Source of the DNA: Escherichia coli
GTDB lineage: Bacteria; Pseudomonadota; Gammaproteobacteria; Enterobacterales; Enterobacteriaceae
Assembly: GCF_046105845.1 (NCBI RefSeq)
Contig: NZ_CP151004.1
DNA length: 64,000 bases
Reading direction: 5' to 3' (one strand)
The notes under the pieces: generated by a model
Told to the model about the DNA's origin: nothing
The model's input: the letters and a program-made list of their open reading frames with translations, nothing else
Database searches by the model: none
Translations under genes and position numbers: made by a program
In this document: piece by piece, positions 1 to 64,000 of the stretch
How the letters are laid out: every line of letters starts with the position of its first letter
Position numbering within the stretch: position 1 is the first letter of the stretch

Positions 1-874
1 TATCTATTTCCCTGACGATTTTAATAGTAAAAAAAAGTATCCTGCCATTATCAGCGCCCATCCAATTGGAAGCTGCAAAGAACAGACATCGGGTAGTGTG
101 TATGGTGCCGCCCTGGCAAAAGCTGGCTTTATCGTCATTGCTTTTGATGCCAGTTTTCAGGGAAGCAGCGGTGGGGAACCGCGTTATCTGGAAGATCCAA
201 CAATGCGAGTAAAAGACTTCAGCATTGTCGTTGATTACCTTACCAGCTTACCTTACGTTGATGCCGGGCGTATTGGTGTACTGGGTATTTGTGGTGGAGG
301 TGGATATGCCATTAATGCCGCAATGACAGAACGTCGAATTAAAGCTATTGGTACTGTCACGGGTGCAAACTACGGGCGTCTTATGCGTGAGGGATTTACA
401 GCGTTTAATCCTATCGGAGCACTCGAAGCAATGGCGCAACAAAGAACAGACGAAGCTAACGGCGCAAAACTTCGCGTAGATGATTTACTCCCCTCTTCTC
501 CAGATGCAGCTCTTGAAGCGGGATTAACAGAAATAGACCTTTTTGAAGCCACAGAATATTATCGTTCGCCACGAGGCTGTGCACCTAATGGGGTAAATCG
601 TTCGCTATTCTCACATCAGACTGTTGCCGTGGGTTGGGATGCATTTCATCTTGCAGAAGTCCTGTTAACTCAACCAATAATGGTTGTGGTGGGCGATAGA
701 GTGGGCGCATTTGGTGCCTACCGTGACGGCTGCGAAATTATTGGCCGCGCTGCCTCAAAACATAAAGAGCTGGTCGTGGTTGAAGGTTATTCACATTACG
801 ACCTGTATGATAAGCCAGAACCTGTGAAACAGGCGCTCGATAAATTAATTCCTTTTTATAAAACACATTTGTAA
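1..874 (+). CDS. alpha/beta-fold hydrolase (dienelactone-hydrolase-like), 5' end outside window
   Basis: Frame is open from position 2 with no stop until 872-874, so the N-terminus lies upstream of the window. Paralogous by eye to the 385-aa protein at 19629..20786 (shared GICGGGG/GICGWGG core and C-terminal KELVVV.G..H.DLYD). Confidence 0.75.
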   Translation, partial: IYFPDDFNSKKKYPAIISAHPIGSCKEQTSGSVYGAALAKAGFIVIAFDASFQGSSGGEPRYLEDPTMRVKDFSIVVDYLTSLPYVDAGRIGVLGICGGGGYAINAAMTERRIKAIGTVTGANYGRLMREGFTAFNPIGALEAMAQQRTDEANGAKLRVDDLLPSSPDAALEAGLTEIDLFEATEYYRSPRGCAPNGVNRSLFSHQTVAVGWDAFHLAEVLLTQPIMVVVGDRVGAFGAYRDGCEIIGRAASKHKELVVVEGYSHYDLYDKPEPVKQALDKLIPFYKTHL

Positions 875-1118
875 TAATCTTACAGGGAGATTCCTTATCT
901 CCCTGACATTTATCCTTTATTGACTACACAACAATAATGAAATTACTCAAAAAGAAATTTCATTAAAGAAACAAAAAAGCAGTAACTCAATCATTAAGAT
1001 TATTAGAAACCCTTTGAAGGGATTATAAATAAAGCCAGAAATCTTGGTTCCAAAGCTGGCAACAACTAACCAGTTAAAACATACGCATCAAAATCAGATA
1101 AACATTTGAGGTATTGTT

Positions 1119-2261
1119 ATGACAAATAAACACCCATCATTGTTTTCTCCTTTTATGCTGACAGAAAAAATAAAGCTACGTAATCGTATCGTTATGGCTC
1201 CTATGACGACCTGGTCAGCGAATCCTGATGGAACCATCTCTGAGCAAGAACTCGAATTTTATAAACGCCGCTCACAAAATGTTGGTTTAGTAATAACAGG
1301 ATGCACCTATGTCACGCCAAGCGGCATTGGGTTTACTCATGAATTTGCCGCGTATGACGACCGTTTCATTAACAGCCTTGAAAAGTTAGCAGCTGCAGCC
1401 AAAAGTGGCGGTGCTCCGGCTATTTTGCAGATTTTCCACGCCGGTAATAAAGCCATCCCGGAGCTTGTGCCAAATAACGATGTTATTAGTGCCAGCGCAT
1501 CAAGCGTAAAATCTGGTGATTTTATGAAGAGAGTGGTACAAAGCAGGGAAATGACTGAAAACGAAATTCAGGAAACCATTAGAGCATTCGGAGATGTCAC
1601 AAAAAGGGCGATTAAAGCAGGTTTTGATGGCGTTGAACTTCATGGTGCGCACGGATTCCTTCTGCAGAATTTCTTCTCCCCTCTATTTAACCAGCGTAAT
1701 GACCGATGGGGAGGAGATCTTGAAGGACGTATGCGCTTCCCGCTGGCCGTATTACAGGAAGTAAAAAATGTAGTCTATGAATATGCGACAAAGCCCTTTG
1801 CTATCGGTTACAGAATATCTCCTGAAGAATCTGTAACAGGGGGGCTGCGGATAGAGGATACTTATAAACTCCTTGATCGACTCATTTCATCCGGTATTTC
1901 GTATATACATACCTCGCTGGTCAGTATTAACGATAGCTACCCTGTTGAGTCGCCAAATGGCCCCCGAACTATTGAATTGATTTTAAATCATATTGCAGGC
2001 AGAGTGCCGGTAATCGCTGCAGGTAAAATACGCACACCGTCTCAGGCTCAAGAAGCAATTTCCGCTGGCCTGCCACTTGTTGCGATCGGTAAAGGGCTGG
2101 TGATAAATCCAGAATGGGTGACTTTAGCTGAATCAGGTAGAGGCCATGAAATTCAAACAACCCTTAATCCACAACTTGTTCCTGAATTAACCATTCCGGA
2201 TAAACTATGGGATCAAATTCAGGCATCGAAAGGAACTGGCTGGTTTCCGTTAATGGATTAA
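1119..2261 (+). CDS. NADH:flavin oxidoreductase, Old Yellow Enzyme-like TIM-barrel family
   Basis: 380-aa ORF with OYE-like motifs (RIVMAPMTT near N-terminus, HGAHGFLLQNFFSP, RNDRWGG). Family call from motif recognition only. Confidence 0.75.
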   Translation: MTNKHPSLFSPFMLTEKIKLRNRIVMAPMTTWSANPDGTISEQELEFYKRRSQNVGLVITGCTYVTPSGIGFTHEFAAYDDRFINSLEKLAAAAKSGGAPAILQIFHAGNKAIPELVPNNDVISASASSVKSGDFMKRVVQSREMTENEIQETIRAFGDVTKRAIKAGFDGVELHGAHGFLLQNFFSPLFNQRNDRWGGDLEGRMRFPLAVLQEVKNVVYEYATKPFAIGYRISPEESVTGGLRIEDTYKLLDRLISSGISYIHTSLVSINDSYPVESPNGPRTIELILNHIAGRVPVIAAGKIRTPSQAQEAISAGLPLVAIGKGLVINPEWVTLAESGRGHEIQTTLNPQLVPELTIPDKLWDQIQASKGTGWFPLMD

Positions 2262-2733
2262 ATATCTATTACTCTCCCGAGAGTAAAACTATCAAATCAA
2301 TGAGTAACCGATACAGCCTCACAAATTCTTTCAGATAATTAACCCGTCACTGCGGCACGTTCTCTCGTAAGGCGTGCCTGCAGTGTAATCCAGTATGTAT
2401 CTGGCATAGTTGACGGTTTAATAGAACTCAATTCCTCTCCCAGGTCACCAACAACGATATCTTGTATAACACCCCAGGAGATACGACATTATGATGAGAT
2501 GAGGTATGCTCCTCAGCGCCAATCAACGCCAGGGCTGGGCCAGTTTTGAGATCAGACTCATTCCCGGACTGACTTCAGGCGACATATATCAATGACGTTG
2601 GGGCAATAAAAGATAGCCGATGTAATACATCTATTCAAATTTGTGATACATGTCAAAAAATTGGTTGACCAAACTCGTTATTTATATAAGGGCACTTACG
2701 AAGTGCACTCTTTTTTAAAGCGAGGAAGTACCA

Positions 2734-2835
2734 ATGAAAGAGAATAAAGTACAGCAAATCAGTCATAAACTGATTAATATCGTTGTTTTTATCGCAATTG
2801 TAGAATACGCCTATTTATTTCTCCATTTCTATTAA
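2734..2835 (+). CDS. ykgR: small hydrophobic protein YkgR (33 aa)
   Basis: ATG at 2734 to TAA at 2833-2835 gives MKENKVQQISHKLINIVVFIAIVEYAYLFLHFY, below the ORF-track length cutoff. Matches my recollection of K-12 YkgR and sits next to ykgM as in K-12. Confidence 0.6.
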   Translation: MKENKVQQISHKLINIVVFIAIVEYAYLFLHFY

Positions 2836-3157
2836 TAACGGCAGTAAACTGTTCACTTCAGTGATATTTAAAATATGCATCCTCTCCCTTTTTGTAAGTA
2901 ATTATTATATCCGTGGGAGAGGAATACACGCTGTCAGGTAATCAATCATACTGCGATAAATCATCGGCCAGTAAAGTGGAGATAACCTCCATTCTCGAAA
3001 AAGCGAAACTATCATCAATCACTCATCCAGGCGTTTATGGGAGCGTCGCCAACGGCTGCTAACAATGCCAGACTTCCCCGTTGGGGAAATTCCACATACC
3101 ACAAATAGTCACAGGGATTGGGTGTTGAAATGATCCGGATGAGCATGTATCTTTATG

Positions 3158-3175
3158 GTTATGTTATAACATAAC
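3158..3175. promoter_or_regulatory. Zur box (palindrome GTTATGTTATAACATAAC) upstream of ykgM
   Basis: Perfect AT-rich palindrome about 10 bp upstream of the ykgM start; ykgM-ykgO is a known Zur-repressed operon. Confidence 0.7.
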
Positions 3176-3186
3176 AGGTAAAAATG

Positions 3187-3450
3187 ATGAAACCCAATAT
3201 CCATCCTGAGTATCGTACTGTGGTGTTCCATGACACCAGTGTTGATGAGTACTTTAAAATCGGCTCGACTATCAAAACAGACCGTGAGATTGAGCTGGAT
3301 GGCGTAACGTATCCGTACGTGACAATTGATGTCTCTTCGAAATCGCACCCGTTCTATACAGGGAAGCTGAGAACAGTAGCATCAGAAGGAAATGTTGCAC
3401 GGTTCACCCAACGTTTTGGTCGTTTTGTTAGCACGAAAAAGGGGGCGTGA
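3187..3450 (+). CDS. ykgM: 50S ribosomal protein L31 type B (zinc-independent paralog)
   Basis: Translation [62 protein letters not shown]... is an L31 sequence lacking the Zn-ribbon cysteines. Second ATG (3187) chosen; the ORF track starts at 3184. Confidence 0.9.
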
Positions 3451-3590
3451 TGAAAGTCCTTAACTCTCTGCGTACCGCAAAAGAACGCCATCCAGACTGT
3501 CAGATTGTGAAGCGAAAAGGACGGCTATATGTGATTTGTAAATCTAATCCACGTTTTAAGGCCGTTCAGGGTCGTAAGAAAAAACGTTGA
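3450..3590 (+). CDS. ykgO: 50S ribosomal protein L36 type B paralog
   Basis: 46-aa [49 protein letters not shown] whose ATG overlaps the ykgM stop (GTGATG); not in the ORF track. Confidence 0.85.
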
Positions 3591-3996
3591 TTCAAAATTC
3601 GACGGATTAATGATATTTGTCTGATTAATAATCAGACCTGATTAATGTTGGTGTATTTATTACACCAGCATTAATTTTCTTGGGGATGTATCTTCCTGTT
3701 CATTTAAGGTCAACTGCCTGACGTTTCTCTCCGAATATTCCATTATATTAATGTTGACTTGTTAACCAGGTGCGCCCTGTATGCTGGCATCAACTCTCTT
3801 TTAGACTGAACACGCCACTCAGTTTCCTCCCTTTGCGACGCAGCCTGCATTTACACTCAAACGGTTAAGATGATAAATGTGGTAAATCTGTTGGTACTGA
3901 CATAAAAACGTTTACGTCACAGGAACGGCCTGATCCACCGGTAACCCCATCGCCGACGTTCGAGTGCCAGTTAGAGTAACGCGCACAGATGACTGA

Positions 3997-4221
3997 ATGC
4001 AGTGCCCTGGCAAAGAGGCCATCGTTCCTGTGACAACTGGCAGTCTTCGTTTAACTTCACTTAATTTGGCTCTTAGGGGGCTTACCGGACAGATGACGTA
4101 CTTACACCTGTTTAATTTTTCATCACTTATTGGGATGAACACCCATAACCATTTTGTGCGGCATGTTAATCCATTAAAACACCTTACTGATTGGCAAATC
4201 ATCTTTAATTATGACTCATGA
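3997..4221 (+). CDS. small hypothetical protein (occupies the position of K-12 ykgL)
   Basis: 74-aa ORF between ykgO and ecpR, called by position and size only. An antisense ORF overlaps it; weak call. Confidence 0.25.
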   Translation: MQCPGKEAIVPVTTGSLRLTSLNLALRGLTGQMTYLHLFNFSSLIGMNTHNHFVRHVNPLKHLTDWQIIFNYDS

Positions 4222-4604
4222 TAGTTTTATATTCTATTTCTTATCATTTAAACTTGTTTTTTTACTAGTCCATCACACAACACATTAAGACTATTCCTAA
4301 CACCTCAGGGCAAAGTTCCTGGCTAATATAAAATGCAAGTAAGAATTGAACGTTATATTGCCAATAACCTTATGAAACTGAATGTCTTTTTCTTCTTATC
4401 AAAAAAGCAATATTTTCATTTTTTGTAAATATTGACTTAACCATGGAATTCCTTTTCTGTTCACATATTGACACTCATCAGGAAAAAAACATAAATTTAA
4501 ACCTAATCGAAATAATTAAAACTTAATCTCGTTTAACCTATATTGATATGTGCTACGTATCTTATTTACTTCCGATTTACTAAAGAAACTGAATGTACCT
4601 GTAA

Positions 4605-5216
<612 letters not shown>

Positions 5217-5290
5217 ACTCCAGGCAAGTTAGTTTTAAAAAATGACTCACAGGGACATCACGTCCTCAATTCAACTCGGGAAGAAAAGCA

Positions 5291-5878
5291 ATGAAAAAAA
5301 AGGTTCTGGCAATAGCTCTGGTAACGGTGTTTACCGGTACAGGTGTGGCGCAGGCTGCTGACGTAACAGCTCAGGCTGTAGCGACCTGGTCAGCAACAGC
5401 CAAAAAAGACACCACCAGTAAGCTGGTTGTGACGCCACTCGGTAGCCTGGCGTTCCAGTATGCCGAAGGCATTAAAGGTTTTAACTCACAGAAAGGTCTA
5501 TTTGACGTAGCTATCGAGGGTGACTCAACGGCTACCGCCTTTAAACTGACCTCACGTCTTATCACCAACACCTTAACCCAGTTGGATACCTCAGGTTCCA
5601 CACTGAATGTGGGCGTGGATTATAACGGCGCGGCAGTCGAAAAAACTGGCGATACCGTGATGATCGATACCGCCAACGGCGTACTGGGCGGCAACCTTAG
5701 CCCACTGGCTAACGGTTACAATGCCAGCAATCGTACCACCGCACAGGATGGTTTCACTTTCTCCATCATCAGCGGCACCACCAATGGTACCACCGCAGTA
5801 ACCGATTACAGCACTCTACCGGAAGGCATCTGGAGCGGCGACGTTAGCGTACAGTTCGACGCTACCTGGACCAGTTAA
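5291..5878 (+). CDS. ecpA: E. coli common pilus major pilin subunit
   Basis: 195 aa with signal peptide [22 protein letters not shown] and a Thr/Gly-rich pilin-like mature region; position after ecpR. Confidence 0.9.
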
Positions 5879-5933
5879 TCTCTCTGATGTACCAGCAGGG
5901 GTCCCCCCTGCTTTATTCCTGGACGGAATTGTT

Positions 5934-6602
5934 ATGAAAAAGCACCTTCTGCCTCTCACTCTGCTGTTTTCCGGAATATCTCCGGCCCAGGCGCTGGATG
6001 TCGGCGATATATCATCGTTTATGAACAGTGACAGCAGCACGCTGAGCAAAACGATCAAAAACAGTACCGACAGTGGTCGCCTCATCAATATCCGTCTCGA
6101 ACGGCTCTCTTCACCGCTTGACGACGGGCAGGTTATCGCAATGGACAAGCCGGATGAGTTGCTACTCACTCCCGCCAGCTTGCTGCTACCCGCCCAAGCC
6201 AGCGAAGTGATCCGCTTCTTCTATAAGGGACCCGCAGATGAAAAAGAGCGCTACTACCGCATTGTCTGGTTTGATCAGGCCCTCAGTGATGCGCAGCGCG
6301 ATAATGCCAACCGAAGCGCTGTAGCCACTGCTTCCGCCCGCATCGGCACCATTCTGGTCGTCGCCCCTCGCCAGGCGAACTACCACTTTCAGTACGCCAA
6401 CGGCTCCCTGACAAATACAGGAAATGCGACGCTGCGGATCCTCGCCTACGGCCCCTGCCTGAAAGCCGTCAATGGTAAGGAGTGTAAAGAGAATTACTAC
6501 CTGATGCCGGGCAAGTCGCGTCGTTTTACCCGCGTGGACACTGCGGATAACAAAGGACGGGTTGCACTTTGGCAGGGTGATAAGTTCATTCCCGTGAAAT
6601 AG
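5934..6602 (+). CDS. ecpB: ECP periplasmic chaperone
   Basis: 222 aa, signal peptide; shares the ...[19 protein letters not shown]... block with EcpE at 10755..11465; operon position. Confidence 0.88.
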
Positions 6603-6627
6603 ATAGCTGTGCAGATGGATAACGACA

Positions 6628-9153
6628 ATGCCTTTACGACGGTTCTCCCCAGGACTGAAAGCCCAGTTTGCCTTCGGCATGGTCTTTTTGTTCGTTCAGC
6701 CCGATGCCAGCGCTGCTGACATAAGTGCGCAGCAAATAGGTGGGGTGATTATTCCGCAGGCCTTCAGTCAGGCGCTTCAGGACGGCATGAGCGTCCCGCT
6801 CTATATTCATCTCGCCGGTAGCCAGGGTCGCCAGGACGATCAGCGAATCGGCAGCGCTTTTATCTGGCTGGATGATGGACAGCTACGCATCCGGAAAATA
6901 CAGCTTGAAGAGAGTGAAGATAACGCCAGTGTCAGCGAACAAACTCGACAACAGCTGATGGCTCTGGCGAACGCCCCGTTCAATGAGGCCCTTACCATCA
7001 CACTGACTGACAACGCGCAGCTGGATCTCAGCTTGCGCCAACTGCTGCTGCAGCTGGTGGTCAAGCGCGAAGCGCTTGGCACCGTACTACGCTCACGTAG
7101 CGAAGACATCGGGCAGTCCAGTGTTAACACCCTCAGCAGTAATCTGAGCTATAACTTCGGCATCTATAACAACCAGTTGCGTAACGGCGGGAGCAACACC
7201 TCCAGCTATCTGTCGCTGAATAACGTTACTGCGCTGCGCGAACATCACGTGGTGCTCGACGGCTCACTGTACGGGATTGGTAGCGGTCAACAGGACAGTG
7301 AATTATATAAAGCGATGTATGAACGCGATTTTGCCGGTCACCGATTTGCCGGTGGAATGCTCGACACCTGGAACTTGCAGTCCTTAGGGCCGATGACCGC
7401 CATTTCAGCAGGGAAGATTTACGGCCTTTCCTGGGGAAACCAGGCCAGCTCCACCATCTTCGACAGCAGCCAGTCGGCCACGCCAGTGATCGCCTTTTTA
7501 CCGGCGGCGGGCGAAGTACATCTCACCCGTGATGGCAGGCTACTAAGCGTTCAGAACTTCACCATGGGCAATCATGAAGTGGATACCCGGGGTCTACCGT
7601 ACGGTATTTACGATGTGGAAGTTGAGGTCATCGTTAACGGTCGCGTGATCAGCAAACGCACTCAACGGGTCAATAAGCTGTTTAGCCGGGGGCGCGGCGT
7701 CGGTGCACCACTGGCGTGGCAGATATGGGGCGGTAGCTTTCATATGGATCGCTGGTCGGAAAACGGGAAAAAGACGCGACCAGCCAAAGAGAGTTGGCTG
7801 GCAGGTGCCTCGACCTCCGGCTCACTGAGTACGCTTAGCTGGGCGGCAACGGGATATGGATACGATAATCAGGCCGTGGGTGAAACCCGTCTGACGCTGC
7901 CGCTTGGGGGGGCGATCAACGTTAACCTGCAAAATATGCTGGCCAGTGACAGCTCATGGAGCAGCATCGGCAGCATCAGCGCCACTCTACCGGGAGGCTT
8001 TAGTTCGCTGTGGGTTAATCAGGAAAAAACCCGCATTGGCAATCAATTGCGACGTAGCGATGCCGACAACCGTGCTATCGGCGGCACACTCAACCTGAAC
8101 TCACTGTGGTCGAAGCTGGGTACGTTCAGCATCAGCTACAATGATGACCGCCGCTACAACAGCCATTATTACACGGCAGATTACTATCAAAGTGTCTACA
8201 GCGGTACCTTTGGTTCGCTTGGCCTGCGGGCCGGTATTCAGCGCTATAACAACGGCGACAGCAGCGCCAATACAGGGAAATATATCGCTCTCGATCTCTC
8301 GCTACCACTGGGCAACTGGTTTAGCGCAGGGATGACCCATCAAAACGGCTACACCATGGCAAACCTGTCAGCACGCAAACAGTTTGATGAAGGAACCATT
8401 CGCACTGTTGGTGCCAATCTGTCACGAGCCATCTCCGGCGATACCGGTGATGACAAAACCCTCAGCGGTGGGGCGTATGCACAGTTCGACGCTCGTTACG
8501 CCAGCGGAACGCTGAACGTCAATAGCGCGGCGGACGGCTACATCAATACCAACTTGACCGCCAATGGCAGCGTCGGCTGGCAGGGTAAAAACATCGCTGC
8601 CAGCGGGCGGACTGATGGCAACGCTGGGGTGATATTCAACACCGGGCTGGAGGACGACGGTCAGATCAGCGCCAAAATCAACGGGCGGATTTTCCCGCTT
8701 AACGGCAAGCGTAACTATCTCCCGCTCTCTCCCTATGGAAGATATGAGGTGGAGTTACAGAACAGCAAAAACTCACTCGACAGCTACGATATCGTCAGCG
8801 GCCGCAAAAGCCATCTGACTCTCTATCCAGGCAATGTCGCTGTCATTGAGCCAGAGGTGAAGCAGATGGTTACCGTCTCCGGTCGTATCCGTGCGGAAGA
8901 CGGCACACTGCTGGCTAACGCACGGATTAACAACCATATCGACCGAACCCGAACCGATGAAAACGGCGAGTTTGTCATGGATGTGGACAAGAAATACCCC
9001 ACTATCGATTTTCGCTACAGTGGCAATAAAACCTGCGAAGTGGCACTGGAACTCAACCAGGCGCGCGGTGCCGTCTGGGTCGGTGATGTGGTCTGCAGCG
9101 GCCTCTCATCGTGGGCGGCGGTGACGCAGACAGGAGAAGAGAATGAGAGTTAA
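6628..9153 (+). CDS. ecpC: ECP outer-membrane usher
   Basis: 841-aa ORF with signal peptide, usher-like size and composition, operon position. Confidence 0.9.
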
Positions 9154-10786
9154 CCTACTGATAGCGATGATAATCTTTGCGCTAATCTGGCCTGCAACCG
9201 CGCTCAGAGCGGCAGTGAGCAAAACAACCTGGGCGGATGCTCCGGCACGCGAGTTTGTGTTTGTCGAAAACAACTCAGACGACAACTTTTTCGTCACGCC
9301 TGGCGGGGCGCTGGATCCGCGCCTGACCGGTGCCAACCGCTGGACCGGTTTAAAATACAATGGTTCAGGAACCATCTATCAGCAAAGTCTCGGCTACATT
9401 GATAACGGTTACAACACCGGCCTTTATACCAACTGGAAGTTTGATATGTGGCTGGAAAATTCACCAGTTTCATCTCCTTTAACTGGCTTGCGCTGCATCA
9501 ACTGGTACGCCGGGTGTAATATGACCACCAGTCTTATCCTGCCGCAAACCACCGACGCCAGTGGATTTTATGGCGCGACGGTGACCAGCGGCGGCGCGAA
9601 GTGGATGCACGGCATGTTGTCAGACGCGTTTTACCAGTATCTGCAACAAATGCCCGTCGGCAGCAGCTTTACAATGACCATCAATGCCTGCCAGACCTCT
9701 GTGAACTATGACGCCAGCAGCGGCGCACGCTGTAAGGATCAGGCCTCCGGCAACTGGTATGTTCGCAACGTCACCCATACGAAAGCAGCAAATCTACGGT
9801 TGATAAATACCCACTCGCTGGCGGAGGTGTTTATCAACAGCGACGGAGTACCGACTCTGGGCGAAGGGAACGCCGACTGCCGGACGCAAACCATCGGCAG
9901 CCGTTCAGGATTAAGTTGTAAGATGGTTAACTATACCCTGCAAACAAACGGACTCAGCAACACCTCAATCCATATCTTCCCGGCGATCGCCAACTCGTCG
10001 TTAGCCTCGGCCGTCGGGGCGTACGATATGCAGTTCAGTCTGAATGGCAGTTCATGGAAACCGGTGAGCAATACTGCCTATTACTACACCTTCAACGAGA
10101 TGAAGAGCGCAGACTCGATCTATGTTTTCTTCTCGAGCAACTTCTTTAAGCAGATGGTGAACCTCGGGATCAGCGATATCAACACCAAAGATCTATTCAA
10201 CTTTCGCTTTCAGAACACCACATCACCGGAGTCTGGCTGGTATGAATTTTCTACCTCCAACACGCTGATTATCAAACCCCGTGATTTCAGCATCAGTATT
10301 ATCTCCGATGAATATACTCAGACACCGTCGCGGGAGGGATATGTTGGCAGCGGCGAGTCGGCACTCGATTTCGGCTATATCGTAACCACCAGCGGTAAAA
10401 CAGCTGCCGACGAAGTGCTGATCAAGGTGACCGGACCCGCGCAGGTGATTGGCGGGCGCTCCTATTGTGTCTTCAGCTCCGATGATGGTAAGGCGAAAGT
10501 ACCGTTCCCGGCGACGCTTTCCTTTATTACCCGCAGCGGAGCTACAAAAACCTACGATGCCGGGTGCGATGATAGCTGGCGGGATATGACCGATGCGCTG
10601 TGGCTGACCACACCGTGGACTGATATCTCTGGCGAAGTGGGGCAGATGGATAAGACCACAGTCAAATTTTCGATTCCAATGGATAACGCCATTTCGCTGC
10701 GTACGGTAGATGATAACGGCTGGTTTGGCGAAGTCAGCGCTTCAGGAGAGATTCATGTTCAGGCGACGTGGCGTAACATTAACTAA
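9143..10786 (+). CDS. ecpD: ECP tip adhesin/polymerised subunit
   Basis: 547 aa, signal peptide, 11-bp overlap with the ecpC stop; operon position. Confidence 0.88.
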
Positions 10787-11465
10787 GGCCCTGCTGACAG
10801 TGGTCTGTATGCTGGCGGCACCTTTGACACAGGCGATTTCGGTCGGCAATCTGACTTTTTCACTGCCGTCCGAGACTGACTTTGTCAGCAAACGTGTAGT
10901 GAATAACAACAAAAGCGCACGGATATACCGTATTGCCATCAGTGCTATTGATAGCCCGGGCAGCAGTGAATTGCGCACCCGACTGGTGGATGGTGAACTG
11001 CTTTTCGCCCCCCGCCAGCTGGCGTTGCAGGCTGGTGAGAGCGAGTATTTTAAATTTTACTATCATGGTCCACGGGATAACCGCGAGCGCTACTACCGGG
11101 TCTCATTTCGCGAGGTCCCCACTCGCAACCAGACAAGACGCAGCCCAACCGGCGGCGAGGTCAGCACGGAGCCGGTGGTGGTGATGGATACCATTCTGGT
11201 AGTACGACCTCGTCAGGTTCAGTTTAAATGGTCCTTCGACCAGGTGACAGGAACGGTAAGTAACACTGGCAACACATGGTTTAAGCTACTGATTAAGCCA
11301 GGATGTGATTCGACCGAAGAGGAAGGCGATGCCTGGTATCTACGTCCGGGAGACGTGGTTCATCAGCCTGAGTTACGTCAGCCGGGGAATCATTATCTGG
11401 TCTATAACGACAAATTCATTAAGATTAGCGATTCCTGTCCGGCTAAGCCCCCTTCGGCGGACTAA
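10755..11465 (+). CDS. ecpE: ECP second periplasmic chaperone
   Basis: Start set at the internal Met ([14 protein letters not shown]...), giving 236 aa with a signal peptide; paralog of EcpB. The ORF track extends to 10710. Confidence 0.85.
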
Positions 11466-11777
11466 GACTTATCCATCGGTCGAGGGAAGAATTCCACCTC
11501 AGAGCCCCAAAAATCGTTTAAATGATGTGGAAGCGATCGTCAATGTCACCTGTAATGATGGGCTTTCTCATATGCACACCATAGTGTTCAGGAGACACGG
11601 AAAGGTACCAGGCAGCCTGCTAACGAGTGGTTTATTCACGAATTAGTACGTAAAATCGGTAAAGGCTGGAAATCATTCAATACTCACACTATCGAAAGTT
11701 CCCCAGCCAACCGCGGTACGTTCTTACATACGATGTACCGCTGTTCTCTTTACGATTTATAGCTGTACTGGTGAATT

Positions 11778-12107
11778 ATGAGCAATCTGAATCCATGCAT
11801 GACGTGTGGTGCCTGTTGTGCATTTTTCCGCGTCTCTTTTTACTGGGCCGAAGCCGACGATGCTGGCGGTACCATTCCCGCCAGGCTCACTGAACAAATA
11901 TCCCCTTTTCACCGATGCATGAGCGGTACCAATCAGAAAAACCCCCGATGTATTGCCCTTGCAGGAACACCGGGCAAAAATGCCTGCTGCACGATATATA
12001 AAAATCGATCGTCCACGTGCAGAGAATTCGCCATGTCTGGTGAGAACGGAGTCGTCAATGAGGCTTGCAATCGTGCAAGAGCTAAATACGGGCTGACACC
12101 GTTATAA
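11778..12107 (+). CDS. ykgJ: YkgJ family Cys-rich (putative Zn/Fe-chelating) protein
   Basis: 109 aa with CxxC-rich N-terminus ([11 protein letters not shown]); conserved K-12 neighbourhood between ecpE and yagU. Confidence 0.85.
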
Positions 12108-12130
12108 ATATGCAATAATTAATTGCACTG

Positions 12131-12163
12131 CCCCGCCAGCTATAATCGCGGGGCTTCGTTTTT
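12131..12163 (+). terminator. rho-independent terminator after ykgJ
   Basis: GC stem CCCCGC...GCGGGG followed by a T-run (CTTCGTTTTT). Confidence 0.5.
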
Positions 12164-12317
12164 CAGGGATAACAAAACCCGAAACTTCTTCCATCTGCCA
12201 GCAACAATGCCTCTTCCTCTATAGTGTTCTCCGGATCTACAGCATCCTGAAGTAGCGCGATGTACTCATTGGCTATCTGCGTCAGAAAGTTAAAAACAAT
12301 GTTTTTAACCTATAAAA

Positions 12318-12342
12318 ATGGCGCTGTATTTGCGCCATTTTT
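12318..12342. terminator. bidirectional hairpin terminator between ykgJ and yagU
   Basis: AAAAATGGCGC-TGTATTT-GCGCCATTTTT: perfect stem flanked by an A-run and a T-run, immediately 3' of yagU (minus strand). Confidence 0.55.
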
Positions 12343-12355
12343 ATCATTCAATGCA

Positions 12356-12970
12356 TTATCTGTTTGAGCCTAAAGGGATCTCAGGGTCTGGCTCATGAGT
12401 AATTCTGTTTCGTAAATCTCTGCGAATAATTTCAATGGACCAGAACCAGACTAAATGTCCAAAAATTTCAGAAACATTCTCATACCACGGGAGATCAAAC
12501 AGAGGTGGCGTCAGTCCCATGAGAGGGAATGAAATCATATGAACAAAAAGTTGGGCTAAAGCACCTGCCAGTAAGCCCTGCCAGAGTTTAATTTTTGGAA
12601 ATACTTCAGCGACCACACAGTAACCAACGGCAAACACTATCGAAAAGATAATGTGCGTAACGCCAACCCAGTTAAAGACATGCCCGGCAAAGGTATAAAC
12701 AGCCGCATTGGGATCTGTCAGCCCTAGCCAGTCTCGAAGAAAAATATACGGAGGATTGAGAAAATTACGGGAGCAATCAATTTGCCCAGCAGCCCTGATT
12801 AATGATTCCGGGCCACACGCTGCATTAAACATATCCACCGGGCTACGTGGCGGCAATGGAACTTCAGCCCCCCACTTCACAAATGCGGAAACAACGCCAG
12901 CAATCAGCCCAATGAATGCAGCAAGACCATAACGTCTGCGGTTCGGTGGAGTTTGTTCAAATATATTCAT
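12356..12970 (-). CDS. yagU: inner membrane protein YagU (DUF1440 family)
   Basis: 204 aa with several hydrophobic helices; K-12 neighbourhood. Confidence 0.85.
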
Positions 12971-13376
12971 ATCTACCCTGCTTGTACCATTATGTTATAC
13001 ACCTCTTCAGGAGTATTCATAAAACAAGACAAATGTAAAGAACTGTATTGTTTTGTATAACAAAATAGTTTCCTAATCGCCAATGAATATAAGCACCATC
13101 ATTTCTCCCTATTTTTATGTTAGAAGTGACAAAGATTTGTAGGGTGATGCAGAGCTGACAATCACAGGTTTCCTTATCGGTTTTTGCATCGCACAACTAA
13201 AGCAATAAACGAGCTCCCGTCATCGGCGAATATGAATTAATTAGCCGGGCTCATAGCTGCATTCGCGTTTTAAGAATAATCCTCCTGCTCTCACCGACTA
13301 TGCTTAACATTTAAAAAAGCATCAGCACTCTCGCAACGCTCTCTTATTTTCCCCTTTAGAATACCGGAGGCCTGGT

Positions 13377-14066
13377 ATGAGCAACCAAGGCGAATACCCC
13401 GAAGATAATCGGGTTGGGAAGCACGAGCCGCACGATTTTAGTTTGACCCGTCGCGATCTGATTAAAGTCAGCGCCGCAACGGCGGCGACCGCCGTGGTTT
13501 ATCCTCATTCTACGCTTGCAGCAAGCGTTCCGGCAGCTACACCCGCGCCCGAGATAATGCCCCTGACACTTAAGGTGAACGGCAAAACCGAGCAGTTGGA
13601 CGTTGATACCCGAACCACGCTACTGGACGCTTTGCGTGAAAATCTGCATCTGATCGGTACCAAGAAAGGTTGCGATCACGGGCAGTGCGGAGCCTGTACC
13701 GTGCTGGTCAATGGTCGCAGGCTTAATGCCTGCCTGACGCTTGCAGTCATGCATCAGGGGGCCGAGATCACCACCATTGAAGGCCTGGGTTCACCAGAGA
13801 ATCTTCACCCCATGCAGGCGGCCTTTATCAAGCATGATGGCTTCCAGTGCGGCTACTGCACCTCCGGGCAAATTTGCTCATCAGTAGCGGTGCTAAAAGA
13901 GATTCAGGACGGCATTCCCAGTCACGTCACGGTCGATTTGGTTTCCCCTCCAGAAAGAACTGCCGATGAGATCCGTGAACGTATGAGCGGCAACATCTGT
14001 CGCTGTGGTGCATACGCTAACATCCTTGCCGCCATTGAAGATGCTGCGGGGGAGATAAAATCATGA
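13377..14066 (+). CDS. paoA: periplasmic aldehyde oxidoreductase, [2Fe-2S] subunit with Tat signal
   Basis: 229 aa; twin-arginine motif TRRDLIK; ferredoxin-type cysteine clusters ([24 protein letters not shown]). Confidence 0.9.
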
Positions 14067-15019
14067 AGGCGTTTACCTATGAACGAGTGAACACCCCGGC
14101 CGAGGCGGCACTTAGCGCTCAGCGCGTACCCGGCGCAAAATTTATCGCTGGCGGGACCAATCTGCTGGACCTGATGAAGCTGGAAATTGAAACGCCCACC
14201 CACCTTATCGATGTGAACGGCCTCGGGCTCGATAAGATTGAAGTGACCGACGCGGGTGGGCTGCGCATCGGCGCACTGGTACGGAACACCGACCTGGCGG
14301 CTCACGAGCGCGTGCGTCGTGATTACGCGGTACTCTCCCGCGCCCTGCTCGCTGGCGCGTCTGGTCAGTTACGTAATCAGGCAACCACCGCAGGTAATCT
14401 GCTCCAGCGCACGCGCTGCCCCTATTTTTACGACACCAATCAGCCCTGCAATAAGCGCCTGCCCGGGAGCGGCTGCGCGGCACTTGAAGGCTTTAGCCGT
14501 CAGCACGCGGTGGTAGGCGTAAGCGAAGCCTGCATTGCCACCCATCCGAGCGATATGGCGGTCGCAATGCGGTTGCTGGATGCGGTAGTGGAAACCATCA
14601 CGCCGGAGGGAAAGACTCGCAGTATCACACTGGCTGATTTTTATCACCCACCGGGGAAAACGCCGCACATTGAAACCGCCCTGCTTCCCGGTGAGCTTAT
14701 CGTTGCGGTGACGTTACCTCCGCCGCTCGGCGGAAAACATATCTACCGCAAGGTGCGCGATCGCGCCTCCTACGCCTTTGCTCTGGTGTCGGTCGCGGCG
14801 ATTATCCAGCCAGACGGCAGCGGGCGCGTCGCACTGGGCGGAGTAGCTCATAAGCCCTGGCGCATTGAGGCTGCGGATGCTCAGCTATCCCAGGGGGCGC
14901 AGGCCGTGTATGACGCGCTGTTCGCCAGCGCCCATCCCACCGCTGAAAACACCTTTAAACTCCTGTTGGCGAAGCGAACGCTTGCCTCCGTACTGGCTGA
15001 AGCGAGGGCACAGGCATGA
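14063..15019 (+). CDS. paoB: aldehyde oxidoreductase FAD-binding subunit
   Basis: 318 aa; start overlaps the paoA stop (ATGA coupling); CO-dehydrogenase flavoprotein-like. Confidence 0.9.
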
Positions 15020-17214
15020 AATTTGATAAACCCGCAGGGGAAAACCCGATCGATCAGCTGAAGGTTGTCGGTCGTCCCCATGACCGCATCGACGGACCGC
15101 TGAAAACTACTGGCACGGCACGCTACGCCTACGAATGGTATGAAGAAGCTCCCAACGCCGCCTATGGTTATATCGTCGGTTCCGCCATTGCCAAAGGATC
15201 CCTCACCGCCCTCGATACGGACGCCGCGCAAAAAGCGCCGGGCGTACTGGCTGTCATTACCGCCAGTAACGCCGGGGCACTCGGCAAAGGCGACAAAAAC
15301 ACCGCCAGGCTGTTAGGCGGCCCCACTATTGAGCACTATCATCAGGCCATTGCGCTGGTAGTGGCTGAGACCTTCGAACAGGCGCGAGCGGCGGCCTCGC
15401 TGGTGCAGGCGCACTATCGCCGTAATAAAGGAGCTTACTCCCTGGCGGACGAGAAACAGGCCGTCAGTCAGCCGCCGGAAGACACGCCCGATAAAAATGT
15501 TGGTGACTTTGACGGGGCTTTCACCTCCGCTGCGGTGAAGATTGATGCTACCTACACGACCCCGGACCAGAGCCATATGGCGATGGAGCCGCATGCCTCG
15601 ATGGCCGTCTGGGATGGAAATAAGCTTACTCTCTGGACCTCAAATCAGATGATTGACTGGTGCCGCACCGATCTGGCAAAAACGCTGAAAGTGCCCGTGG
15701 AGAATGTGCGTATTATCTCCCCGTATATCGGCGGAGGGTTTGGCGGCAAGCTGTTCCTGAGAAGCGATGCGCTGCTGGCGGCCCTCGCCGCCCGTGCGGT
15801 GAAACGTCCGGTTAAAGTGATGCTCCCCCGCCCCACTATTCCCAATAACACCACGCACCGCCCCGCCACCCTTCAGCACTTGCGTATCGGTACTGACCAG
15901 AGCGGGAAAATCACCGCTATCTCACATGAAAGCTGGTCCGGAAACCTGCCCGGCGGCACGCCGGAAACGGCGGTACAGCAAAGCGAATTACTCTACGCCG
16001 GAGTGAGTCGTCATACCGGCCTGCGGCTCGCCACGCTTGATTTGCCGGAAGGGAACGCCATGCGTGCGCCCGGCGAAGCCCCCGGTCTGATGGCGCTCGA
16101 AATCGCGATCGATGAACTGGCGGAAAAAGCGGGCATCGATCCCGTCGAGTTTCGCATCCTGAATGACACTCAGGTTGACCCCGCCGACCCGACGCGCCGC
16201 TTCTCTCGCCGTCAGCTTATCGAGTGCTTGCGCACCGGAGCGGATAAATTTGGCTGGAAGCAGCGCAACGCCACACCCGGACAGGTGCGCGACGGGGAGT
16301 GGCTAGTCGGCCACGGCGTCGCAGCGGGCTTTCGCAATAATCTGCTGGAAAAATCGGGTGCGCGGGTTCATCTCGAACAAAACGGCACCGTTACCGTGGA
16401 AACGGACATGACCGATATTGGCACTGGCAGCTACACCATTCTGGCCCAGACGGCAGCGGAAATGCTTGGCGTACCGCTGGAGCAGGTTGCGGTTCACCTC
16501 GGCGATTCCAGTTTCCCGGTTTCTGCGGGGTCTGGTGGACAATGGGGCGCGAATACCTCCACCTCCGGCGTTTACGCCGCCTGTGTGAAGCTTCGCGAAA
16601 TGATTGCCTCGGCAGTCGGGTTTGATCCTGAGCAGTCGCAGTTTGCCGACGGCAAGATTACCAACGGTACCCGAAGCGCCATGCTACATGAGGCCACCGC
16701 AGGCGGCAGACTGACAGCGGAAGAAAGCATTGAATTCGGAACACTGAGCAAGGAGTACCAGCAGTCGACCTTTGCCGGGCATTTTGTGGAGGTCGGCGTG
16801 CATAGCGCGACGGGAGAAGTTCGGGTCCGGCGTATGCTCGCTGTGTGTGCTGCAGGACGCATCCTGAATCCGAAAACTGCACGCAGCCAGGTCATTGGCG
16901 CAATGACTATGGGCATGGGCGCGGCACTGATGGAGGAGCTGGCGGTGGATAACCGTTTGGGCTACTTCGTTAATCACGATATGGCGGGGTATGAGGTTCC
17001 GGTCCATGCGGATATCCCAAAACAGGAGGTGATTTTCCTGGATGATACCGACCCCATATCCTCCCCGATGAAGGCCAAAGGTGTCGGTGAGCTGGGCCTG
17101 TGCGGCGTGAGCGCGGCTATCGCCAACGCGGTGTATAACGCCACCGGTATTCGGGTACGGGATTATCCCATCACTCTGGATAAGCTGCTCGATAAGCTGC
17201 CGGATGTGGTTTAA
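15016..17214 (+). CDS. paoC: aldehyde oxidoreductase molybdopterin-binding catalytic subunit
   Basis: 732 aa; xanthine-dehydrogenase-family large subunit; start overlaps the paoB stop. Confidence 0.9.
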
Positions 17215-17223
17215 GGAGGAACA

Positions 17224-18180
17224 ATGTCATACCCACTTTTTGACAAAGACGAGCACTGGCATAAGCCAGAGCAGGCGTTTCTCACCGATGACCACCAGGC
17301 CATTCTGCGCTTCGCCGTAGAGGCGCTAATGTCCGGTAAAGGAGCGGTGCTGGTGACGCTGGTGGAAATACGCGGCGGCGCGGCGCGCCCGCTCGGGGCG
17401 CAGATGGTGGTGCGCGAAGATGGCCGTTACTGCGGTTTTGTCTCTGGCGGCTGCGTGGAGGCCGCTGCCGCTTTTGAAGCGCTGGAGGTGATGGGCTCAG
17501 GCCGCGATCGCGAAGTTCGCTATGGCGAAGGTTCACCGTGGTTTGACATCGTTCTGCCCTGCGGCGGTGGGATCACGCTGACGCTCCATAAACTACGCTC
17601 GGCACAGCCTCTGCTCGCCGTGCTGAACCGCCTGGAACAGAGAAAACCGGCGGGTCTGCGCTACGATCCGCAAGCTCAATCGCTGGTGTGCCTGCCCACG
17701 CAAACCCGGACGGGCTGGAATCTCAATGGCTTTGAGGTGGGGTTCAGGCCATGCGTCAGGCTGATGATTTACGGACGTTCTCTTGAGGCGCAGGCAACCG
17801 CGAGTCTTGCAGCAGCCACAGGCTATGACAGCCATATCTTCGATCTTTTTCCGGCCTCAGCCAGCGCTCAGATCGATACCGATACGGCGGTCATTTTGCT
17901 GTGCCATGATCTCAACCGGGAGCTGCCAGTGTTGCAGGCCGCGCGAGAAGCAAAACCCTTTTATCTCGGCGCATTGGGCAGCTATCGAACCCACACGTTA
18001 CGTCTGCAAAAGCTCCACGAGCTGGGATGGTCCAGGGAGGAAACAACGCAAATCCGGGCACCCGTCGGGATATTCCCCAAAGCCCGGGATGCGCATACTC
18101 TGGCACTCTCCGTGCTGGCAGAAGTCGCCTCTGTACGTCTCCATCAGGAGGAGGATTCATGCCTGCCCCCGTCGTCCTGA
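17224..18180 (+). CDS. paoD: molybdenum cofactor insertion chaperone (XdhC family)
   Basis: 318 aa immediately after paoC; XdhC/CoxI-like. Confidence 0.85.
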   Translation: MSYPLFDKDEHWHKPEQAFLTDDHQAILRFAVEALMSGKGAVLVTLVEIRGGAARPLGAQMVVREDGRYCGFVSGGCVEAAAAFEALEVMGSGRDREVRYGEGSPWFDIVLPCGGGITLTLHKLRSAQPLLAVLNRLEQRKPAGLRYDPQAQSLVCLPTQTRTGWNLNGFEVGFRPCVRLMIYGRSLEAQATASLAAATGYDSHIFDLFPASASAQIDTDTAVILLCHDLNRELPVLQAAREAKPFYLGALGSYRTHTLRLQKLHELGWSREETTQIRAPVGIFPKARDAHTLALSVLAEVASVRLHQEEDSCLPPSS

Positions 18181-18245
18181 TCCTTGCGGCCGGGCGTGGA
18201 GAGCGCTTTCTCGCCTCCGGGGGAAATACCCATAAATTAAGAGAA
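18159..18245 (+). pseudogene. 5' stub of a MobA/MocA-like molybdenum-cofactor nucleotidyltransferase gene
   Basis: RBS AGGAGGAGG then ATG at 18159 overlapping the paoD stop. First ~27 aa (MPAPVVLILAAGRGERFLASGGNTHKL) fit the N-terminal NTP-transferase motif; the frame then runs into the convergent MFS gene with no further family signal. 3' boundary approximate. Confidence 0.4.
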
Positions 18246-18359
18246 AAATCTGCAGTAGTCGTTTTAGAAAATCACCTAAATCGTTTAAAAGAGCGCCCAA
18301 CCCATAGTGGGCGCTCATCGCCTTGTGTGACTTATTCAGCAACGCGCACCCTCGCCGGA

Positions 18360-19553
18360 CTAAAGCGCACCGGCCTTCTGGCGTGCGGTAACAAAGGTCA
18401 GTACGCCAGCGCAAAGGAGCAGCACGCTACTCATAGCAAACGTGCTCTGCCAGCCAAGGCGGTCAAATACGATGCCTCCTGCTGTTGATCCAAGGGCGAT
18501 GGCGAGCTGAATCACCGCGACCATGAGCCCGCCTCCGGCTTCGGCGTTGTCAGGCAACGTACGCGCAATCCATGTCCACCATCCGGTTGGCGCGGCGGTG
18601 GCCAGCATGCCCCAGAGTCCTAACAGCAGCGAGACCGTCCAGACGTGATGCCCGGTCAGCATCAGACCGATAGCAATGACGGCCATCAGTCCGGGTATGG
18701 CCATCAGCGTGGGGTAGAATTTTCTGTTGAGAAATGCCGAAACAACCAGCGTGCCAATAAAACCGGCCACGCCGATAATCAGCAAAATCAACGACAAGCC
18801 TAAGGAATTAACCCGTGTCACCGACTCCAGAAACGGGCGCACATAGGTGAATAGTGCAAACTGCCCCATGAAAAACAGGCAGCAGGCTATCATGCCGACC
18901 ACAACCATGCGGCGGCTAAATAAGCGGAATACCGCGCCACATGAAGTGTGGCTTTTATTCGCATCCATGCTTGGCAGGCTGATGCACTGCCAGATAAAGG
19001 CGACAACCGCGATGGGCACCAGGCACAAGAAAGCGCCTCGCCATCCGACCGTAGCCCCCAGATAGCTTCCCAGCGGTGCGGCCACGACCGTCGCCAGCGC
19101 ATTACCGGCGTTGAAAATTGCCAGCGCACGCGTGACCTGATGCTGCGGCACCAGACGAATCGCCGTTGCCGCTGACATCGACCAGAATCCGCCAATAGCC
19201 ACACCAATCATCGCACGACCGACCATATACATCAGATAACTGGAAGCCAGCGCAATAATAAGCCCCGATACGGCCATCAGAACCGTCATCCCCAGCAGCA
19301 GGAACTTACGATTCATCTTTCCAGCTAGCGTTGAAAGCGTCAGGCTGGTCAGAACCGCCAGCGCGCCGGAGATAGCAATCCCCTGCCCTGCCAGCCCCTC
19401 CGTCACGCCTAAATCGCGGGTAATCGGCGTGAGCAGGCTGACGGGCATAAATTCAGAAGCAATCAGCACAAACACGCACAGGGTCATGGCAAAAATACCG
19501 CCCCAGTATGCGCGCTGATGATGAGGTGATAGTGTTTGGCTTAGTGTCGACAT
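18360..19553 (-). CDS. MFS transporter (12-TM, sugar/drug efflux-like)
   Basis: 397 aa, highly hydrophobic with repeated TM helices; hairpin GAGCGCCCA...TGGGCGCTC lies just 3' of it at about 18290-18316. Confidence 0.8.
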   Translation of the reverse strand: MSTLSQTLSPHHQRAYWGGIFAMTLCVFVLIASEFMPVSLLTPITRDLGVTEGLAGQGIAISGALAVLTSLTLSTLAGKMNRKFLLLGMTVLMAVSGLIIALASSYLMYMVGRAMIGVAIGGFWSMSAATAIRLVPQHQVTRALAIFNAGNALATVVAAPLGSYLGATVGWRGAFLCLVPIAVVAFIWQCISLPSMDANKSHTSCGAVFRLFSRRMVVVGMIACCLFFMGQFALFTYVRPFLESVTRVNSLGLSLILLIIGVAGFIGTLVVSAFLNRKFYPTLMAIPGLMAVIAIGLMLTGHHVWTVSLLLGLWGMLATAAPTGWWTWIARTLPDNAEAGGGLMVAVIQLAIALGSTAGGIVFDRLGWQSTFAMSSVLLLCAGVLTFVTARQKAGAL

Positions 19554-19628
19554 AGTGAAATTTCACAAAGATCAGGATAAAAGCCACCAGCCTATGGCCG
19601 GTGGCTTTGCATCAATTCAGGAGAGGTT

Positions 19629-20786
19629 TTATTTCAGTTTGGTCTGGAAAAATTGTTCGAACTTCGCGAAAGGTATTTTTCCGGCCACGTTATCGTACAG
19701 GTCCACGTGATTTGCCCCTGGTACCACCACCAACTCTTTGTCTTTACTGCCAACCGCCTTGTAAGCATCTTCAGCAAAATAGCGTGAATGTGCTTTCTCA
19801 CCGGTCACAATCAGCGTCGGAATGGTGATTTCACTGGCGTAGCTCAACAGCGGCATATTCATAAATGACAGCGGCATCGTTGCCGTCCACGCCCCGGTAG
19901 AGTTAACGGAACGTTCGTGGAAGCCGCGCGGCATGCGATAGTAGTCAAAGAACTCTTTCAGTACCGGATGAGGATTTGCCGGCAGCGTTTCTGGCAGAAT
20001 GCGCTCGCCAGCACTGACCTTGCCGTTGCTATCGACATTAATATCATGACCACCGTGAGCGAACGTTCCGCTCTGCGCATCCTGCCAGCGCTGTTCATTC
20101 AGATATTGCAGAACGGCACGACGGTCGGCGGTAGAATAACGGTCTTTGCCATCCCCCACACCATGACCCATCGCCCGGCTCATGTCATACATCACGCTGG
20201 TAGCTACCGCTTTAACGCGGGTATCCATCGCCACGTCGTTCAGCGCCATGCCGCCCCAGCCACAAATACCGAGCAGCCCGATACGGTTGCGATCTACCTC
20301 TTTTTGCAGCCCTAAGAAATCCACCGCCGCGCTGAAATCTTCAGTGTTGATATCCGGTGAGGCGACGTTTCGCGGATAGCCGCCGCTTTCCCCGGTGTAA
20401 GAAGGATCGAACGCCAGGGTAACAAACCCTCGTTCCGCCAGCGTCTGCGCATACAGGCCGCTGGATTGCTCTTTCACCGCGCCAAATGGCCCACTGACCG
20501 CAATCGCCGCCAGCTTGCGATCGCCACGGTCTTTAGGCAGGTAAAGATCGCCCACTAAGGTGATGCCATATCGGTTCGGGAACGAGACTTTACGGTGATC
20601 GACTTTCTGGCTCTCGGCGAACGTTTTATCCCATTTATCTGTCATGGACACAGGGGCATTAGGATTGGTTGAATCAGCATAACTCATTGTCGTGACCCCA
20701 CTTAATGATGCGAAAAGCAGCATGGTCGGCATCGCGGTTTTTAGCGTTCGGGTGAAGGCTTTCATAAAAATCCCCATAAAAAACAA
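19629..20786 (-). CDS. secreted alpha/beta-fold hydrolase (dienelactone-hydrolase-like)
   Basis: 385 aa; signal peptide (MKAFTRTLKTAMPTMLLFASLSGVTTMSYA, so the true start may be the internal Met); paralog of the partial ORF at 1..874. Confidence 0.8.
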   Translation of the reverse strand: MFFMGIFMKAFTRTLKTAMPTMLLFASLSGVTTMSYADSTNPNAPVSMTDKWDKTFAESQKVDHRKVSFPNRYGITLVGDLYLPKDRGDRKLAAIAVSGPFGAVKEQSSGLYAQTLAERGFVTLAFDPSYTGESGGYPRNVASPDINTEDFSAAVDFLGLQKEVDRNRIGLLGICGWGGMALNDVAMDTRVKAVATSVMYDMSRAMGHGVGDGKDRYSTADRRAVLQYLNEQRWQDAQSGTFAHGGHDINVDSNGKVSAGERILPETLPANPHPVLKEFFDYYRMPRGFHERSVNSTGAWTATMPLSFMNMPLLSYASEITIPTLIVTGEKAHSRYFAEDAYKAVGSKDKELVVVPGANHVDLYDNVAGKIPFAKFEQFFQTKLK

Positions 20787-20951
20787 CAGAGAGATACAGG
20801 TTTCCGACGGACAACGCTGCGGTGCTTTACTTTGATGGGGTCATTATAGTGAGCAGAATTAGTGCTGATTAGGGGGCGATTAATGCTAAGATTAATACCA
20901 TATTGTTATAAATTAATGCGGAGATTGCCGGCATGAAGGGGGGATGTTTCA

Positions 20952-21836
20952 ATGGCGAAAAGGGAGAACTACAACGAGCTGTACCTGTTTATGCAGGTGG
21001 TGCGGGAAGGCAGCTTTACCGCAGCGGCTCAGCGGCTGGGTCTTGCTCAGTCAGGAGTCAGCCGTTCTGTTCGCGAGCTTGAAGAAAGGCTCGGCGTCCA
21101 GCTGCTAGTGCGCACCACGCGTAAACTGTCGCTGACACAAGCAGGCGAGCAGCTCTACCAGAAGACGGCATCTGGATTTGAAATGTTAGATCTTGGGCTT
21201 GCCACGCTGGCGCACTATCGAGAGACGCCCTCCGGCACGGTGCGTATCAATGCCAGCCAGCACGCGATTGATAAATGCCTGCTGCCAAAGCTGGCGGTAT
21301 TTAAACAGCGATATCCTGATATCCGGCTTGAACTGATAAATGAGAGCCGGTTCGTCGATATCATCGAGGAAAGATTCGATGCAGGTGTCCGCCTGGGGCC
21401 TGAAGTCGGCCAGGGTATGGTCGCGGTACGCATCACGCCCGATATGGAGATGGCAATTGTGGGGACTCCGGAACATTTTCGTCGCTATGGTTTTCCGCAA
21501 ACCCCGGCGGATTTAAAGGCGCATCCCTGTATCGCCTATCAGTTTGCCGACGGCAGCGTATACCAGTGGGAACTCAATCAGGATGATAAAAAAATCACTC
21601 ATCGCCCTGAAGGGCAATGGGCCTTATCCGACAGCTATATGGAAGCAGAAGCCGCCCGGCTGGGCCTCGGATTGGCCTATGTTCCTGTTGAACTGGTCGC
21701 GGATGATTTAGAACACGGTAAGCTTATCAGGGTGTTGCAGCGTTACAGCCTGCGAATGGAGGGATTGTTTCTCTATTACCCTCATCGCAACGTCTCCCCC
21801 GCCCTGCGGATGGTCATTGATACATTGAAAATCTGA
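20952..21836 (+). CDS. LysR-family transcriptional regulator
   Basis: 294 aa; N-terminal HTH (FTAAAQRLGLAQSGVSRSVRELEERLGVQLL) typical of LysR; divergent from the hydrolase/MFS pair. Confidence 0.85.
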   Translation: MAKRENYNELYLFMQVVREGSFTAAAQRLGLAQSGVSRSVRELEERLGVQLLVRTTRKLSLTQAGEQLYQKTASGFEMLDLGLATLAHYRETPSGTVRINASQHAIDKCLLPKLAVFKQRYPDIRLELINESRFVDIIEERFDAGVRLGPEVGQGMVAVRITPDMEMAIVGTPEHFRRYGFPQTPADLKAHPCIAYQFADGSVYQWELNQDDKKITHRPEGQWALSDSYMEAEAARLGLGLAYVPVELVADDLEHGKLIRVLQRYSLRMEGLFLYYPHRNVSPALRMVIDTLKI

Positions 21837-22058
21837 ACGTTAATAACGACCGACTCTTCACTGTGCAACATTGTGTCAGGTAGTCCCTCTGCGTTCAATT
21901 CCAGGGTCTGCTTTGAGCGAGAAAGAGGGGACTATCCAGCAATGGAGATCACCCAAAAGAAAAAACCACCTGGCTCCCTCGACAACCTTCATCCAGGCAT
22001 TTAGCCTCAATCAACATTTTTATATCTGTCAGGTTACTTCATGATGAAAACTGATCAT

Positions 22059-22305
22059 TATCGTTGTTTTTGTTGCAATAGTAGAATACGCGTATTTATT
22101 CCTCCATCTCTATTAATAACGGCAATAAACTGTTCACTTCACTGATATTTAAAATATGTATCCTTTTCAAGCTGTTCAGCGGCGTAAGAAAAAGTATTAA
22201 TTATGAATTCGACGATTTAACCATATCTGTCTGATTGGTAATCATCCGTGATTAATGTTGGTCTATTGATTACGCCAGCATTAACCGCTTAGGGATGTAT
22301 TCTTC
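22059..22305. repeat. degenerate second copy of the ykgR/ykgO flanks with ykgM and most of ykgO missing
   Basis: 22059..22153 aligns by eye with 2775..2873 (ykgR 3' half and downstream) and 22156..22305 with 3558..3705 (ykgO 3' end and downstream), with scattered substitutions; the ~680 bp carrying ykgM/ykgO is absent between the two blocks. Confidence 0.7.
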
Positions 22306-22607
22306 CTGTTGATATCCCCCCCTCGAAAAAGAGAGAAAATAAAACTGTGTCCAATATTACTCTACCACTCCAGACCGAAGCATCGGTGGGATTAGCAGGA
22401 CGACTGGTACAGAAGGATGGTATAGCGTCATTTGTCGGGCATTCCATTGCCATAATAATGACAATTTTGAATCAATAGACATGCTTCTTGATCATGTCTT
22501 AAAAATTAGACCATGAGCCTTACGAAGCATCATTTTTACTGACTGGTATTAACTTTGCTATCATATAAACTCTGTTCTTAAAAACGCGCCCAGAATTTAT
22601 ATGATTT

Positions 22608-22748
22608 TCATTGTTTTTCTGCCTGTAAAGAAATTTCTTTTTCAGTGCTGTCGATGGTTGAACCGACGGCAGTAATCGTTTTGGCGACGCTACTGAAGGA
22701 TATTAAAGACAGTGTAACCACAACAATTAAAGAATAGATAATATTCAT
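22608..22748 (-). CDS. small hydrophobic/secreted protein (46 aa)
   Basis: ATG at 22748 preceded by AGGAGA RBS; MNIIYSLIVVVTLSLISFSSVAKTITAVGSTIDSTEKEISLQAEKQ, an N-terminal hydrophobic helix then a polar tail. The ORF track gives a longer version from 22796. Confidence 0.4.
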   Translation of the reverse strand: MNIIYSLIVVVTLSLISFSSVAKTITAVGSTIDSTEKEISLQAEKQ

Positions 22749-22963
22749 GCTAATTCTCCTGACAATTGAGAGGATGAGTTTTATATACAAAGGCATTAAA
22801 TATGAGTCATGTTTACTCCCTGTGAAAATAATCTTACTGTAATTAAACCTTCATCTCCTTCGGAGTGAGCAATGCATAATATAATGCATCTTGCTATTCA
22901 AAACAGTGGATATAAATTTTCCTCGCGACCTATTTAATAAAACGTGAATATAAAAGTTAGTCT

Positions 22964-23515
22964 TCAGTTTGCAGATGCAGTAGGTCTGATGGTAATTTCG
23001 GTTGTATCAACTGTTTCGGGAGATTCAATAATATGCCTTACAGCACGGGCAATATCCGCGGGTTGAAGTGCAACAGAACGGTAGGCGTCCATTGACTTCA
23101 TGGTTTCCACATGGGTAATGGTTGAAGCCAGTTCACTTTCTACAACCCCAGGATTTACGCAGGTCACACGGATTTTCGAGCTTTCCTGCCGTAAGCCATC
23201 CGAAATAGCCCGTACTGCAAATTTTGATGCACAATAGACTGCGCCTGTGGGCACAACAGAAAGGACACCAATAGAACCAAGATTGATTATCTGACCGGAA
23301 CCCTGTGCTTCCATCACCGGAAGTACAGCGCCAATTCCCCAAAGTACGCCTTTGATATTCACGTCAATAGTGAGTTCCCATTCATCTTGTTTTCCTGCTG
23401 CAAGCGGTGAAAGCGGCATAACGCCCGCATTATTGATAAGAACATCAACTCGCCCCCAGCTATCCAGCGCTGCTTGCACGAAATCGGCCATGGACTGCCG
23501 GTCTGTGACATCCAA
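22964..23515 (-). pseudogene. short-chain dehydrogenase/reductase (SDR), N-terminally truncated
   Basis: 183-aa ORF has the SDR core (NNAG, catalytic Y...K in VYCASKFAV) but lacks the N-terminal TGxxxGxG NAD-binding segment; its 5' end abuts the integrase remnant. Confidence 0.7.
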
Positions 23516-23519
23516 CTTG

Positions 23520-23686
23520 CATTTTCAGAAATGGGAGGCTGGGAGTCTATCGAAATGGTTCGTCGATATGCTCACCTCGCGCCTAATCACCTTACCGAAC
23601 ACGCACGGCAAATAGACTCAGTCCTGAACCCATCGGTCCCAAATTTGTCCCAGTCAAAAAATAAGAAAGGTACTAATGATGTGTAA
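23520..23686 (+). pseudogene. tyrosine-recombinase (phage integrase) C-terminal remnant
   Basis: ...[28 protein letters not shown]... matches the conserved C-terminal tyrosine-recombinase block (catalytic Y in RYAHL) and ends 14 bp from the tRNA 3' end; no upstream integrase body. 5' boundary approximate. Confidence 0.6.
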
Positions 23687-23700
23687 CTTATTGATTTAAA

Positions 23701-23776
23701 TGGTGCCGATAATAGGAGTCGAACCTACGACCTTCGCATTACGAATGCGCTGCTCTACCAACTGAGCTATATCGGC
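23701..23776 (-). tRNA. thrW: tRNA-Thr (anticodon CGU)
   Basis: The reverse complement reads GCCGATATAGCTCAGTTGGTAGAGCAGCGCATTCGTAATGCGAAGGTCGTAGGTTCGACTCCTATTATCGGCACCA: cloverleaf, CGT anticodon, CCA end; next to proA as in K-12. Confidence 0.9.
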
Positions 23777-23890
23777 CCTGAAAGGACATGTTCACGAACG
23801 TGAATCACGGTGGACAAGGTTAAAACTAACCGGGCGATGCGTCAATGGCCTTGTGAATCAAATGGCTACTTTTGCATCACCCGGTTTTAT

Positions 23891-25144
23891 TTACGCACGA
23901 ATGGTGTAATCACCAATGCCGATCCACTTGTAAGTGGTCAGTGCTTCCAGCCCCATTGGGCCACGCGCGTGGAGTTTTTGTGTGCTTACCGCCACTTCCG
24001 CACCCAGACCAAACTGGCCGCCGTCGGTAAAACGCGTAGAGGCGTTAACGTAAACAGCGGACGAATCCACTTCGTTAACAAAACGCTGGGCGTTGCGCAT
24101 ATCGCGGGTCAGGATCGCATCGGAGTGTTGTGTGCCGTGTTCACGAATATGGGTGATGGCATCGTCAAGATCGCTGACGATTTTGACGTTCAAATCTAAT
24201 GACAGAAACTCATCGTCATACTCTTCCGCTTTCACAGCCACCACCTTCGCGGGGCCTGTCTGCAACTGCGCCAGCGCAGCTGCATCTGCGTGTAATGTCA
24301 CGCCGCTTTCCGCCATTTGTTTGCTTAATGCGGGCAGGAAGCTGTCGGCGATGTTTTTATTCACCAGCAACGTTTCAACCGTATTACATGTGCTCGGACG
24401 CTGGGTTTTCGCGTTGACGATTACTTTCAGGGCTTCAGCGATCTCTGCACTTTCATCAACATAAATATGGCATACGCCTATACCACCTGTGATCACCGGG
24501 ATCGTCGACTGTTCGCGGCACAGTTTATGCAGGCCAGCGCCACCACGCGGGATCAGCATGTCGATGTATTTATCCATACGCAGCATTTCACTGACCAGCA
24601 CACGGTCAGGATTATCAATCGCCTGCACGGCACCCGCCGGTAAGCCGCAGGATTTCAGGGCGTCCTGAATCACCGCCACCGTTGCAGCGTTAGTGCGACA
24701 CGTTTCTTTGCCGCCGCGCAGGATCACCGCGTTACCTGTTTTCAGGCACAGCGAAGCGACATCTACCGTCACGTTCGGGCGCGCTTCATAAATCACGCCA
24801 ATCACCCCCAGCGGCACGCGACGGCGCTCCAGACGCAGACCACTGTCCAGTACGCCGCCATCGATTACCTGCCCCACCGGATCGGCGAGATTACACACCT
24901 GACGCACATCGTCGGCGATGTCTTTCAGCCGTGCGGGCGTCAGTGCCAGACGGTCAAGCATCGCTTCGCTAAGGCCATTGGCACGCGCGTCAGCAACATC
25001 CTGGGCGTTAGCGTTGAGGATGATTTCGCTTTGTGCTTCCAGTTCATCGGCGATTTTTTCCAGCACACGATTTTTTTCGCGGCTGGAGAGTTGCGCTAAT
25101 TTATACGAGGCTTGCTTTGCGGCAATGCCCATTTGTTCCAGCAT
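23891..25144 (-). CDS. proA: gamma-glutamyl phosphate reductase
   Basis: 417 aa, aldehyde-dehydrogenase-like; conserved proBA operon. Confidence 0.9.
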
Positions 25145-25155
25145 CGGCCAGCTCC

Positions 25156-26259
25156 TTAACGGGTAATCATGTCATCACGGTGAACGGCAACCGGGCCATA
25201 TTCATATCCCAGTATTGCATCAATTTCTTGCGAGTGGTGTCCGGCAATGCGGCGTAATGCATCGCTGTTGTAACGACTGACGCCGTGGGCGATATCGCGA
25301 CCTTCGAGGTTGCAAATGCGGATGACTTCACCACGCGAGAAATTGCCAGTCACGCTTTTAATACCTTTCGGCAACAGGGAGCTGCCGCGTTCAAGAATGG
25401 CGGCGGTTGCCCCTTCATCTACCGTGATTTCACCCGCAGGTGGTGCACCGAAAATCCAGCGTTTGCGGTTTTCAAGCGGAGTCGCCTGGGCATGGAACAA
25501 CGTACCGACGGAGATGCCTTCCATCACATCACCAATAACGCCCGGCTTGCTGCCCGCGGCAATAATGGTGTCGATACCCGCACGGCAAGCCACGTCTGCG
25601 GCCTGCAATTTGGTACTCATGCCGCCAGTTCCGAGGCCTGAAACGCTGTCGCCAGCAATCGCGCGCAGTGCGTCATCAATGCCGTAAACATCTTTAATCA
25701 GTTCTGCCTGCGGATTGCTGCGCGGGTCAGCGGTATACAAACCTTTTTGATCGGTCAGCAGCAACAGTTTATCGGCACCCGCCAGAATCGCCGCCAGCGC
25801 AGAAAGATTGTCGTTATCGCCGACCTTAATCTCTGCAGTAGCGACAGCATCGTTCTCATTGATTACCGGAACGATATTGTTATCGAGCAACGCACGCAGG
25901 GTGTCGCGGGCGTTCAGGAAGCGTTCACGGTCTTCCATATCAGCACGGGTCAGCAGCATTTGCCCGACGTGAATGCCATAAATAGAAAACAGCTGTTCCC
26001 ACAGTTGAATCAGTCGACTCTGCCCTACCGCCGCCAGCAGTTGTTTCGAGGCGATAGTCGCTGGCAGTTCCGGGTAACCCAGGTGCTCACGTCCGGCGGC
26101 GATCGCGCCCGACGTCACAATAACAATCCGATGCCCGGCGGCATGTAACTGCGCGCACTGGCGAACAAGTTCAACGATATGGGCACGGTTCAGACGGCGC
26201 GATCCGCCTGTTAGCACACTGGTGCCGAGTTTTACCACCAGCGTCTGGCTGTCACTCAT
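25156..26259 (-). CDS. proB: glutamate 5-kinase
   Basis: Start set at [16 protein letters not shown] (367 aa); amino-acid kinase plus PUA domain. The ORF track extends upstream to 26346. Confidence 0.9.
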
Positions 26260-26546
26260 GATTCTCTGCCATTCAATTTTAGGAAAAATGATATCAAACG
26301 AACGTTTTAGCAGGACTGTCGTCGGTTGCCAACCATCTGCGAGCAAAGCATGGTGTTTTGTTGCGCGGGATCAGCAAGCGTAGCGGCAGTTGTTTACGCT
26401 TTTATTACAGATTTAATAAATTACCACATTTTAAGAATATTATTAATCTGTAATATATCTTTAACAATCTCAGGTTAAAAACTTTCCTGTTTTCAACGGG
26501 ACTCTCCCGCTGAATATTCGCGCGTTAATTAAAATCAGGAATGAAA

Positions 26547-27602
26547 ATGAAAAAGAGCACTCTGGCATTAGTGGTGATGGGCATTGTGGCATCTGCATCC
26601 GTACAGGCCGCAGAAATATATAACAAAGACGGTAATAAACTGGATGTCTATGGCAAAGTTAAAGCCATGCATTATATGAGTGATAATGACAGTAAAGATG
26701 GCGACCAGAGTTATATCCGTTTTGGTTTTAAAGGCGAAACACAAATTAACGATCAATTGACCGGTTATGGCCGTTGGGAAGCAGAGTTTGCCGGTAATAA
26801 AGCGGAGAGTGATACTGCACAGCAAAAAACGCGTCTCGCTTTTGCCGGGTTGAAATATAAAGATTTGGGTTCTTTCGATTATGGTCGTAACCTGGGCGCG
26901 CTGTATGACGTGGAAGCCTGGACCGATATGTTCCCGGAATTTGGTGGCGACTCCTCGGCGCAGACCGACAACTTTATGACCAAACGCGCCAGCGGTCTGG
27001 CGACGTATCGGAACACCGACTTCTTCGGCGTTATCGATGGCCTGAACTTAACCCTGCAATATCAAGGGAAAAACGAAAACCGCGACGTTAAAAAGCAAAA
27101 CGGCGATGGCTTCGGCACGTCATTGACATATGACTTCGGCGGCAGCGATTTCGCCATCAGTGGGGCCTATACCAACTCCGATCGCACCAACGAGCAGAAC
27201 CTGCAAAGCCGTGGCACAGGCAAGCGTGCAGAAGCATGGGCAACAGGTCTGAAATACGATGCCAATAATATTTATCTGGCAACTTTCTATTCTGAAACAC
27301 GCAAAATGACGCCAATAACTGGCGGCTTTGCCAATAAGACACAGAACTTTGAAGCGGTCGCTCAATACCAGTTTGACTTTGGTCTGCGTCCATCCCTGGG
27401 TTATGTCTTATCGAAAGGGAAAGATATTGAAGGTATCGGTGATGAAGATCTGGTCAATTATATCGACGTCGGTGCTACATATTATTTCAACAAAAATATG
27501 TCAGCGTTTGTTGATTATAAAATCAACCAACTGGATAGCGATAATAAGCTGAACATCAATAATGATGATATTGTCGCGGTTGGCATGACCTATCAGTTTT
27601 AA
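26547..27602 (+). CDS. phoE: outer membrane phosphoporin
   Basis: Signal peptide [21 protein letters not shown], porin-like beta-strand composition, C-terminal F (...GMTYQF). Confidence 0.9.
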
Positions 27603-27610
27603 TGGATATT

Positions 27611-27631
27611 GCCGGATGTGATGCATCCGGC
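27611..27631. terminator. hairpin between convergent phoE and crl
   Basis: GCCGGATG-TGATGC-ATCCGGC inverted repeat immediately after the phoE stop. Confidence 0.5.
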
Positions 27632-27640
27632 ACATTTCAC

Positions 27641-28099
<459 letters not shown>

Positions 28100-29344
28100 T
28101 TAACACAAACGTTTTTCGATCCAGTCGGTGATTTCCTGAAGACCTTTGTCAAAATTCCGATACACCGGGTTAAATGGGATCTCTAATAATTTACCGTCAG
28201 CAGATGATGAGGTGATTAAGCGTGAGTCCTCTTCCGGGCTGAACGGATCGTTCTTCCAGTAGCCTGATAACATTGGCGTTGGGCAACGACGTCCCAGCAA
28301 TCCTTGCACTTTTAATGAATAACGATTCAGCTCCACGCGTAACGCTTCGTCGGAAGCATCATGCATCCCCAAACGACTCGCCAGAACGTCAAGATACATT
28401 TCCGGCACCTGTTGCTGGCACTTAAAATCACTCAACAGGGTATGAACTACCGGACCAAGACAGGCAACCGCTTTCAGACGCGGCGATTCAAGGTATGCCA
28501 GACGTACGGCAACGTTAGCGCCGAAACGGAAACCAAAGGCCGCGACGCGAGTGTGATCTACCCACGGTACGTTAGGCAGCGCCTTTAAGACGTGCTGATG
28601 CAACAGGCTGGAGTCCTGGGTGAGCTTCCATTTTGAAGAAAAGCCCACCGACGGCATATCAATAGTCAGCATCGCAATGCCGCGCGGCGCAAAATAACGT
28701 TCATACAGGCTGTAATAGTCCGTCTGCATCGCATCCAGACCACCACACATTAATACTGTCGGGAACGGGCCATCACCTTTCGGCATATGCAAAAAGCCGG
28801 TGATGGGCGCACCGCCGGGTACGGTAAACTCCATCTGCCGCATCGTGCCCGGCAGACGCTGAGCGGCCTCTTCATAGGCGCGGTTTGACAAAGCCTGCGC
28901 TTGCTCGGCCAGGTCATCTCCTTTCAGATGAGGATAGGCGGCAATGTTGTACAACGTAGCCGCATGCAGCCAGTGACGACCACTGAGTTGCGGATCTTCT
29001 TCCGCACAGGCTTTTTGTTGCCACACCATCGCCTGGGTGGCCCACTCATAAATCCAGTTGCCACCACGGTAGCCAATCACCGTATCGTATAAATCATCGT
29101 CGGTACGTTCGGCATCGCTCATCACAATACGCGCCTGGACGTCGAGGATTTCACGTGGGTCAATGCCGCGCCAGATCCACATCAAACGGTTAATCATGCG
29201 ATACCAGTGAGGGATGGTTTTACCATCAAGGGCCGACTGCACAGGCGGTTGTGCGCCGTGATTAAAGCGGCGAACTAGCGTCGAGGTTTCAGGATGTTTA
29301 AAGCGGGGTTTGAACAGGGTTTCGCTCAGGTTTGCCTGTGTCAT
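28100..29344 (-). CDS. frsA: fermentation/respiration switch protein (alpha/beta hydrolase esterase)
   Basis: 414 aa; hydrolase-fold motifs; neighbourhood. Confidence 0.9.
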
Positions 29345-29435
29345 GGATGCAGCCTCCAGAATACTTACTGGAAACTATTGTAACCTGCCTGAAGTTAAAA
29401 AGAACAACGCCCGGCAGTGCCAGGCGTTGAAAAGA

Positions 29436-29894
29436 TTAGCGACCGGAGATTGGCGGGACGAATACGACGCCCATATCCCACGGTTGTTCGATCCAGGTAT
29501 CTTGCGGGATATCAACAACATAATCATCAACCAGCGGACGACCAGCCGGTTTTGCGAAGATGGTGACAAAGTGCGCTTTTGGATACATTTCACGAATCGC
29601 AACCGCAGTGCCACCGGTATCCACCAGGTCATCAATAACGATGAAGCCTTCGCCATCGCCTTCTGCGCGTTTTAGCACTTTAAGCTCGCGCTGGTTGTCG
29701 TGATCATAGCTGGAAATACAAACGGTATCGACATGACGAATACCCAGTTCACGCGCCAGTAACGCACCCGGTACCAGACCGCCACGGCTTACGGCAATAA
29801 TGCCTTTCCATTGTTCAGAAGGCATCAGTCGGCTTGCGAGTTTACGTGCATGGATCTGCAACATGTCCCAGGTGACGATGTATTTTTCGCTCAT
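29436..29894 (-). CDS. gpt: xanthine-guanine phosphoribosyltransferase
   Basis: 152 aa; PRPP-binding motif ([12 protein letters not shown]). Confidence 0.9.
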
Positions 29895-30154
29895 GTGAAG
29901 TGTCCCAGCCTGTTTATCTACGGCTTAAAAAGTGTTCGAGGGGAAAATAGGTTGCGCGAGATTATAGAGATCTGGCGCACTAAAAACCAGTATTTCACAT
30001 GAGTCCGCGTCTTTTTACGCACTGCCTCTCCCTGACGCGGGATAAAGTGGTATTCTCAAACATATCTCGCAAGCCTGTCTTGTGTTGACAACATTTTCTG
30101 CTAACCCTGTGACCTGCAATACTGTTTTGCGGGTGATCGACAAGGAGACTTAAC

Positions 30155-31612
30155 GTGTCTGAACTGTCTCAATTATCTCCACAGCCGCTGTGGGATATTT
30201 TTGCCAAAATCTGTTCTATTCCTCACCCGTCCTATCATGAAGAGCAACTCGCTGAATACATTGTTGGTTGGGCAAAAGAGAAAGGTTTCCATGTCGAACG
30301 CGATCAGGTAGGTAATATCCTGATTCGTAAACCTGCTACCGCAGGTATGGAAAATCGTAAACCAGTCGTCTTGCAGGCCCACCTCGATATGGTGCCGCAG
30401 AAAAATAACGACACCGTGCATGACTTCACTAAAGATCCTATCCAGCCTTATATTGATGGCGAATGGGTTAAAGCGCGCGGCACCACGCTGGGTGCGGATA
30501 ACGGCATTGGTATGGCGTCTGCGCTGGCGGTTCTGGCTGACGAAAACGTGGTTCACGGCCCGCTGGAAGTGCTGCTGACCATGACCGAAGAAGCCGGTAT
30601 GGATGGTGCTTTTGGCTTACAGAGCAACTGGTTGCAGGCTGATATTCTGATTAACACCGACTCCGAAGAGGAAGGTGAAATCTACATGGGTTGCGCGGGG
30701 GGTATCGACTTCACCTCCAACCTGCATTTAGATCGTGAAGCGGTTCCCGCTGGTTTTGAAACCTTCAAGTTAACCTTAAAAGGTCTAAAAGGCGGTCACT
30801 CCGGCGGTGAAATCCACGTTGGCCTGGGTAATGCCAACAAACTGCTGGTGCGCTTCCTGGCGGGTCATGCGGAAGAGCTGGACCTGCGCCTTATCGATTT
30901 CAACGGTGGCACACTGCGTAACGCCATCCCGCGTGAAGCCTTTGCGACCATTGCTGTCGCAGCTGATAAAGTCGACGCCCTGAAATCTCTGGTGAATACC
31001 TATCAGGAGATCCTGAAAAACGAGCTGGCAGAGAAAGAGAAAAATCTGGCCTTGTTGCTGGACTCTGTAGCGAACGATAAAGCTGCTCTGATTGCGAAAT
31101 CTCGCGATACCTTTATTCGTCTGCTGAACGCCACCCCGAACGGTGTGATCCGCAACTCCGACGTGGCAAAAGGTGTGGTCGAAACCTCCCTGAACGTCGG
31201 TGTGGTGACCATGACTGACAATAACGTAGAAATTCACTGCCTGATCCGTTCTCTGATCGACAGCGGTAAAGACTACGTGGTGAGCATGCTGGATTCGCTG
31301 GGTAAACTGGCTGGCGCGAAAACCGAAGCGAAAGGCGCGTATCCAGGCTGGCAGCCGGACGCTAATTCTCCGGTGATGCATCTGGTACGTGAAACTTATC
31401 AGCGCCTGTTCAACAAGACGCCGAACATCCAGATTATCCACGCGGGCCTGGAATGTGGTCTGTTTAAAAAACCGTATCCGGAAATGGACATGGTTTCTAT
31501 CGGGCCAACCATCACCGGTCCGCACTCTCCGGATGAGCAGGTTCATATCGAAAGCGTTGGTCATTACTGGACACTGCTGACTGAACTGCTGAAAGAAATT
31601 CCGGCGAAGTAA
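30155..31612 (+). CDS. pepD: cytosol non-specific dipeptidase (aminoacyl-histidine dipeptidase, M20 family)
   Basis: 485 aa from a GTG start; M20 peptidase motifs (HLDMVPQ, MTEEAGMDGA). Confidence 0.9.
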   Translation: MSELSQLSPQPLWDIFAKICSIPHPSYHEEQLAEYIVGWAKEKGFHVERDQVGNILIRKPATAGMENRKPVVLQAHLDMVPQKNNDTVHDFTKDPIQPYIDGEWVKARGTTLGADNGIGMASALAVLADENVVHGPLEVLLTMTEEAGMDGAFGLQSNWLQADILINTDSEEEGEIYMGCAGGIDFTSNLHLDREAVPAGFETFKLTLKGLKGGHSGGEIHVGLGNANKLLVRFLAGHAEELDLRLIDFNGGTLRNAIPREAFATIAVAADKVDALKSLVNTYQEILKNELAEKEKNLALLLDSVANDKAALIAKSRDTFIRLLNATPNGVIRNSDVAKGVVETSLNVGVVTMTDNNVEIHCLIRSLIDSGKDYVVSMLDSLGKLAGAKTEAKGAYPGWQPDANSPVMHLVRETYQRLFNKTPNIQIIHAGLECGLFKKPYPEMDMVSIGPTITGPHSPDEQVHIESVGHYWTLLTELLKEIPAK

Positions 31613-31668
31613 TTATTTGATTTGCTGCCGGATGGCGTTTAATCGCCTTCCGGCAGTTTCATCCTTCA

Positions 31669-32223
31669 TTATCCTTCGATAAAAGCCATCCCTGTAAATG
31701 TCCGTCGCGGGTTGCCACGTTCAATTTGATGATGGAACATTCGCCACTGCGATTTCAGCGCCGCGCTATTTTCCTGTTGCTGTTGTTCCAGCTTCCAGGC
31801 AATCAGCAATCGCGCCAGCCGCTTGTTAGCATGCCCAGAAACCAGTTTTTGCGCCCATGATGAGGCCGATACGGACTCGGACAAATCCACTGAATAGTGC
31901 CGCACCAACTTTCGCTTAATGCCCATGCGTTATCGCCATCCAGAGAAATCAGCGCCGAACGCAGCGTGTCAGAGTAGCGGCCCGTTTCTGTTTCCAGCAC
32001 CGTTACCGCGACGTCTTGCCGGGTAAAAACGGCCTGCGGAGAAGAACGCTGCGCCAATCGGGTAGCCGCGTCCGGGGTGTAAATCTGGCATCCCTACTAC
32101 GCGCTGCATGTTGGGTAAATTTGCCGTGGTGTGTAATTGTTGGATCGCTAAACTCTCGATCCACAGGTCATCAGATGCGATGGTAAATACCGCATAGGAT
32201 AAGGGACGAATATATTTGCCCAT
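31669..32223 (-). pseudogene. prfH: rtcB-like/prfH (release-factor homolog) remnants, frameshifted
   Basis: Three overlapping minus-strand ORFs in different frames: 31969..32223 (RtcB-like N-terminus, ...[14 protein letters not shown]...), 31803..32057 and 31669..31926 (release-factor-like pieces). Needs at least one frameshift to join and lacks most of rtcB. Confidence 0.6.
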
Positions 32224-32467
32224 GTATCATTCCATTTATACTCGTCATACTTCAAGTTGCATGTACTGCGACTCGAATTATTTAGAGTATATAAATATAA
32301 AAATCAGGAAATGGCAGACGAATCCAGGGCAAGAAAAAAGAATTAATCCTGGAAAGGTCTGCAAAGAGTCATTGATAAAGGATTTGTCATGATTTACCTC
32401 CTTGCAGTTTGTGGAATAAGAAAACGCGCACATACCAGGCGGGTGTTATTTTCATTGCAAGCTGAAT

Positions 32468-32920
32468 TTAATGTTGCGGTTTATATCGCATAGAAAAATT
32501 AGTAAACCACGCTCCCCTGCATTCAACGCGCTGCTGCTTAACTGTCTGAAAACCATAACGTTCAAAAAAGGGTTTTGCGGTTATGCTGGCGTCCACCGTA
32601 AGTTCGGATTCAGACTTAATCAAAGGTTTTAACAAAGCGCTGGCAACCCCACAGCGGGTGTATTCAGGGTCAACAAATAACATATCGATATAGTGTTCAA
32701 TGCGGGAAATAAAACCAACCGATTGTGCATTAATGATCGCAACCCACACTTGTGATTTCGCGAATTTCTCCTTCCAGCGAGATTCGTCAATCTGCGCCCA
32801 GGCGGCAATTTGCTGCGGAGAATAGTGCTGACTGGCAGTCATCGTAACCGCTCGAAGGAAAATAGCGCATAGTTGCTGAAAATCGCCAGGCTGATAGTTT
32901 CTTATTTGTATGTTATTCAT
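32468..32920 (-). CDS. yafP: GNAT-family N-acetyltransferase
   Basis: 150 aa; last gene of the dinB-yafN-yafO-yafP cluster. Confidence 0.85.
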   Translation of the reverse strand: MNNIQIRNYQPGDFQQLCAIFLRAVTMTASQHYSPQQIAAWAQIDESRWKEKFAKSQVWVAIINAQSVGFISRIEHYIDMLFVDPEYTRCGVASALLKPLIKSESELTVDASITAKPFFERYGFQTVKQQRVECRGAWFTNFSMRYKPQH

Positions 32921-32929
32921 AATATAAAT

Positions 32930-33328
32930 TCAAAAACGCATGCGAAACGCTTCTGCCATTTTTCCAATTTTATGCATTTGGTTGTTATCTCGAGCCAGTT
33001 TATGAGGTTCAGGCTTCAGAATGGCAATGAGCAACCATGCTTGCTCATCAAACGCACCCTGACAATATACCAAATGCGCTTCGTCATTCGTTCTGCTGAA
33101 TTGGCGCAACTGTGGCGGAAATGGATTATTCACATTTGCCAGATGAATATGAGCAACTCGCTCAAATTTGATTAATGGCCAGGTAAACGAGTCGTCGTAG
33201 AGTGCATCGCGACCAAATATATCTGGCAAAACACCGTCACGCTTATAGGAAATAAAATCCGCCGTTAACGCATCAAGTTCCTCTGCTGTAAGTTGCAGGC
33301 GAATAAGTTTTGTTTTGAATACCCGCAT
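32930..33328 (-). CDS. yafO: ribosome-dependent mRNA interferase toxin YafO
   Basis: 132 aa immediately downstream of yafN; overlapping stop/start architecture. Confidence 0.85.
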   Translation of the reverse strand: MRVFKTKLIRLQLTAEELDALTADFISYKRDGVLPDIFGRDALYDDSFTWPLIKFERVAHIHLANVNNPFPPQLRQFSRTNDEAHLVYCQGAFDEQAWLLIAILKPEPHKLARDNNQMHKIGKMAEAFRMRF

Positions 33329-33330
33329 CC

Positions 33331-33624
33331 TTATTCCTTAAAGTCATTGAAATCATCATCCGTCATATCATTAAGATATTGTTCAGCGCGGCGTGTAATT
33401 TCCTCTAATCTTGCAGCACTTGGACGGAAGCGCGCCTTTATGGGCTTTTTCTCCTCTTGTTCAGCAAGCATGTCCATTAACGCTTCGAATGCGCTGGCAC
33501 TTAAGAGATATCCTGCGGGGCGATTATTAGAAAGAACCGCAACCGGTTGATCAATAAAGTATTTAGCTGGGTTTTTACGTAACTCAGTAATATTGACCGA
33601 TTTTTCAGCGAGAATTCGATGCAT
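33331..33624 (-). CDS. yafN: antitoxin YafN (Phd/YefM-like)
   Basis: 97 aa, acidic C-terminus; between dinB and yafO. Confidence 0.85.
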   Translation of the reverse strand: MHRILAEKSVNITELRKNPAKYFIDQPVAVLSNNRPAGYLLSASAFEALMDMLAEQEEKKPIKARFRPSAARLEEITRRAEQYLNDMTDDDFNDFKE

Positions 33625-33675
33625 ACAGTGATCCCCTCATAATAATGCACACCAGAATAGACATAATAGTATACA

Positions 33676-34731
33676 TCATAATCCCAGCACCAGTTGTCTT
33701 TCCATTTGCGGGTCAAGTAACGTCACATGCAGCCCCACCAGACGCACACCGCGCCCGCCACGGCGTTCATCCCAGGTTTTACGCGCAGTGGCGATCAAGT
33801 CAGCTTTATTCAGCCGTGGCCAGACGTGCTCCTGAGTAGTTTGCTGAAAATCATCAAACTTTAATTTCACCCCCTGGCGAGCAATCAGTAAATCAGGTTT
33901 AACCTTTGCCAGGCGGCGTTCAAGTTCCGGGTACAGCCGCTCGATAATCGCTTCACATTCAGACCAGTGATGAATATCTTCCGCCATCGTGCGTTCCACG
34001 CCGACGGATTTTCGCAACCGTTCGCTGTTAACGTCGCGCTCGTCAATCCCCTGACTACGCTCCCACAAAATGCGGCCAAATTTGCCAAAACGTTTGAGCA
34101 GAGTCACCAGATCACACTTTTGCACATCACCGCAGGTCCGCAGCCCCATCGCTTCCAGTTTTGCCGCCGAAACTTTGCCGACGCCGGGAATTTTTGCCAG
34201 CGGTAAGGTTTGCAGAAATGCCGGAACTTCTGCCGGAGTAATCACAAACTGACCGTTGGGTTTATTCATGTCGGAAGCAATTTTGGCGAGAAACTTTACC
34301 GGCGCAACGCCCGCAGATGCCGTCAGTTGCAGCTCGTTAAAGATCGTCTGACGGATTTCCTGGGCGATGAGGGTCGCGGAGCCGTGGCAATGCACACTAT
34401 CGGTGACGTCGAGATAGGCTTCATCCAGTGATAACGGTTCAATGCGCGAGGTGAAGCGCGAGAAAATTTCGCGGATATGATTTGAGGCTTCTTTGTAGGC
34501 GTCAAAGCGCCCTGGAAGCAGCGTGAGATGTGGGCATAATTTGAGTGCCATCCCTGTCGGCATAGCGCTACGTACGCCAAATTTACGCGCGGGATAATTG
34601 GCGGTGCTGATCACCCCCCGACGTTCGCGGCTGCCGCCAATAGCAATAGGGATATCGCGCAGGGCGGGATTGTCGCGCATCTCCACCGCTGCGAAAAAGC
34701 AGTCCATATCCACATGAATGATTTTACGCAT
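33676..34731 (-). CDS. dinB: DNA polymerase IV (Y-family translesion polymerase)
   Basis: 351 aa starting [33 protein letters not shown]...: canonical Y-family N-terminus. Confidence 0.9.
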
Positions 34732-34745
34732 TGCTCACCTCTCAA

Positions 34746-34765
34746 CACTGGTAAAGTATACAGTG
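34746..34765. promoter_or_regulatory. LexA (SOS) box upstream of dinB
   Basis: CACTGGTAAAGTATACAGTG contains CTG-N10-CAG with an AT-rich core, 15-30 bp upstream of the dinB start. Confidence 0.7.
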
Positions 34766-34801
34766 ATTTCAGGGTTTGAGAAATGCGTAAAGATTCAGCA
34801 T

Positions 34802-35500
34802 CTAGCGCGTTCGCTGCGAATGCACCTGCTGCTTATCCAGCTTTTGCACCAGCGGCTGCACCACTTTATCCCCATGCTGACCAAAGTATTGATACAGCGT
34901 ATCGGACGCACTTTTGGTCAGCACCATAATCTCAATGCGTCGGTTGCCCGCGCTTTGCGGATTTTTCGCGTCCAGCAGCATCTGGTCCGCCATCGCGCTC
35001 ACCTGCATCACTTTATCTTCCGGCATTCCGGCCTCTTCCAGCACCCGACGAGCCGAAAGCGCGCGATCGCCCGAAAGGTTCCAGTTGTTGTAGATATTGT
35101 TTTTGTAGGCCATCGCATCGGTATGCCCGGTAATAATAATTTTGTTATCGAGCGAGTCGAACACTGGCGCGAGCTCCACCAGCAAAGTTTTAAAGAACGG
35201 CATAATCTGTGCGCTGCCGCGTTCAAACATATTGCGGTTCTGGTCATCTTTAATCAGCACGCGCAGTCCCTGGGGAACAATCTCCATCTCCAGATTCGCT
35301 TCCATATGTGCATCACGGGCAATGGTGTTGATACTGGTCGCCAGCTCGCCAAGCTCAGTAGCGGATTTCTTCTTCAGCAGCGCCGTTTTCTCATTGACGT
35401 CACGCGCTTTTTTCTCCGTCTCTTCCGGCACCGCCACGGTGGCAGGTTTTGGCGGATGAGACGGGCTGATTTTATTTAACGGCGACAACCCGCCGCCATT
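34802..35500 (-). pseudogene. lafU: lateral-flagellar MotB-like protein remnant (Flag-2 scar)
   Basis: C-terminal OmpA/MotB-like region (...IITGHTDAMAYKNNIYNNWNLSGDRALSARRVLEEAGMPEDKV...NRRIEIMVL...) with no N-terminal TM anchor; the 5' part of the annotated ORF is merely antisense to the lfhA fragment. 5' boundary approximate. Confidence 0.6.
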
Positions 35501-35539
35501 GAAAATCGACTGCCCGTGCAGCGCGGCGATAATGCTTTC

Positions 35540-37271
35540 ACGCTCGGATTTACTGACGCTGTTGACAATCAACTTTATCGTCGTCACCAAAGGGGCCGAG
35601 CGTATTTCCGAGGTTTCTGCCCGCTTTACCTTAGACGCGATGCCCGGTAAACAGATGGCGATTGACGCCGATCTTAACGCTGGGTTGATCAACCAGGCGC
35701 AGGCGCAAACCCGGCGTAAAGATGTTGCCAGCGAGGCCGATTTCTACGGCGCGATGGACGGGGCATCGAAGTTTGTGCGCGGGGACGCCATCGCCGGGAT
35801 GATGATTCTGGCGATCAACCTGATCGGCGGCGTCTGTATCGGCATCTTCAAATACAACCTGAGCGCCGACGCCGCCTTCCAGCAGTATGTGCTGATGACC
35901 ATCGGCGACGGGCTGGTGGCGCAGATCCCGTCCCTGCTGCTCTCCACCGCGGCGGCAATTATCGTCACCCGCGTCAGCGACAATGGCGATATCGCCCATG
36001 ACGTGCGCCACCAGCTGCTGGCAAGCCCGTCGGTGCTCTACACCGCCACCGGGATCATGTTTGTGCTGGCGGTGGTGCCGGGGATGCCGCATCTGCCATT
36101 TTTGCTGTTCAGCGCCCTGCTGGGTTTTACCGGCTGGCGGATGAGCAAACGCCCGCAGGCGGCGGAGGCGGAGGAGAAAAGCCTCGAAACGCTGACCCGC
36201 ACCATCACCGAAACCAGCGAGCAACAGGTCAGTTGGGAGACTATTCCGCTGATCGAACCCATCAGTTTAAGCCTCGGTTACAAACTGGTGGCGCTGGTCG
36301 ATAAAGCGCAGGGTAACCCACTCACCCAGCGTATTCGCGGCGTGCGGCAAGTGATATCCGACGGCAACGGCGTGCTGCTGCCGGAGATCCGTATTCGGGA
36401 AAACTTCCGCCTCAAGCCCAACCAGTACGCCATATTCATCAACGGCATTAAGGCCGATGAAGCGGATATTCCGGCGGATAAACTGATGGCCCTGCCCTCC
36501 AGCGAAACCTACGGCGAGATTGACGGCGTGCTGGGGAACGACCCGGCGTACGGGATGCCGGTCACCTGGATTCAGCCTGCGCAGAAAGCGAAGGCGCTGA
36601 ATATGGGGTATCAGGTGATCGACAGCGCCAGCGTGATTGCCACCCATGTGAACAAGATTGTCCGCAGCTATATTCCTGATTTGTTTAACTATGACGATAT
36701 TACTCAGCTGCATAACCGTTTGTCGTCGATGGCACCGCGACTGGCGGAAGATTTGAGCGCGGCGCTCAATTACAGCCAGTTGCTGAAAGTGTACCGGGCG
36801 CTACTGACTGAAGGCGTTTCCCTACGCGATATCGTCACCATCGCCACCGTGCTGGTCGCCAGTAGCACAGTGACCAAAGATCATATTCTGCTGGCAGCTG
36901 ATGTGCGCCTGGCGCTACGGCGCAGCATTACCCATCCGCTCGTTCGCAAGCAGGAGCTGACGGTGTATACGCTGAATAATGAGCTGGAAAATCTGCTGAC
37001 CAACGTGGTGAATCAGGCGCAACAGGCCGGCAAAGTGATGCTCGACAGCGTGCCGGTGGACCCGAATATGCTTAACCAGTTCCAGAGTACGATGCCACAG
37101 GTGAAGGAGCAGATGAAAGCGGCGGGGAAAGACCCGGTGCTGCTGGTGCCGCCGCAACTGCGTCCATTGCTGGCGCGCTATGCAAGGTTGTTTGCGCCGG
37201 GGCTGCATGTGCTGTCGTATAACGAAGTGCCGGATGAGCTGGAGTTGAAGATTATGGGGGCGCTGAGTTGA
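35540..37271 (+). pseudogene. lfhA: FlhA-family export-gate protein, N-terminally truncated (Flag-2 scar)
   Basis: Reading frame carries FlhA motifs (VVTKGAERISEVSARFTLDAMPGKQMAIDADLNAG) but starts inside the membrane domain with no proper N-terminus or RBS; overlaps the lafU remnant. 5' boundary approximate. Confidence 0.65.
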
Positions 37272-37307
37272 TGCCTTTTAAGAAACACAATACGATGACA
37301 TCAATTT

Positions 37308-37703
37308 ATGACGTCAGGGATTGATAAGATGATGAAAACGCGTTTATTAATATCTCAAGCATCGAACATTATCACCATTAAAGGTCAACCAGCCGCAGTG
37401 ACATTTGAAGCCGATATCAACGCATTTCGCGGCAAATTTCTCAATGTAAATGGTTATTGCGACTTTGTAGCGACAAGCATTGAGGCGTTATACCGGGAAG
37501 GTGAAAGTGCGCTGGATGAGTGGATGGCGGATTGTGAAGAGGACGGCATTGCCCCTTTTCGTGAAGAAGAGCAAAAACGCCTGACGCTTCGTGTTCCTCA
37601 TCACATCGATTCACGACTGACCATTGTCGCCAGACAACATTCCATTTCAAAAAATCAGCTCATTGTTGATGTATTAGAACGTGAGTTTTCATCCCAGATG
37701 TAA
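37308..37703 (+). CDS. HicB-like antitoxin-fold protein with C-terminal ribbon-helix-helix
   Basis: 131 aa; the C-terminus (KRLTLRVPHHIDSRLTIVARQHSISKNQLIVDVLEREF) looks like a CopG/Arc-type RHH; the N-terminal half resembles the HicB fold only loosely. Followed by a clear terminator. Confidence 0.45.
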   Translation: MTSGIDKMMKTRLLISQASNIITIKGQPAAVTFEADINAFRGKFLNVNGYCDFVATSIEALYREGESALDEWMADCEEDGIAPFREEEQKRLTLRVPHHIDSRLTIVARQHSISKNQLIVDVLEREFSSQM

Positions 37704-37708
37704 ACAGG

Positions 37709-37737
37709 TCGGATGCCGTGTGGCATCCGATTTTTTT
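37709..37737 (+). terminator. rho-independent terminator
   Basis: TCGGATGCC-GTGT-GGCATCCGA followed by TTTTTTT, 6 bp after the stop of the 131-aa gene. Confidence 0.6.
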
Positions 37738-37759
37738 CCTGATCGTCAGTATTCTCCGT

Positions 37760-38518
37760 TTACAAAATCGTCTCTTCCGTCAAAATCCTGCGCGCGCCTA
37801 AAAAATGATCCTGCCAGAAAGGCTCAGCTAACCGACTTACCCGAATGGTTTCCCCCGTGCGCGGCGACTCGATAAACTGACCGTCTCCCAGATACACGCC
37901 CATATGATCGGCTATCTCGCGGCTGTGGATATGGAAAAACAGCAAATCTCCCCGGCGCAGGTCGTTGTTCGCCACAATCGTTGCCCGATGGTAGTGATAC
38001 ATCTCATTAGCCGTACGCGGGAGCTTCGCCTCGAGGATCTTGTTGTAGGCATAAAAAACCAACCCGCTACAGTCGAAGCCTTGATCAGGCCGCGTGCCGC
38101 CCCAGACGTAAGGTTTGCCAAGCTGCTGCTCCAGGCGGTGAATCGCCACTTCGGTGATGTTGTGTAGATGGTCGCTGCTTAAGAAATGGTTGTTCTCCGC
38201 CAGCGCCTGCCAGCGTCTGTCACTCGCCTTGAGCGGCGCAGGAAACCATTCTGGATGCTGTTTTATCTGTTCGCGGTTGTGCTGGCGCAGCGCCTTTCTG
38301 CTTTCGGCATTGCCTTCCACAATGTAGCTGGCCTGCTTTTTCAGATGGGTTTGGTACTGTTTTAATAAACGCGCCCGGTTTTGCATCCGCTGGCGGGCGG
38401 CGTAGCTGAAAGAGATATGTGATGTGGTGGCGCTGGCGAGTAAAGGGAGCAAAACGCATAACGAAAACACGCCTGGATGCAGAAATCTGCCGTGAAAGAA
38501 CGAAGACATGAAGGACAT
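37760..38518 (-). CDS. yafL: NlpC/P60 (C40) family peptidase lipoprotein
   Basis: C-terminal NlpC/P60 signature (FDCSGLVFYAY ... HMGVYLG); N-terminal signal/lipoprotein-like region; start may be the second Met. Confidence 0.85.
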   Translation of the reverse strand: MSFMSSFFHGRFLHPGVFSLCVLLPLLASATTSHISFSYAARQRMQNRARLLKQYQTHLKKQASYIVEGNAESRKALRQHNREQIKQHPEWFPAPLKASDRRWQALAENNHFLSSDHLHNITEVAIHRLEQQLGKPYVWGGTRPDQGFDCSGLVFYAYNKILEAKLPRTANEMYHYHRATIVANNDLRRGDLLFFHIHSREIADHMGVYLGDGQFIESPRTGETIRVSRLAEPFWQDHFLGARRILTEETIL

Positions 38519-38809
38519 AAACTAGCTGAATGAAGGAGAGAATTTTAAAAGGTTGGGGGAGTAAACGGGATTATTAATTGCTTATTTGCATATTAGTTAC
38601 GAGGTTTCATAATCTTAGGAAATAAGTGATACATGCGCTTTTCGGACTAATGAAAACTGCCCCTGTGCTAAATTTGTAAACCCTGCGCCGACAGGCTTGC
38701 GTAAAACTCTTTTGGTGATAATGTGAGCCTTCCAAATCCAGACTATTCCGATTTGGGATCCATTTTGCCGTCCTGGCGTGTGTAACCGTTTTATCAAGGA
38801 ATAAGCAGT

Positions 38810-39550
38810 ATGCGTAAAATCGCATTAATTCTTGCGATGTTGTTGATCCCGTGCGTTTCGTTTGCCGGTTTGCTGGGCAGCAGTAGCTCAACCACGCCAG
38901 TGAGCAAAGAGTATAAGCAGCAGTTGATGGGATCCCCTGTCTACATCCAGATCTTCAAGGAAGAACGTACGCTCGATCTCTACGTCAAAATGGGCGAGCA
39001 ATATCAGCTGCTCGACAGTTATAAAATCTGTAAATATTCCGGCGGCTTAGGGCCAAAACAGCGTCAGGGCGATTTCAAAAGCCCGGAAGGGTTTTATAGC
39101 GTCCAGCGTAATCAGTTAAAACCAGACAGCCGTTACTACAAAGCAATTAATATTGGATTCCCCAATGCCTATGACCGTGCGCATGGTTATGAAGGGAAAT
39201 ACCTGATGATCCACGGCGATTGTGTTTCCATCGGCTGCTACGCGATGACCAATCAGGGTATTGATGAGATCTTCCAGTTCGTTACTGGTGCGCTGGTGTT
39301 TGGTCAGCCGAGCGTGCAAGTGAGTATTTACCCGTTCCGCATGACCGACGCCAATATGAAGCGCCATAAGTATTCCAACTTTAAGGACTTCTGGGAGCAA
39401 CTGAAACCGGGCTACGACTACTTTGAGCAAACCCGTAAGCCACCGACCGTTTCTGTGGTCAATGGCCGTTACGTGGTCAGCAAGCCGTTAAGCCACGAAG
39501 TTGTGCAACCACAGCTGGCATCAAACTACACGCTCCCCGAGGCAAAATAA
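38810..39550 (+). CDS. yafK: L,D-transpeptidase-fold periplasmic protein YafK
   Basis: 246 aa; signal peptide [19 protein letters not shown]; YkuD-like catalytic region ([14 protein letters not shown]). Confidence 0.85.
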
Positions 39551-40288
39551 GCGCCATTCGCCTGGCATAATCTTTTGCCAGGTTTCATTGCCCGTCAGCG
39601 GCTGTGTCGCAATCACCGTGACCACATCATTCGGTGTGGTCTGCGAGCTGAAGTCGATTTCCACATCCTGATCCAGCAACGTTGCCACGCCAAACGGCGC
39701 GCGGCGGGTGATCCAGTGTAAATTAGTCGAGCAATACGCCATTACATAGCGCCCGTCAGAAAGCAGCATGTTGAAAACGCCCTTCTGCCGCAGTTCATCC
39801 GCCAGTGAGGCGATATATTTAAACACTGCCGCCATGTTGCCCGGTGTGCGCGGGTAACGCTGCGTTAATTTATGCAGGAGCCAGCAGAAGGCTTTTTCGC
39901 TGTCGGTTTCACCGACCGGGCGGAAGTTGCCGGTTTCCAGTGATTTATAGCCCGTCAGTTGCCCATTATGGGCATAAGTCCAGTTACGCCCCCATAACTC
40001 GCGGGTAAACGGGTGAGTATTTTCCAGCGCCACCTCGCCCCGATTCGCCTGGCGAATATGAGCCACCACCGAACAGGATTTTATCGGGTAGTCCTGGACA
40101 AGTTTGGCGATGGGAGAATTAAAGCTGGGTTGCGGATCTTTAAATGTGCGACAGCCTTTACCTTCGTAAAAGGTAATGCCCCAGCCATCTTTATGTGGCC
40201 CGGTTCCACCACCACGCTGTACAAGCCCGGTGAAACTAAAGCAGATATCGGTAGGGACGTTGGCGCTCATCCCGAGCAATTCGCACAT
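39521..40288 (-). CDS. yafJ: class II glutamine amidotransferase
   Basis: Start at MCELLGMS... (Cys2 nucleophile typical of class II amidotransferases), 255 aa. Confidence 0.85.
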
Positions 40289-40403
40289 GGGTAACCTCCA
40301 CAACAGCGGGAGCGCATGGCCCCCGGCGAAGATTGATTAAAAAGTACAAAGGTTCAGGCTGTTACCCTCACCCCGGCCCTCTCCCTGAAAGGGAGAAAAG
40401 ACC

Positions 40404-40982
40404 TTACTTAACCATCTCTTTTTCAATCAACTGGATCAGGATATGGATCACTTTAATGTGAATCTCCTGAATGCGGTCGGCATAACCAAAGTGCGGTACG
40501 CGAATTTCGATATCCGCTGTGCCAGCCATTTTACCGCCGTCTTTACCGGTCAGGGTGATCACTTTCATCCCCTTCTCACGCGCCGCCGCGATCGCTTTGA
40601 TCACGTTTGCAGAGTTACCGGAGGTGGAGATCCCCAGCAGTACATCGCCTTCGCGACCTACCGCTTCAACGTAACGGGAGAAAATATCATTGAAACCAAA
40701 ATCGTTACCGACGCAGGAAATATGACTAACGTCAGAAATGGCAATCGCCGGATAGCCCGGACGGTTTTCACGGTAGCGACCGGTCAACTCTTCGGCAAAG
40801 TGCATGGCGTCGCAATGGGAGCCGCCGTTGCCGCAGGAAAGCACTTTACCACCGGCTTTAAAGCTGTCTGCTAACAGGACCGCCGCGCGCTGAATGGCGT
40901 GAATATTGGCGTCATCTTTTAAAAAGTTAGCCAGCGTTTCCGCCGCTTCGTTCAGTTCATTACGAATAAGATCCTGGTACAT
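40404..40982 (-). CDS. gmhA: D-sedoheptulose 7-phosphate isomerase
   Basis: 192 aa from [20 protein letters not shown]...; SIS-domain motifs. Confidence 0.9.
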
Positions 40983-41221
40983 GAGGATATCCTTCAGCAT
41001 AAATGTAATAGACAAAATGCAGTGTACCGGATACCGCCAAAAGCGAGAAGTACGGGCAGGTGCTATGACCAAGACTTTTTGACCTGAAGTGCGGATAAAA
41101 ACAGCAACAATGTGAGCTTTGTTGTAATTATATTGTAAACGTATTGCTAAATGTTTTTACATCCACTACAACCATATCATCACAAGTGGTCAGACCTCCT
41201 ACAAGTAAGGGGCTTTTCGTT

Positions 41222-43666
41222 ATGATGATTTTGAGTATTCTCGCTACGGTTGTCCTGCTCGGCGCGTTGTTCTATCACCGCGTGAGCTTATTTATCAGCA
41301 GTCTGATTTTGCTCGCCTGGACAGCCGCCCTCGGCGTTGCTGGTCTGTGGTCGGCGTGGGTACTGGTGCCTCTGGCCATTATCCTCGTGCCATTTAACTT
41401 TGCGCCTATGCGTAAGTCGATGATTTCCGCGCCGGTATTTCGCGGTTTCCGTAAGGTAATGCCGCCGATGTCGCGCACTGAGAAAGAAGCGATTGATGCG
41501 GGCACCACCTGGTGGGAGGGCGACTTGTTCCAGGGCAAGCCGGACTGGAAAAAGCTGCATAACTATCCGCAGCCGCGCCTGACCGCAGAAGAGCAAGCGT
41601 TTCTCGACGGCCCGGTAGAAGAAGCCTGCCGGATGGCGAATGATTTCCAGATTACTCATGAGATGGCTGATTTGCCGCCGGAGTTGTGGGCGTACCTTAA
41701 AGAGCATCGTTTCTTCGCGATGATCATCAAAAAAGAGTACGGCGGGCTGGAGTTCTCGGCTTATGCCCAATCTCGTGTGCTGCAAAAACTCTCCGGCGTG
41801 AGCGGGATCCTGGCAATTACCGTCGGCGTGCCGAACTCATTAGGCCCGGGCGAGCTACTGCAACATTACGGCACTGATGAGCAGAAAGATCACTATCTGC
41901 CACGTCTGGCGCGTGGTCAGGAGATCCCTTGCTTTGCACTGACCAGCCCGGAAGCGGGTTCCGATGCGGGCGCGATTCCGGACACCGGGATTGTCTGCAT
42001 GGGCGAATGGCAGGGCCAGCAGGTGCTGGGGATGCGTCTGACCTGGAACAAGCGTTACATTACGCTGGCACCGATTGCGACTGTGCTTGGCCTGGCATTT
42101 AAACTCTCCGACCCGGAAAAACTGCTGGGTGGCGCAGAAGATTTAGGTATTACCTGTGCGCTGATCCCGACTACCACGCCGGGCGTGGAAATTGGTCGTC
42201 GCCACTTCCCGCTGAACGTACCGTTCCAGAACGGACCGACGCGAGGTAAAGATGTGTTCGTGCCGATCGATTACATCATCGGCGGGCCGAAAATGGCCGG
42301 GCAAGGCTGGCGGATGCTGGTGGAGTGCCTCTCGGTAGGCCGCGGCATCACCCTGCCTTCCAACTCAACCGGCGGCGTGAAATCGGTAGCGCTGGCAACG
42401 GGTGCGTATGCGCACATCCGCCGTCAGTTCAAAATCTCTATTGGTAAGATGGAAGGGATTGAAGAGCCGCTGGCGCGTATTGCCGGAAACGCTTATGTAA
42501 TGGATGCTGCGGCATCGCTGATTACCTACGGCATTATGCTCGGTGAAAAACCTGCCGTGCTGTCGGCTATCGTTAAGTATCACTGTACCCACCGTGGGCA
42601 GCAGTCGATTATTGATGCGATGGATATCACTGGTGGCAAAGGCATTATGCTCGGGCAGAGCAACTTCCTGGCCCGTGCTTACCAGGGCGCACCGATTGCC
42701 ATCACCGTTGAAGGGGCTAACATTCTGACCCGCAGCATGATGATCTTCGGACAAGGAGCGATTCGTTGCCATCCGTACGTGCTGGAAGAGATGGAAGCGG
42801 CGAAGAACAATGACGTCAACGCGTTCGATAAACTCCTGTTTAAACATATCGGTCACGTCGGTAGCAACAAAGTTCGCAGCTTCTGGCTGGGCCTGACGCG
42901 CGGTTTAACCAGCAGCACGCCAACCGGCGATGCCACTAAACGCTACTATCAGCACCTGAACCGCCTGAGCGCCAACCTCGCCCTGCTTTCTGATGTCTCG
43001 ATGGCTGTGCTGGGCGGCAGCCTGAAACGTCGTGAGCGTATCTCGGCACGTCTGGGGGATATTTTAAGCCAGCTTTACCTCGCCTCTGCCGTTCTGAAGC
43101 GTTATGACGACGAAGGCCGTAATGAAGCCGACCTGCCGCTGGTGCACTGGGGCGTACAGGATGCGCTGTATCAGGCTGAACAGGCGATGGATGATTTACT
43201 GCAAAACTTCCCGAACCGCGTGGTTGCCGGGCTGCTGAATGTGGTGATCTTCCCGACCGGACGTCATTATCTGGCACCTTCTGACAAGCTGGATCATAAG
43301 GTGGCGAAGATTTTACAAGTGCCGAACGCCACCCGTTCACGTATTGGTCGCGGTCAGTACCTGACGCCGAGCGAGCATAACCCGGTTGGTTTACTGGAAG
43401 AGGCGCTGGTGGATGTGATTGCCGCCGACCCAATTCATCAGCGGATCTGTAAAGAGCTGGGTAAAAACCTGCCGTTTACCCGTCTGGATGAACTGGCGCA
43501 CAACGCGCTGGCGAAGGGGCTGATTGATAAAGATGAAGCCGCTATGCTGGTGAAAGCTGAAGAAAGCCGTCTGCGCAGTATTAACGTTGATGACTTTGAT
43601 CCGGAAGAGCTGGCGACGAAGCCGGTAAAGTTGCCGGAGAAAGTGCGGAAAGTTGAAGCCGCGTAA
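41222..43666 (+). CDS. fadE: acyl-CoA dehydrogenase
   Basis: 814 aa from [18 protein letters not shown]...; N-terminal membrane segment then acyl-CoA dehydrogenase domains. Confidence 0.9.
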
Positions 43667-43673
43667 TTGAATA

Positions 43674-43699
43674 ACGGAGCCGAAAGGCTCCGTTTCTTT
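43674..43699. terminator. terminator hairpin between convergent fadE and ivy
   Basis: ACGGAGCC-GAAA-GGCTCCGT followed by TTCTTTAT. Confidence 0.6.
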
Positions 43700-43708
43700 A
43701 TCCGCTAA

Positions 43709-44182
43709 TTATTTAAAATTAAAGCCATCCGGATGGTTTTCCAGGCTGCCGGTCAACGCCGCGAACAGCACCGTTTTACCATCAATCGAAAGCGCATCGT
43801 TCACATTCAACCAGGTGAGTTTCTCTTGCGACGTTTTCTCATCAATGGTCGAGAACAGCCCCGTCATCTGATTAGATTTCTCGGACCACATCACAGCGAT
43901 ACGTTGCGAGCCACAGTCATGCGGTTTGCACGCGCTCATCACCTGATACGTCTCATCTCCCAATGTCACGGTTTGTGCAGGGGTATAAGTCCCGCCTTTC
44001 ATCACCCAAGCAGGCAGCTTATGCCCTTGCACCATCTGATTAAACGCAGCTTTGGTGGTTTCGCCCTTTGCAAGGCTGCTAATGGTTAAATCATCCTGCG
44101 CCATTGCACTGGTGGCGATGACCAGAGCGGCGACTGTCGTTATTGCCTTAAACATCATTCCTCCCGAGCTTATCCTGCCCAT
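43709..44182 (-). CDS. ivy: inhibitor of vertebrate C-type lysozyme
   Basis: 157 aa, signal peptide, conserved CKPHDC loop. Confidence 0.9.
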   Translation of the reverse strand: MGRISSGGMMFKAITTVAALVIATSAMAQDDLTISSLAKGETTKAAFNQMVQGHKLPAWVMKGGTYTPAQTVTLGDETYQVMSACKPHDCGSQRIAVMWSEKSNQMTGLFSTIDEKTSQEKLTWLNVNDALSIDGKTVLFAALTGSLENHPDGFNFK

Positions 44183-44335
44183 GTTATTAACCTCCTAAAG
44201 CCTGGCGATAACACGATAATTTGCAAATCAGATATTTCCAATATCAGCATTTGTTATCAATTTATTCTGCGCTAAGGCAACTGCCTGATAAGGTGTTAGA
44301 GTTATAAAACCCTTCGCATAAAGGAGTTGTACACC

Positions 44336-45106
44336 GTGCCTGGTTTGAAGATTACGCTTTTACAGCAACCACTGGTGTGGATGGATGGTCCTGCCAACCT
44401 GCGTCATTTTGATCGTCAACTGGAAGGCATTACCGGGCGCGATGTGATCGTTCTACCGGAGATGTTTACCAGCGGCTTTGCCATGGAAGCGGCAGCTGCG
44501 TCGCTAGCACAAGATGACGTAGTGAACTGGATGACAGCCAAAGCGCAGCAGTGCAATGCGCTGATTGCAGGCAGTGTTGCATTACAAACGGAGTCTGGTT
44601 CGGTTAACCGCTTTTTGCTGGTTGAGCCGGGCGGCACGGTACATTTTTATGATAAGCGTCATCTGTTCCGCATGGCAGATGAGCATCTGCATTATAAAGC
44701 GGGCAATGCGCGAGTGATTGTGGAATGGCGCGGCTGGCGTATTTTGCCGCTGGTGTGCTACGACTTACGTTTTCCGGTGTGGTCGCGCAATCTCAACGAT
44801 TACGACCTCGCCCTGTACGTCGCCAACTGGCCTGCTCCGCGCTCTCTGCACTGGCAGGCATTGCTGACGGCCCGCGCGATTGAGAATCAAGCGTATGTGG
44901 CGGGATGCAATCGCGTCGGCAGCGATGGCAACGGCTGCCATTATCGCGGTGACAGCCGGGTGATTAATCCACAGGGCGAGATTATCGCCACCGCCGACGC
45001 GCATCAGGCAACGCGCATTGATGCGGAGCTGTCGATGGTGGCGTTGCGGGAGTATAGAGAAAAGTTTCCGGCATGGCGGGATGCGGATGAGTTTAGGTTG
45101 TGGTGA
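44336..45106 (+). CDS. yafV: omega-amidase (nitrilase-superfamily C-N hydrolase)
   Basis: Start set at GTG giving MPGLKITLLQQ... (256 aa); nitrilase-family E-K-C triad context (VCYDLRFP). Confidence 0.85.
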   Translation: MPGLKITLLQQPLVWMDGPANLRHFDRQLEGITGRDVIVLPEMFTSGFAMEAAAASLAQDDVVNWMTAKAQQCNALIAGSVALQTESGSVNRFLLVEPGGTVHFYDKRHLFRMADEHLHYKAGNARVIVEWRGWRILPLVCYDLRFPVWSRNLNDYDLALYVANWPAPRSLHWQALLTARAIENQAYVAGCNRVGSDGNGCHYRGDSRVINPQGEIIATADAHQATRIDAELSMVALREYREKFPAWRDADEFRLW

Positions 45107-45219
45107 GTGGGTGTTGTGTTTAGGGCCGGGGAGAGTCGGGGTATGACTACGAAAGCCCCTAACTTAAACACGATATTACGCCAGAAGTCACCATTTCCAA
45201 AACACAACGCCGTTGTACC

Positions 45220-45390
45220 GTGGGATATCTGCCCAACAGCAGCGACACGCCGGTGATCAAAATCAGCGCCAAATGGCTGAGAGAAGCGGGATTTGAGATC
45301 GGCACGGGCGTTACCGTGAAGATCCCGGAAGGTTGCCTGATCCTGCTTGCGGATAACAACGAAGTACAGGAACTGAGGAAGGAACTTTAT
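45220..45390 (+). pseudogene. SymE-like (AbrB-fold type I toxin family) gene fragment
   Basis: From a GTG start, ...TPVIKISAKWLREAGFEIGTGVTVKIPEGCLILLA... closely resembles the SymE core (KGQWLEAAGF.TGT.V.VKV.EGCIVL). The frame then continues for ~100 codons antisense to the convergent MucR-like gene, which I regard as non-coding read-through. 3' boundary approximate. Confidence 0.4.
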
Positions 45391-45758
45391 AAGGTTAAAC
45401 AGGCTGTCTTCAATATAGAACCGGAGCGATTACGCCAGTCAGGATCTGACTTTAGTTGCCTTCTCTTTATTCTCATCATGGCTATTTGTTCTGCGGGATC
45501 AAGCTTTCCCTTTGCTATTCTCGCCTTCATATATTCAATTTGTTTCTCCAGATATGAAATCCCTGCCAGTGCGATGTGCTTCGGTATGTTCCATTTTTCA
45601 CGATATTCGTCAGCGCGTATTCCATGCACAAACCAGATATGGCGCGGTAAAAAAATGAGCAACTTGCCACACTCCAGACAGGGTATTTTTTCCCGCTTAT
45701 GATATGCCAGAACCTCTTCACGCGTTTCGAATGGCCTGTTCCTCTCTTTTTTGTACAC
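45387..45758 (-). CDS. Ros/MucR-family zinc-finger transcriptional regulator
   Basis: 123 aa with the Ros/MucR signature IPCLECGKLLIFLPRHIWFVHGIRADEYREKWNIP (C-x2-C ... H-x4-H followed by EYREKW.LP). Confidence 0.7.
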   Translation of the reverse strand: MYKKERNRPFETREEVLAYHKREKIPCLECGKLLIFLPRHIWFVHGIRADEYREKWNIPKHIALAGISYLEKQIEYMKARIAKGKLDPAEQIAMMRIKRRQLKSDPDWRNRSGSILKTACLTL

Positions 45759-45822
45759 AAAGACTCCTTTTAAAAAATGGCAAGGTCACATATCCCTTAT
45801 TGGTACATAAATCCCCCGACGT

Positions 45823-47199
45823 TTACTGACTTTGTTCCACCTTCGTATCCAGTAAAATTACATAGCGATTCAGCAACTGATTTAACCGGGTATCTATCTG
45901 CGTCAACAGCGTCGGCGAAACCTCTCCGGTCTGTTTTTGCTCTTCCAGTTGCCGAAGCAGTTCTTCCAGCGGCGGCTCCTTTAACGACTGCCGGATGCCG
46001 TACACCGCCGTTTTTAGTTCCGAGCCGGTCAGATATCTCCCCTTACGCTCATCCAGTGCATCCAGCTGCGCCGACAGGCGCTGTAGCTGGCTTTGCGCCT
46101 GTGCGTAGCCATTCAATGCCTCAGCAGACATGGCGCTCAGCTCCCGCTGCTTACGCCACTGCGCGTTCAGCGCCCTGACCTGAGGATTATCCGGCCACAG
46201 GGCATCAAGCTGGCGTAGCTGGCGATATCCCTGCTCCAGCGGCCAGCGGGCAGGCAATTTGTTTAACTGCTCCAGCTGCATCTGACTTGCCGCAATTGTT
46301 CTGTCCTGAGCCAGCAGCGCCTTATCCTTTACATCCAGCTTTGCCAGTTCGCCGCTCTCCAGCGACTGCGGCAACGGCATGACAGACAGTTGTATTCGCT
46401 GGATTAGCGCGTCCGGCTGATTAAGCTGCGACCAGCCCCATAATCCTGTTCCGCCGAGACAGGCCATCACAACCATTCCGGCCATAAATATCGGCCATGC
46501 CCGCTGCCGGGAGATTTCAGGGGATGGCACGGATGGACTGGCATCCTTATCGTTTTGCTGAGCGGGTCTGGTTGCAAAAACCGGCTGTGGACTTTCTTCT
46601 GACTTTTTCGGTTGCTTCATTTCCTTGCGGGGTAATTCAGGGGGAGTGATAGTGGTTTCCGCTCCCTGTGGTGCCAGCCGCTCCAGACGTAGCGCCGCAT
46701 TACGAAACTGCCCGGCCAGCACATCCAGTTTCGTCATATGCCACAGTTCACACTGTTGCAGCGTGGTTTCGATGGCGGAAAGATGCTGTACACAACGGTA
46801 AATCTGCGGCAGATCCTGATACTGAATATCCAGCGTTCTCAGTGCCTGCTGCATTTTTTCTGTGACCCAGCTGAGCAGTGATATTCTGGAATGTACCTGT
46901 ACCGGCCAGAAGTCGGCCCATCGCTGGAGCAGTATGTCCAGTGAACCGAGTCCGTCTGCCATCCCTGCCAGCCCCTGCCGTCTGGTTATCGCCAGTACGT
47001 AACAGACCAGCGTCTGTAATTCCACGCCATTTTGCCGGAACAGCGCGAGGCTGAGTTTTTCCACCTGACGCCAGTCCACATCCGGTCGGGCCGGGTGAGT
47101 CAGTTTACTCATTTCAGCCTGCAGTTCACCGGATTCCTTATAAGTACAGGGATCGCCGCCCATGACGAACTGGCTGATAAAATTCGCGTTACTTGCCAT
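45823..47199 (-). CDS. TssA-family (ImpA_N domain) membrane-anchored T6SS accessory protein, TagA/VasL-like
   Basis: 458 aa; N-terminal ImpA_N-like region (GGDPCTYKESGELQAEMSKL...), one central TM helix (AWPIFMAGMVVMACLGGTGLWGW), Q/L-rich coiled-coil C-terminus; last gene of the T6SS block. Confidence 0.6.
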   Translation of the reverse strand: MASNANFISQFVMGGDPCTYKESGELQAEMSKLTHPARPDVDWRQVEKLSLALFRQNGVELQTLVCYVLAITRRQGLAGMADGLGSLDILLQRWADFWPVQVHSRISLLSWVTEKMQQALRTLDIQYQDLPQIYRCVQHLSAIETTLQQCELWHMTKLDVLAGQFRNAALRLERLAPQGAETTITPPELPRKEMKQPKKSEESPQPVFATRPAQQNDKDASPSVPSPEISRQRAWPIFMAGMVVMACLGGTGLWGWSQLNQPDALIQRIQLSVMPLPQSLESGELAKLDVKDKALLAQDRTIAASQMQLEQLNKLPARWPLEQGYRQLRQLDALWPDNPQVRALNAQWRKQRELSAMSAEALNGYAQAQSQLQRLSAQLDALDERKGRYLTGSELKTAVYGIRQSLKEPPLEELLRQLEEQKQTGEVSPTLLTQIDTRLNQLLNRYVILLDTKVEQSQ

Positions 47200-47627
47200 C
47201 AGTACGCCCGCTCCTGCTGTTTGAGATGACGCAGAACAATTCGTCCTTCCGGAGAAAATACGCCATCAAAGCGTATCCAGCCGGTATCGGGAAGCTGCGC
47301 GTGGATCAGGTAATTAAGATGCCCCGGACGGGGCTGGGGGAGTAACTCCACCTGTATCTGACTCAGGCGTGGTTCATAACGCAGCAGCGTTTCTTCAATC
47401 TGACGCATCAGGCCATGAATACCCGCAGCCATCCCCTGATGGATCAGACTGAGATCCGGCAGACCGTAATCCGGCAAATGCGCCAGCGTGCCTGCCCGAC
47501 AGTTGATAATGCGTTGCATATTGTCCATCACGGAAAGGATAAGCTGATCCCGCTCGCTGACCTGTTCCAGTGGTAACTCGCCGCTGAAACTGAACGTCAG
47601 CATTTCATATAAGGAAGGTGTCGACAT
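47199..47627 (-). CDS. tssE: T6SS baseplate protein TssE (gp25-like)
   Basis: 142 aa, size and position between tssJ and the TagA-like gene with a 1-nt overlap; family call by context. Confidence 0.7.
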   Translation of the reverse strand: MSTPSLYEMLTFSFSGELPLEQVSERDQLILSVMDNMQRIINCRAGTLAHLPDYGLPDLSLIHQGMAAGIHGLMRQIEETLLRYEPRLSQIQVELLPQPRPGHLNYLIHAQLPDTGWIRFDGVFSPEGRIVLRHLKQQERAY

Positions 47628-47630
47628 CGG

Positions 47631-48167
47631 TTATTTATCCTTGAGAGGCAGCAGTCGCAGGTCGCTTCTCATCAGTTCAATCGAGCGCGGCTTGTCGGCC
47701 TCCAGTTCGTCCCTTTTGATCACCAGACGCCAGCTGTCGCTTTTTTCATCAGGGTGATAAAACTGCCCGATAATGGCGACAAACTGCGTCTCTTTATCCA
47801 GCGGCTCATTCAGGGATGCCGTGCCTTCCGGTTTTACCCAGACGGTGTGTTTTGCCAGTACGTCCTTCTCCAGCGTCTTCTCTTCCTGCATAAACAGGGT
47901 GTCATAATCCGCCTTGTCAAAATCTTCGCGGGTTTTCAGTTGCCAGACATGCACCATCGTGGAAAGCGGCGTATCTTCCGCATCCGTATTCAGGGCACTT
48001 CGGGAGAAGAAATCGAGATGCAGTATTTTGATTTGCTTGTAGAAAACGGCTGAGGCCACGCTTTTCGATTCATCCACCACTTTCTGAATCAGCCCGCAGC
48101 CACTCAGAACAACCGTCAGCATCGCCATACAGAGCAGCGCCGGACGTTTAAAACGAATAGGAAACAT
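47631..48167 (-). CDS. tssJ: T6SS outer-membrane lipoprotein TssJ
   Basis: 178 aa; lipoprotein signal with lipobox LSGC (MFPIRFKRPALLCMAMLTVVLSGC). Confidence 0.7.
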   Translation of the reverse strand: MFPIRFKRPALLCMAMLTVVLSGCGLIQKVVDESKSVASAVFYKQIKILHLDFFSRSALNTDAEDTPLSTMVHVWQLKTREDFDKADYDTLFMQEEKTLEKDVLAKHTVWVKPEGTASLNEPLDKETQFVAIIGQFYHPDEKSDSWRLVIKRDELEADKPRSIELMRSDLRLLPLKDK

Positions 48168-49236
48168 GAGTCATACACTCCCTGTTACGAATGGATAAAG
48201 CGGGTATTAATCCCTGATAACGCCCCAGACTGACCGTCACTGTTCCGGTCGCGGGCGCGGCAAAGGAGGCGCGAAGGATGCCGGTACGGCTAATCTGTAC
48301 GCGCTGTTTTCCCAGCCGGGCAGCAGGCAACAGGCTGACGGGCAGTGTCAGTTGCAGACGGGCCTGACAGCGCCAGCCCAGATAAACGCGCAGCAGTACC
48401 AGCAAATCGCTGTGCAGCTGTCCGCCAGGCAGCCAGCCACGCGCTTCTGCGGCATCTTCGGTATACAGTTTCAGCAGCAACTGGCTGTTGACGTCGGTGC
48501 CGGTACGCCCCAGCAGCGTTCGCGTTTTCAGGCTGATGCGTGAATTTTTTGACAGACCCGCAGGGGCCGGGAGAATAACAGGCTGCGGATCATGAGGCAC
48601 CACCGTCGCTTTCGTCAGCGGGGCAAGCAGTCCCACCAGTGCCGTAACGCCTTCCGCCGTGCGCGTCGGCAGGCGCATCACGCTGAGCAGGGCCAGAAAA
48701 CGGGATACCGGCGTGGCGATATGGTTCTCGCTGCCGGGAATACCCAGCCCGATGAGTCCCAGCAGACAACGGGAAATGTCATCCACAGCACCTGCTTCAA
48801 ACGACGCCGGGTAGTTATATTTGCGCCAGATGCGGTAATACTGGGTGATAAAGCGGTGGTTAAAAATATCGAGAAACGCCATCACTGCGTCATGTCCGTC
48901 ATGACGCTGGGTAATGTAGTCCAGATAGGCGGTTGGCAGCGGCGAATCCACGCCGTACAGGCCGAAAAAGGTGGTGCGCACCGTGGGTGGTGCGTCGGGA
49001 TTGTCCACGTCACGTTCAACGTTCTTTAACTCGCTGACCGGAAAGCCCATTCCGGGATGGGGACGAAAGCGCACCGCATCGGCGGCGGGGCTGTCGGTAC
49101 TGCCCAGCGGCGCTTTCTGTTGGCTCTGTTCCAGCAACTGGCAAAAACGGTAAAAATTGATCCGCGCAATATCCGGGGCCAGCCGGTCGGTCAGCCCGGT
49201 ACGCGCTGGCTGTGATGCTCTGTCCATTGCAGGCAC
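48148..49236 (-). CDS. tssG: T6SS baseplate protein TssG
   Basis: 362 aa; N-terminal F.F.Q.LE-type motif (INFYRFCQLLEQ); follows tssF with overlap. Confidence 0.75.
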   Translation of the reverse strand: MPAMDRASQPARTGLTDRLAPDIARINFYRFCQLLEQSQQKAPLGSTDSPAADAVRFRPHPGMGFPVSELKNVERDVDNPDAPPTVRTTFFGLYGVDSPLPTAYLDYITQRHDGHDAVMAFLDIFNHRFITQYYRIWRKYNYPASFEAGAVDDISRCLLGLIGLGIPGSENHIATPVSRFLALLSVMRLPTRTAEGVTALVGLLAPLTKATVVPHDPQPVILPAPAGLSKNSRISLKTRTLLGRTGTDVNSQLLLKLYTEDAAEARGWLPGGQLHSDLLVLLRVYLGWRCQARLQLTLPVSLLPAARLGKQRVQISRTGILRASFAAPATGTVTVSLGRYQGLIPALSIRNRECMTHVSYSF

Positions 49237-50951
49237 TTTCCTGTGGGTTGCAGAATTAAGGTCAGTTGAGTGAATAAGTGGATATCGGCATACAGTGCGA
49301 AGAAGCGGTGCAGCAGTTCACCAAACAGTGTGATATCACCTTCTCCGGCAAAGCCGTTACTGTCCAGCGTTACCTGAATATCCACGCCACGCAGCAGAAA
49401 GCCTCTTTCAAAACGCTGTATCAGGCTGTGCTGAACGTCGACAATCGCCTCCAGACGACGGCGGTTCATCTCGCTTTCGGTCCAGTCGTACAACGCCAGC
49501 GTGCCGCGCACAATTTCGGCGTTATCCATCATCGATAAAAAGTTAGAACCAAGGTGGCTGAGCACCCGCCAGTGGAAGCGGTCACGCGCCGGGGGATAGC
49601 AGGGCTGCGTCGGGGCGCACAGGTTGCGCACCCGCAGGACGTTCTGTGAGGCGTGGACTGGCGTATCGAGTAGCGTGCTCTGTAAAGCTTTACGGGGAAG
49701 CTGCCCGTTAGTGCCGGTCAGACTTAAGGACAGAGTTTCATCCTCCAGCATCCGGTCAGAATCAAACGCATCGCCGCCCAGAATCAGCCAGGTATCATGC
49801 AGGCCGGAAGGGCCGCGCTTAACCCGCGTATGGTAATAACGTTCCGGCGCATCGTGGCGCAGCATCCCGCCCCGGTGACGAAAGCTGGAGAATGGCACAT
49901 ACGCCTGACTGCCGGTATGGCGCGAAGAAATAATGTTGTCGACGGAATAAATCTCGGTATGCCCGTCCTGAATTCGCATCGGGCGCAGCAGAAATTCGTT
50001 TTCCAGTGGCGAAAGGTGTAACGGATCGGCTTCCAGCGGGAACAGGTTGATAACCGGCACGCAGTGCAGGCGGAGATTGTCGGTATTAAACGGCAAATCA
50101 TGAGGCCAGCTTTCCGCCAGCACCACGTCAATCTCAAAGCCGGTTATCCCTTCCGGCCAGATGACGTTCTCCAGCCCGTTGAGTGCCACAAACATAAACT
50201 TCTCGCGGAAGGTGAAATACTCCAGCAGCAACTGGTAGCCGCTGAACGCCGACTCGCCTTTTGGCCAGAGCCTGTCATTATCCTCAAAGCCCAACGGGGA
50301 AAAGTGTGCGTCAAGCGTCCGGCGATCCTGCCCCGGCAGACGCAACCAGAACTGCTGCGTACCAAGCGTTAAAGCCCGGTGCAGCGCACAGGCCACCGGA
50401 CTGTCGGCATTGAGATAGAGCGGCAGGCGGGATAAATCGATCTGTGACCAGTCACCGACCAGCGGGCCGCATTCAAAGCGCAGACGAATAACCGAACGTC
50501 CGTCCGGTTCATATTGCAATGACACGTCCGGCAACGCCAGCGGATGCAGCGTGATATCCCGCGTGGCGCTGTAGAAACAGCGGGTTCTGCGCTCGCCAAC
50601 AGGGCGCGACAATACCTGAAAATCGCTCAGCGTTTCGCTCTGCTTCATCTGCCGGTGATCTGTCGACAGTTCAACCACGGAAAGTGACGGGATAGTTCGC
50701 AGGTAGTGAGGCCACAGCAGGCTGACCAGCCCTTCAGTCAGCTCCGGCAGATCGTCGTCCAGCTTCTCGCGCAGGCGGCCCATTAAAAAAGCAAAGCCTT
50801 CGAACAGGCGTTCCACATAGGGATCGCGTGCGCCGGGTTTATCAAGATTGAGCATCGCGGCGCGGTCGGGGTAAGCCTGCGCAAATTCTTTCCCCGCTTC
50901 ACGCAGGTAGCGCATTTCGGCTTCGTAGTAGCGTTGGGTTAAGTCGTCCAT
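49191..50951 (-). CDS. tssF: T6SS baseplate protein TssF
   Basis: About 590 aa; start placed at the ATG of MDDLTQRYYEAEMRYL (the ORF track begins at an upstream TTG, 50990); tssF-tssG pairing. Confidence 0.75.
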   Translation of the reverse strand: MDDLTQRYYEAEMRYLREAGKEFAQAYPDRAAMLNLDKPGARDPYVERLFEGFAFLMGRLREKLDDDLPELTEGLVSLLWPHYLRTIPSLSVVELSTDHRQMKQSETLSDFQVLSRPVGERRTRCFYSATRDITLHPLALPDVSLQYEPDGRSVIRLRFECGPLVGDWSQIDLSRLPLYLNADSPVACALHRALTLGTQQFWLRLPGQDRRTLDAHFSPLGFEDNDRLWPKGESAFSGYQLLLEYFTFREKFMFVALNGLENVIWPEGITGFEIDVVLAESWPHDLPFNTDNLRLHCVPVINLFPLEADPLHLSPLENEFLLRPMRIQDGHTEIYSVDNIISSRHTGSQAYVPFSSFRHRGGMLRHDAPERYYHTRVKRGPSGLHDTWLILGGDAFDSDRMLEDETLSLSLTGTNGQLPRKALQSTLLDTPVHASQNVLRVRNLCAPTQPCYPPARDRFHWRVLSHLGSNFLSMMDNAEIVRGTLALYDWTESEMNRRRLEAIVDVQHSLIQRFERGFLLRGVDIQVTLDSNGFAGEGDITLFGELLHRFFALYADIHLFTQLTLILQPTGKCLQWTEHHSQRVPG

Positions 50952-51026
50952 CGGAGGATTTATCTTTCCTTTTATTGAAATTAATACCAACGAGTAGTGA
51001 GATTAGAATTTTTTATTTTCAGAATC

Positions 51027-51431
51027 CTAAGGACATATAGATGGATCATTTATTTCAAAAGAAAAATCGGACTCCATACTAGATGAGGATTTTTTCAATA
51101 AAGAGGAGATATGATATCCAGATAAAGTTTTAGAATTGTTACCATCAGATATCAAAATACTAAGTTCAGAAACAATATTTACAGGGTTTTTATTAAAAAC
51201 ATCTGACTCTCTACCTGTGTAAATAAAGTATACAATTGGCTTCCGCTCTCCGATATCAAGATGAAAATTATCTCTTACTTTACCATCATAATGTGTTGAA
51301 TTATTGACCGTCGAAATGTTAATAGATACTTTGCATGTATTTACCATGACAATGGAACAAGAATAGAATGGTTGAGATAAACATCCAGCACACAGCGTAC
51401 ATAATAAAAAAAAGAATATTAATCTAGTCAT
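51027..51431 (-). CDS. lipoprotein-like secreted protein; candidate immunity protein for the upstream PAAR toxin
   Basis: 134 aa; N-terminal signal peptide with Cys cluster (MTRLIFFFLLCTLCAGC...); start overlaps the stop of the PAAR-HExxH gene by 8 nt; AT-rich. Confidence 0.4.
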   Translation of the reverse strand: MTRLIFFFLLCTLCAGCLSQPFYSCSIVMVNTCKVSINISTVNNSTHYDGKVRDNFHLDIGERKPIVYFIYTGRESDVFNKNPVNIVSELSILISDGNNSKTLSGYHISSLLKKSSSSMESDFSFEINDPSICP

Positions 51432-52863
51432 GAAATTTCACCCGAGATAACCATATCATTGCACATACATCGTTTTCGACAGCAACCGACCTTGCATATA
51501 GATCACTGGTGTATATATGCCCATTATAATATTTCATTAAATCTATCTCGCCAGTTCCTGGATAAACTGAATGAGGCAGTGCATATTGAGGTGGTACAAG
51601 ATTAGAGGTCCCTTTATGCTCCCATGAATACGTATTCCCACCGTAACTTTTTAATATCATATGACCAGTCTCATGGGCTACATCAAGTTTAAATTCTAAT
51701 CCAGCCTTAAAAACAGGATCCGCGCCTTTCTGATACCCACGGCCATATTCATAATACCCCCTATTGAAATAAATGTTCATACGTCCCATAAAAGCACTAG
51801 ACCTGACGCTTTCTAGATCTTGCTCCTCAATTAAATCAAAAGAATCCATGGCTGGATCAATATTTATTGATACAGAGATATTTACATTATATTTACCGTG
51901 CGGAGTAGTAATATTATTGCCAATTCCGGGATTCCTCATTCCATTTCGTGCCCAATAATACTCTATTCCATCCTTGGCAAGTTGCTTTAATTTTTCAAAC
52001 CCTACAGGTGCAATACGATCATCTTTATGACTCACACCATCATCTTCAAATTCTACTCGCCAACTGACATCAACTATTTTTTGATTCTTGTCTACTTTTA
52101 CATCAATCCAATCTTCCTCATTCGCAGAAGTTTTCAATGGATAATCAACTTTTATCATCATATCACCACATAAAGCAATCAGTCTTACGAGTAGTGATTT
52201 GCTTTTTAGCTTAGTTGTATCCAGTATGTCTTGATTACTGTAGCCATCCCATTGCCAGGCATGCTCTCCCTTATCAAAATATTTACCGGTCTGCTGTTCA
52301 CTATAAATCACTTCATTACCATCAAGCACTTCCAGAGAAAGCGCTTCAGCCTCATCGCCTTTATTTGTGATGGTAAAATCTATTTTTTCTGTATTCTTCG
52401 TACTACCACCGCTAATCATTTCTTTATAATCAGGTATATTCAATGGCGTCAGTATCTTATTACCTGATAATTTAATTCTGTAATCCAGTTTTACATCATC
52501 TGAGGATGAATCAGAACCAGAAGTCAGATCCTTTTTCGCCGACTGCGCATGTTGTTCCGCTTCACTTCCCCCGTCATCCGTCTCATACACATCATCCATC
52601 ATTGACGCAATAAATCGCGCCTTACACGGGCAACTGCTCTGACTGTCCAGCGATCCCGCCATCAGCCTGCCGTGAATATCCGTTTCCGGCACGCCGCCGA
52701 CGATAATAAACATCCCCGAATGTTTACCGCAGGTCACTCTGTCCATATCCCGCGCCTGCGGGATACCCATGATCGTATGGTCGTCCGCCCCTTCAATAAT
52801 TTTGCCGCCGCAGGTGGTCTTATCGCCCCTGACCAGAAAATAGCCTCTTCCCATCGTCATCAC
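51424..52863 (-). CDS. PAAR-domain protein with C-terminal HExxH (putative zinc metallopeptidase-like) toxin domain
   Basis: 479 aa. The N-terminal ~90 aa fit the PAAR pattern (RGDKTTCGGKIIEGADDHTIMGIPQARDMDRVTCGKHSGMFIIVGG); then an acidic/Ser-rich linker; the C-terminal region contains HETGH. Start overlaps the tssA stop. Confidence 0.65.
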   Translation of the reverse strand: MMTMGRGYFLVRGDKTTCGGKIIEGADDHTIMGIPQARDMDRVTCGKHSGMFIIVGGVPETDIHGRLMAGSLDSQSSCPCKARFIASMMDDVYETDDGGSEAEQHAQSAKKDLTSGSDSSSDDVKLDYRIKLSGNKILTPLNIPDYKEMISGGSTKNTEKIDFTITNKGDEAEALSLEVLDGNEVIYSEQQTGKYFDKGEHAWQWDGYSNQDILDTTKLKSKSLLVRLIALCGDMMIKVDYPLKTSANEEDWIDVKVDKNQKIVDVSWRVEFEDDGVSHKDDRIAPVGFEKLKQLAKDGIEYYWARNGMRNPGIGNNITTPHGKYNVNISVSINIDPAMDSFDLIEEQDLESVRSSAFMGRMNIYFNRGYYEYGRGYQKGADPVFKAGLEFKLDVAHETGHMILKSYGGNTYSWEHKGTSNLVPPQYALPHSVYPGTGEIDLMKYYNGHIYTSDLYARSVAVENDVCAMIWLSRVKFHD

Positions 52864-54497
52864 TCCTTATGCTGCGTATCACACAGTACCGCTGCCCGTA
52901 CCGGATCGATTGTCACCAGCGTTCCCAGCAGGATTTCCATTTTTCGGTTCAGCAGGGCTTTATCCGCATAGCGGTGCGCCCGCAGGCGCAGCAGTTTCAG
53001 TTGCCGGGCTTTTACCTCAAACAGCAGTTCCGGCTCCCACTGCGTCAGCGTTATTCCCTGTGCGGCGGTATCCAGTTCTTCCAGCAGCAGGAGTGCCATC
53101 TCGTTTTTACCGTACTGTTCCGCCACCCGCGCCATCAGCAGCCGCAATAACAGGCGCTGTCGTGCCGTGGTGATGCCCGGACGGGTCTGTATCCAGCCCA
53201 GCGCCGCTTCCACGCCCTGACTGTCTGCCATCTCCAGTGCTTCCGGCTCCAGCGCCAGTACGTCATTTGTGGCGTCGTCTGTCGGTACAGCGGCTTTCCC
53301 CGCAAGCCATGCGCCGTCTTCCCGCATCATGACCTGCTGCGCTATCCAGTTGCGCGTCACCTCATCGGCGAACGGTGTGCCGTCGTTCCATGCCAGATTT
53401 TCCAGCCCCGGCAGGCGTTCCAGCAGTAACGCCAAGTCCTGACGGATAACGGCTGTCCACCTGTCCCACGGTACGCCCGCCTTAGTCAGCGCCTGATGCA
53501 GATACCACTGAATGTCCAGCCAGAAATGGCTGACGCCGGTGCTGAACATCAGGTCGGCCTGCTCCAGCAGTTCCGTCCAGTTCTGCTGGGCATACAGCCG
53601 CTTAAGCTGATTGCGTGACTCGGTGCGCGGCGGGGCCAGCCGGGTTTTGCCGTCCACATCCGGCGGCAGTTCATGCACCGTGTCCCAGCGCAGGGTTTTC
53701 ATCAGCCGGTGCGCCGAAAGCCAGCCCTGCGGCTGTTCATTCAGATAACGGGCCAGCACTTTCGCCTGGTCGAGCAGGTCACGCCCGGAGGTGATGGTCT
53801 GTACCTGTGGCGCATCCACCGGGGATGACGGTGCAGGAACGCTGCTGCTGTTTTGCGGCACCACTGCGTTCATCCCTCCCGACTGCGCCAGACGCGATTC
53901 CAGCGCGTTAATCAGCGGCATCAGGGAGGGGGAATGCTGGTCTTCGGGCCATGCAGTGAAGGAAACCGTCAACTGACTGAGGGCAGCAACAATGTTCGCA
54001 AAATCCTCTTTTGCCACTTCCGGGTAGCGGGCAAGGCTGTCGAGCATCTTTTCCCCCGCCAGCCACTCCAGCGCCATTTTCCGGCTGGCCGGTCGCGAGG
54101 GCAGCAGTTGCGTACCGAAGCGTTCCACCAGTCCGGTCAGCAGCGCCAGTCCTTCCGCCAGTCCGCGCTCACCGTCGCGGTGCAGTCGCGCCCAGATGTA
54201 GTAAGTGGCGATGCGCACGTCTTTTGCCTGCGTCAGCAGCAGGGATTCGGCAAGCTGGCAGATGAGGTCCGTATCCGCGCCGGAAAGTTTGTTCATCTCG
54301 TCGCGGATACGCAGAAAATCGTCGTGGTAGCCGGGGTCTTCCCCGACCGGCGTATCTGTCGTCACCGGCAGCAGCCATGTCTGCCACAGTGCCGCCTGTG
54401 CTCGCGCCACATCCAGTGCATCCCGGTCGGCAAAACAGCTACGGGTCAGCTTTTGCAACAGTTCACTCATCGGCGTCTTCCCCGTATTCTTCCGCAT
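52860..54497 (-). CDS. tssA: T6SS protein TssA
   Basis: 545 aa; ImpA_N signature (PVGEDPGYHDDFLRIRDEMNKL); immediately downstream of tssM with overlap. Confidence 0.75.
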   Translation of the reverse strand: MRKNTGKTPMSELLQKLTRSCFADRDALDVARAQAALWQTWLLPVTTDTPVGEDPGYHDDFLRIRDEMNKLSGADTDLICQLAESLLLTQAKDVRIATYYIWARLHRDGERGLAEGLALLTGLVERFGTQLLPSRPASRKMALEWLAGEKMLDSLARYPEVAKEDFANIVAALSQLTVSFTAWPEDQHSPSLMPLINALESRLAQSGGMNAVVPQNSSSVPAPSSPVDAPQVQTITSGRDLLDQAKVLARYLNEQPQGWLSAHRLMKTLRWDTVHELPPDVDGKTRLAPPRTESRNQLKRLYAQQNWTELLEQADLMFSTGVSHFWLDIQWYLHQALTKAGVPWDRWTAVIRQDLALLLERLPGLENLAWNDGTPFADEVTRNWIAQQVMMREDGAWLAGKAAVPTDDATNDVLALEPEALEMADSQGVEAALGWIQTRPGITTARQRLLLRLLMARVAEQYGKNEMALLLLEELDTAAQGITLTQWEPELLFEVKARQLKLLRLRAHRYADKALLNRKMEILLGTLVTIDPVRAAVLCDTQHKE

Positions 54498-57400
54498 CCT
54501 TCATACTCCTGCCGGTCAGAAATACCTGTCCCGGCAGGCGGAAATTTTTCAGCTCCAGCAGCGCCATCGGCCCTTTGCCCTGTTCAACCCGCAGCAGGTA
54601 ATTCAGCGGCAGGCCGTCCTGCGCTTTCCACACCACTTTAAAGGTACTGCTGTCCACCGGTGTCACCTGCGCCTGTTCCAGCAGACGAATTAGGCTCCAG
54701 CTTCCCCGGTAATCCGCCAGTATACGTTCCATCGCCTGCGTGCTGGTCCAGCTCAGCGATGCGCCGGGTTGCCACTGTTCATCCGGCCAGTTAAAACGCT
54801 GCCAGCGTTCTTTCTGGTTGAAATACTCCAGTTCCTGCCCGTCAATCACCAGATGTGTTTTCATCACGTCTCGGGCCGGTTTTGCCCGCAGTTCAAAATG
54901 TATTCCGGCATCGCCGCTGGCAAAGGCGGTGTCAGCCACGTCACGCAGGCGGTTCAGGGCGCGAATAAAGTCCGGGTTGACCGTCAGCCCCTGCGTGTTC
55001 ATGGCGTCCGCCACCCAGTAGCGGCCTTCACGTTTCAGAACGCCGGAAAGGTTGGCGGCAATAAACTGGTTGATGCGCCCGTCATCGCGCAGATACTGCG
55101 CCAGCAGGGGGAGGGAAGCATCGTTCTGTGAGGCTTTGAACGGGTAGCGACCAGCGAAGTCCTGATTCCAGTGGCTGACAATCGCCCGCTGCCACTGGCG
55201 GTTCAGGCTGTCCGCCGCAGGCGTCAGCACCTGCCGCCACGACTGCTCCACCGGGCGGACGAACAGCGCCTGACCGAAGCCACTCCATTCCTCGCCCAGA
55301 CTGGCGGCGATTAACCGTCCGTAGTCGCGGGTGTCGGTGAGGTCAACGGTTTTGCCCTGCAAGACTGTCTGCGCCAGTTGTTGGGTCATCTCCTGTGGGT
55401 CGGGGGCGTTGGTCACCTGTTGCAGTTTGAGGCGCACGCGGGTGACGCGGGTCAGATACGTTTGCAGGCTGAGTTGCGTATCGCCACCACCGCCTCCGGC
55501 CTTATCGCCCAGCAAACGCAGCAGCGGCGCGAAGGTTTTATCCAGTGGCCCGACAGGCACGTCGTCTTCACGGGATTGCTGCGGCGTTTTCTCCTTGCCG
55601 TTAAACAGTTCCTGTGCCGATTTCGCCAGCGAGTCCGACAGGCCACGGTTTTCCCTGCCAGCCGCCGCCTGCCAGGCGAGGGTGTCCGTCAGCGCAATCA
55701 GCGGCGACTGACGGGCATCGGCCATCAGCGTCAGCTGGTCGAGAATGCCGGAGAGTGAGTCTTCCTTTTTCCAGCGAATGCTGTTGAGAAACGCCAGCCA
55801 GCTTCCGGCAAAGTCGGTAAAGTAGCGTGAGGTGAGACGGTTACGCAGCGTATCCGGCGAGATATCCGCAGAGGTATCCTGCTGGCGGTCGCTGAGTACC
55901 CAGTCGATTTCCTCGCGCCGCGCCGTCACCACCTGCTCGATGGCTTCCCTGACCTGTCCTTCCCACGCCTGACGGGTGAACATCCCCGGCACCGTCTGTT
56001 CCGTACTGAAAAGAGATTCGGTGAGCGTATCCCCGGTCATGTCCGCCAGCGTCATATCGGCGTAGTTGCGGGACACCTGTTGCAGTACGTTCTGGTAGAG
56101 GGTGTTTTCGGCATTGCGCACACCAATCTGGCGCAGCAGGATTTTACGCACCGCGCCGGTCAGTTCCGGTGGCGGCGAGGTTTTCCACTGCGGGTGTTCC
56201 GGCAGGTTCGCCATCCAGAAGGTCAGCAGTGACGGCAACACGCTCTGACGCACACCTTCCGGGATATTTTCATAGCGCAGGCCGTCCGCCATCAGCGTGG
56301 TACTGAAAAAGGCAGCGTCGGCCTTTTCCGGGCGGGAAGTCATCAGCAATGCCTTAAGCTGCTTATAGCGTTGTTCACCAGTGGCGGTACGCTGAGGACT
56401 GTTGGGCGGCAGCGCGACAAAGGCGTTCAGTTGCTGTTGCAGATGGTCAACGGCCACGTCGCGCACCAGCCGGTTTGCCGCCTGTGCATAGCCAGGAAAG
56501 GCGGCGGCGAGCAGTTGCTGGTTACGTTCAAGGCCAAAACGCTGATACCACGGCGCACCTTCGCGGATACGATATTGCAGGCGCTCCAGTTCGCCCTGCA
56601 GGGTATGCAGCGCCACCAGTTGTTCAGACAGCGGCAGCCGGGTATCAAGCGCTCGTGCAGTCTGGATGCTGGTTTCCTGAACAAGCGCGCGGTTGGCGAA
56701 GAAAGAGGTCGTCATTCCGGCCCCCCATATCGCCAGCATGCAGATGCCGCTTATCAGCGCGGCGCGTAGCCACGGAAAGCCCACTGTACGCCCCCGTGCG
56801 TTATCGCCGGTCACGCCCGCCCAGACCGGTGACGGCAGCCACGCATGAGGTGCGGCCTCCGGTACGGCGGTAAGCGGCGGGCTGAACATCAGACCGCGCA
56901 GGCGCAGGGAAGAGAATGCGCCGCCTGCCAGCAGCGGTTTCAGGACGGTCTGCCAGTGAGCGATACCCCGCTCTGCAAGGGTATGAGCCAGACGCAGCAG
57001 GAAATCATGGCGGTTATCGGTCAGCAGTTGCGACATGCCCTGTTCCGTCAGCGGCAGGGTTTGTGCTTCCAGCATTACAGCCAGTTGTTCCGGGGGACAG
57101 CGTTCCGGCAGCAGGCAGCCGACGCTTTGCAGAGGGCGTCCGGTCTGATAATCACCGTTGTCACAGACCTGCCACAAATAGAGTGGGGCCTGAAAACCGA
57201 GTCGCTTACTGCCGTTTATCAGTTCGCGCCAGCCTTTGTCGAGTTGCGCTGTCTGGCGGCTCTGTTCTTCTGTCAGCGCCCAGATGATGCCATCCAGCGG
57301 ACGGCTGCGACGCAGTTTTTTTAAGGCGGTCAGCAGTGTGACATCAGGCTCCGCTGATGGCCTGCCGCCATATATCAGCACCGTGTGGTCGCCCTCCAGC

Positions 57401-57852
57401 CAGTGTTGCCCGGTCAGCCCCGGCGCGATGGCTTCTGCCTGTTCAGGCTCGCCGGTCACCTGCAGCAGGCGGACTTTACGCCGCCAGAACGGACCGTAGC
57501 GGTCGCGCAGGAAGGCGGCGAGTTCCACCATTGCCGGATGACGGCTGTCGGCTTTCTTTGTCGTCACCGCCCGATAGTCATCCCCGGCGGCAAGCTGTCT
57601 GCGGAGTTCAAAGTTCTGTACGGCAGCGTGGCGGTTCAGCAGATGATAAACCCCCATGATAATCAAAAAGACCACGCCTGCGGCAATCACGCCCGCCATC
57701 CAGTACATCTGCTGCGGGCTGCCCGGCTCGACGCCCAGCAATGCCGGTTTACGGTGAATGAGCGTACAAAGTGCAACCACGACAGCCACGGTCATGACGA
57801 TTACTGGCCCTGAGAGCGAACGGGGCCGGAGACGGCTTAATCCCGGAACCAC
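54463..57852 (-). CDS. tssM: T6SS membrane-complex protein TssM (IcmF family)
   Basis: About 1130 aa from a GTG start at 57852-57850, 8 nt after an AGGAGG RBS and overlapping the upstream stop by 1 nt (alternative ATG at 57798; the ORF track extends to 58113). Two N-terminal TM helices, a third TM around residue 430, large C-terminal domain. No Walker A seen by eye. Confidence 0.8.
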   Translation of the reverse strand: MVPGLSRLRPRSLSGPVIVMTVAVVVALCTLIHRKPALLGVEPGSPQQMYWMAGVIAAGVVFLIIMGVYHLLNRHAAVQNFELRRQLAAGDDYRAVTTKKADSRHPAMVELAAFLRDRYGPFWRRKVRLLQVTGEPEQAEAIAPGLTGQHWLEGDHTVLIYGGRPSAEPDVTLLTALKKLRRSRPLDGIIWALTEEQSRQTAQLDKGWRELINGSKRLGFQAPLYLWQVCDNGDYQTGRPLQSVGCLLPERCPPEQLAVMLEAQTLPLTEQGMSQLLTDNRHDFLLRLAHTLAERGIAHWQTVLKPLLAGGAFSSLRLRGLMFSPPLTAVPEAAPHAWLPSPVWAGVTGDNARGRTVGFPWLRAALISGICMLAIWGAGMTTSFFANRALVQETSIQTARALDTRLPLSEQLVALHTLQGELERLQYRIREGAPWYQRFGLERNQQLLAAAFPGYAQAANRLVRDVAVDHLQQQLNAFVALPPNSPQRTATGEQRYKQLKALLMTSRPEKADAAFFSTTLMADGLRYENIPEGVRQSVLPSLLTFWMANLPEHPQWKTSPPPELTGAVRKILLRQIGVRNAENTLYQNVLQQVSRNYADMTLADMTGDTLTESLFSTEQTVPGMFTRQAWEGQVREAIEQVVTARREEIDWVLSDRQQDTSADISPDTLRNRLTSRYFTDFAGSWLAFLNSIRWKKEDSLSGILDQLTLMADARQSPLIALTDTLAWQAAAGRENRGLSDSLAKSAQELFNGKEKTPQQSREDDVPVGPLDKTFAPLLRLLGDKAGGGGGDTQLSLQTYLTRVTRVRLKLQQVTNAPDPQEMTQQLAQTVLQGKTVDLTDTRDYGRLIAASLGEEWSGFGQALFVRPVEQSWRQVLTPAADSLNRQWQRAIVSHWNQDFAGRYPFKASQNDASLPLLAQYLRDDGRINQFIAANLSGVLKREGRYWVADAMNTQGLTVNPDFIRALNRLRDVADTAFASGDAGIHFELRAKPARDVMKTHLVIDGQELEYFNQKERWQRFNWPDEQWQPGASLSWTSTQAMERILADYRGSWSLIRLLEQAQVTPVDSSTFKVVWKAQDGLPLNYLLRVEQGKGPMALLELKNFRLPGQVFLTGRSMKDAEEYGEDADE

Positions 57853-59066
57853 TATGATGCCTCCTGCGGTAAAACGAACGGCGACACCACGGTCGCCCAT
57901 GAATAATGTCCACCCTGAACGCCGCTGAGCGTCAGTTGGGGTTGTTGTAAATGCACTGACGCCAGCGCCGCAGCGGCGACGGACAGCCACGGCGCAGCCG
58001 GGCCGGAGCGCCCCAGAAAGGCATCCAGCTCGTACATCAGGGCTTCCTGAGCAAACGGCTGGTTCAGGCTTAACAACGCGGCACGCTGTTCCCTGTCCAG
58101 TTCGGCAGTCCACATGCCGGATATTGCATCTGGCTGCACCGGCATCCAGTCCAGCGCCTGTGCAATGCCTGACACCATCATCTCTGTATCAGTGATACGT
58201 TCAGGACGATGCAGCAGGGCCAGCGGCGTCAGCGCGGTTTGCGTCAACCGGTTTGCCAGCAACAGCGCGGTGGCGGATTCTGCCGTCCGTTCCGGGTTCT
58301 TCGGTTCAAGTCGTACGGAAATCACCAGCAGTACGGCCTTTTCCTGAATAAAGTTGTCCAGCCAGTCGTCCACGGCGGCCAGCCCCGGCTCCGGGGCAGA
58401 AAACAGACGGGCTTCCGGGAGTCCGGCTTTTTGCCATTCGTCCTGCCAGATAGCCATAACCGTTGACTCAGAAAGCGACGTACTGGTTTCTAAAAGCACG
58501 TTGATATGAAAATCATCGGGTAGCAGCGTCAGTTGCAGCCTGATATCGCTGAACAGACGGGAAAAAACTTCGGATAGACGTCCGGTAACCGGTTTATTGG
58601 TTAATACAGGGATGACACTGCGACGCACAGTATCTTCTCCGCGCAAATCAGCGTAAGTATTCAACACCTGCTGACGCGCCAGAAATGCTGTTGTAGTTTC
58701 TGCAACGGAATCACCATTCAGCGCGGTTTGTACGGAAAAACTGAGTATCTGCAACGCCCGTCGTCCCCGTCGCGTTTCCTGCAAAATCACCTCTTCCCGG
58801 CGCTTATTCCAGGCATCAGCCCGAATGTACTGCGTGATAAAAAACAGCCAGCGAACTGAAGCAACCAGCGACCAGATAAAGGCAGGCACACCACAGGCCA
58901 GCCCCCAGAAATACGGGCCGTTTTTTGCCAGTTCATCGCTGGCAAATAATGAAGTCAGGGCCACACCTGTGGACAGCATCAGTAATAAGGCTGACAGCCA
59001 TTTAATGCGGGCTGGCGGTGTGGGATAGGGTTCTGCGTCGGGAATGGCATGGAGTCGAACAGGCAT
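57852..59066 (-). CDS. inner-membrane protein of unknown function, translationally coupled to tssM
   Basis: 404 aa; two N-terminal TM helices (WLSALLLMLSTGVALTSLF; FWGLACGVPAFIWSLVASVRWLFFI) then a ~300-aa soluble domain with no motif I recognise; GC-rich like the core tss genes. Confidence 0.4.
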   Translation of the reverse strand: MPVRLHAIPDAEPYPTPPARIKWLSALLLMLSTGVALTSLFASDELAKNGPYFWGLACGVPAFIWSLVASVRWLFFITQYIRADAWNKRREEVILQETRRGRRALQILSFSVQTALNGDSVAETTTAFLARQQVLNTYADLRGEDTVRRSVIPVLTNKPVTGRLSEVFSRLFSDIRLQLTLLPDDFHINVLLETSTSLSESTVMAIWQDEWQKAGLPEARLFSAPEPGLAAVDDWLDNFIQEKAVLLVISVRLEPKNPERTAESATALLLANRLTQTALTPLALLHRPERITDTEMMVSGIAQALDWMPVQPDAISGMWTAELDREQRAALLSLNQPFAQEALMYELDAFLGRSGPAAPWLSVAAAALASVHLQQPQLTLSGVQGGHYSWATVVSPFVLPQEAS

Positions 59067-59126
59067 AAAAATAATCCGCTATTAAATTAGGTATATGATG
59101 TGGTTATATCCCGCTTTTCGATTAAA

Positions 59127-59504
59127 TTACTCTGATACATTTATGGTATATATTTTGCCAAACCGTCCTCTGCCACCACCACCTATGGAGAATCCTCCGA
59201 TTTCAATGACTATCGCCCCTTTTACAACAGGGATACCCTGAACAATAAGGCAACTATTTTGGTCTGGCTCAAAAACATCAATAGTCAAACCCGAATTCTC
59301 AGGCCTGAAATCTTTCAATGGAAAAAAAGGTACAGGCCCAACTCCTCCTGAAATCTCGATTTTTGCATAGTAACTCTGACCTAATTTTGCATCAGGCAAG
59401 GAGTCTGGGGAAACAGTAGTTTTTGGGATGATTAGCATATGTAAACATCCAGTTAGTGATATTGATAATGAACATATGAGTAAAAATTGAATTGTCTTTT
59501 TCAT
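59127..59504 (-). CDS. small lipoprotein; candidate immunity protein
   Basis: 125 aa; lipoprotein signal MKKTIQFLLICSLSISLTGC; ATGA start/stop overlap with the upstream gene; Gly-rich C-terminus; AT-rich. Confidence 0.45.
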   Translation of the reverse strand: MKKTIQFLLICSLSISLTGCLHMLIIPKTTVSPDSLPDAKLGQSYYAKIEISGGVGPVPFFPLKDFRPENSGLTIDVFEPDQNSCLIVQGIPVVKGAIVIEIGGFSIGGGGRGRFGKIYTINVSE

Positions 59505-60361
59505 GACTTGTTAGTGTCAATGTCAATATAAACCTGATTGGATCTAATGTTAAATTTATCTTCAAGTTTTTCACCCGACATATCAAGATTTAGCAGTAAT
59601 TTTTTAATTCCATCGTCGTTATTATCACCTAAGCATGAATTATCTGGTTCGAGGTGGCTATTATCTTTATTAAAGAAGCATATGTATTTCTGGCTCAATA
59701 GATTAAACATTTTTTTATAGATGCGCTGCCGAACAAGCCATTGTTCATTGACAAACGGATATTCAAGAGTACCTACCTTGTAACGCCGTAAGCCCGGCGG
59801 AAAAGCATATAAAGATTTATTCAAATAAATACTGACAACATACTTTTCCCCGGATTTAATCTCGAACCAGTTTCCAGAATCAGGATCGTCATCATAGCCA
59901 TTACAAAATGAACCCAGAAAATCCAGTCTTGAGTTATCAGTAATAATAAGAAAGTCTTGTTTACATGATGAGGTATATGCCATGTCTTGTTTATTTTTTT
60001 TAAAAAAAGTCAGAAAAATATCAGGAAGATAGAATGAATGGTGGCTTTTATTTTCAAATTCTATAGTCATTACAACTTCTTTTTTAGATTTTTGCTCTGC
60101 AAATAAACGGATAAACATGTTGATTTCAGACTGTAGCTTTTTATTTTCTTTATCATCCAATAAGTATCCTGGTGAGAGGAAAACATACTTCTCATCATCA
60201 CGTAATGGATAAAAAAAAGGTGAGTCAGTTACTATTCTGCTTTCCCCATAACCATAACCATACTTCTTAAAAACCAGTAAGTCATCGGCAATTGAATTAA
60301 GTGAAAACAGCAATAAGAAACAAAAAATTGCATAATTAATAAATTTACTAAATGTATGCAA
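59501..60361 (-). CDS. secreted protein of unknown function; candidate immunity protein
   Basis: Start placed at the TTG 7 nt after GAAGGAGG, giving the signal peptide MHTFSKFINYAIFCFLLLFSLNSIA; the ORF track's longer version starts at 60397. Very AT-rich. Confidence 0.45.
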   Translation of the reverse strand: MHTFSKFINYAIFCFLLLFSLNSIADDLLVFKKYGYGYGESRIVTDSPFFYPLRDDEKYVFLSPGYLLDDKENKKLQSEINMFIRLFAEQKSKKEVVMTIEFENKSHHSFYLPDIFLTFFKKNKQDMAYTSSCKQDFLIITDNSRLDFLGSFCNGYDDDPDSGNWFEIKSGEKYVVSIYLNKSLYAFPPGLRRYKVGTLEYPFVNEQWLVRQRIYKKMFNLLSQKYICFFNKDNSHLEPDNSCLGDNNDDGIKKLLLNLDMSGEKLEDKFNIRSNQVYIDIDTNKS

Positions 60362-60448
60362 AATAACCTCCTTCAATAAAAAATCAAAAAAAAACACAAG
60401 TTACATTTTACTCTAAATATAACTTGATTGATTAACAATTAAAGAAGA

Positions 60449-61252
60449 TTACTCGGGTGGTGGTGGGGGATTATTATCAACTATAATTTTTAAATCCTTA
60501 CTCATGTCCTCTTCCACAGATTTTTTTATATCTATTAAAATCTCTTCATTCAGAGCTATCTGAAAATATTTCTCAACATTATAAGCACTTCTGAAAACGG
60601 CCTGATTGTGTTGACTAACCATTGTTTTTGCAGCAGCCAAATGAGCATCACCACTCATAAATGCCGGTTTCCCTTGCGCATTCATATCATGTGTGCTCAT
60701 TCCACCACCAATACCACCTTTGCCGGTCCTACAAAAATGAGACATTTCATGACACAGCGTTGAAACCTGAGAATCAACACCACATAATGGTTTGTCCTTA
60801 AACTTTCCAGCTATAAAAATATGATAATCTTTATCAATAAATTCATTAACTCTGGCAGTGAAATTCCCACATACCGTATTATTAATATAATAGCAAGTTA
60901 ACACTCCATCCTTATCATATCTGAACATTTGATTATGAATTGTTTTAATCCTCTTGATACCATCCTGCATTATTAACAATGCAGTCTGTTTAGTTTCATC
61001 ATCATCTCCTATCAATTCATCACCTTTGGTGCCAAATATTTTATAAAACTCGCTTATCTCTTTTTCCTTCCCCCCCTTATTCCAACCCTCAAGAGAATGT
61101 TCGCGAATCTCAAGAACTTTTTCTTGGGCTTTGTGTGCTCGTAATATCATCTCTTTAAATTTATTAGTAATAACAACTTCAGCGACACAAATCTCTACAG
61201 TAGCTGGAGCTGGAGCTGGCTTGCCGTTTGATATTTTATTTCCCATATACAT
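60449..61252 (-). CDS. VgrG-adjacent protein with HExxH motif; candidate T6SS effector (putative metallopeptidase-like)
   Basis: 267 aa starting 6 nt after the vgrG stop (alternative ATG at 61246 has better RBS spacing). No signal peptide; contains CHEMSH followed by a Gly-rich segment; Pro-rich termini (PAPAPA, PPPPPE); AT-rich. Confidence 0.5.
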   Translation of the reverse strand: MYMGNKISNGKPAPAPATVEICVAEVVITNKFKEMILRAHKAQEKVLEIREHSLEGWNKGGKEKEISEFYKIFGTKGDELIGDDDETKQTALLIMQDGIKRIKTIHNQMFRYDKDGVLTCYYINNTVCGNFTARVNEFIDKDYHIFIAGKFKDKPLCGVDSQVSTLCHEMSHFCRTGKGGIGGGMSTHDMNAQGKPAFMSGDAHLAAAKTMVSQHNQAVFRSAYNVEKYFQIALNEEILIDIKKSVEEDMSKDLKIIVDNNPPPPPE

Positions 61253-61258
61253 TCCCTG

Positions 61259-63760
61259 CTAGTCGATCAGAACTTCAGGAAGTATTAATTCAACCTTTAT
61301 TTCCTGATCATTGTCTCTATTAAAGTTTTCTGTGTTTCCGTTATCATCAGTTACTCCCTCCTTTTGCGTCCCTTCAGCAAAGTATGCAATATATTTTGTG
61401 TTCGCATAAGGTATGCCATAATCATCCACAAAGTGAAACTGAAGGTTATATTCCCCGCTCTCAATCAACGGAAATGCCATTAGTTCCGGCGTCAGCTTCG
61501 CCTTCGGCTTACGACCGTAATATCCCGCCTTAACGTTATATTCTCCCGGCGTTCCAGCTTCTATCCCGCAGGCATCCAGCCGGATATAGCTGCCACCGCC
61601 GTTTAGGGTGATTTTCTTCTTCGCGGTGATCTTGATCTCATCTTCCGTACTGGTGATCACTATCGATTTCTGAGCCAACAGTTCCATCAGATCGTTCTGT
61701 GCCTGTACCGAGATCGCCCCCTTGTTGGCAAACAGCTTGATACCCGCTTTGCGCACAAACACGCTCAACGCCTGACCCACACCGATAAACATATTCTTCA
61801 CAACACCGATATCAGCGTGATTTCCTGCGTTCGCGATCAGGTTTTTCGATGCCGCCAGTTGCAGGTGCTCTCCGCTGGCGATCGCCACGCCTTTGGGTGC
61901 GCTTAGCAGGATCGCAGCCTGCGTCAGATCTTTTACACTCTGCTGCAACAGCGCTATCTGTGATGACAGATCTGCCGGATCGGCATTCGCCGTCTGCGCA
62001 TCAGTGGACAGCGACTTCATCTGTGACTGTGCGCCATCCAGTATTGCCATCGCCGGAGCCATTTCGCGCACCTGACCCTGCGCCTTGTCCTGCGCGTCGG
62101 CGCTGATAAAGATGCCTTTCTTTGCCCGCACCGCGCCCCACAGATCGGTACGCAGTTCAAAGCCTTCCCCGCGCTGCTGTTTCCCGGCGTCCACCAGATG
62201 ACCGAGGTTTAGCTGGCTCTTGCCGCCGTACTCGGTACTGACCTTGATATGCTCTTTGCCGCGCTCGTCATCCAGCCGGATTTTGTTGTTTGCCGGGGTG
62301 CGCAGCACGTTACGCTTGTAGTTCTGGATGGTCACATGGTCGGTGTGCGCCGAGTCGTGCTTTACCCCGGCGATATACGGTCGGTCCGGGTTGCCTTCCT
62401 CAAAGGCGATACTGACTTCCGTTCCCGCCAGCAGCGGCAGGTGCAGGCCGTAGGTGTCTCCCGCATACGGGCGCGACTGGCGCACCCACAGGCTTTCATA
62501 ACCCGGTTTCCACGTCTCGCGGTCAAAGTCGAGGTTGACCCGGTAGCGCCCGTCCTTGTCGATATGGGCATAGATATCGTTCTTCACCGTGCTGGTGACC
62601 CGCGCCGGGAGCGTTCCGGCCATGACCGGGCGGGGGATAAACGCCGGGCGGTAGCCGTAGCGTTCTGAGTACGGGATAGCGGTAAACGTCAGTTCATAGC
62701 TGCGGTCACGCGCCGCGCTGGCCGTCACGCCGGTAATCAGTACGCCCTTGCGGAACACCGCTGGCGCGTCGTCGCCCTGAACCCTGATTTCCAGCCCCGG
62801 CATCAGCAATGAACTGGTGCTCTGGCCTTTGAGAATGGCCTGTTCATTCAGGTAGCGTTCGTGGCGGATACGGGCATAAAACGCGCCGCTTTCCGCTGAT
62901 TCCTGGTCGCCTTTTTGCAGGAAGTTGTCGGCGTAGTGATAGGCTTCGCCGTAGGTGGTGTTATCGCCCCCGGTGGCGTCATGCTGCTCTGTCATCATCT
63001 CTGCTGTGGCGGTGCGGTAGTTGTAGTCCCGCGTGGTGACGCTTTTCTCCACCACGCTGTATGCCGTGTTCAGCCCCCATACGGCTTCCGTTTCACCATC
63101 AAACAGCCCTGAAGTATGGCGAAGCGGCAGCGTCAGTCCGCGCTCGTAGCCGCTCTGGTCGTCGTAAAACTCGACAACCTCAATTTTCAGCCGGGCGTCG
63201 GTGGCAAAGCGGAACCAGATACCCACTTCCGACAGCAGGCGTGAAATAAACGTCAGGTCGTCCTCACCGTACTGCATCACCTGTTCACGGGACGGGTATT
63301 CGCTTTTGAGGTTAAACACGAAGTCCTGACCGCGCATCTGATGCCGCTCGCGCAGGATTTTTTCGACGATTTGCGGCACCGTCAGATTCTGGTAGATGGC
63401 GTTCTGGCGGCTGCGGGCCAGCAGTGCCATACGGGGTTCAAGGCGCACTTCGTAACGGGCTTCATCCTGTGACGAGGAGAGATGTTTAAAGCCAGTAATG
63501 ACCCCGTACAGGGTGCGCAGGGGGGCCTGCACCGGCATTCCCTGTACGGGCGGTGCCGTCAGGCTGAATGCGCCGTCCTGCATCAGCACCGACTCCGGCT
63601 CGATGGCTTTATCGGTACTGGTAAACTTAATGTCGTAGCGGAAGGGGGCGCTGAGTTGCTCACTACCCGTAAAGGTCAGCACGTCCACCGGGCTTTTCAG
63701 GCTGCGAATTTTGAGCTTGTGGTGCGCGTGGTTAAAGTTTAGGGCAGGAATATTCATCAT
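61259..63760 (-). CDS. vgrG: T6SS spike protein VgrG with C-terminal extension
   Basis: 833 aa; gp27/gp5-like VgrG body, beta-helical region, then an extra ~100-aa C-terminal segment (...ELMAFPLIESGEYNLQFHFVDDYGIPYANTKYIAYFAEG...). Confidence 0.85.
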   Translation of the reverse strand: MMNIPALNFNHAHHKLKIRSLKSPVDVLTFTGSEQLSAPFRYDIKFTSTDKAIEPESVLMQDGAFSLTAPPVQGMPVQAPLRTLYGVITGFKHLSSSQDEARYEVRLEPRMALLARSRQNAIYQNLTVPQIVEKILRERHQMRGQDFVFNLKSEYPSREQVMQYGEDDLTFISRLLSEVGIWFRFATDARLKIEVVEFYDDQSGYERGLTLPLRHTSGLFDGETEAVWGLNTAYSVVEKSVTTRDYNYRTATAEMMTEQHDATGGDNTTYGEAYHYADNFLQKGDQESAESGAFYARIRHERYLNEQAILKGQSTSSLLMPGLEIRVQGDDAPAVFRKGVLITGVTASAARDRSYELTFTAIPYSERYGYRPAFIPRPVMAGTLPARVTSTVKNDIYAHIDKDGRYRVNLDFDRETWKPGYESLWVRQSRPYAGDTYGLHLPLLAGTEVSIAFEEGNPDRPYIAGVKHDSAHTDHVTIQNYKRNVLRTPANNKIRLDDERGKEHIKVSTEYGGKSQLNLGHLVDAGKQQRGEGFELRTDLWGAVRAKKGIFISADAQDKAQGQVREMAPAMAILDGAQSQMKSLSTDAQTANADPADLSSQIALLQQSVKDLTQAAILLSAPKGVAIASGEHLQLAASKNLIANAGNHADIGVVKNMFIGVGQALSVFVRKAGIKLFANKGAISVQAQNDLMELLAQKSIVITSTEDEIKITAKKKITLNGGGSYIRLDACGIEAGTPGEYNVKAGYYGRKPKAKLTPELMAFPLIESGEYNLQFHFVDDYGIPYANTKYIAYFAEGTQKEGVTDDNGNTENFNRDNDQEIKVELILPEVLID

Positions 63761-63804
63761 TATTTTCCTGTATAGATAGAAATATTTTCGTCATTAAAAA
63801 TAAA

Positions 63805-64000
63805 TCAACAATGAAACTCAATGAACTCTCGCCATTGTGGTGTCGCATTATTTTTCACTAAGAAATCGTTTCTTTCATCAGGTGATAGACTGTGCCAGAA
63901 CGGAGACCAAATACTCTCCCACCAGAACTCAACTTCTCCTTGTAAGCTACCGAAAGTATCGGGTTCCAACTCAGGAAAAACATCCCATGGCACAGGTTCT
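63805..64000 (-). CDS. hypothetical Trp-rich protein, probably 5'-truncated by the window end
   Basis: Minus-strand frame is open to the window edge; C-terminal sequence ...FWWESIWSPFWHSLSPDERNDFLVKNNATPQWREFIEFHC; no recognisable family. Confidence 0.3.
   Translation of the reverse strand, partial: EPVPWDVFPELEPDTFGSLQGEVEFWWESIWSPFWHSLSPDERNDFLVKNNATPQWREFIEFHC

Follow-up and report, generated by a model that had tools for sequence, protein, structure and literature searches.

A probable complete T6SS-1 (subtype i2) island in the aspV–yafV interval of an Escherichia coli chromosome

Apparatus genes on the yafV side

The window, which is the whole 64,000-nt stretch of E. coli DNA that was analysed, carries T6SS genes from position 45823 to position 63757. 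They are all on the minus strand, intact and tightly packed, with intergenic gaps ranging from −37 to +87 nt and overlaps in seven gene pairs. Every gene named in a preliminary description of the sequence was recovered by analysis of ORFs, NCBIfam and Pfam, with the order, strand and overlaps given there. NCBIfam calls were judged against curated bit-score cut-offs, and the apparatus genes are as follows:

45823–47199, minus strand: TagA-like protein, 458 aa, with ImpA_N (residues 24–112; Pfam E 2.4e-10), a hydrophobic segment and VasL (residues 306–448; Pfam E 9.5e-39)
47199–47627, minus strand: tssE, baseplate subunit, 142 aa (TIGR03357, 87 bits against a cut-off of 53)
47631–48167, minus strand: tssJ, outer-membrane lipoprotein of the membrane complex, 178 aa (TIGR03352, 79 bits against 32)
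48148–49227, minus strand: tssG, baseplate subunit, 359 aa (TIGR03347, 261 bits against 143)
49191–50951, minus strand: tssF, baseplate subunit, 586 aa (TIGR03359, 573 bits against 260)
52860–54470, minus strand: tssA of the ImpA_N + VasJ type, 536 aa (TIGR03362, 476 bits against 230; Pfam ImpA_N and T6SS_VasJ)
54463–57795, minus strand: tssM, inner-membrane subunit of the membrane complex, 1110 aa (TIGR03348; Pfam IcmF-related, IcmF_helical and IcmF_C)
61259–63757, minus strand: vgrG, spike protein, 832 aa, the second of two copies in the cluster (TIGR01646, 451 bits against 122)

In the TagA-like protein, the hydrophobic stretch AWPIFMAGMVVMACLGGTGLWGW lies between the ImpA_N and VasL domains, which is the domain architecture of TagA. 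PGAP names the protein ‘VasL domain-containing protein’, and over residues 14–405 it shares 32% identity with the TagA region of EAEC 042. TssM scores 259.5 bits against the TIGR03348 cut-off of 388.15, with the match confined to residues 448–1194 of the long ORF, and owing to this score it carries the PGAP label ‘ImcF-related family protein’. It has the full set of IcmF domains and is homologous over its full length to the experimentally studied TssM of EAEC Sci-1, with 45% identity end to end (1130 alignment columns). The vgrG copy in the window shares 94.7% DNA identity over 2255 nt with the upstream vgrG of a near-identical assembly; its longest-start ORF encodes 833 aa. Scans for promoter and terminator consensus sequences gave counts no higher than those in shuffled sequence (20 versus 16.9 and 20 versus 19.3) and were uninformative on operon structure.

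Extension beyond the window and borders of the island

The window contains 18.2 kb, on the yafV side, of a T6SS cluster of approximately 31.2 kb. None of tssB, tssC, hcp, clpV, tssK and tssL was seen in it, as first reported; outside the island, positions 1–25000 and 36000–44300, Ivy and yafV were the parts checked. The sequence past position 64000 was taken from the near-identical public E. coli assembly GCA_044249515.1 (L005, L011 and L015), which is distinct from the window’s own record and is 99.985% identical to window positions 50449–64000, with 2 mismatches in 13.5 kb. The match continues through the last letters of the window into a gene that is called complete in L005 and also occurs in E. 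coli 536:

63805–64000, minus strand: 3′ end of an uncharacterised 205-aa gene, part of the cargo module that accompanies the first vgrG

The core sheath, tube and ATPase genes, which the preliminary description had placed outside the window, are located just past its end. The order in GCA_044249515.1 is a further vgrG module (that of the first vgrG), clpV, hcp, tagL, tssL, tssK, tssC and tssB, followed by a 313-aa gene, AlpA, ParB (TIGR03764), HTH_35, a split integrase, tRNA-Asp (aspV) and dnaQ. The full set of 13 core genes, tssA to tssM, is thus accounted for: tssA, tssE, tssF, tssG, tssJ, tssM and vgrG (tssI) in the window, and tssB, tssC, tssK, tssL, hcp (tssD) and clpV (tssH) in the extension. 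The mobile DNA contiguous with the cluster is only a 3.4-kb remnant of its own integrative-element backbone, so that neither missing core genes nor contiguous unrelated mobile DNA, either of which would have spoken against an intact island, is found in this assembly.

This inventory bears on two other readings of the locus. That the genes encode a tailocin or an extracellular contractile injection system, a particle resembling a phage tail and not anchored in a membrane, has a negligible probability: T6SS-specific membrane-complex genes occur both in the window (tssJ and tssM) and in the extension (tssL and tagL), TssA, TagA and ClpV are present, and tape-measure, lysis and tail-fibre genes are absent. 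A decayed, non-functional remnant, inactivated in the source strain by a lesion in the unseen half or by silencing, is improbable, although less so. T6SS-1 has decayed frequently in relatives, through independent inactivating lesions in tssF (frameshifted in 536), in tssM (O158:H23) and in MB06171, which has a tssC frameshift and a tssA–tssM deletion; a lesion outside the window is therefore possible in the source strain. The integrase of the island is moreover split into ORFs of 74 and 340 aa in GCA_044249515.1 (it is intact, at 408 aa, in GCA_052981255.1), and the adjacent mucR-like regulator is truncated. Against decay, nine of nine apparatus genes in the window, tssF among them, are equal in length to intact homologues, and the remaining apparatus genes of the 99.985%-identical assembly are called at normal lengths of 166, 512, 445, 221, 569, 163 and 881 aa.

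At the yafV side, two features precede the TagA-like gene:

45220–45406, plus strand: fragment of a SymE-family type I toxin gene, approximately the first 60 codons (NCBIfam SymE, residues 5–59, E 3.5e-9, below the cut-off)
45387–45758, minus strand: mucR-like regulator gene, 123 aa, 3′-truncated (Pfam ROS_MUCR, E 1.8e-11)

Because of these two genes, the start of the foreign DNA is placed at approximately 45159 rather than at 45823. The SymE fragment belongs to the mosaic junction that joins yafV to the island; its 93–94%-identical counterparts elsewhere in E. coli are annotated ‘SymE family type I addiction module toxin’. The mucR-like gene shares up to 99.5% DNA identity with genes annotated ‘MucR family transcriptional regulator’, the homology ending at window position 45407; the copy flanking T6SS-1 at metV in other strains is 182 aa long, compared with 123 aa here. 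An ISAs1 remnant adjoins yafV both in Sakai and in the O158:H23 relative.

In K-12, the interval between aspV and yafV holds only yafT, ykfM and the pseudogenes yafU and yafF, in keeping with the small genes that the first account gives for K-12 and with its view of the block as accessory DNA. The flanking DNA is that of an E. coli chromosome: window positions 1–25000 match the chromosome carrying the ecp and pao genes, positions 36000–44300 match the lfhA–yafL–dpaA–yafJ–fadE stretch, and Ivy and yafV were verified by NCBIfam. A cryptic Escherichia clade was considered as the source, since even the best complete genome shares no more than 97.7% identity with the flanking core DNA, and was ruled out: positions 1–25000 reach 98.6% identity, and exact proteins are deposited as E. 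coli. The last 78 nt of the window have no exact match among the GTDB species-representative genomes, so the source is not one of these.

ARAGORN reports a single tRNA in the window, tRNA-Thr at 23701–23776, which bears out the statement that no tRNA-Asp lies between yafV and the edge of the island. The tRNA is found at the opposite end, where L015 contains tRNA-Asp (12475–12551), beside dnaQ, with adjoining P4-like integrase ORFs (10989–12213), the arrangement of a tRNA-associated island. The proposed search for aspV and for flanking direct repeats was thus borne out in its first part; as to the second, no direct repeat of the 3′ end of aspV longer than 8 nt occurs at the yafV side in window positions 45000–46000, and nothing relevant was found window-wide. 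The same island, from aspV to yafV, is annotated in E. coli O158:H23 CFIAFB20140388. Taken together, it is highly likely that an island of approximately 36 kb fills the aspV–yafV interval, that window positions 45159–64000 are its yafV-proximal 58%, and that its T6SS is complete and belongs to the T6SS-1 kind (subtype i2, Sci-1-like).

T6SS lineage and the unusual chromosomal site

The gene order tssB-C-K-L-tagL-hcp-clpV-vgrG-[cargo]-X-tssM-tssA-[PAAR]-tssF-G-J-E-tagA is identical in the window with L011 and L015, in E. coli 536, in strain R12 and in EAEC 042. Proteins of the cluster are 93–99% identical to those of the metV T6SS-1 of E. coli 536, 32–67% identical to those of EAEC 042 Sci-1, and 21–33% identical to those of the aspV T6SS-2 of Sakai. 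By these sequence comparisons the cluster is a T6SS-1 of subtype i2, Sci-1-like, and not a T6SS-2 of subtype i1; the naming of subtypes follows PMC5422975 and PMC8715443.

The site alone would point elsewhere. T6SS-1 usually lies at tRNA-Met (metV), T6SS-2 variants are placed at tRNA-Asp, and T6SS-2 of subtype i1 characterises the aspV islands of EHEC, APEC and ECC-1470 (PMC8715443). The present cluster is not at metV but between aspV and yafV, the very interval occupied by T6SS-2, which could make it the usual aspV system of EHEC O157:H7, APEC O1 and ECC-1470 with its Rhs cargo beyond the window. That this is so is, nevertheless, scarcely credible: identity to the Sakai aspV cluster is as low as stated above, with no hit for TssJ and a different gene order; neither an FHA nor an Rhs gene, both carried by the Sakai T6SS-2 (ImpI and Rhs cargo), was seen in the window or the extension; and the near-identity is to the metV T6SS-1 of 536. 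The chromosomal site defines only the usual island, not the machine. Comparison with the aspV islands of pathogenic E. coli, recommended in the preliminary description, therefore gave agreement in the site and disagreement in the kind of system.

The closest known systems are the T6SS-1 clusters of UPEC 536, CFT073 and ST131 (metV; ‘Ec536’ variant; i2), which share the order from tssB to the VasL/TagA-like gene at 93–99% identity. The metV clusters sit between metV and amiC without an integrase, whereas the island described here lies between aspV and yafV on a backbone with a P4-like integrase, AlpA and ParB; the truncated mucR-like gene and SymE fragment at its border also set it apart from the 536-type T6SS-1. 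The experimental model of subtype i2, EAEC Sci-1 (E. coli 042 and 17-2, pheU island), has the same order, including tagL, the gene upstream of tssM and TagA, at identities of 45% for TssM, 67% for TssF, 54% for TssA and 32% for TagA. It is integrated at pheU rather than aspV, and its cargo consists of the phospholipase Tle1 with Tli1 and a small stand-alone PAAR protein, in place of two predicted zinc proteases and a PAAR-fused toxin.

The cluster is an already well-known system, ordinary apart from its placement at aspV. T6SS-1 occupies this site in 2 of 5426 complete E. coli genomes, 1341 of which carry a T6SS-1 tssB. Co-carriage of T6SS-1 and T6SS-2 has been attributed to their separate sites, metV and aspV, and mutual exclusion of T6SS-2 variants to their shared insertion point at aspV (PMC8715443). 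T6SS-1 in aspV is a rare exception to this division, and exclusion of T6SS-2 is to be expected in the lineage that carries it. The placement suggests, as a tentative proposal that we would not rate as probable, that T6SS-1 can be carried by an integrative element that targets aspV and, once in place, keep T6SS-2 from being acquired. The island is best annotated as T6SS-1 (subtype i2) and not as aspV T6SS-2, and its second half can be expected to be complete.

Cargo cassettes, proposed mechanism and the gene beside tssM

Two low-GC cargo blocks, at 50975–52515 and 59078–61317, have a GC content of 34–35%, compared with 56–60% in the core genes. Comparisons with R12, 536 and O158:H23 place the breakpoints at 50975/52515 and 59078/61317. 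The toxin modules are replaceable low-GC cassettes, swapped by recombination at the 3′ end of vgrG and, in the PAAR gene, downstream of the part that encodes the PAAR domain; 536 carries the same PAAR–metalloprotease effector as the window, and R12 the same VgrG cargo module. The cargo genes and the gene beside tssM are the following, with signal peptides and lipoboxes identified by eye:

51027–51431, minus strand: 134-aa ORF, 30% GC, whose signal sequence is of the lipoprotein type, candidate immunity protein of the PAAR toxin (from sequence and gene position)
51424–52854, minus strand: PAAR effector, 476 aa, with a PAAR domain at the N-terminus, a beta-sandwich and, at the C-terminus, a zincin (metzincin-like) domain in which the HExxH motif is invariant
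57852–59066, minus strand: membrane protein of 404 aa, conserved but uncharacterised, remotely related to DUF2875 (from profile matches and synteny)
59127–59504, minus strand: 125-aa ORF with lipobox LTGC, candidate immunity lipoprotein (from sequence)
59501–60361, minus strand: 286-aa protein, 32% GC, beginning with a Sec-type signal sequence, a candidate for the periplasmic immunity protein or an accessory protein in the VgrG cargo module (from sequence)
60449–61246, minus strand: 265-aa VgrG-linked cargo, predicted M35-like (aspzincin) zinc metalloprotease (from PDB sequence matches and invariant residues)

None of the cargo and immunity proteins, the 134-aa and 286-aa proteins included, nor the 404-aa protein matched NCBIfam, and in precomputed Pfam records the PAAR motif is the one family assigned among the called cargo and 404-aa genes. 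The PAAR effector has an N-terminal PAAR fold; the extended HExxHxxGxxH motif and Met-turn of metzincins were not found in its toxin domain. The 134-aa ORF, uncalled in public assemblies, overlaps the stop codon of the toxin by 8 nt. Public annotation of the 125-aa ORF begins 22 codons downstream, so that the signal peptide is lost.

For the 265-aa protein, the longest ORF would give 267 aa, and the exact deposited protein begins at the second Met. It matches peptidyl-Lys metalloendopeptidase 1g12 (E 4e-4, over 37 residues only) and AsaP1, and a 34%-identical homologue is named ‘peptidase M35’ by NCBI. Residues H166, E167, H170, T185 and D187 are invariant, as are the HEMSH and G-G-M-x-T-x-D motifs in 8 homologues, set against an M35 expectation of HExxH and GTxDxxYG. 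Around the active site the AlphaFold2 model is unreliable (pLDDT <50, residues 123–181).

Both cargo toxins are accordingly predicted to be zinc metalloproteases, as yet uncharacterised, each gene being followed by one for an exported candidate immunity protein. Since an exported protein or lipoprotein follows each toxin gene, the periplasm of rival Gram-negative bacteria is the probable site of action of both predicted toxins, from which periplasmic immunity proteins would shield the producer. A T6SS-delivered zinc metallopeptidase is also known from the vgrG2b island of the P. aeruginosa H2-T6SS, where it forms the C-terminal part of VgrG2b and is active in the periplasm, an exported immunity protein serving to neutralise it (PMC6560169, PMC7376260). 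The proteases of the window are so far predictions, and they take the form of a PAAR fusion and a free VgrG cargo instead of a VgrG fusion.

The genes alone were read here, and the course of assembly and firing is taken from established T6SS biology, mainly that of EAEC Sci-1. By analogy, TssJ, TssM and TssL, with TagL as anchor, would form an envelope-spanning complex. A baseplate of TssE, TssF, TssG and TssK would be built around the VgrG trimer, capped by a PAAR protein. TssA would then prime and coordinate polymerisation of the Hcp tube and TssBC sheath, the distal end of which may be captured at the opposite membrane by the TagA-like protein, holding the sheath extended. Contraction would fire Hcp, VgrG and PAAR into the neighbouring cell, and ClpV would recycle the sheath. 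The two predicted toxins would ride on the spike, the metzincin-like zinc protease fused to PAAR and the 265-aa M35-like zinc protease bound to VgrG.

The 404-aa gene lies directly upstream of tssM in all T6SS-1 clusters compared, a synteny kept at 25–30% identity, and its family comprises 331 representative clusters. Direct BLASTP against the EAEC 042 counterpart returned a 21-residue match only, and a profile was required: hhalign of the 404-aa profile against the 382-aa gene upstream of tssM in EAEC 042 gave 98.4% (E 7e-15). The profile also matches the DUF2875 structure PDB 8yz3 (E 1e-4), by way of two invariant motifs, HRP and GxAAPW. Pfam DUF2875 itself is matched by none of 35 members of the family, even at E 0.1, and no other Pfam family was found. 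A tentative reading, which we would not rate as probable, is that the protein may belong to an unrecognised accessory component of Sci-1-type (subtype i2) T6SSs; it may work with the cytoplasmic domain of TssM or in spike and effector loading, rather than in cassette-specific immunity. This DUF2875-like gene beside tssM and the two predicted zinc-protease effectors are uncharacterised and could be tested cheaply in an established model system.

A DUF2875 protein, PA0259 (Tla3 or Tli3), is encoded with Tle3 in the vgrG2b island (PMC6560169, PMC7376260). The 404-aa protein is only a remote, DUF2875-like relative and differs from PA0259 in lacking a Pfam match, in its N-terminal transmembrane helices and in its fixed position beside tssM rather than tle3.

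T6SS-1 gene array beside yafV

The T6SS array occupies 45823–64000 as an unbroken series of minus-strand genes, defined by ORF listing and translation with starts refined against public annotation:

45823–47199, minus strand, TagA-like (458 aa)
47199–47627, minus strand, tssE (142 aa)
47631–48167, minus strand, tssJ (178 aa)
48148–49227, minus strand, tssG (359 aa)
49191–50951, minus strand, tssF (586 aa)
51027–51431, minus strand, lipoprotein ORF (134 aa)
51424–52854, minus strand, PAAR protein (476 aa)
52860–54470, minus strand, tssA (536 aa)
54463–57795, minus strand, tssM (1110 aa)
57852–59066, minus strand, membrane protein (404 aa)
59127–59504, minus strand, lipoprotein ORF (125 aa)
59501–60361, minus strand, exported protein (286 aa)
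60449–61246, minus strand, cargo protein (265 aa)
61259–63757, minus strand, vgrG (832 aa)
63805–64000, minus strand, 205-aa gene, 3′ end only (partial in the window)

Intergenic spacing ranges from −37 to +87 nt, with overlaps in seven neighbour pairs. TssE, TssJ, TssG, TssF, TssA and VgrG all exceed curated NCBIfam cut-offs. TssM scores 259 bits against a cut-off of 388, the match being limited to its periplasmic C-terminal part, which explains the PGAP label ‘ImcF-related family protein’. It aligns at full length with EAEC Sci-1 TssM (45% identity) and contains IcmF Pfam domains; a scan resting on the NCBIfam TssM model alone would falsely call a Sci-1-type tssM absent. In the TagA-like protein, ImpA_N and VasL domains flank a hydrophobic segment, which is the TagA architecture, so the label used in the preliminary description is right; the gene content, order, strand and overlaps reported there are borne out by the ORF table, NCBIfam and the TssM alignment.

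In a megablast search of 5426 complete E. coli genomes, the best relatives over the full length come from metV islands in R12, MP1, 536, F11 and similar strains (95–96% DNA identity). Gene order is the same as in the 536 metV cluster (93–99% protein identity) and in EAEC 042 Sci-1 (32–67%), whereas the aspV cluster of O157:H7 Sakai has 21–33% protein identity, no match to TssJ and a different gene order with ImpI (FHA) and Rhs genes. The 536 system belongs to subtype i2, called T6SS-1 under the naming of Journet and Cascales; those at aspV in APEC O1 and ECC-1470 are T6SS-2, subtype i1 (PMC5422975, PMC8715443). Closeness to 536 and distance from aspV T6SS-2 identify the system, by sequence comparison, as T6SS-1 and not the usual aspV T6SS-2, correcting the earlier proposal of aspV islands as the comparison. 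The original observation and interpretation stand, and the T6SS is an already known system. Only three points are mildly new: the rare aspV placement, two uncharacterised predicted zinc-protease effectors and a conserved DUF2875-like gene next to tssM.

Inactivating lesions arose independently in related T6SS-1 clusters, and the window copy has none of them: tssF is frameshifted in 536, tssM in O158:H23 CFIAFB20140388 and tssC in MB06171, where a deletion has also taken out most of tssA together with tssM and the 404-aa gene.

Extent of the island and its placement at aspV

A search for exact copies of the 265-aa cargo protein led to contig DBAMWG010000005.1 (GCA_044249515.1), which matches window positions 50449–64000 at 99.985% identity (2 mismatches); two more look-ups extended along the contig. 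Past position 64000, this near-identical assembly contains:

first, the 205-aa gene cut by the window end, then a 296-aa gene and another vgrG copy (829 aa)
next, in order, clpV (881 aa), hcp (163), tagL (569), tssL (221), tssK (445), tssC (512) and tssB (166)
beyond tssB, a 313-aa gene, AlpA, a PFGI-1-type ParB (TIGR03764, above its cut-off) and an HTH_35 protein
10989–12213 of stretch L015, P4-like integrase in two ORFs (74 aa and 340 aa)
far border, past the integrase, tRNA-Asp, dnaQ and rnhA

The six core genes that the preliminary description gave as absent from the window (tssB, tssC, hcp, clpV, tssK and tssL) are therefore found in the extension, and the T6SS is probably complete. In window-equivalent coordinates from this assembly, the T6SS genes span 45823 to ~77018 (31.2 kb), aspV lies at ~81399 beside dnaQ, and the island measures ~36.3 kb. 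The integrase is unsplit in GCA_052981255.1, as one 408-aa gene.

On the yafV side, the match to DNA downstream of yafV in other E. coli stops at 45158, which places the island edge at ~45159, a correction to the earlier description. A SymE-family toxin gene fragment of ~60 codons (45227–45407) abuts a mucR-like gene, and from 45407 the sequence matches the mucR-like and TagA-like genes flanking metV T6SS-1 in strains such as W, E24377A and MB06171. The mucR-like ORF retains its ROS_MUCR domain but is truncated at the 3′ end by the junction, encoding 123 aa compared with the 182 aa of the metV copy. The border at 45159–45822 is a mosaic, in place of which the O158:H23 relative has an ISAs1 fragment. 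ARAGORN found no tRNA-Asp in the whole 64-kb window, in agreement with its reported absence between yafV and the island edge; the sole tRNA is tRNA-Thr at 23701. Of the direct repeats that might mark the boundary, no copy of the aspV 3′ end was found at the yafV side, which together with the split integrase suggests that the island is now fixed. In K-12 the aspV–yafV interval holds only yafT, ykfM and the pseudogenes yafU and yafF, matching the earlier statement of small genes only.

Two independent junction queries (yafV to the TagA-like gene, and ParB–AlpA–tssB) agreed in placing T6SS-1 at aspV–yafV in 2 of the 5426 complete genomes, O158:H23 CFIAFB20140388 and strain MEW; 1341 of the 5426 carry a T6SS-1 tssB. 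The annotated O158:H23 island reads aspV, ISEc31, ParB, AlpA, tssB to VasL, ISAs1 fragment, yafV. The dnaQ-side junction is the same in two drafts (GCA_023859905.1 and GCA_018015415.1), and the integrase–ParB–AlpA–tssB backbone is common to GCA_052981255.1 and several read-archive assemblies. T6SS-1 has been assigned to tRNA-Met and T6SS-2 to tRNA-Asp, permitting co-carriage (PMC8715443); the window lineage is an exception to this rule in location only, not in the kind of system. The core chromosome at 1–44300 (ecp, pao, thrW, fadE, ivy, yafV) has best matches of 97.7–98.6% in the 5426-genome set, in which the source lineage therefore lacks a close representative. Exact window proteins are on deposit as E. 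coli proteins.

The 404-aa gene beside tssM

The 404-aa membrane-protein gene is conserved directly upstream of tssM in T6SS-1 clusters and belongs to the backbone, diverging faster than its neighbours (91–93% versus 96–99%). Pfam, NCBIfam and direct PDB searches gave no match to the protein, whose family comprises 331 representative relatives of ~400 aa. A profile built from 35 relatives matches the 382-aa gene that precedes tssM in EAEC 042 (hhalign 98.4%, E = 7e-15) and, through near-invariant LHRP and LGxxGAAxPW motifs, PDB 8yz3 (DUF2875; E = 1e-4), which would make the protein a remote DUF2875 relative. Two distant relatives (25–30% identity) have a matching setting, with a small PAAR gene on one side and tssM on the other. 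For the P. aeruginosa DUF2875 protein PA0259 two roles have been described: Tle3 adaptor (PMC6560169) and Tle3 immunity protein (PMC7376260).

Cargo modules and predicted toxins

Two blocks of 34–35% GC (50975–52515 and 59078–61317), against 56–60% in the apparatus genes, are exactly the stretches that vary among relatives. The first breakpoint lies inside the PAAR gene, past the PAAR domain; the N-terminal ~120 residues are common to PAAR proteins bearing pyocin-S, Ntox44 or Tle1 domains. The C-terminal ~350 residues match no Pfam family; homologues covering their full length occur in E. fergusonii, Salmonella, Citrobacter, Serratia and Pseudomonas-group bacteria. H394, E395 and H398 are invariant; this domain is a predicted, uncharacterised metzincin-like zinc metalloprotease. 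Around HExxH, the VgrG-linked 265-aa protein has matches to the M35-family enzymes peptidyl-Lys metalloendopeptidase and AsaP1 (E = 4e-4); its HEMSH motif is invariant, with T-x-D after it, and one homologue is named ‘peptidase M35’ by NCBI. It is a predicted M35-like zinc metalloprotease, likewise uncharacterised; its predicted structure model was too weak for use.

Both toxin genes precede ORFs that carry signal sequences of lipoprotein or Sec type, as judged by eye, from which we infer candidate periplasmic immunity proteins and hence targets in the periplasm of rival bacteria. The system is probably antibacterial, and the 134-aa and 125-aa lipoprotein ORFs are likely immunity genes. In public annotation of near-identical contigs, the former (51027–51431, minus strand) is wholly uncalled and the latter (59127–59504, minus strand) starts 22 codons late, losing its signal peptide and lipobox.

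The vgrG copies, directly oriented and separated by ~4 kb, share 94.7% identity over 2.25 kb (window 61470–63724 versus 3489–5743 of stretch L005 of the near-identical assembly), a ready substrate for cargo-module deletion or swap between copies. In R12 and O158:H23 the two-vgrG position is filled by one vgrG module only.

Follow-up and report, generated by a model that had tools for sequence, protein, structure and literature searches.

A PAAR-linked metzincin-like protein and a small lipoprotein as a putative type VI secretion effector-immunity pair in Escherichia coli

INTRODUCTION

Between the core genes tssA and tssF of a type VI secretion system (T6SS) cluster, the 64,000-nucleotide stretch of Escherichia coli DNA analyzed here (the window) carries a gene for a protein with an N-terminal PAAR pattern and a C-terminal HExxH motif, which is followed by an overlapping gene for a 134-aa protein. 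In specialized PAAR effectors, such as Tse6 and PAAR-Rhs proteins, an N-terminal PAAR domain is joined to a C-terminal toxin that varies, the immunity gene lies downstream, and displacement of the C-terminal part leaves orphan immunity genes behind. The question raised by this locus is whether the two genes form such a toxin-immunity pair, as had been proposed in an initial annotation made from the DNA sequence, and, if so, what kind of toxin is involved and where it would act.

RESULTS

Genomic context and gene boundaries

Both open reading frames (ORFs) are on the minus strand at the coordinates given in the initial annotation, and their assignment to the slot between tssA and tssF is borne out by strong matches of the flanking genes to the respective TIGRFAM profiles (Table 1). 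The genes tssM and tssG and a vgrG gene are found farther out in the same cluster. The island is adjoined by fadE and a gene for a YafV-like amidohydrolase, and a tRNA scan of positions 44000 to 64000 detected no tRNA gene flanking it. Kinship of the effector with the second HExxH protein of the window (positions 60449 to 61252) was considered and rejected, as the hhalign probability was 1.6% and the alignment covered just the motif.

Table 1. Coordinates of the effector and partner genes, the domains of the effector, and genes of the surrounding cluster
Feature	Position	Strand	Size, residues, or profile match
Putative specialized PAAR effector gene	51424..52854	-	476 aa from ATG 52854; 479 aa (51424..52863) from GTG 52863
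PAAR spike-tip domain	52600..52854	-	about residues 1-88 (479-aa numbering)
Acidic Ser/Asp-rich linker	52492..52599	-	residues 89-124; predicted disordered
Ig-like β-sandwich domain	52114..52491	-	about residues 125-250; conserved WxWDGY motif
Metzincin-like HExxH catalytic (toxin) domain, predicted	51427..52113	-	about residues 251-479
HETGH motif	51661..51675	-	residues 397-401, from translation
Putative immunity lipoprotein gene	51027..51431	-	134 aa; 8-nt overlap with the toxin gene
tssA, upstream flank of the slot	52860..54497	-	TIGR03362, E = 1.7e-142
tssF, downstream flank of the slot	49191..50990	-	TIGR03359, E = 9.7e-172
vgrG	61259..63760	-	TIGR01646, E = 6.5e-135; sole VgrG spike gene within the window

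The effector gene likely starts at ATG 52854 rather than at GTG 52863, because this ATG begins 8 nt downstream of a perfect AAGGAG located in the last codons of tssA and because the resulting length of 476 aa is that of WP_001518860.1, an E. coli protein that is 96% identical to the window effector and is listed in RefSeq as “PAAR domain-containing protein.” The real start of tssF is probably ATG 50951, the RefSeq TssF having 586 aa. The 134-aa ORF opens with ATGACTAG, which it shares with the last codon and the stop codon of the toxin gene.

The pair had been described as AT-rich and as a horizontally acquired insertion. Within the effector gene, the PAAR part has a GC content of 0.557, the linker 0.48, the Ig-like domain 0.36, and the catalytic domain 0.377; the value for the partner gene is 0.30, and those for the core genes tssA and tssF are 0.57 to 0.61. 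The AT-richness thus does not extend over the whole pair: judged by GC content, the DNA looks foreign only from the end of the PAAR domain onward, including the partner gene, whereas a PAAR gene as such normally resides between tssA and tssF in T6SS clusters of this type.

Domain architecture of the effector

In the full-length AlphaFold2 (AF2) model, built on 24 homologs (mean pLDDT of 82.7), the effector consists of four parts, with HETGH located in an α/β domain. The N terminus matches the Pfam PAAR_motif profile (PF05488; residues 13 to 70, E = 2.7e-9, score of 37.6) and has the conical β-structure fold of solved PAAR proteins. It is followed by the acidic Ser/Asp-rich linker, which has pLDDT values below 50 at residues 89 to 122. 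These two parts and the C-terminal HETGH motif had been correctly recognized in the initial annotation, which, however, had drawn the C-terminal domain from about residue 330 instead of from a point close to residue 250 and had overlooked the Ig-like domain that precedes it. The Ig-like domain accompanies the catalytic domain across the whole family.

Closely related PAAR N termini (70 to 86% identity over the first 100 to 170 residues) are joined in other strains to Ntox44, S-type pyocin/colicin E3, DUF2235, or Aspzincin_M35 C termini. Judging from these combinations, the PAAR N terminus appears to be a polymorphic carrier, in agreement with the specialized PAAR toxin architecture that had been proposed.

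Fold and conserved residues of the catalytic domain

At E values of up to 10, the only Pfam matches of the effector were PAAR_motif and a weak FlgD_ig match in the Ig-like part, and a Pfam scan of 40 diverse members of the family that shares the Ig-plus-HExxH module (E ≤ 0.1) revealed no family matching the module, apart from the same weak FlgD_ig similarity of the Ig-like part. The named Tox-MPTase2-5, Aspzincin_M35, Reprolysin_4, and Peptidase_M64 profiles matched the module in neither of these searches. The NCBIfam search gave a chance-level match only, and the searches of all PDB sequences, with the single sequence and with a profile (E ≤ 10), revealed no similarity; in all these searches together, the hits other than PAAR were limited to the FlgD match, which is at chance level, and a match to YME1 that covers the motif alone (E = 0.31). 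The earlier statement that the C-terminal domain belongs to no toxin family that can be named thus stands.

When residues 246 to 479 were modeled alone with AF2, using an alignment of 148 diverse relatives with a mean column identity of 10%, the resulting model (pLDDT of 96.3, pTM of 0.93) showed the metzincin catalytic-domain fold. The order of secondary structure elements (a helix, a β-sheet, the long HExxH helix, and C-terminal helices) is consistent with a metzincin-like fold, and the structural neighbors are all metzincin-type protein endopeptidases, the closest folds including ADAMs, snake venom proteases, fragilysin, and EcxA. The metzincin clan, which comprises adamalysins/ADAMs, pappalysins, archaemetzincins, matrix metalloproteinases, astacins, and serralysins, is among the known systems closest to this domain. 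A nonenzymatic fold with the HExxH motif outside any metal site had been named in the initial annotation as the outcome that would speak against a toxin; the predicted fold is metzincin-like instead, and the H-E-x-x-H residues are invariant or nearly so in the 148 relatives. The model thus argues for an enzymatic domain of the metzincin-like class with a putative metal site, which is expected to bind zinc and to have peptidase activity.

In the alignment of these relatives, E398, G400, H401, and Y445 are invariant, and H397, H416, E439, D441, M443, and D465 are conserved in at least 90% of the sequences. The family consensus, AHExGHxxLxxYGG...H(K/R)G(T/S)S...GEIDLMKY, does not contain the extended metzincin signature HExxHxxGxxH/D, as it has Leu in the position of the Gly and Tyr in the position of the third ligand. 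M443 and Y445 are part of the GEIDLMKY stretch, a candidate counterpart, by sequence, of the Met-turn that lies beneath the metal site of metzincins. The active-site helix is broken at G408-G409 in the full-length model, which could allow H416 to approach the metal; the candidates for the third metal ligand would be H416, after the GG break, and D441 or E439, just before M443.

The lipoprotein partner

The 134-aa protein has a predicted signal peptide, MTRLIFFFLLCTLCAG, ahead of the lipobox Cys, a conserved Cys33, and a C-terminal ICP. Its lipobox was judged by inspection against the pattern [LVI][ASTVI][GAS]C with no Asp at position +2. The lipobox of the window protein is a noncanonical C-A-G-C (LCAG/C), with Cys at position -3 and Leu before it; five of six homologs have L/I/Q-A/S/T-G-C. 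Gly16 and Cys17 are invariant in the six homologs, and the residue at position +2 is Leu, Thr, or Ser but never Asp. The absence of Asp after the lipid-modified Cys suggests sorting of the partner to the outer membrane, and the two conserved cysteines, Cys33 and Cys133, suggest a periplasmic disulfide.

With the partner alone as the query, a word-index search retrieved only E. coli copies that were at least 97% identical to it; more distant relatives were reached through synteny and then by profile search. Salmonella, E. fergusonii, Citrobacter, and Lelliottia encode full-length toxin homologs (50 to 69% identical) downstream of tssA and, except in Citrobacter, directly ahead of tssF, and each of these genes is followed by an ORF of 139 to 142 codons with the same 8-nt overlap. 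The comparison with PAAR proteins at the same position that had been suggested earlier therefore finds a toxin together with a small lipoprotein ORF, and the conserved position across genera, along with the lipobox pattern, upholds the description of the partner as lipoprotein-like. The positional homologs of the partner in these organisms and in another E. coli allele are 22 to 32% identical to it and retain the Gly-Cys of the lipobox, Gln20, Tyr23, Asn31, Cys33, and the C-terminal Cys-Pro (Cys133). Divergent partner homologs in this place were counted as belonging to five enterobacterial genera.

The profile search retrieved 32 relatives of the partner, all unnamed and all enterobacterial except for one labeled Acinetobacter sp.; no Pfam domain was found among these 32 proteins. 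Two very distant relatives of the toxin also precede small lipoprotein-like genes: a member fused to OmpA and PG_binding domains is followed by a small gene with the same 8-nt overlap and the lipobox LLAA/C, and an Hcp-fused member is likewise followed by a small lipoprotein-like gene. The RefSeq annotation, produced by PGAP, is blank over the 134-aa gene in nearly all genomes; the gene callers of other sources do call it, yielding a cluster of 236 sequences.

Carriage and exchange in E. coli

Among 5,426 complete E. coli genomes, the whole cassette was found in 78, the DNA of the catalytic domain in 79 (1.5%), and the partner gene in 907 (about 17%, or approximately 1 in 6; 905 of these at a coverage of at least 80%), which leaves about 828 genomes with the lipoprotein gene and no toxin domain. 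Both gut and extraintestinal strains, for example NC101, are among the carriers of the cassette.

Strains 131 and E302 have three genes in the slot, in this order: one for a 472-aa toxin, one for the 140-aa lipoprotein that belongs to this toxin (24% identical to the window partner), and an orphan copy of the window-type partner gene, which is intact but lacks an annotation. The 472-aa toxin is 92 to 100% identical to the window effector up to about residue 250 and 32 to 56% identical after it, which places the exchange breakpoint at the junction of the Ig-like and catalytic domains and thus within the toxin module. The drop in identity, the separate lipoprotein, and the orphan copy show that the catalytic domain and the lipoprotein are exchanged as one unit and that the strains retain the old antidote gene after a change of toxin head. 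The window partner differs from the two orphan copies by 12 synonymous and 4 nonsynonymous substitutions over its 405 nt (pN/pS of 0.09), and pN/pS was 0.13 in the comparison with the cognate copy of strain N64. All three translated partner copies, two orphan and one cognate, are intact 134-aa ORFs.

The Ig-plus-HExxH module family

A profile search with the module matched 551 cluster representatives (E ≤ 0.001), of which 232 had E values of 1e-30 or below; most of the matches spanned the whole 360-residue module, and HExxH is present in 161 of the 162 members examined. Carrier domains detected by Pfam among the 40 diverse members were DUF4280 (PAAR-like) in 8, TssD/Hcp in 4, PAAR in 4, and eCIS_core in 1; the single matches to LysM, OmpA, and PG_binding_1 all come from one protein, P0132. 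By eye only, the N terminus of P0243 resembles PG_binding_1 and that of P0131 resembles M23. Such a spread of carriers would be expected of a polymorphic toxin cassette that is mounted on contractile-injection carriers and acts at the cell wall or in the periplasm, and the module appears to represent a large toxin domain family without a name.

The accessions of the E. coli and Salmonella effector proteins do not occur in searchable papers, and no description of the Ig-plus-HExxH family was found in the literature searched, although an earlier description elsewhere is possible. The metallopeptidase effectors listed in surveys of Salmonella effectors are different ones, namely Rhs-M91/Tox-HopH1 proteins and 243-aa Reprolysin_4 or M64 cargo proteins; STox_19 of a 2026 survey table may correspond to the latter. 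A preprint on Shiga toxin-producing E. coli deals with Rhs toxins.

DISCUSSION

Proposed function and known systems

The pair probably represents a new, uncharacterized toxin-immunity family of a well-known kind, and it is interpreted here, with a probability of roughly 80%, as a T6SS effector-immunity module made up of a metallopeptidase effector that acts in the periplasm and an immunity protein that is an outer membrane lipoprotein. The PAAR domain would cap the VgrG spike of this cluster, to which it is predicted to dock, and firing of the T6SS would drive the whole protein into a neighboring Gram-negative cell. The Ig-like domain and the metzincin-like zinc peptidase would then act as a module in the periplasm of the target, cleaving an envelope substrate that could be a protein or lipoprotein or a peptidoglycan-associated peptide; this activity is expected to be toxic. 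The producer and its kin would be shielded by the cotranslated 134-aa outer membrane lipoprotein, which would face the periplasm, is probably disulfide bonded, and presumably binds and blocks the catalytic domain, neutralizing it directly. The same lipoprotein would also protect many nonproducers.

The closest studied analog is the Tpe-Tpi family, which includes the C-terminal metallopeptidase domain of Pseudomonas aeruginosa VgrG2b with PA0261 and Tpe1-Tpi1 of Acinetobacter baylyi (Wood et al. 2019, PMC6899460). Toxicity of these effectors requires periplasmic localization and the catalytic Glu; their immunity proteins are periplasmic and disulfide dependent and are predicted to be outer membrane lipoproteins in Enterobacteriaceae, the Salmonella arizonae ortholog having been fractionated with the outer membrane (PMC6899460). 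In both systems, an HExxH metallopeptidase domain, a predicted one in the window protein, is covalently attached to a T6SS spike component, and the lipobox and conserved Cys pair of the window partner match the lipoprotein and disulfide features of Tpi. However, the carrier is PAAR in the window and VgrG in Tpe-Tpi, the catalytic domain of the window family always has an Ig-like domain ahead of it, and the window partner belongs to an immunity family that shows no sequence relationship to Tpi and lacks any Pfam domain. Tpe/VgrG2b C-terminal effectors have been reported to contain the Pfam M91 domain (PMC8867033). Neither the window effector nor the 40 module members matched Peptidase_M91 in Pfam, and neither the sequence and profile searches nor the top-ranking structural matches linked the window protein to the Tpe-Tpi family. 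By analogy, the window protein may work like the members of that family, but it does not appear to be one of them.

The window system shares with specialized PAAR effectors the gene layout, the displacement of the C-terminal part, and the orphan immunity genes; a comparable case is T6EC1, a PAAR-DUF3289 protein from Yersinia whose T6SS operon is drawn with tssM, PAAR, and tssA (PMC11148199). The differences are that the toxin domain of the window protein falls outside the named Pfam toxin families and that its exchange breakpoint is within the toxin module.

Substrate and alternative explanations

The indications of the substrate differ, as the peptidoglycan-binding fusions of a few relatives point to the cell wall and the fold points to protein substrates. 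One possibility, a variant of the same effector-immunity model that is considered rather doubtful, is that the toxin is a peptidoglycan-directed metalloendopeptidase that lyses the target by cleaving stem peptides, cross-links, or the Lpp-peptidoglycan link. It would fit the domains joined to the module in P0132, the N termini of P0243 and P0131 (similarities seen by eye only), the predicted periplasmic location of the immunity protein, and the fact that many T6SS effectors of this cluster type target peptidoglycan (PMC10469887). On the other hand, peptidoglycan-binding domains were seen in only a few of about 160 members, the structural neighbors lack the LAS, M15, or M23 folds that are typical of peptidoglycan peptidases, and the functionally closest studied case, the C-terminal domain of VgrG2b, did not show activity as a peptidoglycan hydrolase and may instead detach lipoproteins from membranes (PMC6899460).

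The resemblance of the catalytic domain to metzincins that act on eukaryotes or are directed at the host, as well as its carriage by gut and extraintestinal strains, could also be accommodated by a secreted protease that degrades host proteins, with the lipoprotein being unrelated or a chaperone. Such an anti-eukaryotic role is highly improbable: the lipoprotein is exchanged along with the catalytic domain, partners of the lipoprotein type are seen again in different phyla, and the many genomes that keep the partner gene and have no toxin domain bear a classic signature of antibacterial immunity, which would make no sense for a host-directed effector. The notion that the HExxH domain serves the PAAR tip in self-processing or as a structural accessory, and that the 134-aa ORF is a nonfunctional frame, as the blank in the RefSeq annotation implies and as the lack of Pfam and NCBIfam families beyond PAAR for either protein would allow, is scarcely tenable in view of the low pN/pS values, the intact translated copies, the lipobox and two cysteines retained by the divergent positional homologs, the calling of the partner gene by other sources, and the presence of the module on Hcp, DUF4280, and eCIS carriers, as is usual for toxin domains.

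Implications

Within the effector-immunity interpretation, a bolder proposal can be put forward tentatively: the Ig-plus-HExxH module might constitute a previously undescribed metzincin-like clade with a noncanonical site (HExxH with a distal His/Asp, and with Tyr at the position where the third ligand is usually found), which both Proteobacteria and Bacteroidota would use as a toxin delivered by contractile injection against a new target in the periplasm, such as the linker of the lipoprotein lipid anchor or the Lpp-peptidoglycan tether, and the antidote might be a widespread, unannotated determinant of strain compatibility in E. coli.

If confirmed, the proposed function would add to the known interbacterial weapons an unnamed and widespread family of toxin domains, found on PAAR, DUF4280, Hcp, and eCIS-type carriers. 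The unusual motif of the enzyme would provide a test case for the variation of metzincin-like sites. In E. coli, the antidote gene is far more common than the matching toxin and is missed by standard annotation; therefore, genome-based predictions of who kills whom among gut and extraintestinal strains, including those of the ST131 type, would be blind to it.

Missed lipoprotein genes and relatives of the toxin module

Of the 907 complete E. coli genomes with the gene for the 134-aa putative immunity lipoprotein, nearly all lack a RefSeq/PGAP annotation of it. The omission covers both the copy adjacent to the PAAR toxin gene, as in strain NC101, and the orphan copies, such as those of strains 131 and E302.

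The 848-aa metagenomic protein P0132 carries LysM, OmpA-like, and PG_binding_1 domains fused to the Ig+HExxH module, and its gene is directly followed, with an 8-nt overlap, by a lipoprotein gene. No T6SS genes were found within 5 kb of the P0132 gene, and the protein has no obvious signal peptide.

Coordinates of the features discussed
Feature	Location	Strand	Remark
134-aa lipoprotein gene, unannotated copy	L009 1628-2035
134-aa lipoprotein gene, unannotated copy	L011 2501-2905
P0132 locus	L013 5001-8016
Additional PAAR and DUF1240 genes and tssA (VasJ) fragment, Citrobacter	L006 7982-13425
CdiI_5-family gene, E. fergusonii	L004/L005 8466-8933
94-aa AcrVA2-like gene, Lelliottia	L007 4078-4362
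Border of the T6SS island with yafV-like amidohydrolase and fadE	window 44327-45823
AT-rich block	window 59127-61252	-	GC 0.34
267-aa protein	window 60449-61252	-	HEMSH motif; only match a weak one to Aspzincin_M35 (E 0.057)
298-aa protein	window 59501-60397	-	hydrophobic N-terminus
125-aa protein	window 59127-59504	-	lipobox SLTG|C

Genomic neighborhoods of the cassette

The place between tssA and tssF that holds the cassette (the toxin gene with its lipoprotein gene) has further contents in Citrobacter and E. fergusonii. Downstream of the homologous pair in Citrobacter lie more PAAR genes, each with DUF1240 genes after it, as well as a tssA (VasJ) fragment, suggesting that PAAR toxin cassettes were duplicated or inserted one after another at this position. 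In E. fergusonii, an additional gene coding for a CdiI_5-family immunity-like protein, located between the lipoprotein gene and tssF, is probably another orphan immunity gene, belonging to a different toxin type. The T6SS cluster of Lelliottia encodes an AcrVA2-like (anti-CRISPR family) protein between tssM and tssA.

Another AT-rich block is located immediately downstream of vgrG in the window. None of its three proteins has an NCBIfam match, and kinship of the 267-aa protein with the PAAR toxin family was ruled out by hhalign. This block probably represents a separate VgrG-linked metallopeptidase effector with its immunity gene(s).

The T6SS island of the window adjoins the genes for a yafV-like amidohydrolase and fadE, and no tRNA genes were found in the 44000-64000 region. 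The cassette's best match in NC101 lies in a cluster beside argA/amiC rather than beside those two genes; T6SS clusters at more than one chromosomal location therefore contain the same cassette.

Follow-up and report, generated by a model that had tools for sequence, protein, structure and literature searches.

The 404-residue protein encoded at positions 57852..59066 of the window, the whole 64,000-nucleotide stretch of Escherichia coli DNA analysed here, is the product of a real, widely conserved and unstudied T6SS gene. It is distantly related to Tla3, a T6SS lipase adaptor, and is anchored in the membrane. The gene starts with ATG and, like every feature located below, lies on the minus strand. 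By orthology it belongs to the KPHS_23130 family of T6SS system proteins: RefSeq names its E. coli orthologues either 'KPHS_23130 family T6SS system protein' or 'hypothetical protein', and one that carries the family name, WP_001145246.1, shows 95% protein identity, the same position and the same junction sequence.

The junction with tssM

The TAG stop codon of the gene (57854..57852) has its last base, 57852, in common with the in-frame GTG (57852..57850) of tssM (54463..57852; 1129 residues from this GTG), which encodes a TssM of the 'ImcF-related' subclass. An AGGAGG Shine–Dalgarno sequence for tssM (57860..57865) lies within the last codons of the 404-residue gene, 7 nt 5′ of the GTG. We infer the GTG at 57852 as the tssM start; the PGAP start of the E. 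coli tssM orthologue is ~56 nt further downstream, and similarity between TssM proteins (tblastn) starts within 1–8 residues of the overlapping start. A listed 1216-residue ORF from the GTG at 58113 is a mechanical over-extension of tssM.

The stop/start junction, AGGAGGCATCATAGTG, is identical in E. coli L001, in Entomohabitans and in a Citrobacter MAG. At a further 28 loci, drawn from many genera, there is a 4-nt overlap between homologue and tssM (GTGA, ATGA or TTGA), with AGGAG placed 8–10 nt 5′ of the tssM start. Since the junction is kept in other taxa and the 4-nt overlap recurs at these 28 loci, the arrangement is not a chance one, and TssM and the 404-residue protein very probably undergo coupled translation via the overlapping stop and start codons and the internal Shine–Dalgarno sequence. 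An earlier sequence-only reading had described an ORF that stops 1 nt into the tssM GTG with AGGAGG in its 3′ end, as is confirmed at 57852, and had proposed co-translation with tssM, which the overlap conserved across loci makes very probable.

Distribution and rate of evolution

The family comprises 539 cluster representatives (E ≤ 1e-3) from Enterobacterales, Pseudomonas and Burkholderiales, the Enterobacterales members including E. coli, Klebsiella, Yersinia pestis, Serratia, Enterobacter and Pantoea. Among 5426 complete E. coli genomes, 995 carry the gene itself, at 90–96% nucleotide identity. Orthologous T6SS clusters of three orders have a member of the family. The related loci compared here were gathered with a 13-sequence alignment, and form a sample biased to Enterobacterales and Pseudomonas.

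The G+C content of the gene is 0.56, compared with 0.61 for tssM, 0.61 for tssA, 0.56 for vgrG and 0.31–0.41 for the neighbouring cargo genes. The earlier description of this composition as core-like holds in that the gene goes with the T6SS cluster and not with the AT-rich cargo, but it does not extend to an invariant core gene. In individual loci compared between genera, homologues of the 404-residue protein are ~31–33% identical, whereas the corresponding values are ~45–48% for TssM, 54–55% for TssA and 53–64% for VgrG; the gene evolves faster than all three.

A literature search returned no experimental study of any family member. A search on EC042_4538 gave no mention, and KPHS_23130 and KPHS_23120 appeared only in gene lists (a virulence-gene list in the case of KPHS_23130). 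Searches on DUF2875, on Tla3 structure and ketosynthase or thiolase, and on genes upstream of tssM likewise found no functional study of the family.

Membrane anchor and topology

Hydropathy analysis (Kyte–Doolittle, 19-residue windows above 1.4) finds hydrophobic segments at residues 19–44 and 52–78 only. These correspond to transmembrane (TM) helix 1, residues ~23–43 (58938..59000), and TM helix 2, residues ~53–78 (58833..58910), the latter with conserved F53, W54, P61, W65 and R72. An AF2 model built from a 125-sequence alignment (pLDDT 95, pTM 0.90), which supersedes a mediocre one from 13 sequences (pLDDT 71.5), places helices at 20–41 and, in one unbroken run, at 50–101, so that TM2 continues as a juxtamembrane cytoplasmic helix (residues 79–101; 58764..58832) with a W86/R90/GRRxL motif. 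Ahead of TM1 is a conserved cytoplasmic N-tail, MPVxLxxIP...P...W23, with W23 found in 120 of 125 family members, while the periplasmic loop between the two helices is ~8 residues long, weakly charged and poorly conserved. Lysine and arginine counts of 3.3 in the N-tail, 0.9 in the loop and 5.5 after TM2 point to an N-in/C-in topology. The predicted two-TM hairpin thus anchors the protein in the inner membrane with both termini cytoplasmic and, in the model, a long helical continuation of TM2 leads into a cytoplasmic domain of ~300 residues with a thiolase/ketosynthase fold (residues ~102–396; 57879..58763). Within the family, residues of the TM helices are as conserved as those of the soluble domain. 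Two N-terminal TM helices followed by a large soluble domain had been proposed from the letters alone, and hydropathy, AF2 and the lysine/arginine distribution agree on this architecture.

A Tla3-like fold with no conserved cysteine

The top match of the model in a Foldseek search of the PDB is Tla3 (8yz3, E 5.7e-10). The same entry is the sole match of the family profile among PDB sequences (E 1.2e-6, residues 276–387), in an alignment that takes in the LHRP and LGxxGxAxPW motifs, and hhalign against Tla3_C fragments gives a probability of 94.5% (E 7e-8). Profile homology spans the C-terminal ~110 residues only. The soluble domain is a distant homologue of Tla3 with the same fold. A shallow alignment of Tla3_C fragments compared with the CFT073 member by hhalign gave nothing significant.

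Standard family models pass this relationship by. Pfam returned no match for the 404-residue protein at E ≤ 10, the Tla3/DUF2875 models (PF11394, PF20995) included, and no significant family for the 125 members or the CFT073 member; Tla3_C is touched by only 2 of the 125, at E ≤ 0.1. NCBIfam release 20.0 holds no family for the protein even at E ≤ 1, and PHROGs gave no match. The profile check suggested with the first description of the gene therefore came out both ways, without a Pfam or NCBIfam family but with Tla3 recovered from PDB sequences by the family profile. The accompanying statement that no known accessory protein fits has to be revised, as the protein has a thiolase/ketosynthase fold, distant homology to Tla3 and an existing NCBI family name.

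A TssL/DotU-like identity was rejected, as it had been in the sequence-only reading, since there is no Pfam or NCBIfam DotU/TssL match and the protein carries an N-terminal hairpin, not a single C-terminal anchor. Transporter and phage-protein readings were also rejected, and the protein is no characterised transporter or enzyme.

Catalysis appears to have been lost. In the 125-sequence alignment, cysteine accounts for at most 16% of any column, and on this basis the domain is very probably a catalytically dead, ketosynthase-fold pseudo-enzyme. R287 is invariant within the H286-R287-P288 motif (58203..58211), which is common to the family and to Tla3 ('LHRP'); of the 125 members, 123 have P288 and 114 (91%) have H286, with leucine at the latter position in the EAEC member and phenylalanine in that of CFT073. 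H286, the single conserved histidine, may correspond to the first histidine of the ketosynthases (KS); no second conserved histidine or asparagine was found in the alignment. Acidic residues D233, D237, E263 and D348 are conserved. Comparison of the family with E. coli FabF by hhalign was not significant, the first KS strand aligning to residues 102–136, and with no conserved cysteine the reading as an active ketosynthase was rejected.

Genomic context and block exchange

The gene closes a variable spike/cargo module that is opened by vgrG (61259..63760; TIGR01646, 451 bits), and related loci show the same gene order of vgrG, cargo, (PAAR), homologue and tssM. At 47 of the 56 informative loci tssM lies directly 3′ of the homologue, and the 28 loci with a 4-nt overlap are among these. 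In Pseudomonas-type loci, EAEC 042 and CFT073 the homologue has a small PAAR gene immediately beside it; in some Serratia, Pantoea and Erwinia loci the PAAR gene is found between the homologue and tssM. Divergent members are present in the Sci-1 cluster of EAEC 042, between PAAR and TssM (EC042_4538 by position), and in CFT073, after Tli3–Tle3–PAAR, where no separate Tla3 gene is annotated from vgrG to tssM. Orphan homologues are found elsewhere: L011 has one in a vgrG island that lacks tssM, and in L012 one sits beside a PAAR gene. Related clusters have a separately annotated tssL, and no Fha, PpkA or TagF was seen among the identified neighbouring genes in the window and the related loci examined.

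Divergent alleles go with different cargo: Tle1 in EAEC, Tle3 in CFT073 and a HExxH protein in the window. The window and L001, in contrast, have alleles 95% identical in amino acid sequence beside unrelated cargo (the HExxH protein versus an SLT-domain protein), so that any contact with the spike would have to involve its conserved parts, VgrG or PAAR, and not the effector. Remnant partial copies of the gene flank cargo replacements.

In the adjoining TssM, TIGR03348 covers only residues 361–1107 and scores 260 bits, below its cut-off of 388; the N-terminal ~360 residues have no match to this canonical model, and Pfam finds IcmF-related, IcmF_helical and IcmF_C only. All nine of the TssM proteins tested that are encoded beside a homologue belong to this subclass, with an N-terminus unmatched by TIGR03348. 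The first ~120 codons of tssM (57490..57852), which specify the N-tail, TM1, TM2 and linker, co-vary and are exchanged with the 404-residue gene. Between the window and CFT073, TssM identity is 21–40% up to residue ~120 and 95–100% thereafter; a second, independent mosaic in L042 breaks at the same domain boundary. In both, the 404-residue gene and the first ~110–130 residues of TssM, containing the TM1–TM2 hairpin, were exchanged as one block. Across 38 loci, identity of the 404-residue protein tracks that of TssM residues 1–105 (r 0.94, with a partial r of 0.79 once the periplasmic domain is taken into account), and tracks the rest of TssM far less well. As the genes are adjacent on the DNA, plain physical linkage could account for this co-inheritance.

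Comparison with known systems

Tla3 (PA0259) of the Pseudomonas aeruginosa H2-T6SS is a cytoplasmic adaptor that bridges the Tle3 lipase to the C-terminal extension of VgrG2b; it dimerises and is not secreted (PMC6560169). The 404-residue family resembles Tla3 in the C-terminal LHRP and LGxxGxAxP motifs and in being encoded in a vgrG–effector–immunity module. However, identity is only ~12–17% and the Pfam Tla3 models miss the family. Tla3 is described as soluble and its gene goes with tle3, whereas an N-terminal TM hairpin and a juxtamembrane helix are conserved throughout the family, the family's genes adjoin tssM, and one allele accompanies different cargo. The thiolase-type fold is also common to FabF/FabB, type I and II polyketide KS domains and KS-CLF, but there is no detectable sequence relationship to these enzymes; the family lacks the conserved cysteine, has one conserved histidine and is membrane anchored, and no ACP, AT, fatty-acid or polyketide genes lie near the gene.

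The PA0098-type thiolase-like proteins (IPR040771) are thiolase-superfamily accessories tied to VgrG/PAAR-like tips, and transposon inactivation of each gene of the Proteus mirabilis PA0098-type cluster abolishes killing (PMC11883445, PMC7970981). They resemble the 404-residue family as thiolase-superfamily proteins recruited as spike-tip accessories, but are set apart by a vgrG1b/DUF6484/DUF2169/DUF4150/armadillo-repeat neighbourhood that is not linked to tssM. The DUF4123 (Tap/Tec/Tla1), DUF1795 (Eag) and DUF2169 proteins are likewise encoded beside vgrG or PAAR and are similar in proposed role, that of a non-secreted helper joining spike or effectors to the machine; their folds are unrelated, they are described as cytoplasmic, and none is reported to be coupled to tssM. 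TssL/DotU and TagL are inner membrane proteins too, with a cytoplasmic domain at the base of the complex, where the 404-residue protein would also sit. TssL, however, is anchored once, at its C-terminus, and adopts a DotU fold, TagL contains a peptidoglycan-binding domain, the genes for both lie elsewhere in such clusters, and no Pfam or NCBIfam similarity of the 404-residue protein to either was found.

Proposed role and alternatives

We tentatively favour, as a plausible reading, a lineage-specific T6SS accessory subunit, paired with the hairpin of TssM, whose Tla3-like domain serves the VgrG/PAAR spike as a platform. The hairpin of the 404-residue protein would pack against the TM1–TM2 hairpin of TssM, and such packing would place the protein at the base of the TssJLM membrane complex, on its cytoplasmic side. 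The Tla3-like domain would act as a docking or holding surface for the incoming VgrG–PAAR spike tip (with or without effector) during baseplate recruitment, and the protein would remain in the cell when the spike fires. The gene and the TssM hairpin appear to move with the vgrG–cargo–PAAR module, and the pair may thus match a given spike set to a membrane complex that is otherwise constant. In an extended form of this idea, which is possible if rather unlikely, the dead-ketosynthase subunit, paired helix to helix with the TssM hairpin, makes up with it an exchangeable specificity module, swapped together with vgrG, PAAR and cargo so that each set would bring its own receptor to the base of a TssJLM channel that otherwise stays constant. 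EAEC Tle1 is reported to load directly on VgrG; a VgrG–Tle1–PAAR complex was assembled heterologously from co-produced components, and the accessible part of that report makes no mention of the family protein (PMC10715212). To that extent, the family is probably not required for assembling the spike as such.

Contact with TssM could also be the whole function. The protein would then be a stoichiometric partner that inserts, stabilises or oligomerises a divergent TssM, with its degenerate P-loop domain, and touches neither spike nor cargo. Translational coupling and conserved adjacency to tssM, co-variation with the TssM hairpin, the conserved TM residues, confinement to the TssM subclass lacking a canonical N-terminal match and the persistence of one allele beside different cargo are all consistent with this. 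Yet orphan copies occur without tssM, in a vgrG island and beside PAAR, PAAR adjacency is repeated, and the sole relative detectable by sequence is an effector/VgrG adaptor. The EAEC TssJLM complex, moreover, was reportedly produced and solved from tssJLM alone, which counts against such a factor, and we hold it to be somewhat improbable. At the other extreme, the homology to Tla3 and the shared fold would suit a strict adaptor that loads one cognate effector on VgrG, its membrane anchor being incidental. The gene closes a vgrG–effector–immunity module, the CFT073 member sits beside Tle3/Tli3 with no other Tla3-like gene, deeply divergent alleles go with different cargo sets, and partial remnants lie beside cargo replacements. 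A single cognate effector is hard to reconcile, however, with the near-identical alleles of the window and L001 beside unrelated cargo; the anchor and its residues are kept family-wide, tight coupling is to tssM and not to an effector gene, and EAEC Tle1 is reported to bind VgrG with no adaptor (PMC10715212). This reading is unlikely.

The complete ketosynthase fold, the near-invariant His-Arg-Pro, the four conserved acidic residues and the membrane anchoring might suggest an active enzyme whose site is non-canonical, such as an acyltransferase or lipid handler acting on a component of the T6SS or on the membrane around it. We judge such an enzyme very unlikely: there is no conserved cysteine or other obvious nucleophile, H286 is replaced in the EAEC and CFT073 members, the FabF comparison was not significant, and the closest relative, Tla3, works by binding (PMC6560169). 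The absence of Fha, PpkA and TagF from the identified neighbours, together with a location at the cytoplasmic face beside TssM, would fit a membrane-anchored sensor acting as a gate on firing or on assembly where a cluster is without that pathway. Such a checkpoint is highly improbable, as the protein has no sensory or phospho-signalling domain and its periplasmic loop is only ~8 poorly conserved residues, and nothing points to regulation specifically.

Significance

Structurally, the Sci-1-type T6SS of E. coli serves as the reference for membrane complex and baseplate, and in EAEC 042 it contains an unnamed member of this family. The accessory-subunit reading is a candidate answer to how a loaded VgrG–PAAR spike and the cytoplasmic face of TssM come to be matched, and the family would make three cases in which the T6SS has recruited a thiolase-superfamily pseudo-enzyme. 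Block exchange explains the sharp mosaic boundary inside tssM, which is relevant to the typing and engineering of T6SS clusters. If the exchangeable-module reading is true, the protein would be an overlooked near-core component of the EAEC Sci-1 machine, and would define a new checkpoint between spike loading and docking to the membrane complex.

The gene and its junction with tssM

The open reading frame at 57852..59066 (minus strand) begins with ATG and encodes a 404-aa protein whose hydropathy windows exceed the threshold at residues ~19-44 and ~52-78 only. The minus-strand sequence across its junction with tssM is CAGGAGGCATCATAGTGGTT. Here the final G of the TAG stop (57854..57852) doubles as the first base of an in-frame GTG (57852..57850), at which the 1129-aa tssM frame (54463-57852, minus strand) begins, and an AGGAGG motif (57865..57860, minus strand) lies 7 nt upstream of this GTG. 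The G+C content of the gene is 0.56, compared with 0.56-0.61 for tssM, tssA and vgrG, and 0.31-0.41 for the cargo genes. The sequence-only reading had reported an ORF with two hydrophobic helices, the 1-nt stop/start overlap, AGGAGG and core-like G+C; all of these are present. Its interpretation, a two-helix membrane protein co-translated with tssM and of no placeable family, is supported in part and is sharpened by the relationship to Tla3 described below.

We infer GTG 57852..57850 as the tssM start, and PGAP places the start of the E. coli orthologue ~56 nt further downstream; the junction sequence of that annotated orthologue is identical to the window's, and the similarity between TssMs of different genera starts at most a few residues from the overlapping GTG. 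An extension of tssM to a GTG at 58113 (1216 aa, 54463-58113, minus strand), which would overlap the 404-aa gene by 261 nt in a different frame, is a mechanical artefact: the frame was opened at the first start codon following a stop.

Fold, conserved residues and topology

The family has the fold of the Pseudomonas aeruginosa T6SS effector adaptor Tla3, is homologous to it and has lost the catalytic nucleophile. An AlphaFold2 model of the 404-aa protein, built with 125 diverse sequences (pLDDT 95, pTM 0.90), consists of a helix (20-41), a short loop, a single continuous helix (50-101) and an alpha/beta domain (102-396), and its top Foldseek match is the Tla3 structure 8yz3. When the family profile is searched against the whole PDB, 8yz3 is the sole match (E 1.2e-6, residues 276-387), with an alignment that covers the LHRP and LGxxGxAxPW motifs; a fragment search matches the same region to Pfam Tla3_C of P. 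aeruginosa Tla3. Alignment of the family to Tla3_C fragments with hhalign gives a probability of 94.5% (E 7e-8), while alignment to E. coli FabF is not significant.

Tla3 is the closest known entity, but the family falls outside its Pfam membership and is not a soluble cytoplasmic adaptor linked to tle3, the trait that defines Tla3; the membrane anchor and the coupling to tssM are new features. A second thiolase-like accessory family, of PA0098 type, is tied to VgrG/PAAR-like tips (PMC11883445, PMC7970981), so a thiolase-superfamily scaffold in T6SS spike handling has precedent.

Across the 125-sequence alignment Cys reaches at most 16% in any column; the family thus lacks the catalytic cysteine by which thiolase-superfamily enzymes are defined. 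Residues W23, F53-W54, P61, W65, R72 and R90 are conserved in the N-terminal part, and D233-x-W235-L236-D237, E263, H286-R287-P288, W307, W319, D348, G352, G355 and W360 in the soluble domain; H286 is replaced by L in the member from EAEC 042 and by F in that from CFT073. Membrane anchoring is predicted: K+R counts fall from 3.3 in the N-tail to 0.9 across the 8-residue loop and rise to 5.5 beyond TM2, a distribution that points to an N-in/C-in topology and would place the large domain on the cytoplasmic face. The TM helices are conserved on a par with the soluble domain and the loop poorly so, which is unusual for a passive anchor.

Distribution and annotation

Pfam, NCBIfam r20 and PHROGs leave the 404-aa protein unrecognised. 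The E. coli orthologue is annotated as 'hypothetical protein', while the most recent records call it 'KPHS_23130 family T6SS system protein'; NCBI has given the family a name, and no functional characterisation of the family was found in the literature searched. Among 1.84 billion representatives, 539 clusters match the family profile at E<=1e-3, nearly all ~400 aa in length and aligned end to end. AFDB and genome scans place members in the Enterobacterales (Escherichia, Salmonella, Klebsiella, Yersinia pestis/pseudotuberculosis, Serratia, Pantoea, Erwinia, Enterobacter, Edwardsiella, Photorhabdus and Xenorhabdus), in Pseudomonas and in the Burkholderiales (Cupriavidus, Paraburkholderia and Burkholderia). 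Of 5426 complete E. coli genomes, 995 carry the gene in its window-type allele (90-96% nucleotide identity), whereas ~1247 E. coli genomes have the window's tssM, a gap explained at least partly by clusters that have a divergent CFT073-type block. In E24377A only a 153-nt remnant is found, fused next to tssJ.

Synteny and the partner TssM

The gene is coupled to one subclass of TssM, and its PAAR/vgrG neighbourhood recurs. Of 59 loci surveyed (57 from genome scans, two metagenomic), 56 have enough downstream sequence to be informative; tssM lies directly downstream of the homologue in 47 and within 2 kb in six, most of which have a small PAAR gene or gene remnant between. This synteny disposes of absence from orthologous T6SS clusters, which the sequence-only reading had named as counter-evidence. 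The remaining three are orphans without tssM: an integrase-flanked island with the order vgrG, two cargo genes, homologue (L011), a homologue followed by PAAR beside yejM (L012), and a truncated match covering residues 1-315, whose ~7 kb of downstream sequence lack tssM (L037). The homologue overlaps tssM by 4 nt at 28 of the 47 direct loci, with AGGAG 8-10 nt upstream, and by 1 nt in the window clade; the rest, mostly Pseudomonas, have a gap of 0-29 nt. At Pseudomonas-type loci a ~87-aa PAAR gene ends 1-2 nt ahead of the homologue.

Partial copies of the gene, at loci L035 (2878-3192), L054 (9531-9932), L064 (7001-9263) and L066 (14529-15653), include N- or C-terminal remnants that adjoin either tssM or a complete copy, as well as an interrupted copy and an E. 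coli copy truncated by an IS21-family insertion. These are consistent with repeated replacement of the cargo module, with the gene as a recombination flank.

All nine TssMs tested beside homologues (the window's and eight from other genera) match the canonical TssM model TIGR03348 no earlier than profile position ~425, with scores under its cut-off, and Pfam does not find the N-terminal ImcF domain in the partner TssM. By our reading, the expected Walker A position in the window holds VTGEPEQAEA, so the cytoplasmic P-loop domain of this lineage's TssM (codons 1-360) looks degenerate.

The gene is also exchanged as a block with the TssM hairpin. Window and CFT073 TssMs are 21-40% identical before residue ~121 and 95-100% from there, and their upstream partners are 26% identical; the exchanged N-terminal block spans ~57490-57852, with its boundary at ~codon 115-135. 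As a control, the E. coli locus L001 has a partner allele 95% identical to the window's and a TssM N-terminus 90-100% identical. A second, independent mosaic, in Citrobacter (L042) relative to Pantoea/Enterobacter/Erwinia loci, breaks at the same position, just ahead of a conserved YLRxRYGxFWRRK segment. Across 38 loci, partner identity follows that of TssM 1-105 (r 0.94, or a partial r of 0.79 after controlling for the periplasmic domain), and after the same correction for the N-terminus it has little relation to the periplasmic domain (partial r 0.12); the pairs are not independent, and partner and TssM N-terminus are physically adjacent. This is suggestive of co-adaptation, not proof.

Members in model strains

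In EAEC 042 the Sci-1 order is vgrG, tle1, tli1, tli1, PAAR, a 382-aa hypothetical, tssM, tssA. The 382-aa gene (L067 39108-40256; WP_001403985.1) lies between PAAR and tssM, overlapping tssM by 8 nt, and its product matches the family over 331 columns that include the hairpin (hhalign 98.4%, E 5e-15). The PAAR gene is EC042_4537 (PMC10715212), and EC042_4539 is cited in a paper on an anti-TssM nanobody; by position, the 382-aa gene is EC042_4538, of which no mention was found in the literature searched. In the published PAAR deletion a kanamycin cassette takes the place of the gene immediately upstream, so the 382-aa gene may deserve a check for polar effects.

The CFT073 order is vgrG, tli3, tle3, PAAR, a 477-aa hypothetical, tssM. 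The 477-aa member (L068 6912-8345; WP_000539869.1; hhalign 98.4%, E 6e-15) carries two extra C-terminal hydrophobic helices (residues ~404-460). P. aeruginosa Tle3 requires Tla3 (PMC6560169), and the annotation of the CFT073 vgrG-tli3-tle3-PAAR-tssM stretch lists no distinct Tla3-type gene.

Other genes of the cluster

Downstream of vgrG lies an AT-rich set of three minus-strand cargo genes, which probably encode an effector and immunity proteins. The first product, of 267 aa (60449-61252), combines an HExxH motif (LCHEMSHF) with a proline-rich tail; the second, of 298 aa (59501-60397), has a hydrophobic segment at its N-terminus; and the third, of 125 aa (59127-59504), carries a lipoprotein-like signal (…LTGC). 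After tssA comes a gene of 41% G+C (51424-52863, minus strand) for a PAAR-like protein of 479 aa whose C-terminal part contains HExxH (AHETGHM); with the 134-aa ORF that follows (51027-51431, minus strand) it makes up a likely PAAR-toxin/immunity pair. NCBIfam has no match for any of these five. At the cluster end, a 458-aa protein (45823-47199, minus strand) has an N-terminal TssA-like (ImpA_N) match only and a RefSeq orthologue named 'VasL domain-containing protein'; it is probably the TagA-type sheath-holding accessory protein.

The window is E. coli-like chromosome: its pepD-phoE region is 99% identical to E. coli, and the T6SS cluster (45800-64000) adjoins a conserved chromosomal block (32000-45100: fadE, lafU, dinB, yafV region) that is 97.6% identical to E. 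coli. In E. coli the nearest counterparts of the cluster (96%) lie at the metV-tRNA/argA locus, so this cluster type seems to sit at another chromosomal position in the window.

A proposed role at the membrane complex

We propose that the hairpin of the 404-aa protein pairs with TssM TM1-TM2, and that its Tla3-like domain would touch conserved regions of the VgrG-PAAR spike as the spike docks. Ketosynthases are obligate dimers. Tla3 dimerises (PMC6560169), and, speculatively, a dimer of the 404-aa protein could fit the way in which TssM/TssL are paired within the membrane complex.

The Tla3 homology might suggest binding of particular effectors, but near-identical alleles sit with unrelated cargo, and EAEC Tle1 is reported to load directly on VgrG (PMC10715212); both argue against such specificity. 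A protein acting purely in TssM assembly is a serious rival to spike contact, and the block exchange would suit it as well. Catalysis is unlikely given the missing cysteine, and a regulatory role is likewise unlikely. Contact with both TssM and the spike is the reading we favour. The family is a conserved part of a model machine that has been overlooked, and the hypothesis it yields is specific and testable.

Follow-up and report, generated by a model that had tools for sequence, protein, structure and literature searches.

A rare, divergent allele of the M35/aspzincin effector-immunity family predicted in a vgrG cargo slot of Escherichia coli

An experimentally characterized relative of the locus analyzed here is found in E. 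coli PAR, where expression of AKO63_2955 (M35-PAR) from pET22b, the periplasm-targeting vector of its authors, killed E. coli, while AKO63_2956 rescued the cells from this toxicity; M35-PAR bound VgrG through the C-terminal VgrG fragment only (Commun Biol 2023, PMC10673891). The family has been published under the name "M35"; a search of the T6SS literature under the names aspzincin and lysine-specific metallo-endopeptidase found no report. Two other systems are relevant to the delivery of such a cargo. In Pseudomonas aeruginosa, the C-terminal domain of VgrG2b is toxic only in the periplasm and is neutralized by the exported immunity protein PA0261 (Wood et al. 2019, PMC6899460), and in EAEC the TTR domain of VgrG1 loads the phospholipase Tle1 (6SJL).

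The structural reference for the peptidase itself is represented by GfMEP/Lys-N (1G12) and AsaP1 (2X3A), both of MEROPS family M35. In GfMEP, zinc is coordinated by His117, His121 and Asp130, while Asp154 is a second-shell residue forming a hydrogen bond with His117 (PMC3268031); the E157D substitution alters the specificity at P1' (PMC11985622).

Organization and composition of the vgrG cargo cassette

The window, which is the whole 64,000-nucleotide stretch of E. coli DNA analyzed, contains a complete T6SS cluster. A sequence-only reading of it had described vgrG, an HExxH protein and two genes with export signals in this order, and the coordinates confirm the arrangement, with all the genes on the minus strand:

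61259-63760, minus strand: vgrG (TssI spike), 833 aa; TIGR01646, E 6.5e-135
61259-61483, minus strand: 3' end of vgrG, coding for a TTR-like domain at the C-terminus (about 70 aa), with low GC and homology to other VgrG ends
60449-61252, minus strand: predicted M35/aspzincin cargo effector (the HExxH protein), 267 aa at most
59501-60361, minus strand: predicted immunity gene (gene 2), 286 aa; the maximal ORF extends to 60397 (298 aa)
59127-59504, minus strand: lipoprotein gene (gene 3), 125 aa, with lipobox L-T-G-C

The effector ORF begins 6 nt past the vgrG stop; translation probably begins from the second ATG (61246; 265 aa), which is preceded by AGGGA and is identical to the PGAP start in E. 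coli MP1. Gene 2 likely starts from a TTG at 60361 after AGGAGG, giving the 286-aa product, which matches PGAP. The chaining by overlapping start and stop codons proposed earlier holds for genes 2 and 3, where the stop of the immunity gene and the start of the lipoprotein gene form an ATGA, whereas the effector does not overlap gene 2, a gap of about 87 nt lying between them.

The AT-richness of the block, previously judged by eye, was borne out by computed values: GC content is 0.36 for the effector, 0.32 for gene 2 and 0.38 for the lipoprotein gene, compared to values of 0.58 in the vgrG body and 0.61 in tssM, and GC3 is 0.28-0.29 in the three-gene block (0.29 for the lipoprotein gene), against 0.59-0.72 for the vgrG body/tssM comparison. 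The AT-rich stretch starts already within vgrG, since its final 225 nt have a GC of 0.38 and a GC3 of 0.37, compared to 0.58 and 0.72 of the body. The vgrG body has about 96% DNA identity with the T6SS cluster of E. coli MP1 (blastn 95.8%), a strain in which the cassette is present at 97.6% identity. In other E. coli, a PGRP-amidase and a small gene occupy the identical vgrG slot, and the C-terminal domain is the sole part of VgrG that differs from the VgrG with the PGRP-amidase cargo.

DUF2345 was identified within the last 173 aa of VgrG (E 1.1e-32), and the C-terminal 52 aa or so align with the TTR region of EAEC VgrG1 (6SJL, residues 780-831; E 8.8e-4). The VgrG C-terminus shares 48-59% identity with the ends of the VgrGs that precede effector homologues, including cases in which the bodies are 24-30% identical, and 68% identity with the VgrG end of E. 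coli PAR. The domain encoded by the vgrG 3' end is where the effector is predicted to load; it is AT-rich and would open an exchangeable cassette, and the cargo-specific loader may be narrowed to the ~70 C-terminal residues of VgrG. The likeness to EAEC VgrG1 consists in a TTR-type VgrG end with the cargo gene next to it; the cargo of VgrG1 is a phospholipase, whereas here it would be a peptidase, whose VgrG loading is predicted. We consider it likely that the whole block constitutes an exchangeable cargo cassette of the T6SS, comprising the last ~75 vgrG codons, the effector and its immunity gene, with a stray lipoprotein gene in addition.

Related loci were compared using the alignment of clade A, the clade to which the effector belongs; 14 other effector loci were considered, 11 of them with enough sequence to check the partner gene. 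In 13 of the 14, the gene immediately preceding the effector homologue is a vgrG whose C-terminal domain is homologous to the one here, so that the linkage to vgrG is almost constant, and in all the 11 loci an immunity homologue comes next after the effector homologue. The linkage of a TTR-type VgrG end, an aspzincin and a partner of the 286-aa type is conserved. Among 5426 complete E. coli genomes, at least four M35 alleles can be told apart in the vgrG slot of this T6SS type, with 5 to 196 genomes carrying each one; the allele described here was found in 5 of the 5426 and the PAR allele in 196.

Assignment of the effector and of its exported partner

The key residues of the effector are H168-E169-x-x-H172 (HEMSH, 168-172), T187-x-D189 and E227. 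The sequence has a direct PDB match to GfMEP (E 4e-4); a profile of the clade alone matches AsaP1 (E 1.6e-6) and GfMEP (E 1e-5), and a wider profile matches the entire mature domain of AsaP1 (E 9e-28). With Pfam Aspzincin_M35 (PF14521) the effector itself is short of threshold (E 0.057), while among 41 relatives 16 match at E<=0.001 and 31 at E<=0.1. The NCBIfam search of the effector gave no match, and NCBIfam and PADLOC together returned nothing useful for the effector, the immunity protein or the lipoprotein. The AF2 model built on the 41-sequence alignment has a mean pLDDT of 89.8 (a 6-sequence alignment gave 47.8, which was unusable), and its comparison with known structures revealed similarity to M35 peptidases. 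HEMSH is invariant across the 41 relatives and lies in a predicted helix, residues 162-172, with pLDDT blocks of about 98. H168, E169, H172, D189 and E227 are all invariant in clade A, and at least 90% of the full 41-sequence set retain D189; T187-H-D189 aligns with the GTDD/GTKD of AsaP1 and GfMEP. The HExxH motif is thus not a chance occurrence, being contained in a domain with significant similarity to M35 peptidases in both sequence and structure. The two checks proposed with the original motif call, a zincin-like fold and a third zinc ligand, gave a fold of the M35 type and the clade-invariant D189, respectively. Reading the zinc site from the alignment and the predicted fold, we regard the effector as very probably a divergent M35/aspzincin zinc metallopeptidase.

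Several features set it apart from GfMEP and AsaP1. It is predicted to be made intracellularly as a T6SS cargo, with neither signal peptide nor propeptide, and it would be controlled by a separate immunity protein, as opposed to the propeptide of GfMEP and AsaP1. Owing to a Gly-rich insertion of 8 residues located between HExxH and GTxD, the distance from HExxH to the Asp is 17 residues, compared to the canonical 9. In place of GTxDxxYG the effector reads STHDMNAQG; the Tyr-Gly pair is absent throughout clade A and is present in the canonical clade B, whose members include proteins fused to VgrG, Hcp or PAAR-like N-termini. The position of the second-shell Asp154 of GfMEP is occupied by an invariant Tyr224, while the Glu157 position is retained as the invariant E227. 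The loss of YG together with Tyr224 means that catalytic competence and specificity could differ in clade A. The cysteine pattern is different as well; a disulfide or conserved-cysteine case for a periplasmic action of the effector was rejected, as only C167 of the four cysteines is conserved beyond close relatives. An N-myristoylation-like MGxxxS start was also discarded, being not conserved in homologues.

The effector has 27% identity with AKO63_2955 by BLASTP (E 4e-24), with all the clade motifs in common, and the 286-aa protein has 26% identity with AKO63_2956 (E 1e-25). AKO63_2955 was placed by an exact match of a published primer at L025:32631, while three published primers for AKO63_2954 and AKO63_2956 had no match in RefSeq PAR within 1-2 mismatches, although the C-terminus that they encode, LYSSMQ followed by the stop, does match. 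Primer mapping and homology together place AKO63_2955/2956 in the same vgrG slot. The gene order in E. coli PAR is alike, with vgrG, effector, an exported protein of about 300 aa, a 404-aa gene and tssM, in the same T6SS type. RefSeq lists the PAR vgrG as a frameshifted pseudogene, whereas the gene is intact here; the present effector differs from M35-PAR in having an additional helix at the C-terminus and a PPPPP tail, common only to close relatives, and the cassette carries the lipoprotein gene in addition. Judged from these homologies, the cassette is a rare, divergent allele of the family typified by AKO63_2955/2956, and not a new kind of system. The earlier description of an uncharacterized cassette from an unnamed family did not survive, given the published data on periplasmic toxicity, immunity and VgrG binding of the homologous pair (PMC10673891) and the annotation of homologues as "M35 family metalloendopeptidase" or "Lysine-specific metallo-endopeptidase domain". 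The allele would add a rare and highly divergent member to a polymorphic M35 effector-immunity family.

Export signals were assessed by eye and by Kyte-Doolittle hydropathy. The maximum for the N-terminal 15 residues is 2.27 for gene 2, 2.15 for the lipoprotein and 1.58 for the effector; signal-like N-termini were thus found for both genes 2 and 3, as previously proposed, and the effector has no signal-like segment. Gene 2 begins with a predicted Sec-type signal peptide, MHTFSKFINYAIFCFLLLFSLNSIA, with DD following the cleavage point, and its product is predicted to be periplasmic. Pfam, NCBIfam and PDB sequence searches with this protein gave no match. Homologues are intact in 10 of the 11 loci (the one in L013 is frameshifted) and have a hydrophobic N-terminus followed by a motif similar to K-Y-G-Y-G; the family also has an invariant Cys pair. 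The Lys of the N-terminal KKYGYG motif, considered as a pseudo-substrate, was rejected because it is not invariant. Conservation thus singles out the first exported protein as the partner, in keeping with a periplasmic immunity function, and the 286-aa protein is the predicted cognate immunity protein; the cognate immunity of the M35 family may accordingly be defined as an exported protein of about 290 aa.

Predicted mechanism and alternative readings

The effector (265/267 aa) would be made in the cytoplasm with no signal peptide and fired by the T6SS into the periplasm of neighboring Gram-negative cells. There it would act as an M35-aspzincin zinc endopeptidase, with H168, H172 and D189 as ligands and E169 as the catalytic base, probably cutting envelope proteins N-terminal to Lys or another basic residue. 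Indeed, E227 is the equivalent of GfMEP Glu157, which sets the Lys specificity at P1', making a cleavage of this type probable and providing a testable prediction, Lys at P1'. Sister cells would be protected by the 286-aa protein, exported through its Sec signal and binding the toxin in the periplasm. For the present allele, we infer the activity, the Lys-type specificity and the substrate; the mechanism as a whole, a VgrG-delivered periplasmic M35 toxin with a 286-aa immunity protein, is held with good confidence. Of the original proposal of a periplasmic metallopeptidase toxin with one or two immunity proteins, the VgrG cargo, the zincin fold and the first exported partner are supported, and the lipoprotein as a second immunity is not.

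A more specific reading starts from the rewired active site of clade A, with Tyr for the second-shell Asp, no YG, the Gly-rich insertion and the Lys-binding Glu kept: instead of being a general Lys-N protease, the enzyme may cut one specific Lys- or diaminopimelate-containing link of the envelope. We hold this to be unlikely. One candidate would be the C-terminal Lys through which Braun's lipoprotein anchors the outer membrane to peptidoglycan, another the stem-peptide bond that precedes meso-DAP; such a cleavage, if true, would represent a novel way of killing by the T6SS. An argument for a DAP-adapted pocket was dropped, Asp154 being the second-shell partner of His117 (PMC3268031).

Other assignments of the effector are far less probable. 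PMC10673891 equates AKO63_2955 with the "M35" toxin domain of PA0262, which implies that the effector belongs to the VgrG2b C-terminal gluzincin family of Pseudomonas. The two systems are alike in that both have a spike-delivered HExxH zinc peptidase and an exported immunity, here by prediction; both peptidases are linked to VgrG, DUF2345 and TTR, and the effector, like the VgrG2b domain, would act in the periplasm. However, neither sequence-profile nor fold searches found similarity between the effector and the VgrG2b C-terminal domain (6H56). VgrG2b is a gluzincin, with Glu as third ligand and a covalent fusion to VgrG, whereas the effector is predicted to be an aspzincin and a separate cargo. 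Membership in the VgrG2b family is thus extremely improbable, and the effector family can be placed more clearly than published, as aspzincin and not VgrG2b-like. A small PA0261-type immunity protein is the VgrG2b counterpart of the 286-aa partner. It is also very improbable that eukaryotic host proteins are the target of the effector, as they are for AsaP1 and the fungal M35 virulence proteases, with the 286-aa protein having another role. AsaP1, the closest solved relative, is named "toxic extracellular endopeptidase" in its PDB entry and the strains carrying the cassette come from animal guts; nevertheless, an exported partner invariably encoded directly downstream is a hallmark of antibacterial effector-immunity pairs, the homologue kills E. 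coli when sent to the periplasm and is neutralized by its partner (PMC10673891), and the alternative cargo in the vgrG slot is a protein of the peptidoglycan amidase type.

The role of the lipoprotein, whose N-terminus is MKKTIQFLLICSLSISLTGC with lipobox LTGC, has to be weighed on similar grounds. The ATGA overlap with the immunity gene stop suggests translational coupling, its GC3 is as low as that of the cassette, and all five E. coli genomes with the cassette carry this gene as well, as would be expected of a second cognate or outer-membrane-anchored co-immunity protein for the aspzincin. Such a role is quite unlikely, since a homologue is absent from the 14 other aspzincin loci with effector and partner and from E. 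coli PAR, and the gene has unrelated partners elsewhere. The lipoprotein is probably an orphan or hitch-hiking gene of immunity type, outside the conserved aspzincin module. A 73%-identical homologue occupies the same position before the 404-aa gene in Salmonella enterica, behind a TseH (PF25218) cassette, and a 67%-identical one follows an unrelated 430-aa orphan protein, beside an IS and outside any T6SS; Pfam and PDB sequence searches with the lipoprotein and with this 430-aa neighbor gave no match. These lipoproteins may define an unrecognized family of mobile orphan immunity genes.

Anatomy of the vgrG-linked cassette

The cassette follows vgrG in the T6SS cluster; its three genes are listed here with vgrG and the gene that closes the slot:
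61259-63760, minus strand: vgrG, 833 aa (TIGR01646, E 6.5e-135)
60449-61252, minus strand: candidate effector ORF, 267 aa, with HEMSH at residues 168-172, 6 nt past vgrG
59501-60397, minus strand: maximal ORF of gene 2, next after the effector ORF
59127-59504, minus strand: gene 3, a predicted lipoprotein of 125 aa with a lipobox
57852-59066, minus strand: 404-aa gene separating the cargo slot from tssM; its product has an N-terminal membrane segment

The HExxH protein that the sequence-only reading had placed directly after vgrG does lie there, and the AT-richness of the three-gene block, then judged by eye, proved real on computation: the three genes have a GC of 0.32-0.38 and a GC3 of 0.28-0.29, whereas the vgrG body, tssM and the 404-aa gene have 0.58-0.61 and 0.59-0.72. 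The AT-rich stretch already sets in within vgrG, over the final ~225 nt. The probable translation start is the second ATG (61246), preceded by AGGGA, for the effector and TTG 60361, with AGGAGG ahead, for gene 2, giving a 286-aa product in the latter case; the PGAP starts in E. coli MP1 yield the same shorter products for both. Genes 2 and 3 are chained by an ATGA overlap, as already noted in that reading, while about 87 nt separate the effector gene from gene 2. Signal peptides were assessed from sequence alone: the gene 2 protein begins with MHTFSKFINYAIFCFLLLFSLNSIA/DD and the gene 3 protein with MKKTIQFLLICSLSISLTGC, including the lipobox, and a hydrophobic N-terminus is absent from the effector, in agreement with a cytoplasmic-type protein accompanied by two partners with predicted export signals.

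Fold and family of the effector

By itself, the window effector matches the peptidyl-Lys metalloendopeptidase GfMEP (1G12) with E 4e-4 and Pfam Aspzincin_M35 with E 0.057, and it has no match in NCBIfam. An exhaustive profile search retrieved 52 representative relatives; the profile of its own clade only (alignment A3) reached the aspzincin AsaP1 (2X3A) at 1.6e-6 and GfMEP at 1e-5, and the wider profile (A2) matched the whole mature AsaP1 domain at 9e-28. Of 41 relatives, 16 individually pass Aspzincin_M35. The AlphaFold model built on the 41-sequence alignment has a mean pLDDT of 89.8. In the alignment, H168, E169 and H172 are invariant, D189 (T-x-D) coincides with the aspartate of GTxD, the residue that serves aspzincins as third zinc ligand, and E227 with GfMEP Glu157; the zinc ligands of GfMEP are His117, His121 and Asp130 (PMC3268031). 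A zincin-like fold and a third zinc ligand, on which the sequence-only reading depended, are thus both predicted by the profiles, the model and the alignment of D189.

Canonical clade B has the signature HEMSHF..GTxDxxYG..NADSFEYY and takes in fragments fused to VgrG, Hcp or PAAR-like N-termini; a C-terminal domain of the same fold is also found on full-length Cronobacter VgrGs. Clade A, to which the window effector belongs, reads TLCHExSH..GGMGTxD..NAYNIERYFE: it has lost the YG, gained a Gly-rich insertion and carries an invariant Tyr in place of GfMEP Asp154, a second-shell hydrogen-bond partner of His117 (PMC3268031). In GfMEP, the E157D mutation alters P1' specificity (PMC11985622); because clade A retains the equivalent of Glu157, we infer that the window effector would be specific for Lys or a basic residue at P1'.

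No literature on T6SS aspzincins was found under that wording; the relevant paper uses "M35" (Commun Biol 2023, PMC10673891) and concerns E. coli PAR AKO63_2953-2956, described as VgrG, "DUF2345", "M35-PAR" and immunity. M35-PAR expressed from pET22b, the authors' periplasmic targeting, is lethal to E. coli, AKO63_2956 rescues the cells, and M35-PAR binds VgrG only via the "DUF2345" fragment (PMC10673891). On the PAR chromosome, the M35-PAR locus fills the slot that the window cassette has in its own cluster, which is of the same type, and a second such module lies upstream. The published forward primer matches exactly the start of a PAR 262-aa gene. For the "DUF2345" construct, the reverse primer falls at the extreme end of PAR vgrG, so that the TTR-like domain lies within the construct. 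M35-PAR has all the clade motifs. Between the PAR and window loci, identity amounts to 27% for the effectors (E 4e-24), 26% for AKO63_2956 and the 286-aa protein (E 1e-25) and 68% for the VgrG ends. In the RefSeq annotation, the vgrG ahead of M35-PAR (PAR locus L025, 30121-32638) is one frameshifted pseudogene with an internal stop; judging from the locus-tag gap, the published "VgrG" (AKO63_2953) and "DUF2345" (AKO63_2954) appear to be its two halves.

Other alleles are common among complete E. coli genomes (196, 84 and 135 of 5426), and some are labelled "M35 family metalloendopeptidase" or [quoted passage not shown] in recent PGAP and UniProt records. Given these annotations and the published PAR pair, the family is already recognised, with one member tested, and the earlier view of an unrecognised effector family has to be abandoned; by sequence, the window cassette is a rare, divergent member of the known M35 effector-immunity family. 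M35-PAR has also been equated with the toxin domain of P. aeruginosa VgrG2b (PMC10673891). A place for the window effector in the VgrG2b family was rejected, as no profile or fold search connected the aspzincins to the VgrG2b C-terminal domain (6H56); the two resemble each other in action, each pairing an HExxH toxin of the periplasm with an immunity protein that is exported.

The conserved module and the lipoprotein gene

Fourteen loci were compared, 11 from a scan of species-representative genomes and three metagenomic. The scan loci are mostly from Enterobacterales (Buttiauxella, Rahnella, Citrobacter, Phytobacter, Escherichia, Superficieibacter, Enterobacter), with one in Parasulfuritortus. 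Conservation next to vgrG, proposed as a check in the sequence-only reading, was found in 13 of the 14, where the effector homologue lies directly 3' of vgrG; in these, the last 60-70 aa of VgrG are 48-59% identical to the window VgrG, even with bodies only 24-30% identical. This C-terminal segment, positioned after DUF2345 in the window VgrG, matches the TTR region of EAEC VgrG1 (6SJL, E 8.8e-4). In each of the 11 loci whose downstream sequence is long enough, a homologue of the 286-aa protein immediately follows the effector homologue; the 10 intact ones begin with a signal-like N-terminus, carry a K-Y-G-Y-G-like motif at the mature end and share an invariant pair of cysteines. In Buttiauxella agrestis (L013, 11028-11677) the homologue matches across two reading frames, pointing to either a frameshift in the gene or an error in sequencing. 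Since VgrG end, effector and partner co-occur across loci, they are read as a module of loader, cargo and predicted periplasmic immunity protein.

The proposed effector-immunity cassette therefore stands for the effector and the 286-aa gene but not for the lipoprotein, which has no homologue in any other compared aspzincin locus. The company of its homologues also makes it improbable that it protects against the aspzincin as a second immunity gene. In the homologous T6SS cluster of Salmonella enterica (L021, 6535-8321), one of 73% identity has the same place, just ahead of the 404/405-aa gene, after a TseH (PF25218) effector gene and a pair of small genes; the lipoprotein gene thus keeps its place at the distal edge of the variable slot when the cargo cassette changes. 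Another, 67% identical, follows with a start/stop overlap an unrelated 430-aa orphan protein (L019, 6709-8396; L020, 2175-3862), and this pair lies beside a DDE transposase (IS), outside any T6SS. The orphan contains ..GETMLCGPAAFVYCL.., has no matches in Pfam or the PDB, and may be the true toxin partner of the lipoprotein. We read the window lipoprotein as a putative orphan or hitch-hiking immunity-type gene outside the aspzincin module. In E. coli MP1 (L001, 20228-20539), the PGAP lipoprotein call starts from an internal ATG and gives 103 aa, which cuts off both signal peptide and lipobox; an intact longer ORF, with MKKIIRFLLICSLSISLTGC, is present there.

Genomic setting and a second AT-rich island

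The yafJ-dpaA-lpcA-yafL genes are 99% identical to E. coli genomes, and the window is assigned to E. coli. The T6SS cluster shares ~96% identity with its metV-linked counterpart in E. coli MP1; just 5 of the 5426 complete E. coli genomes contain the cassette itself, at 97.6% identity. In a commoner variant of the cluster, the slot that vgrG and the conserved 404-aa gene enclose is filled by a PGRP-type amidase and a 129-aa gene, and the VgrG is near-identical to that of the window save for the last ~75 residues. Different cargo behind VgrGs differing only there marks this as an exchangeable cargo slot, with the vgrG 3' end included in the exchange unit. The 404-aa gene, whose product has no NCBIfam match, contains a stretch matched in 995/5426 complete E. 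coli genomes and has Salmonella homologues in the same position; it is an accessory gene conserved in this T6SS type.

At 41000-47000 the cluster abuts fadE-yafV-ivy, a junction common to only 2/5426 complete E. coli genomes, in both of which the annotation of the matching stretch includes an ISAs1 transposase. As the ~96%-identical cluster of MP1 lies at metV tRNAs, the same cluster type occupies different chromosomal sites. The cluster holds a further island:
51027-52863, minus strand: second AT-rich island, between tssA and tssF

It encodes a 479-aa PAAR-type protein with HExxH in its C-terminal part (..VAHETGHMILK..), followed with an 8-nt overlap by a 134-aa lipoprotein (MTRLIFFFLLCTLCAGC); neither has sequence matches in NCBIfam or the PDB. 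The island has the look of a second effector locus, in which a metallopeptidase-like toxin is fused to PAAR and the lipoprotein would confer immunity. At the tssA-tssF position, E. coli MP1 carries a different PAAR toxin and a DUF1240 gene.
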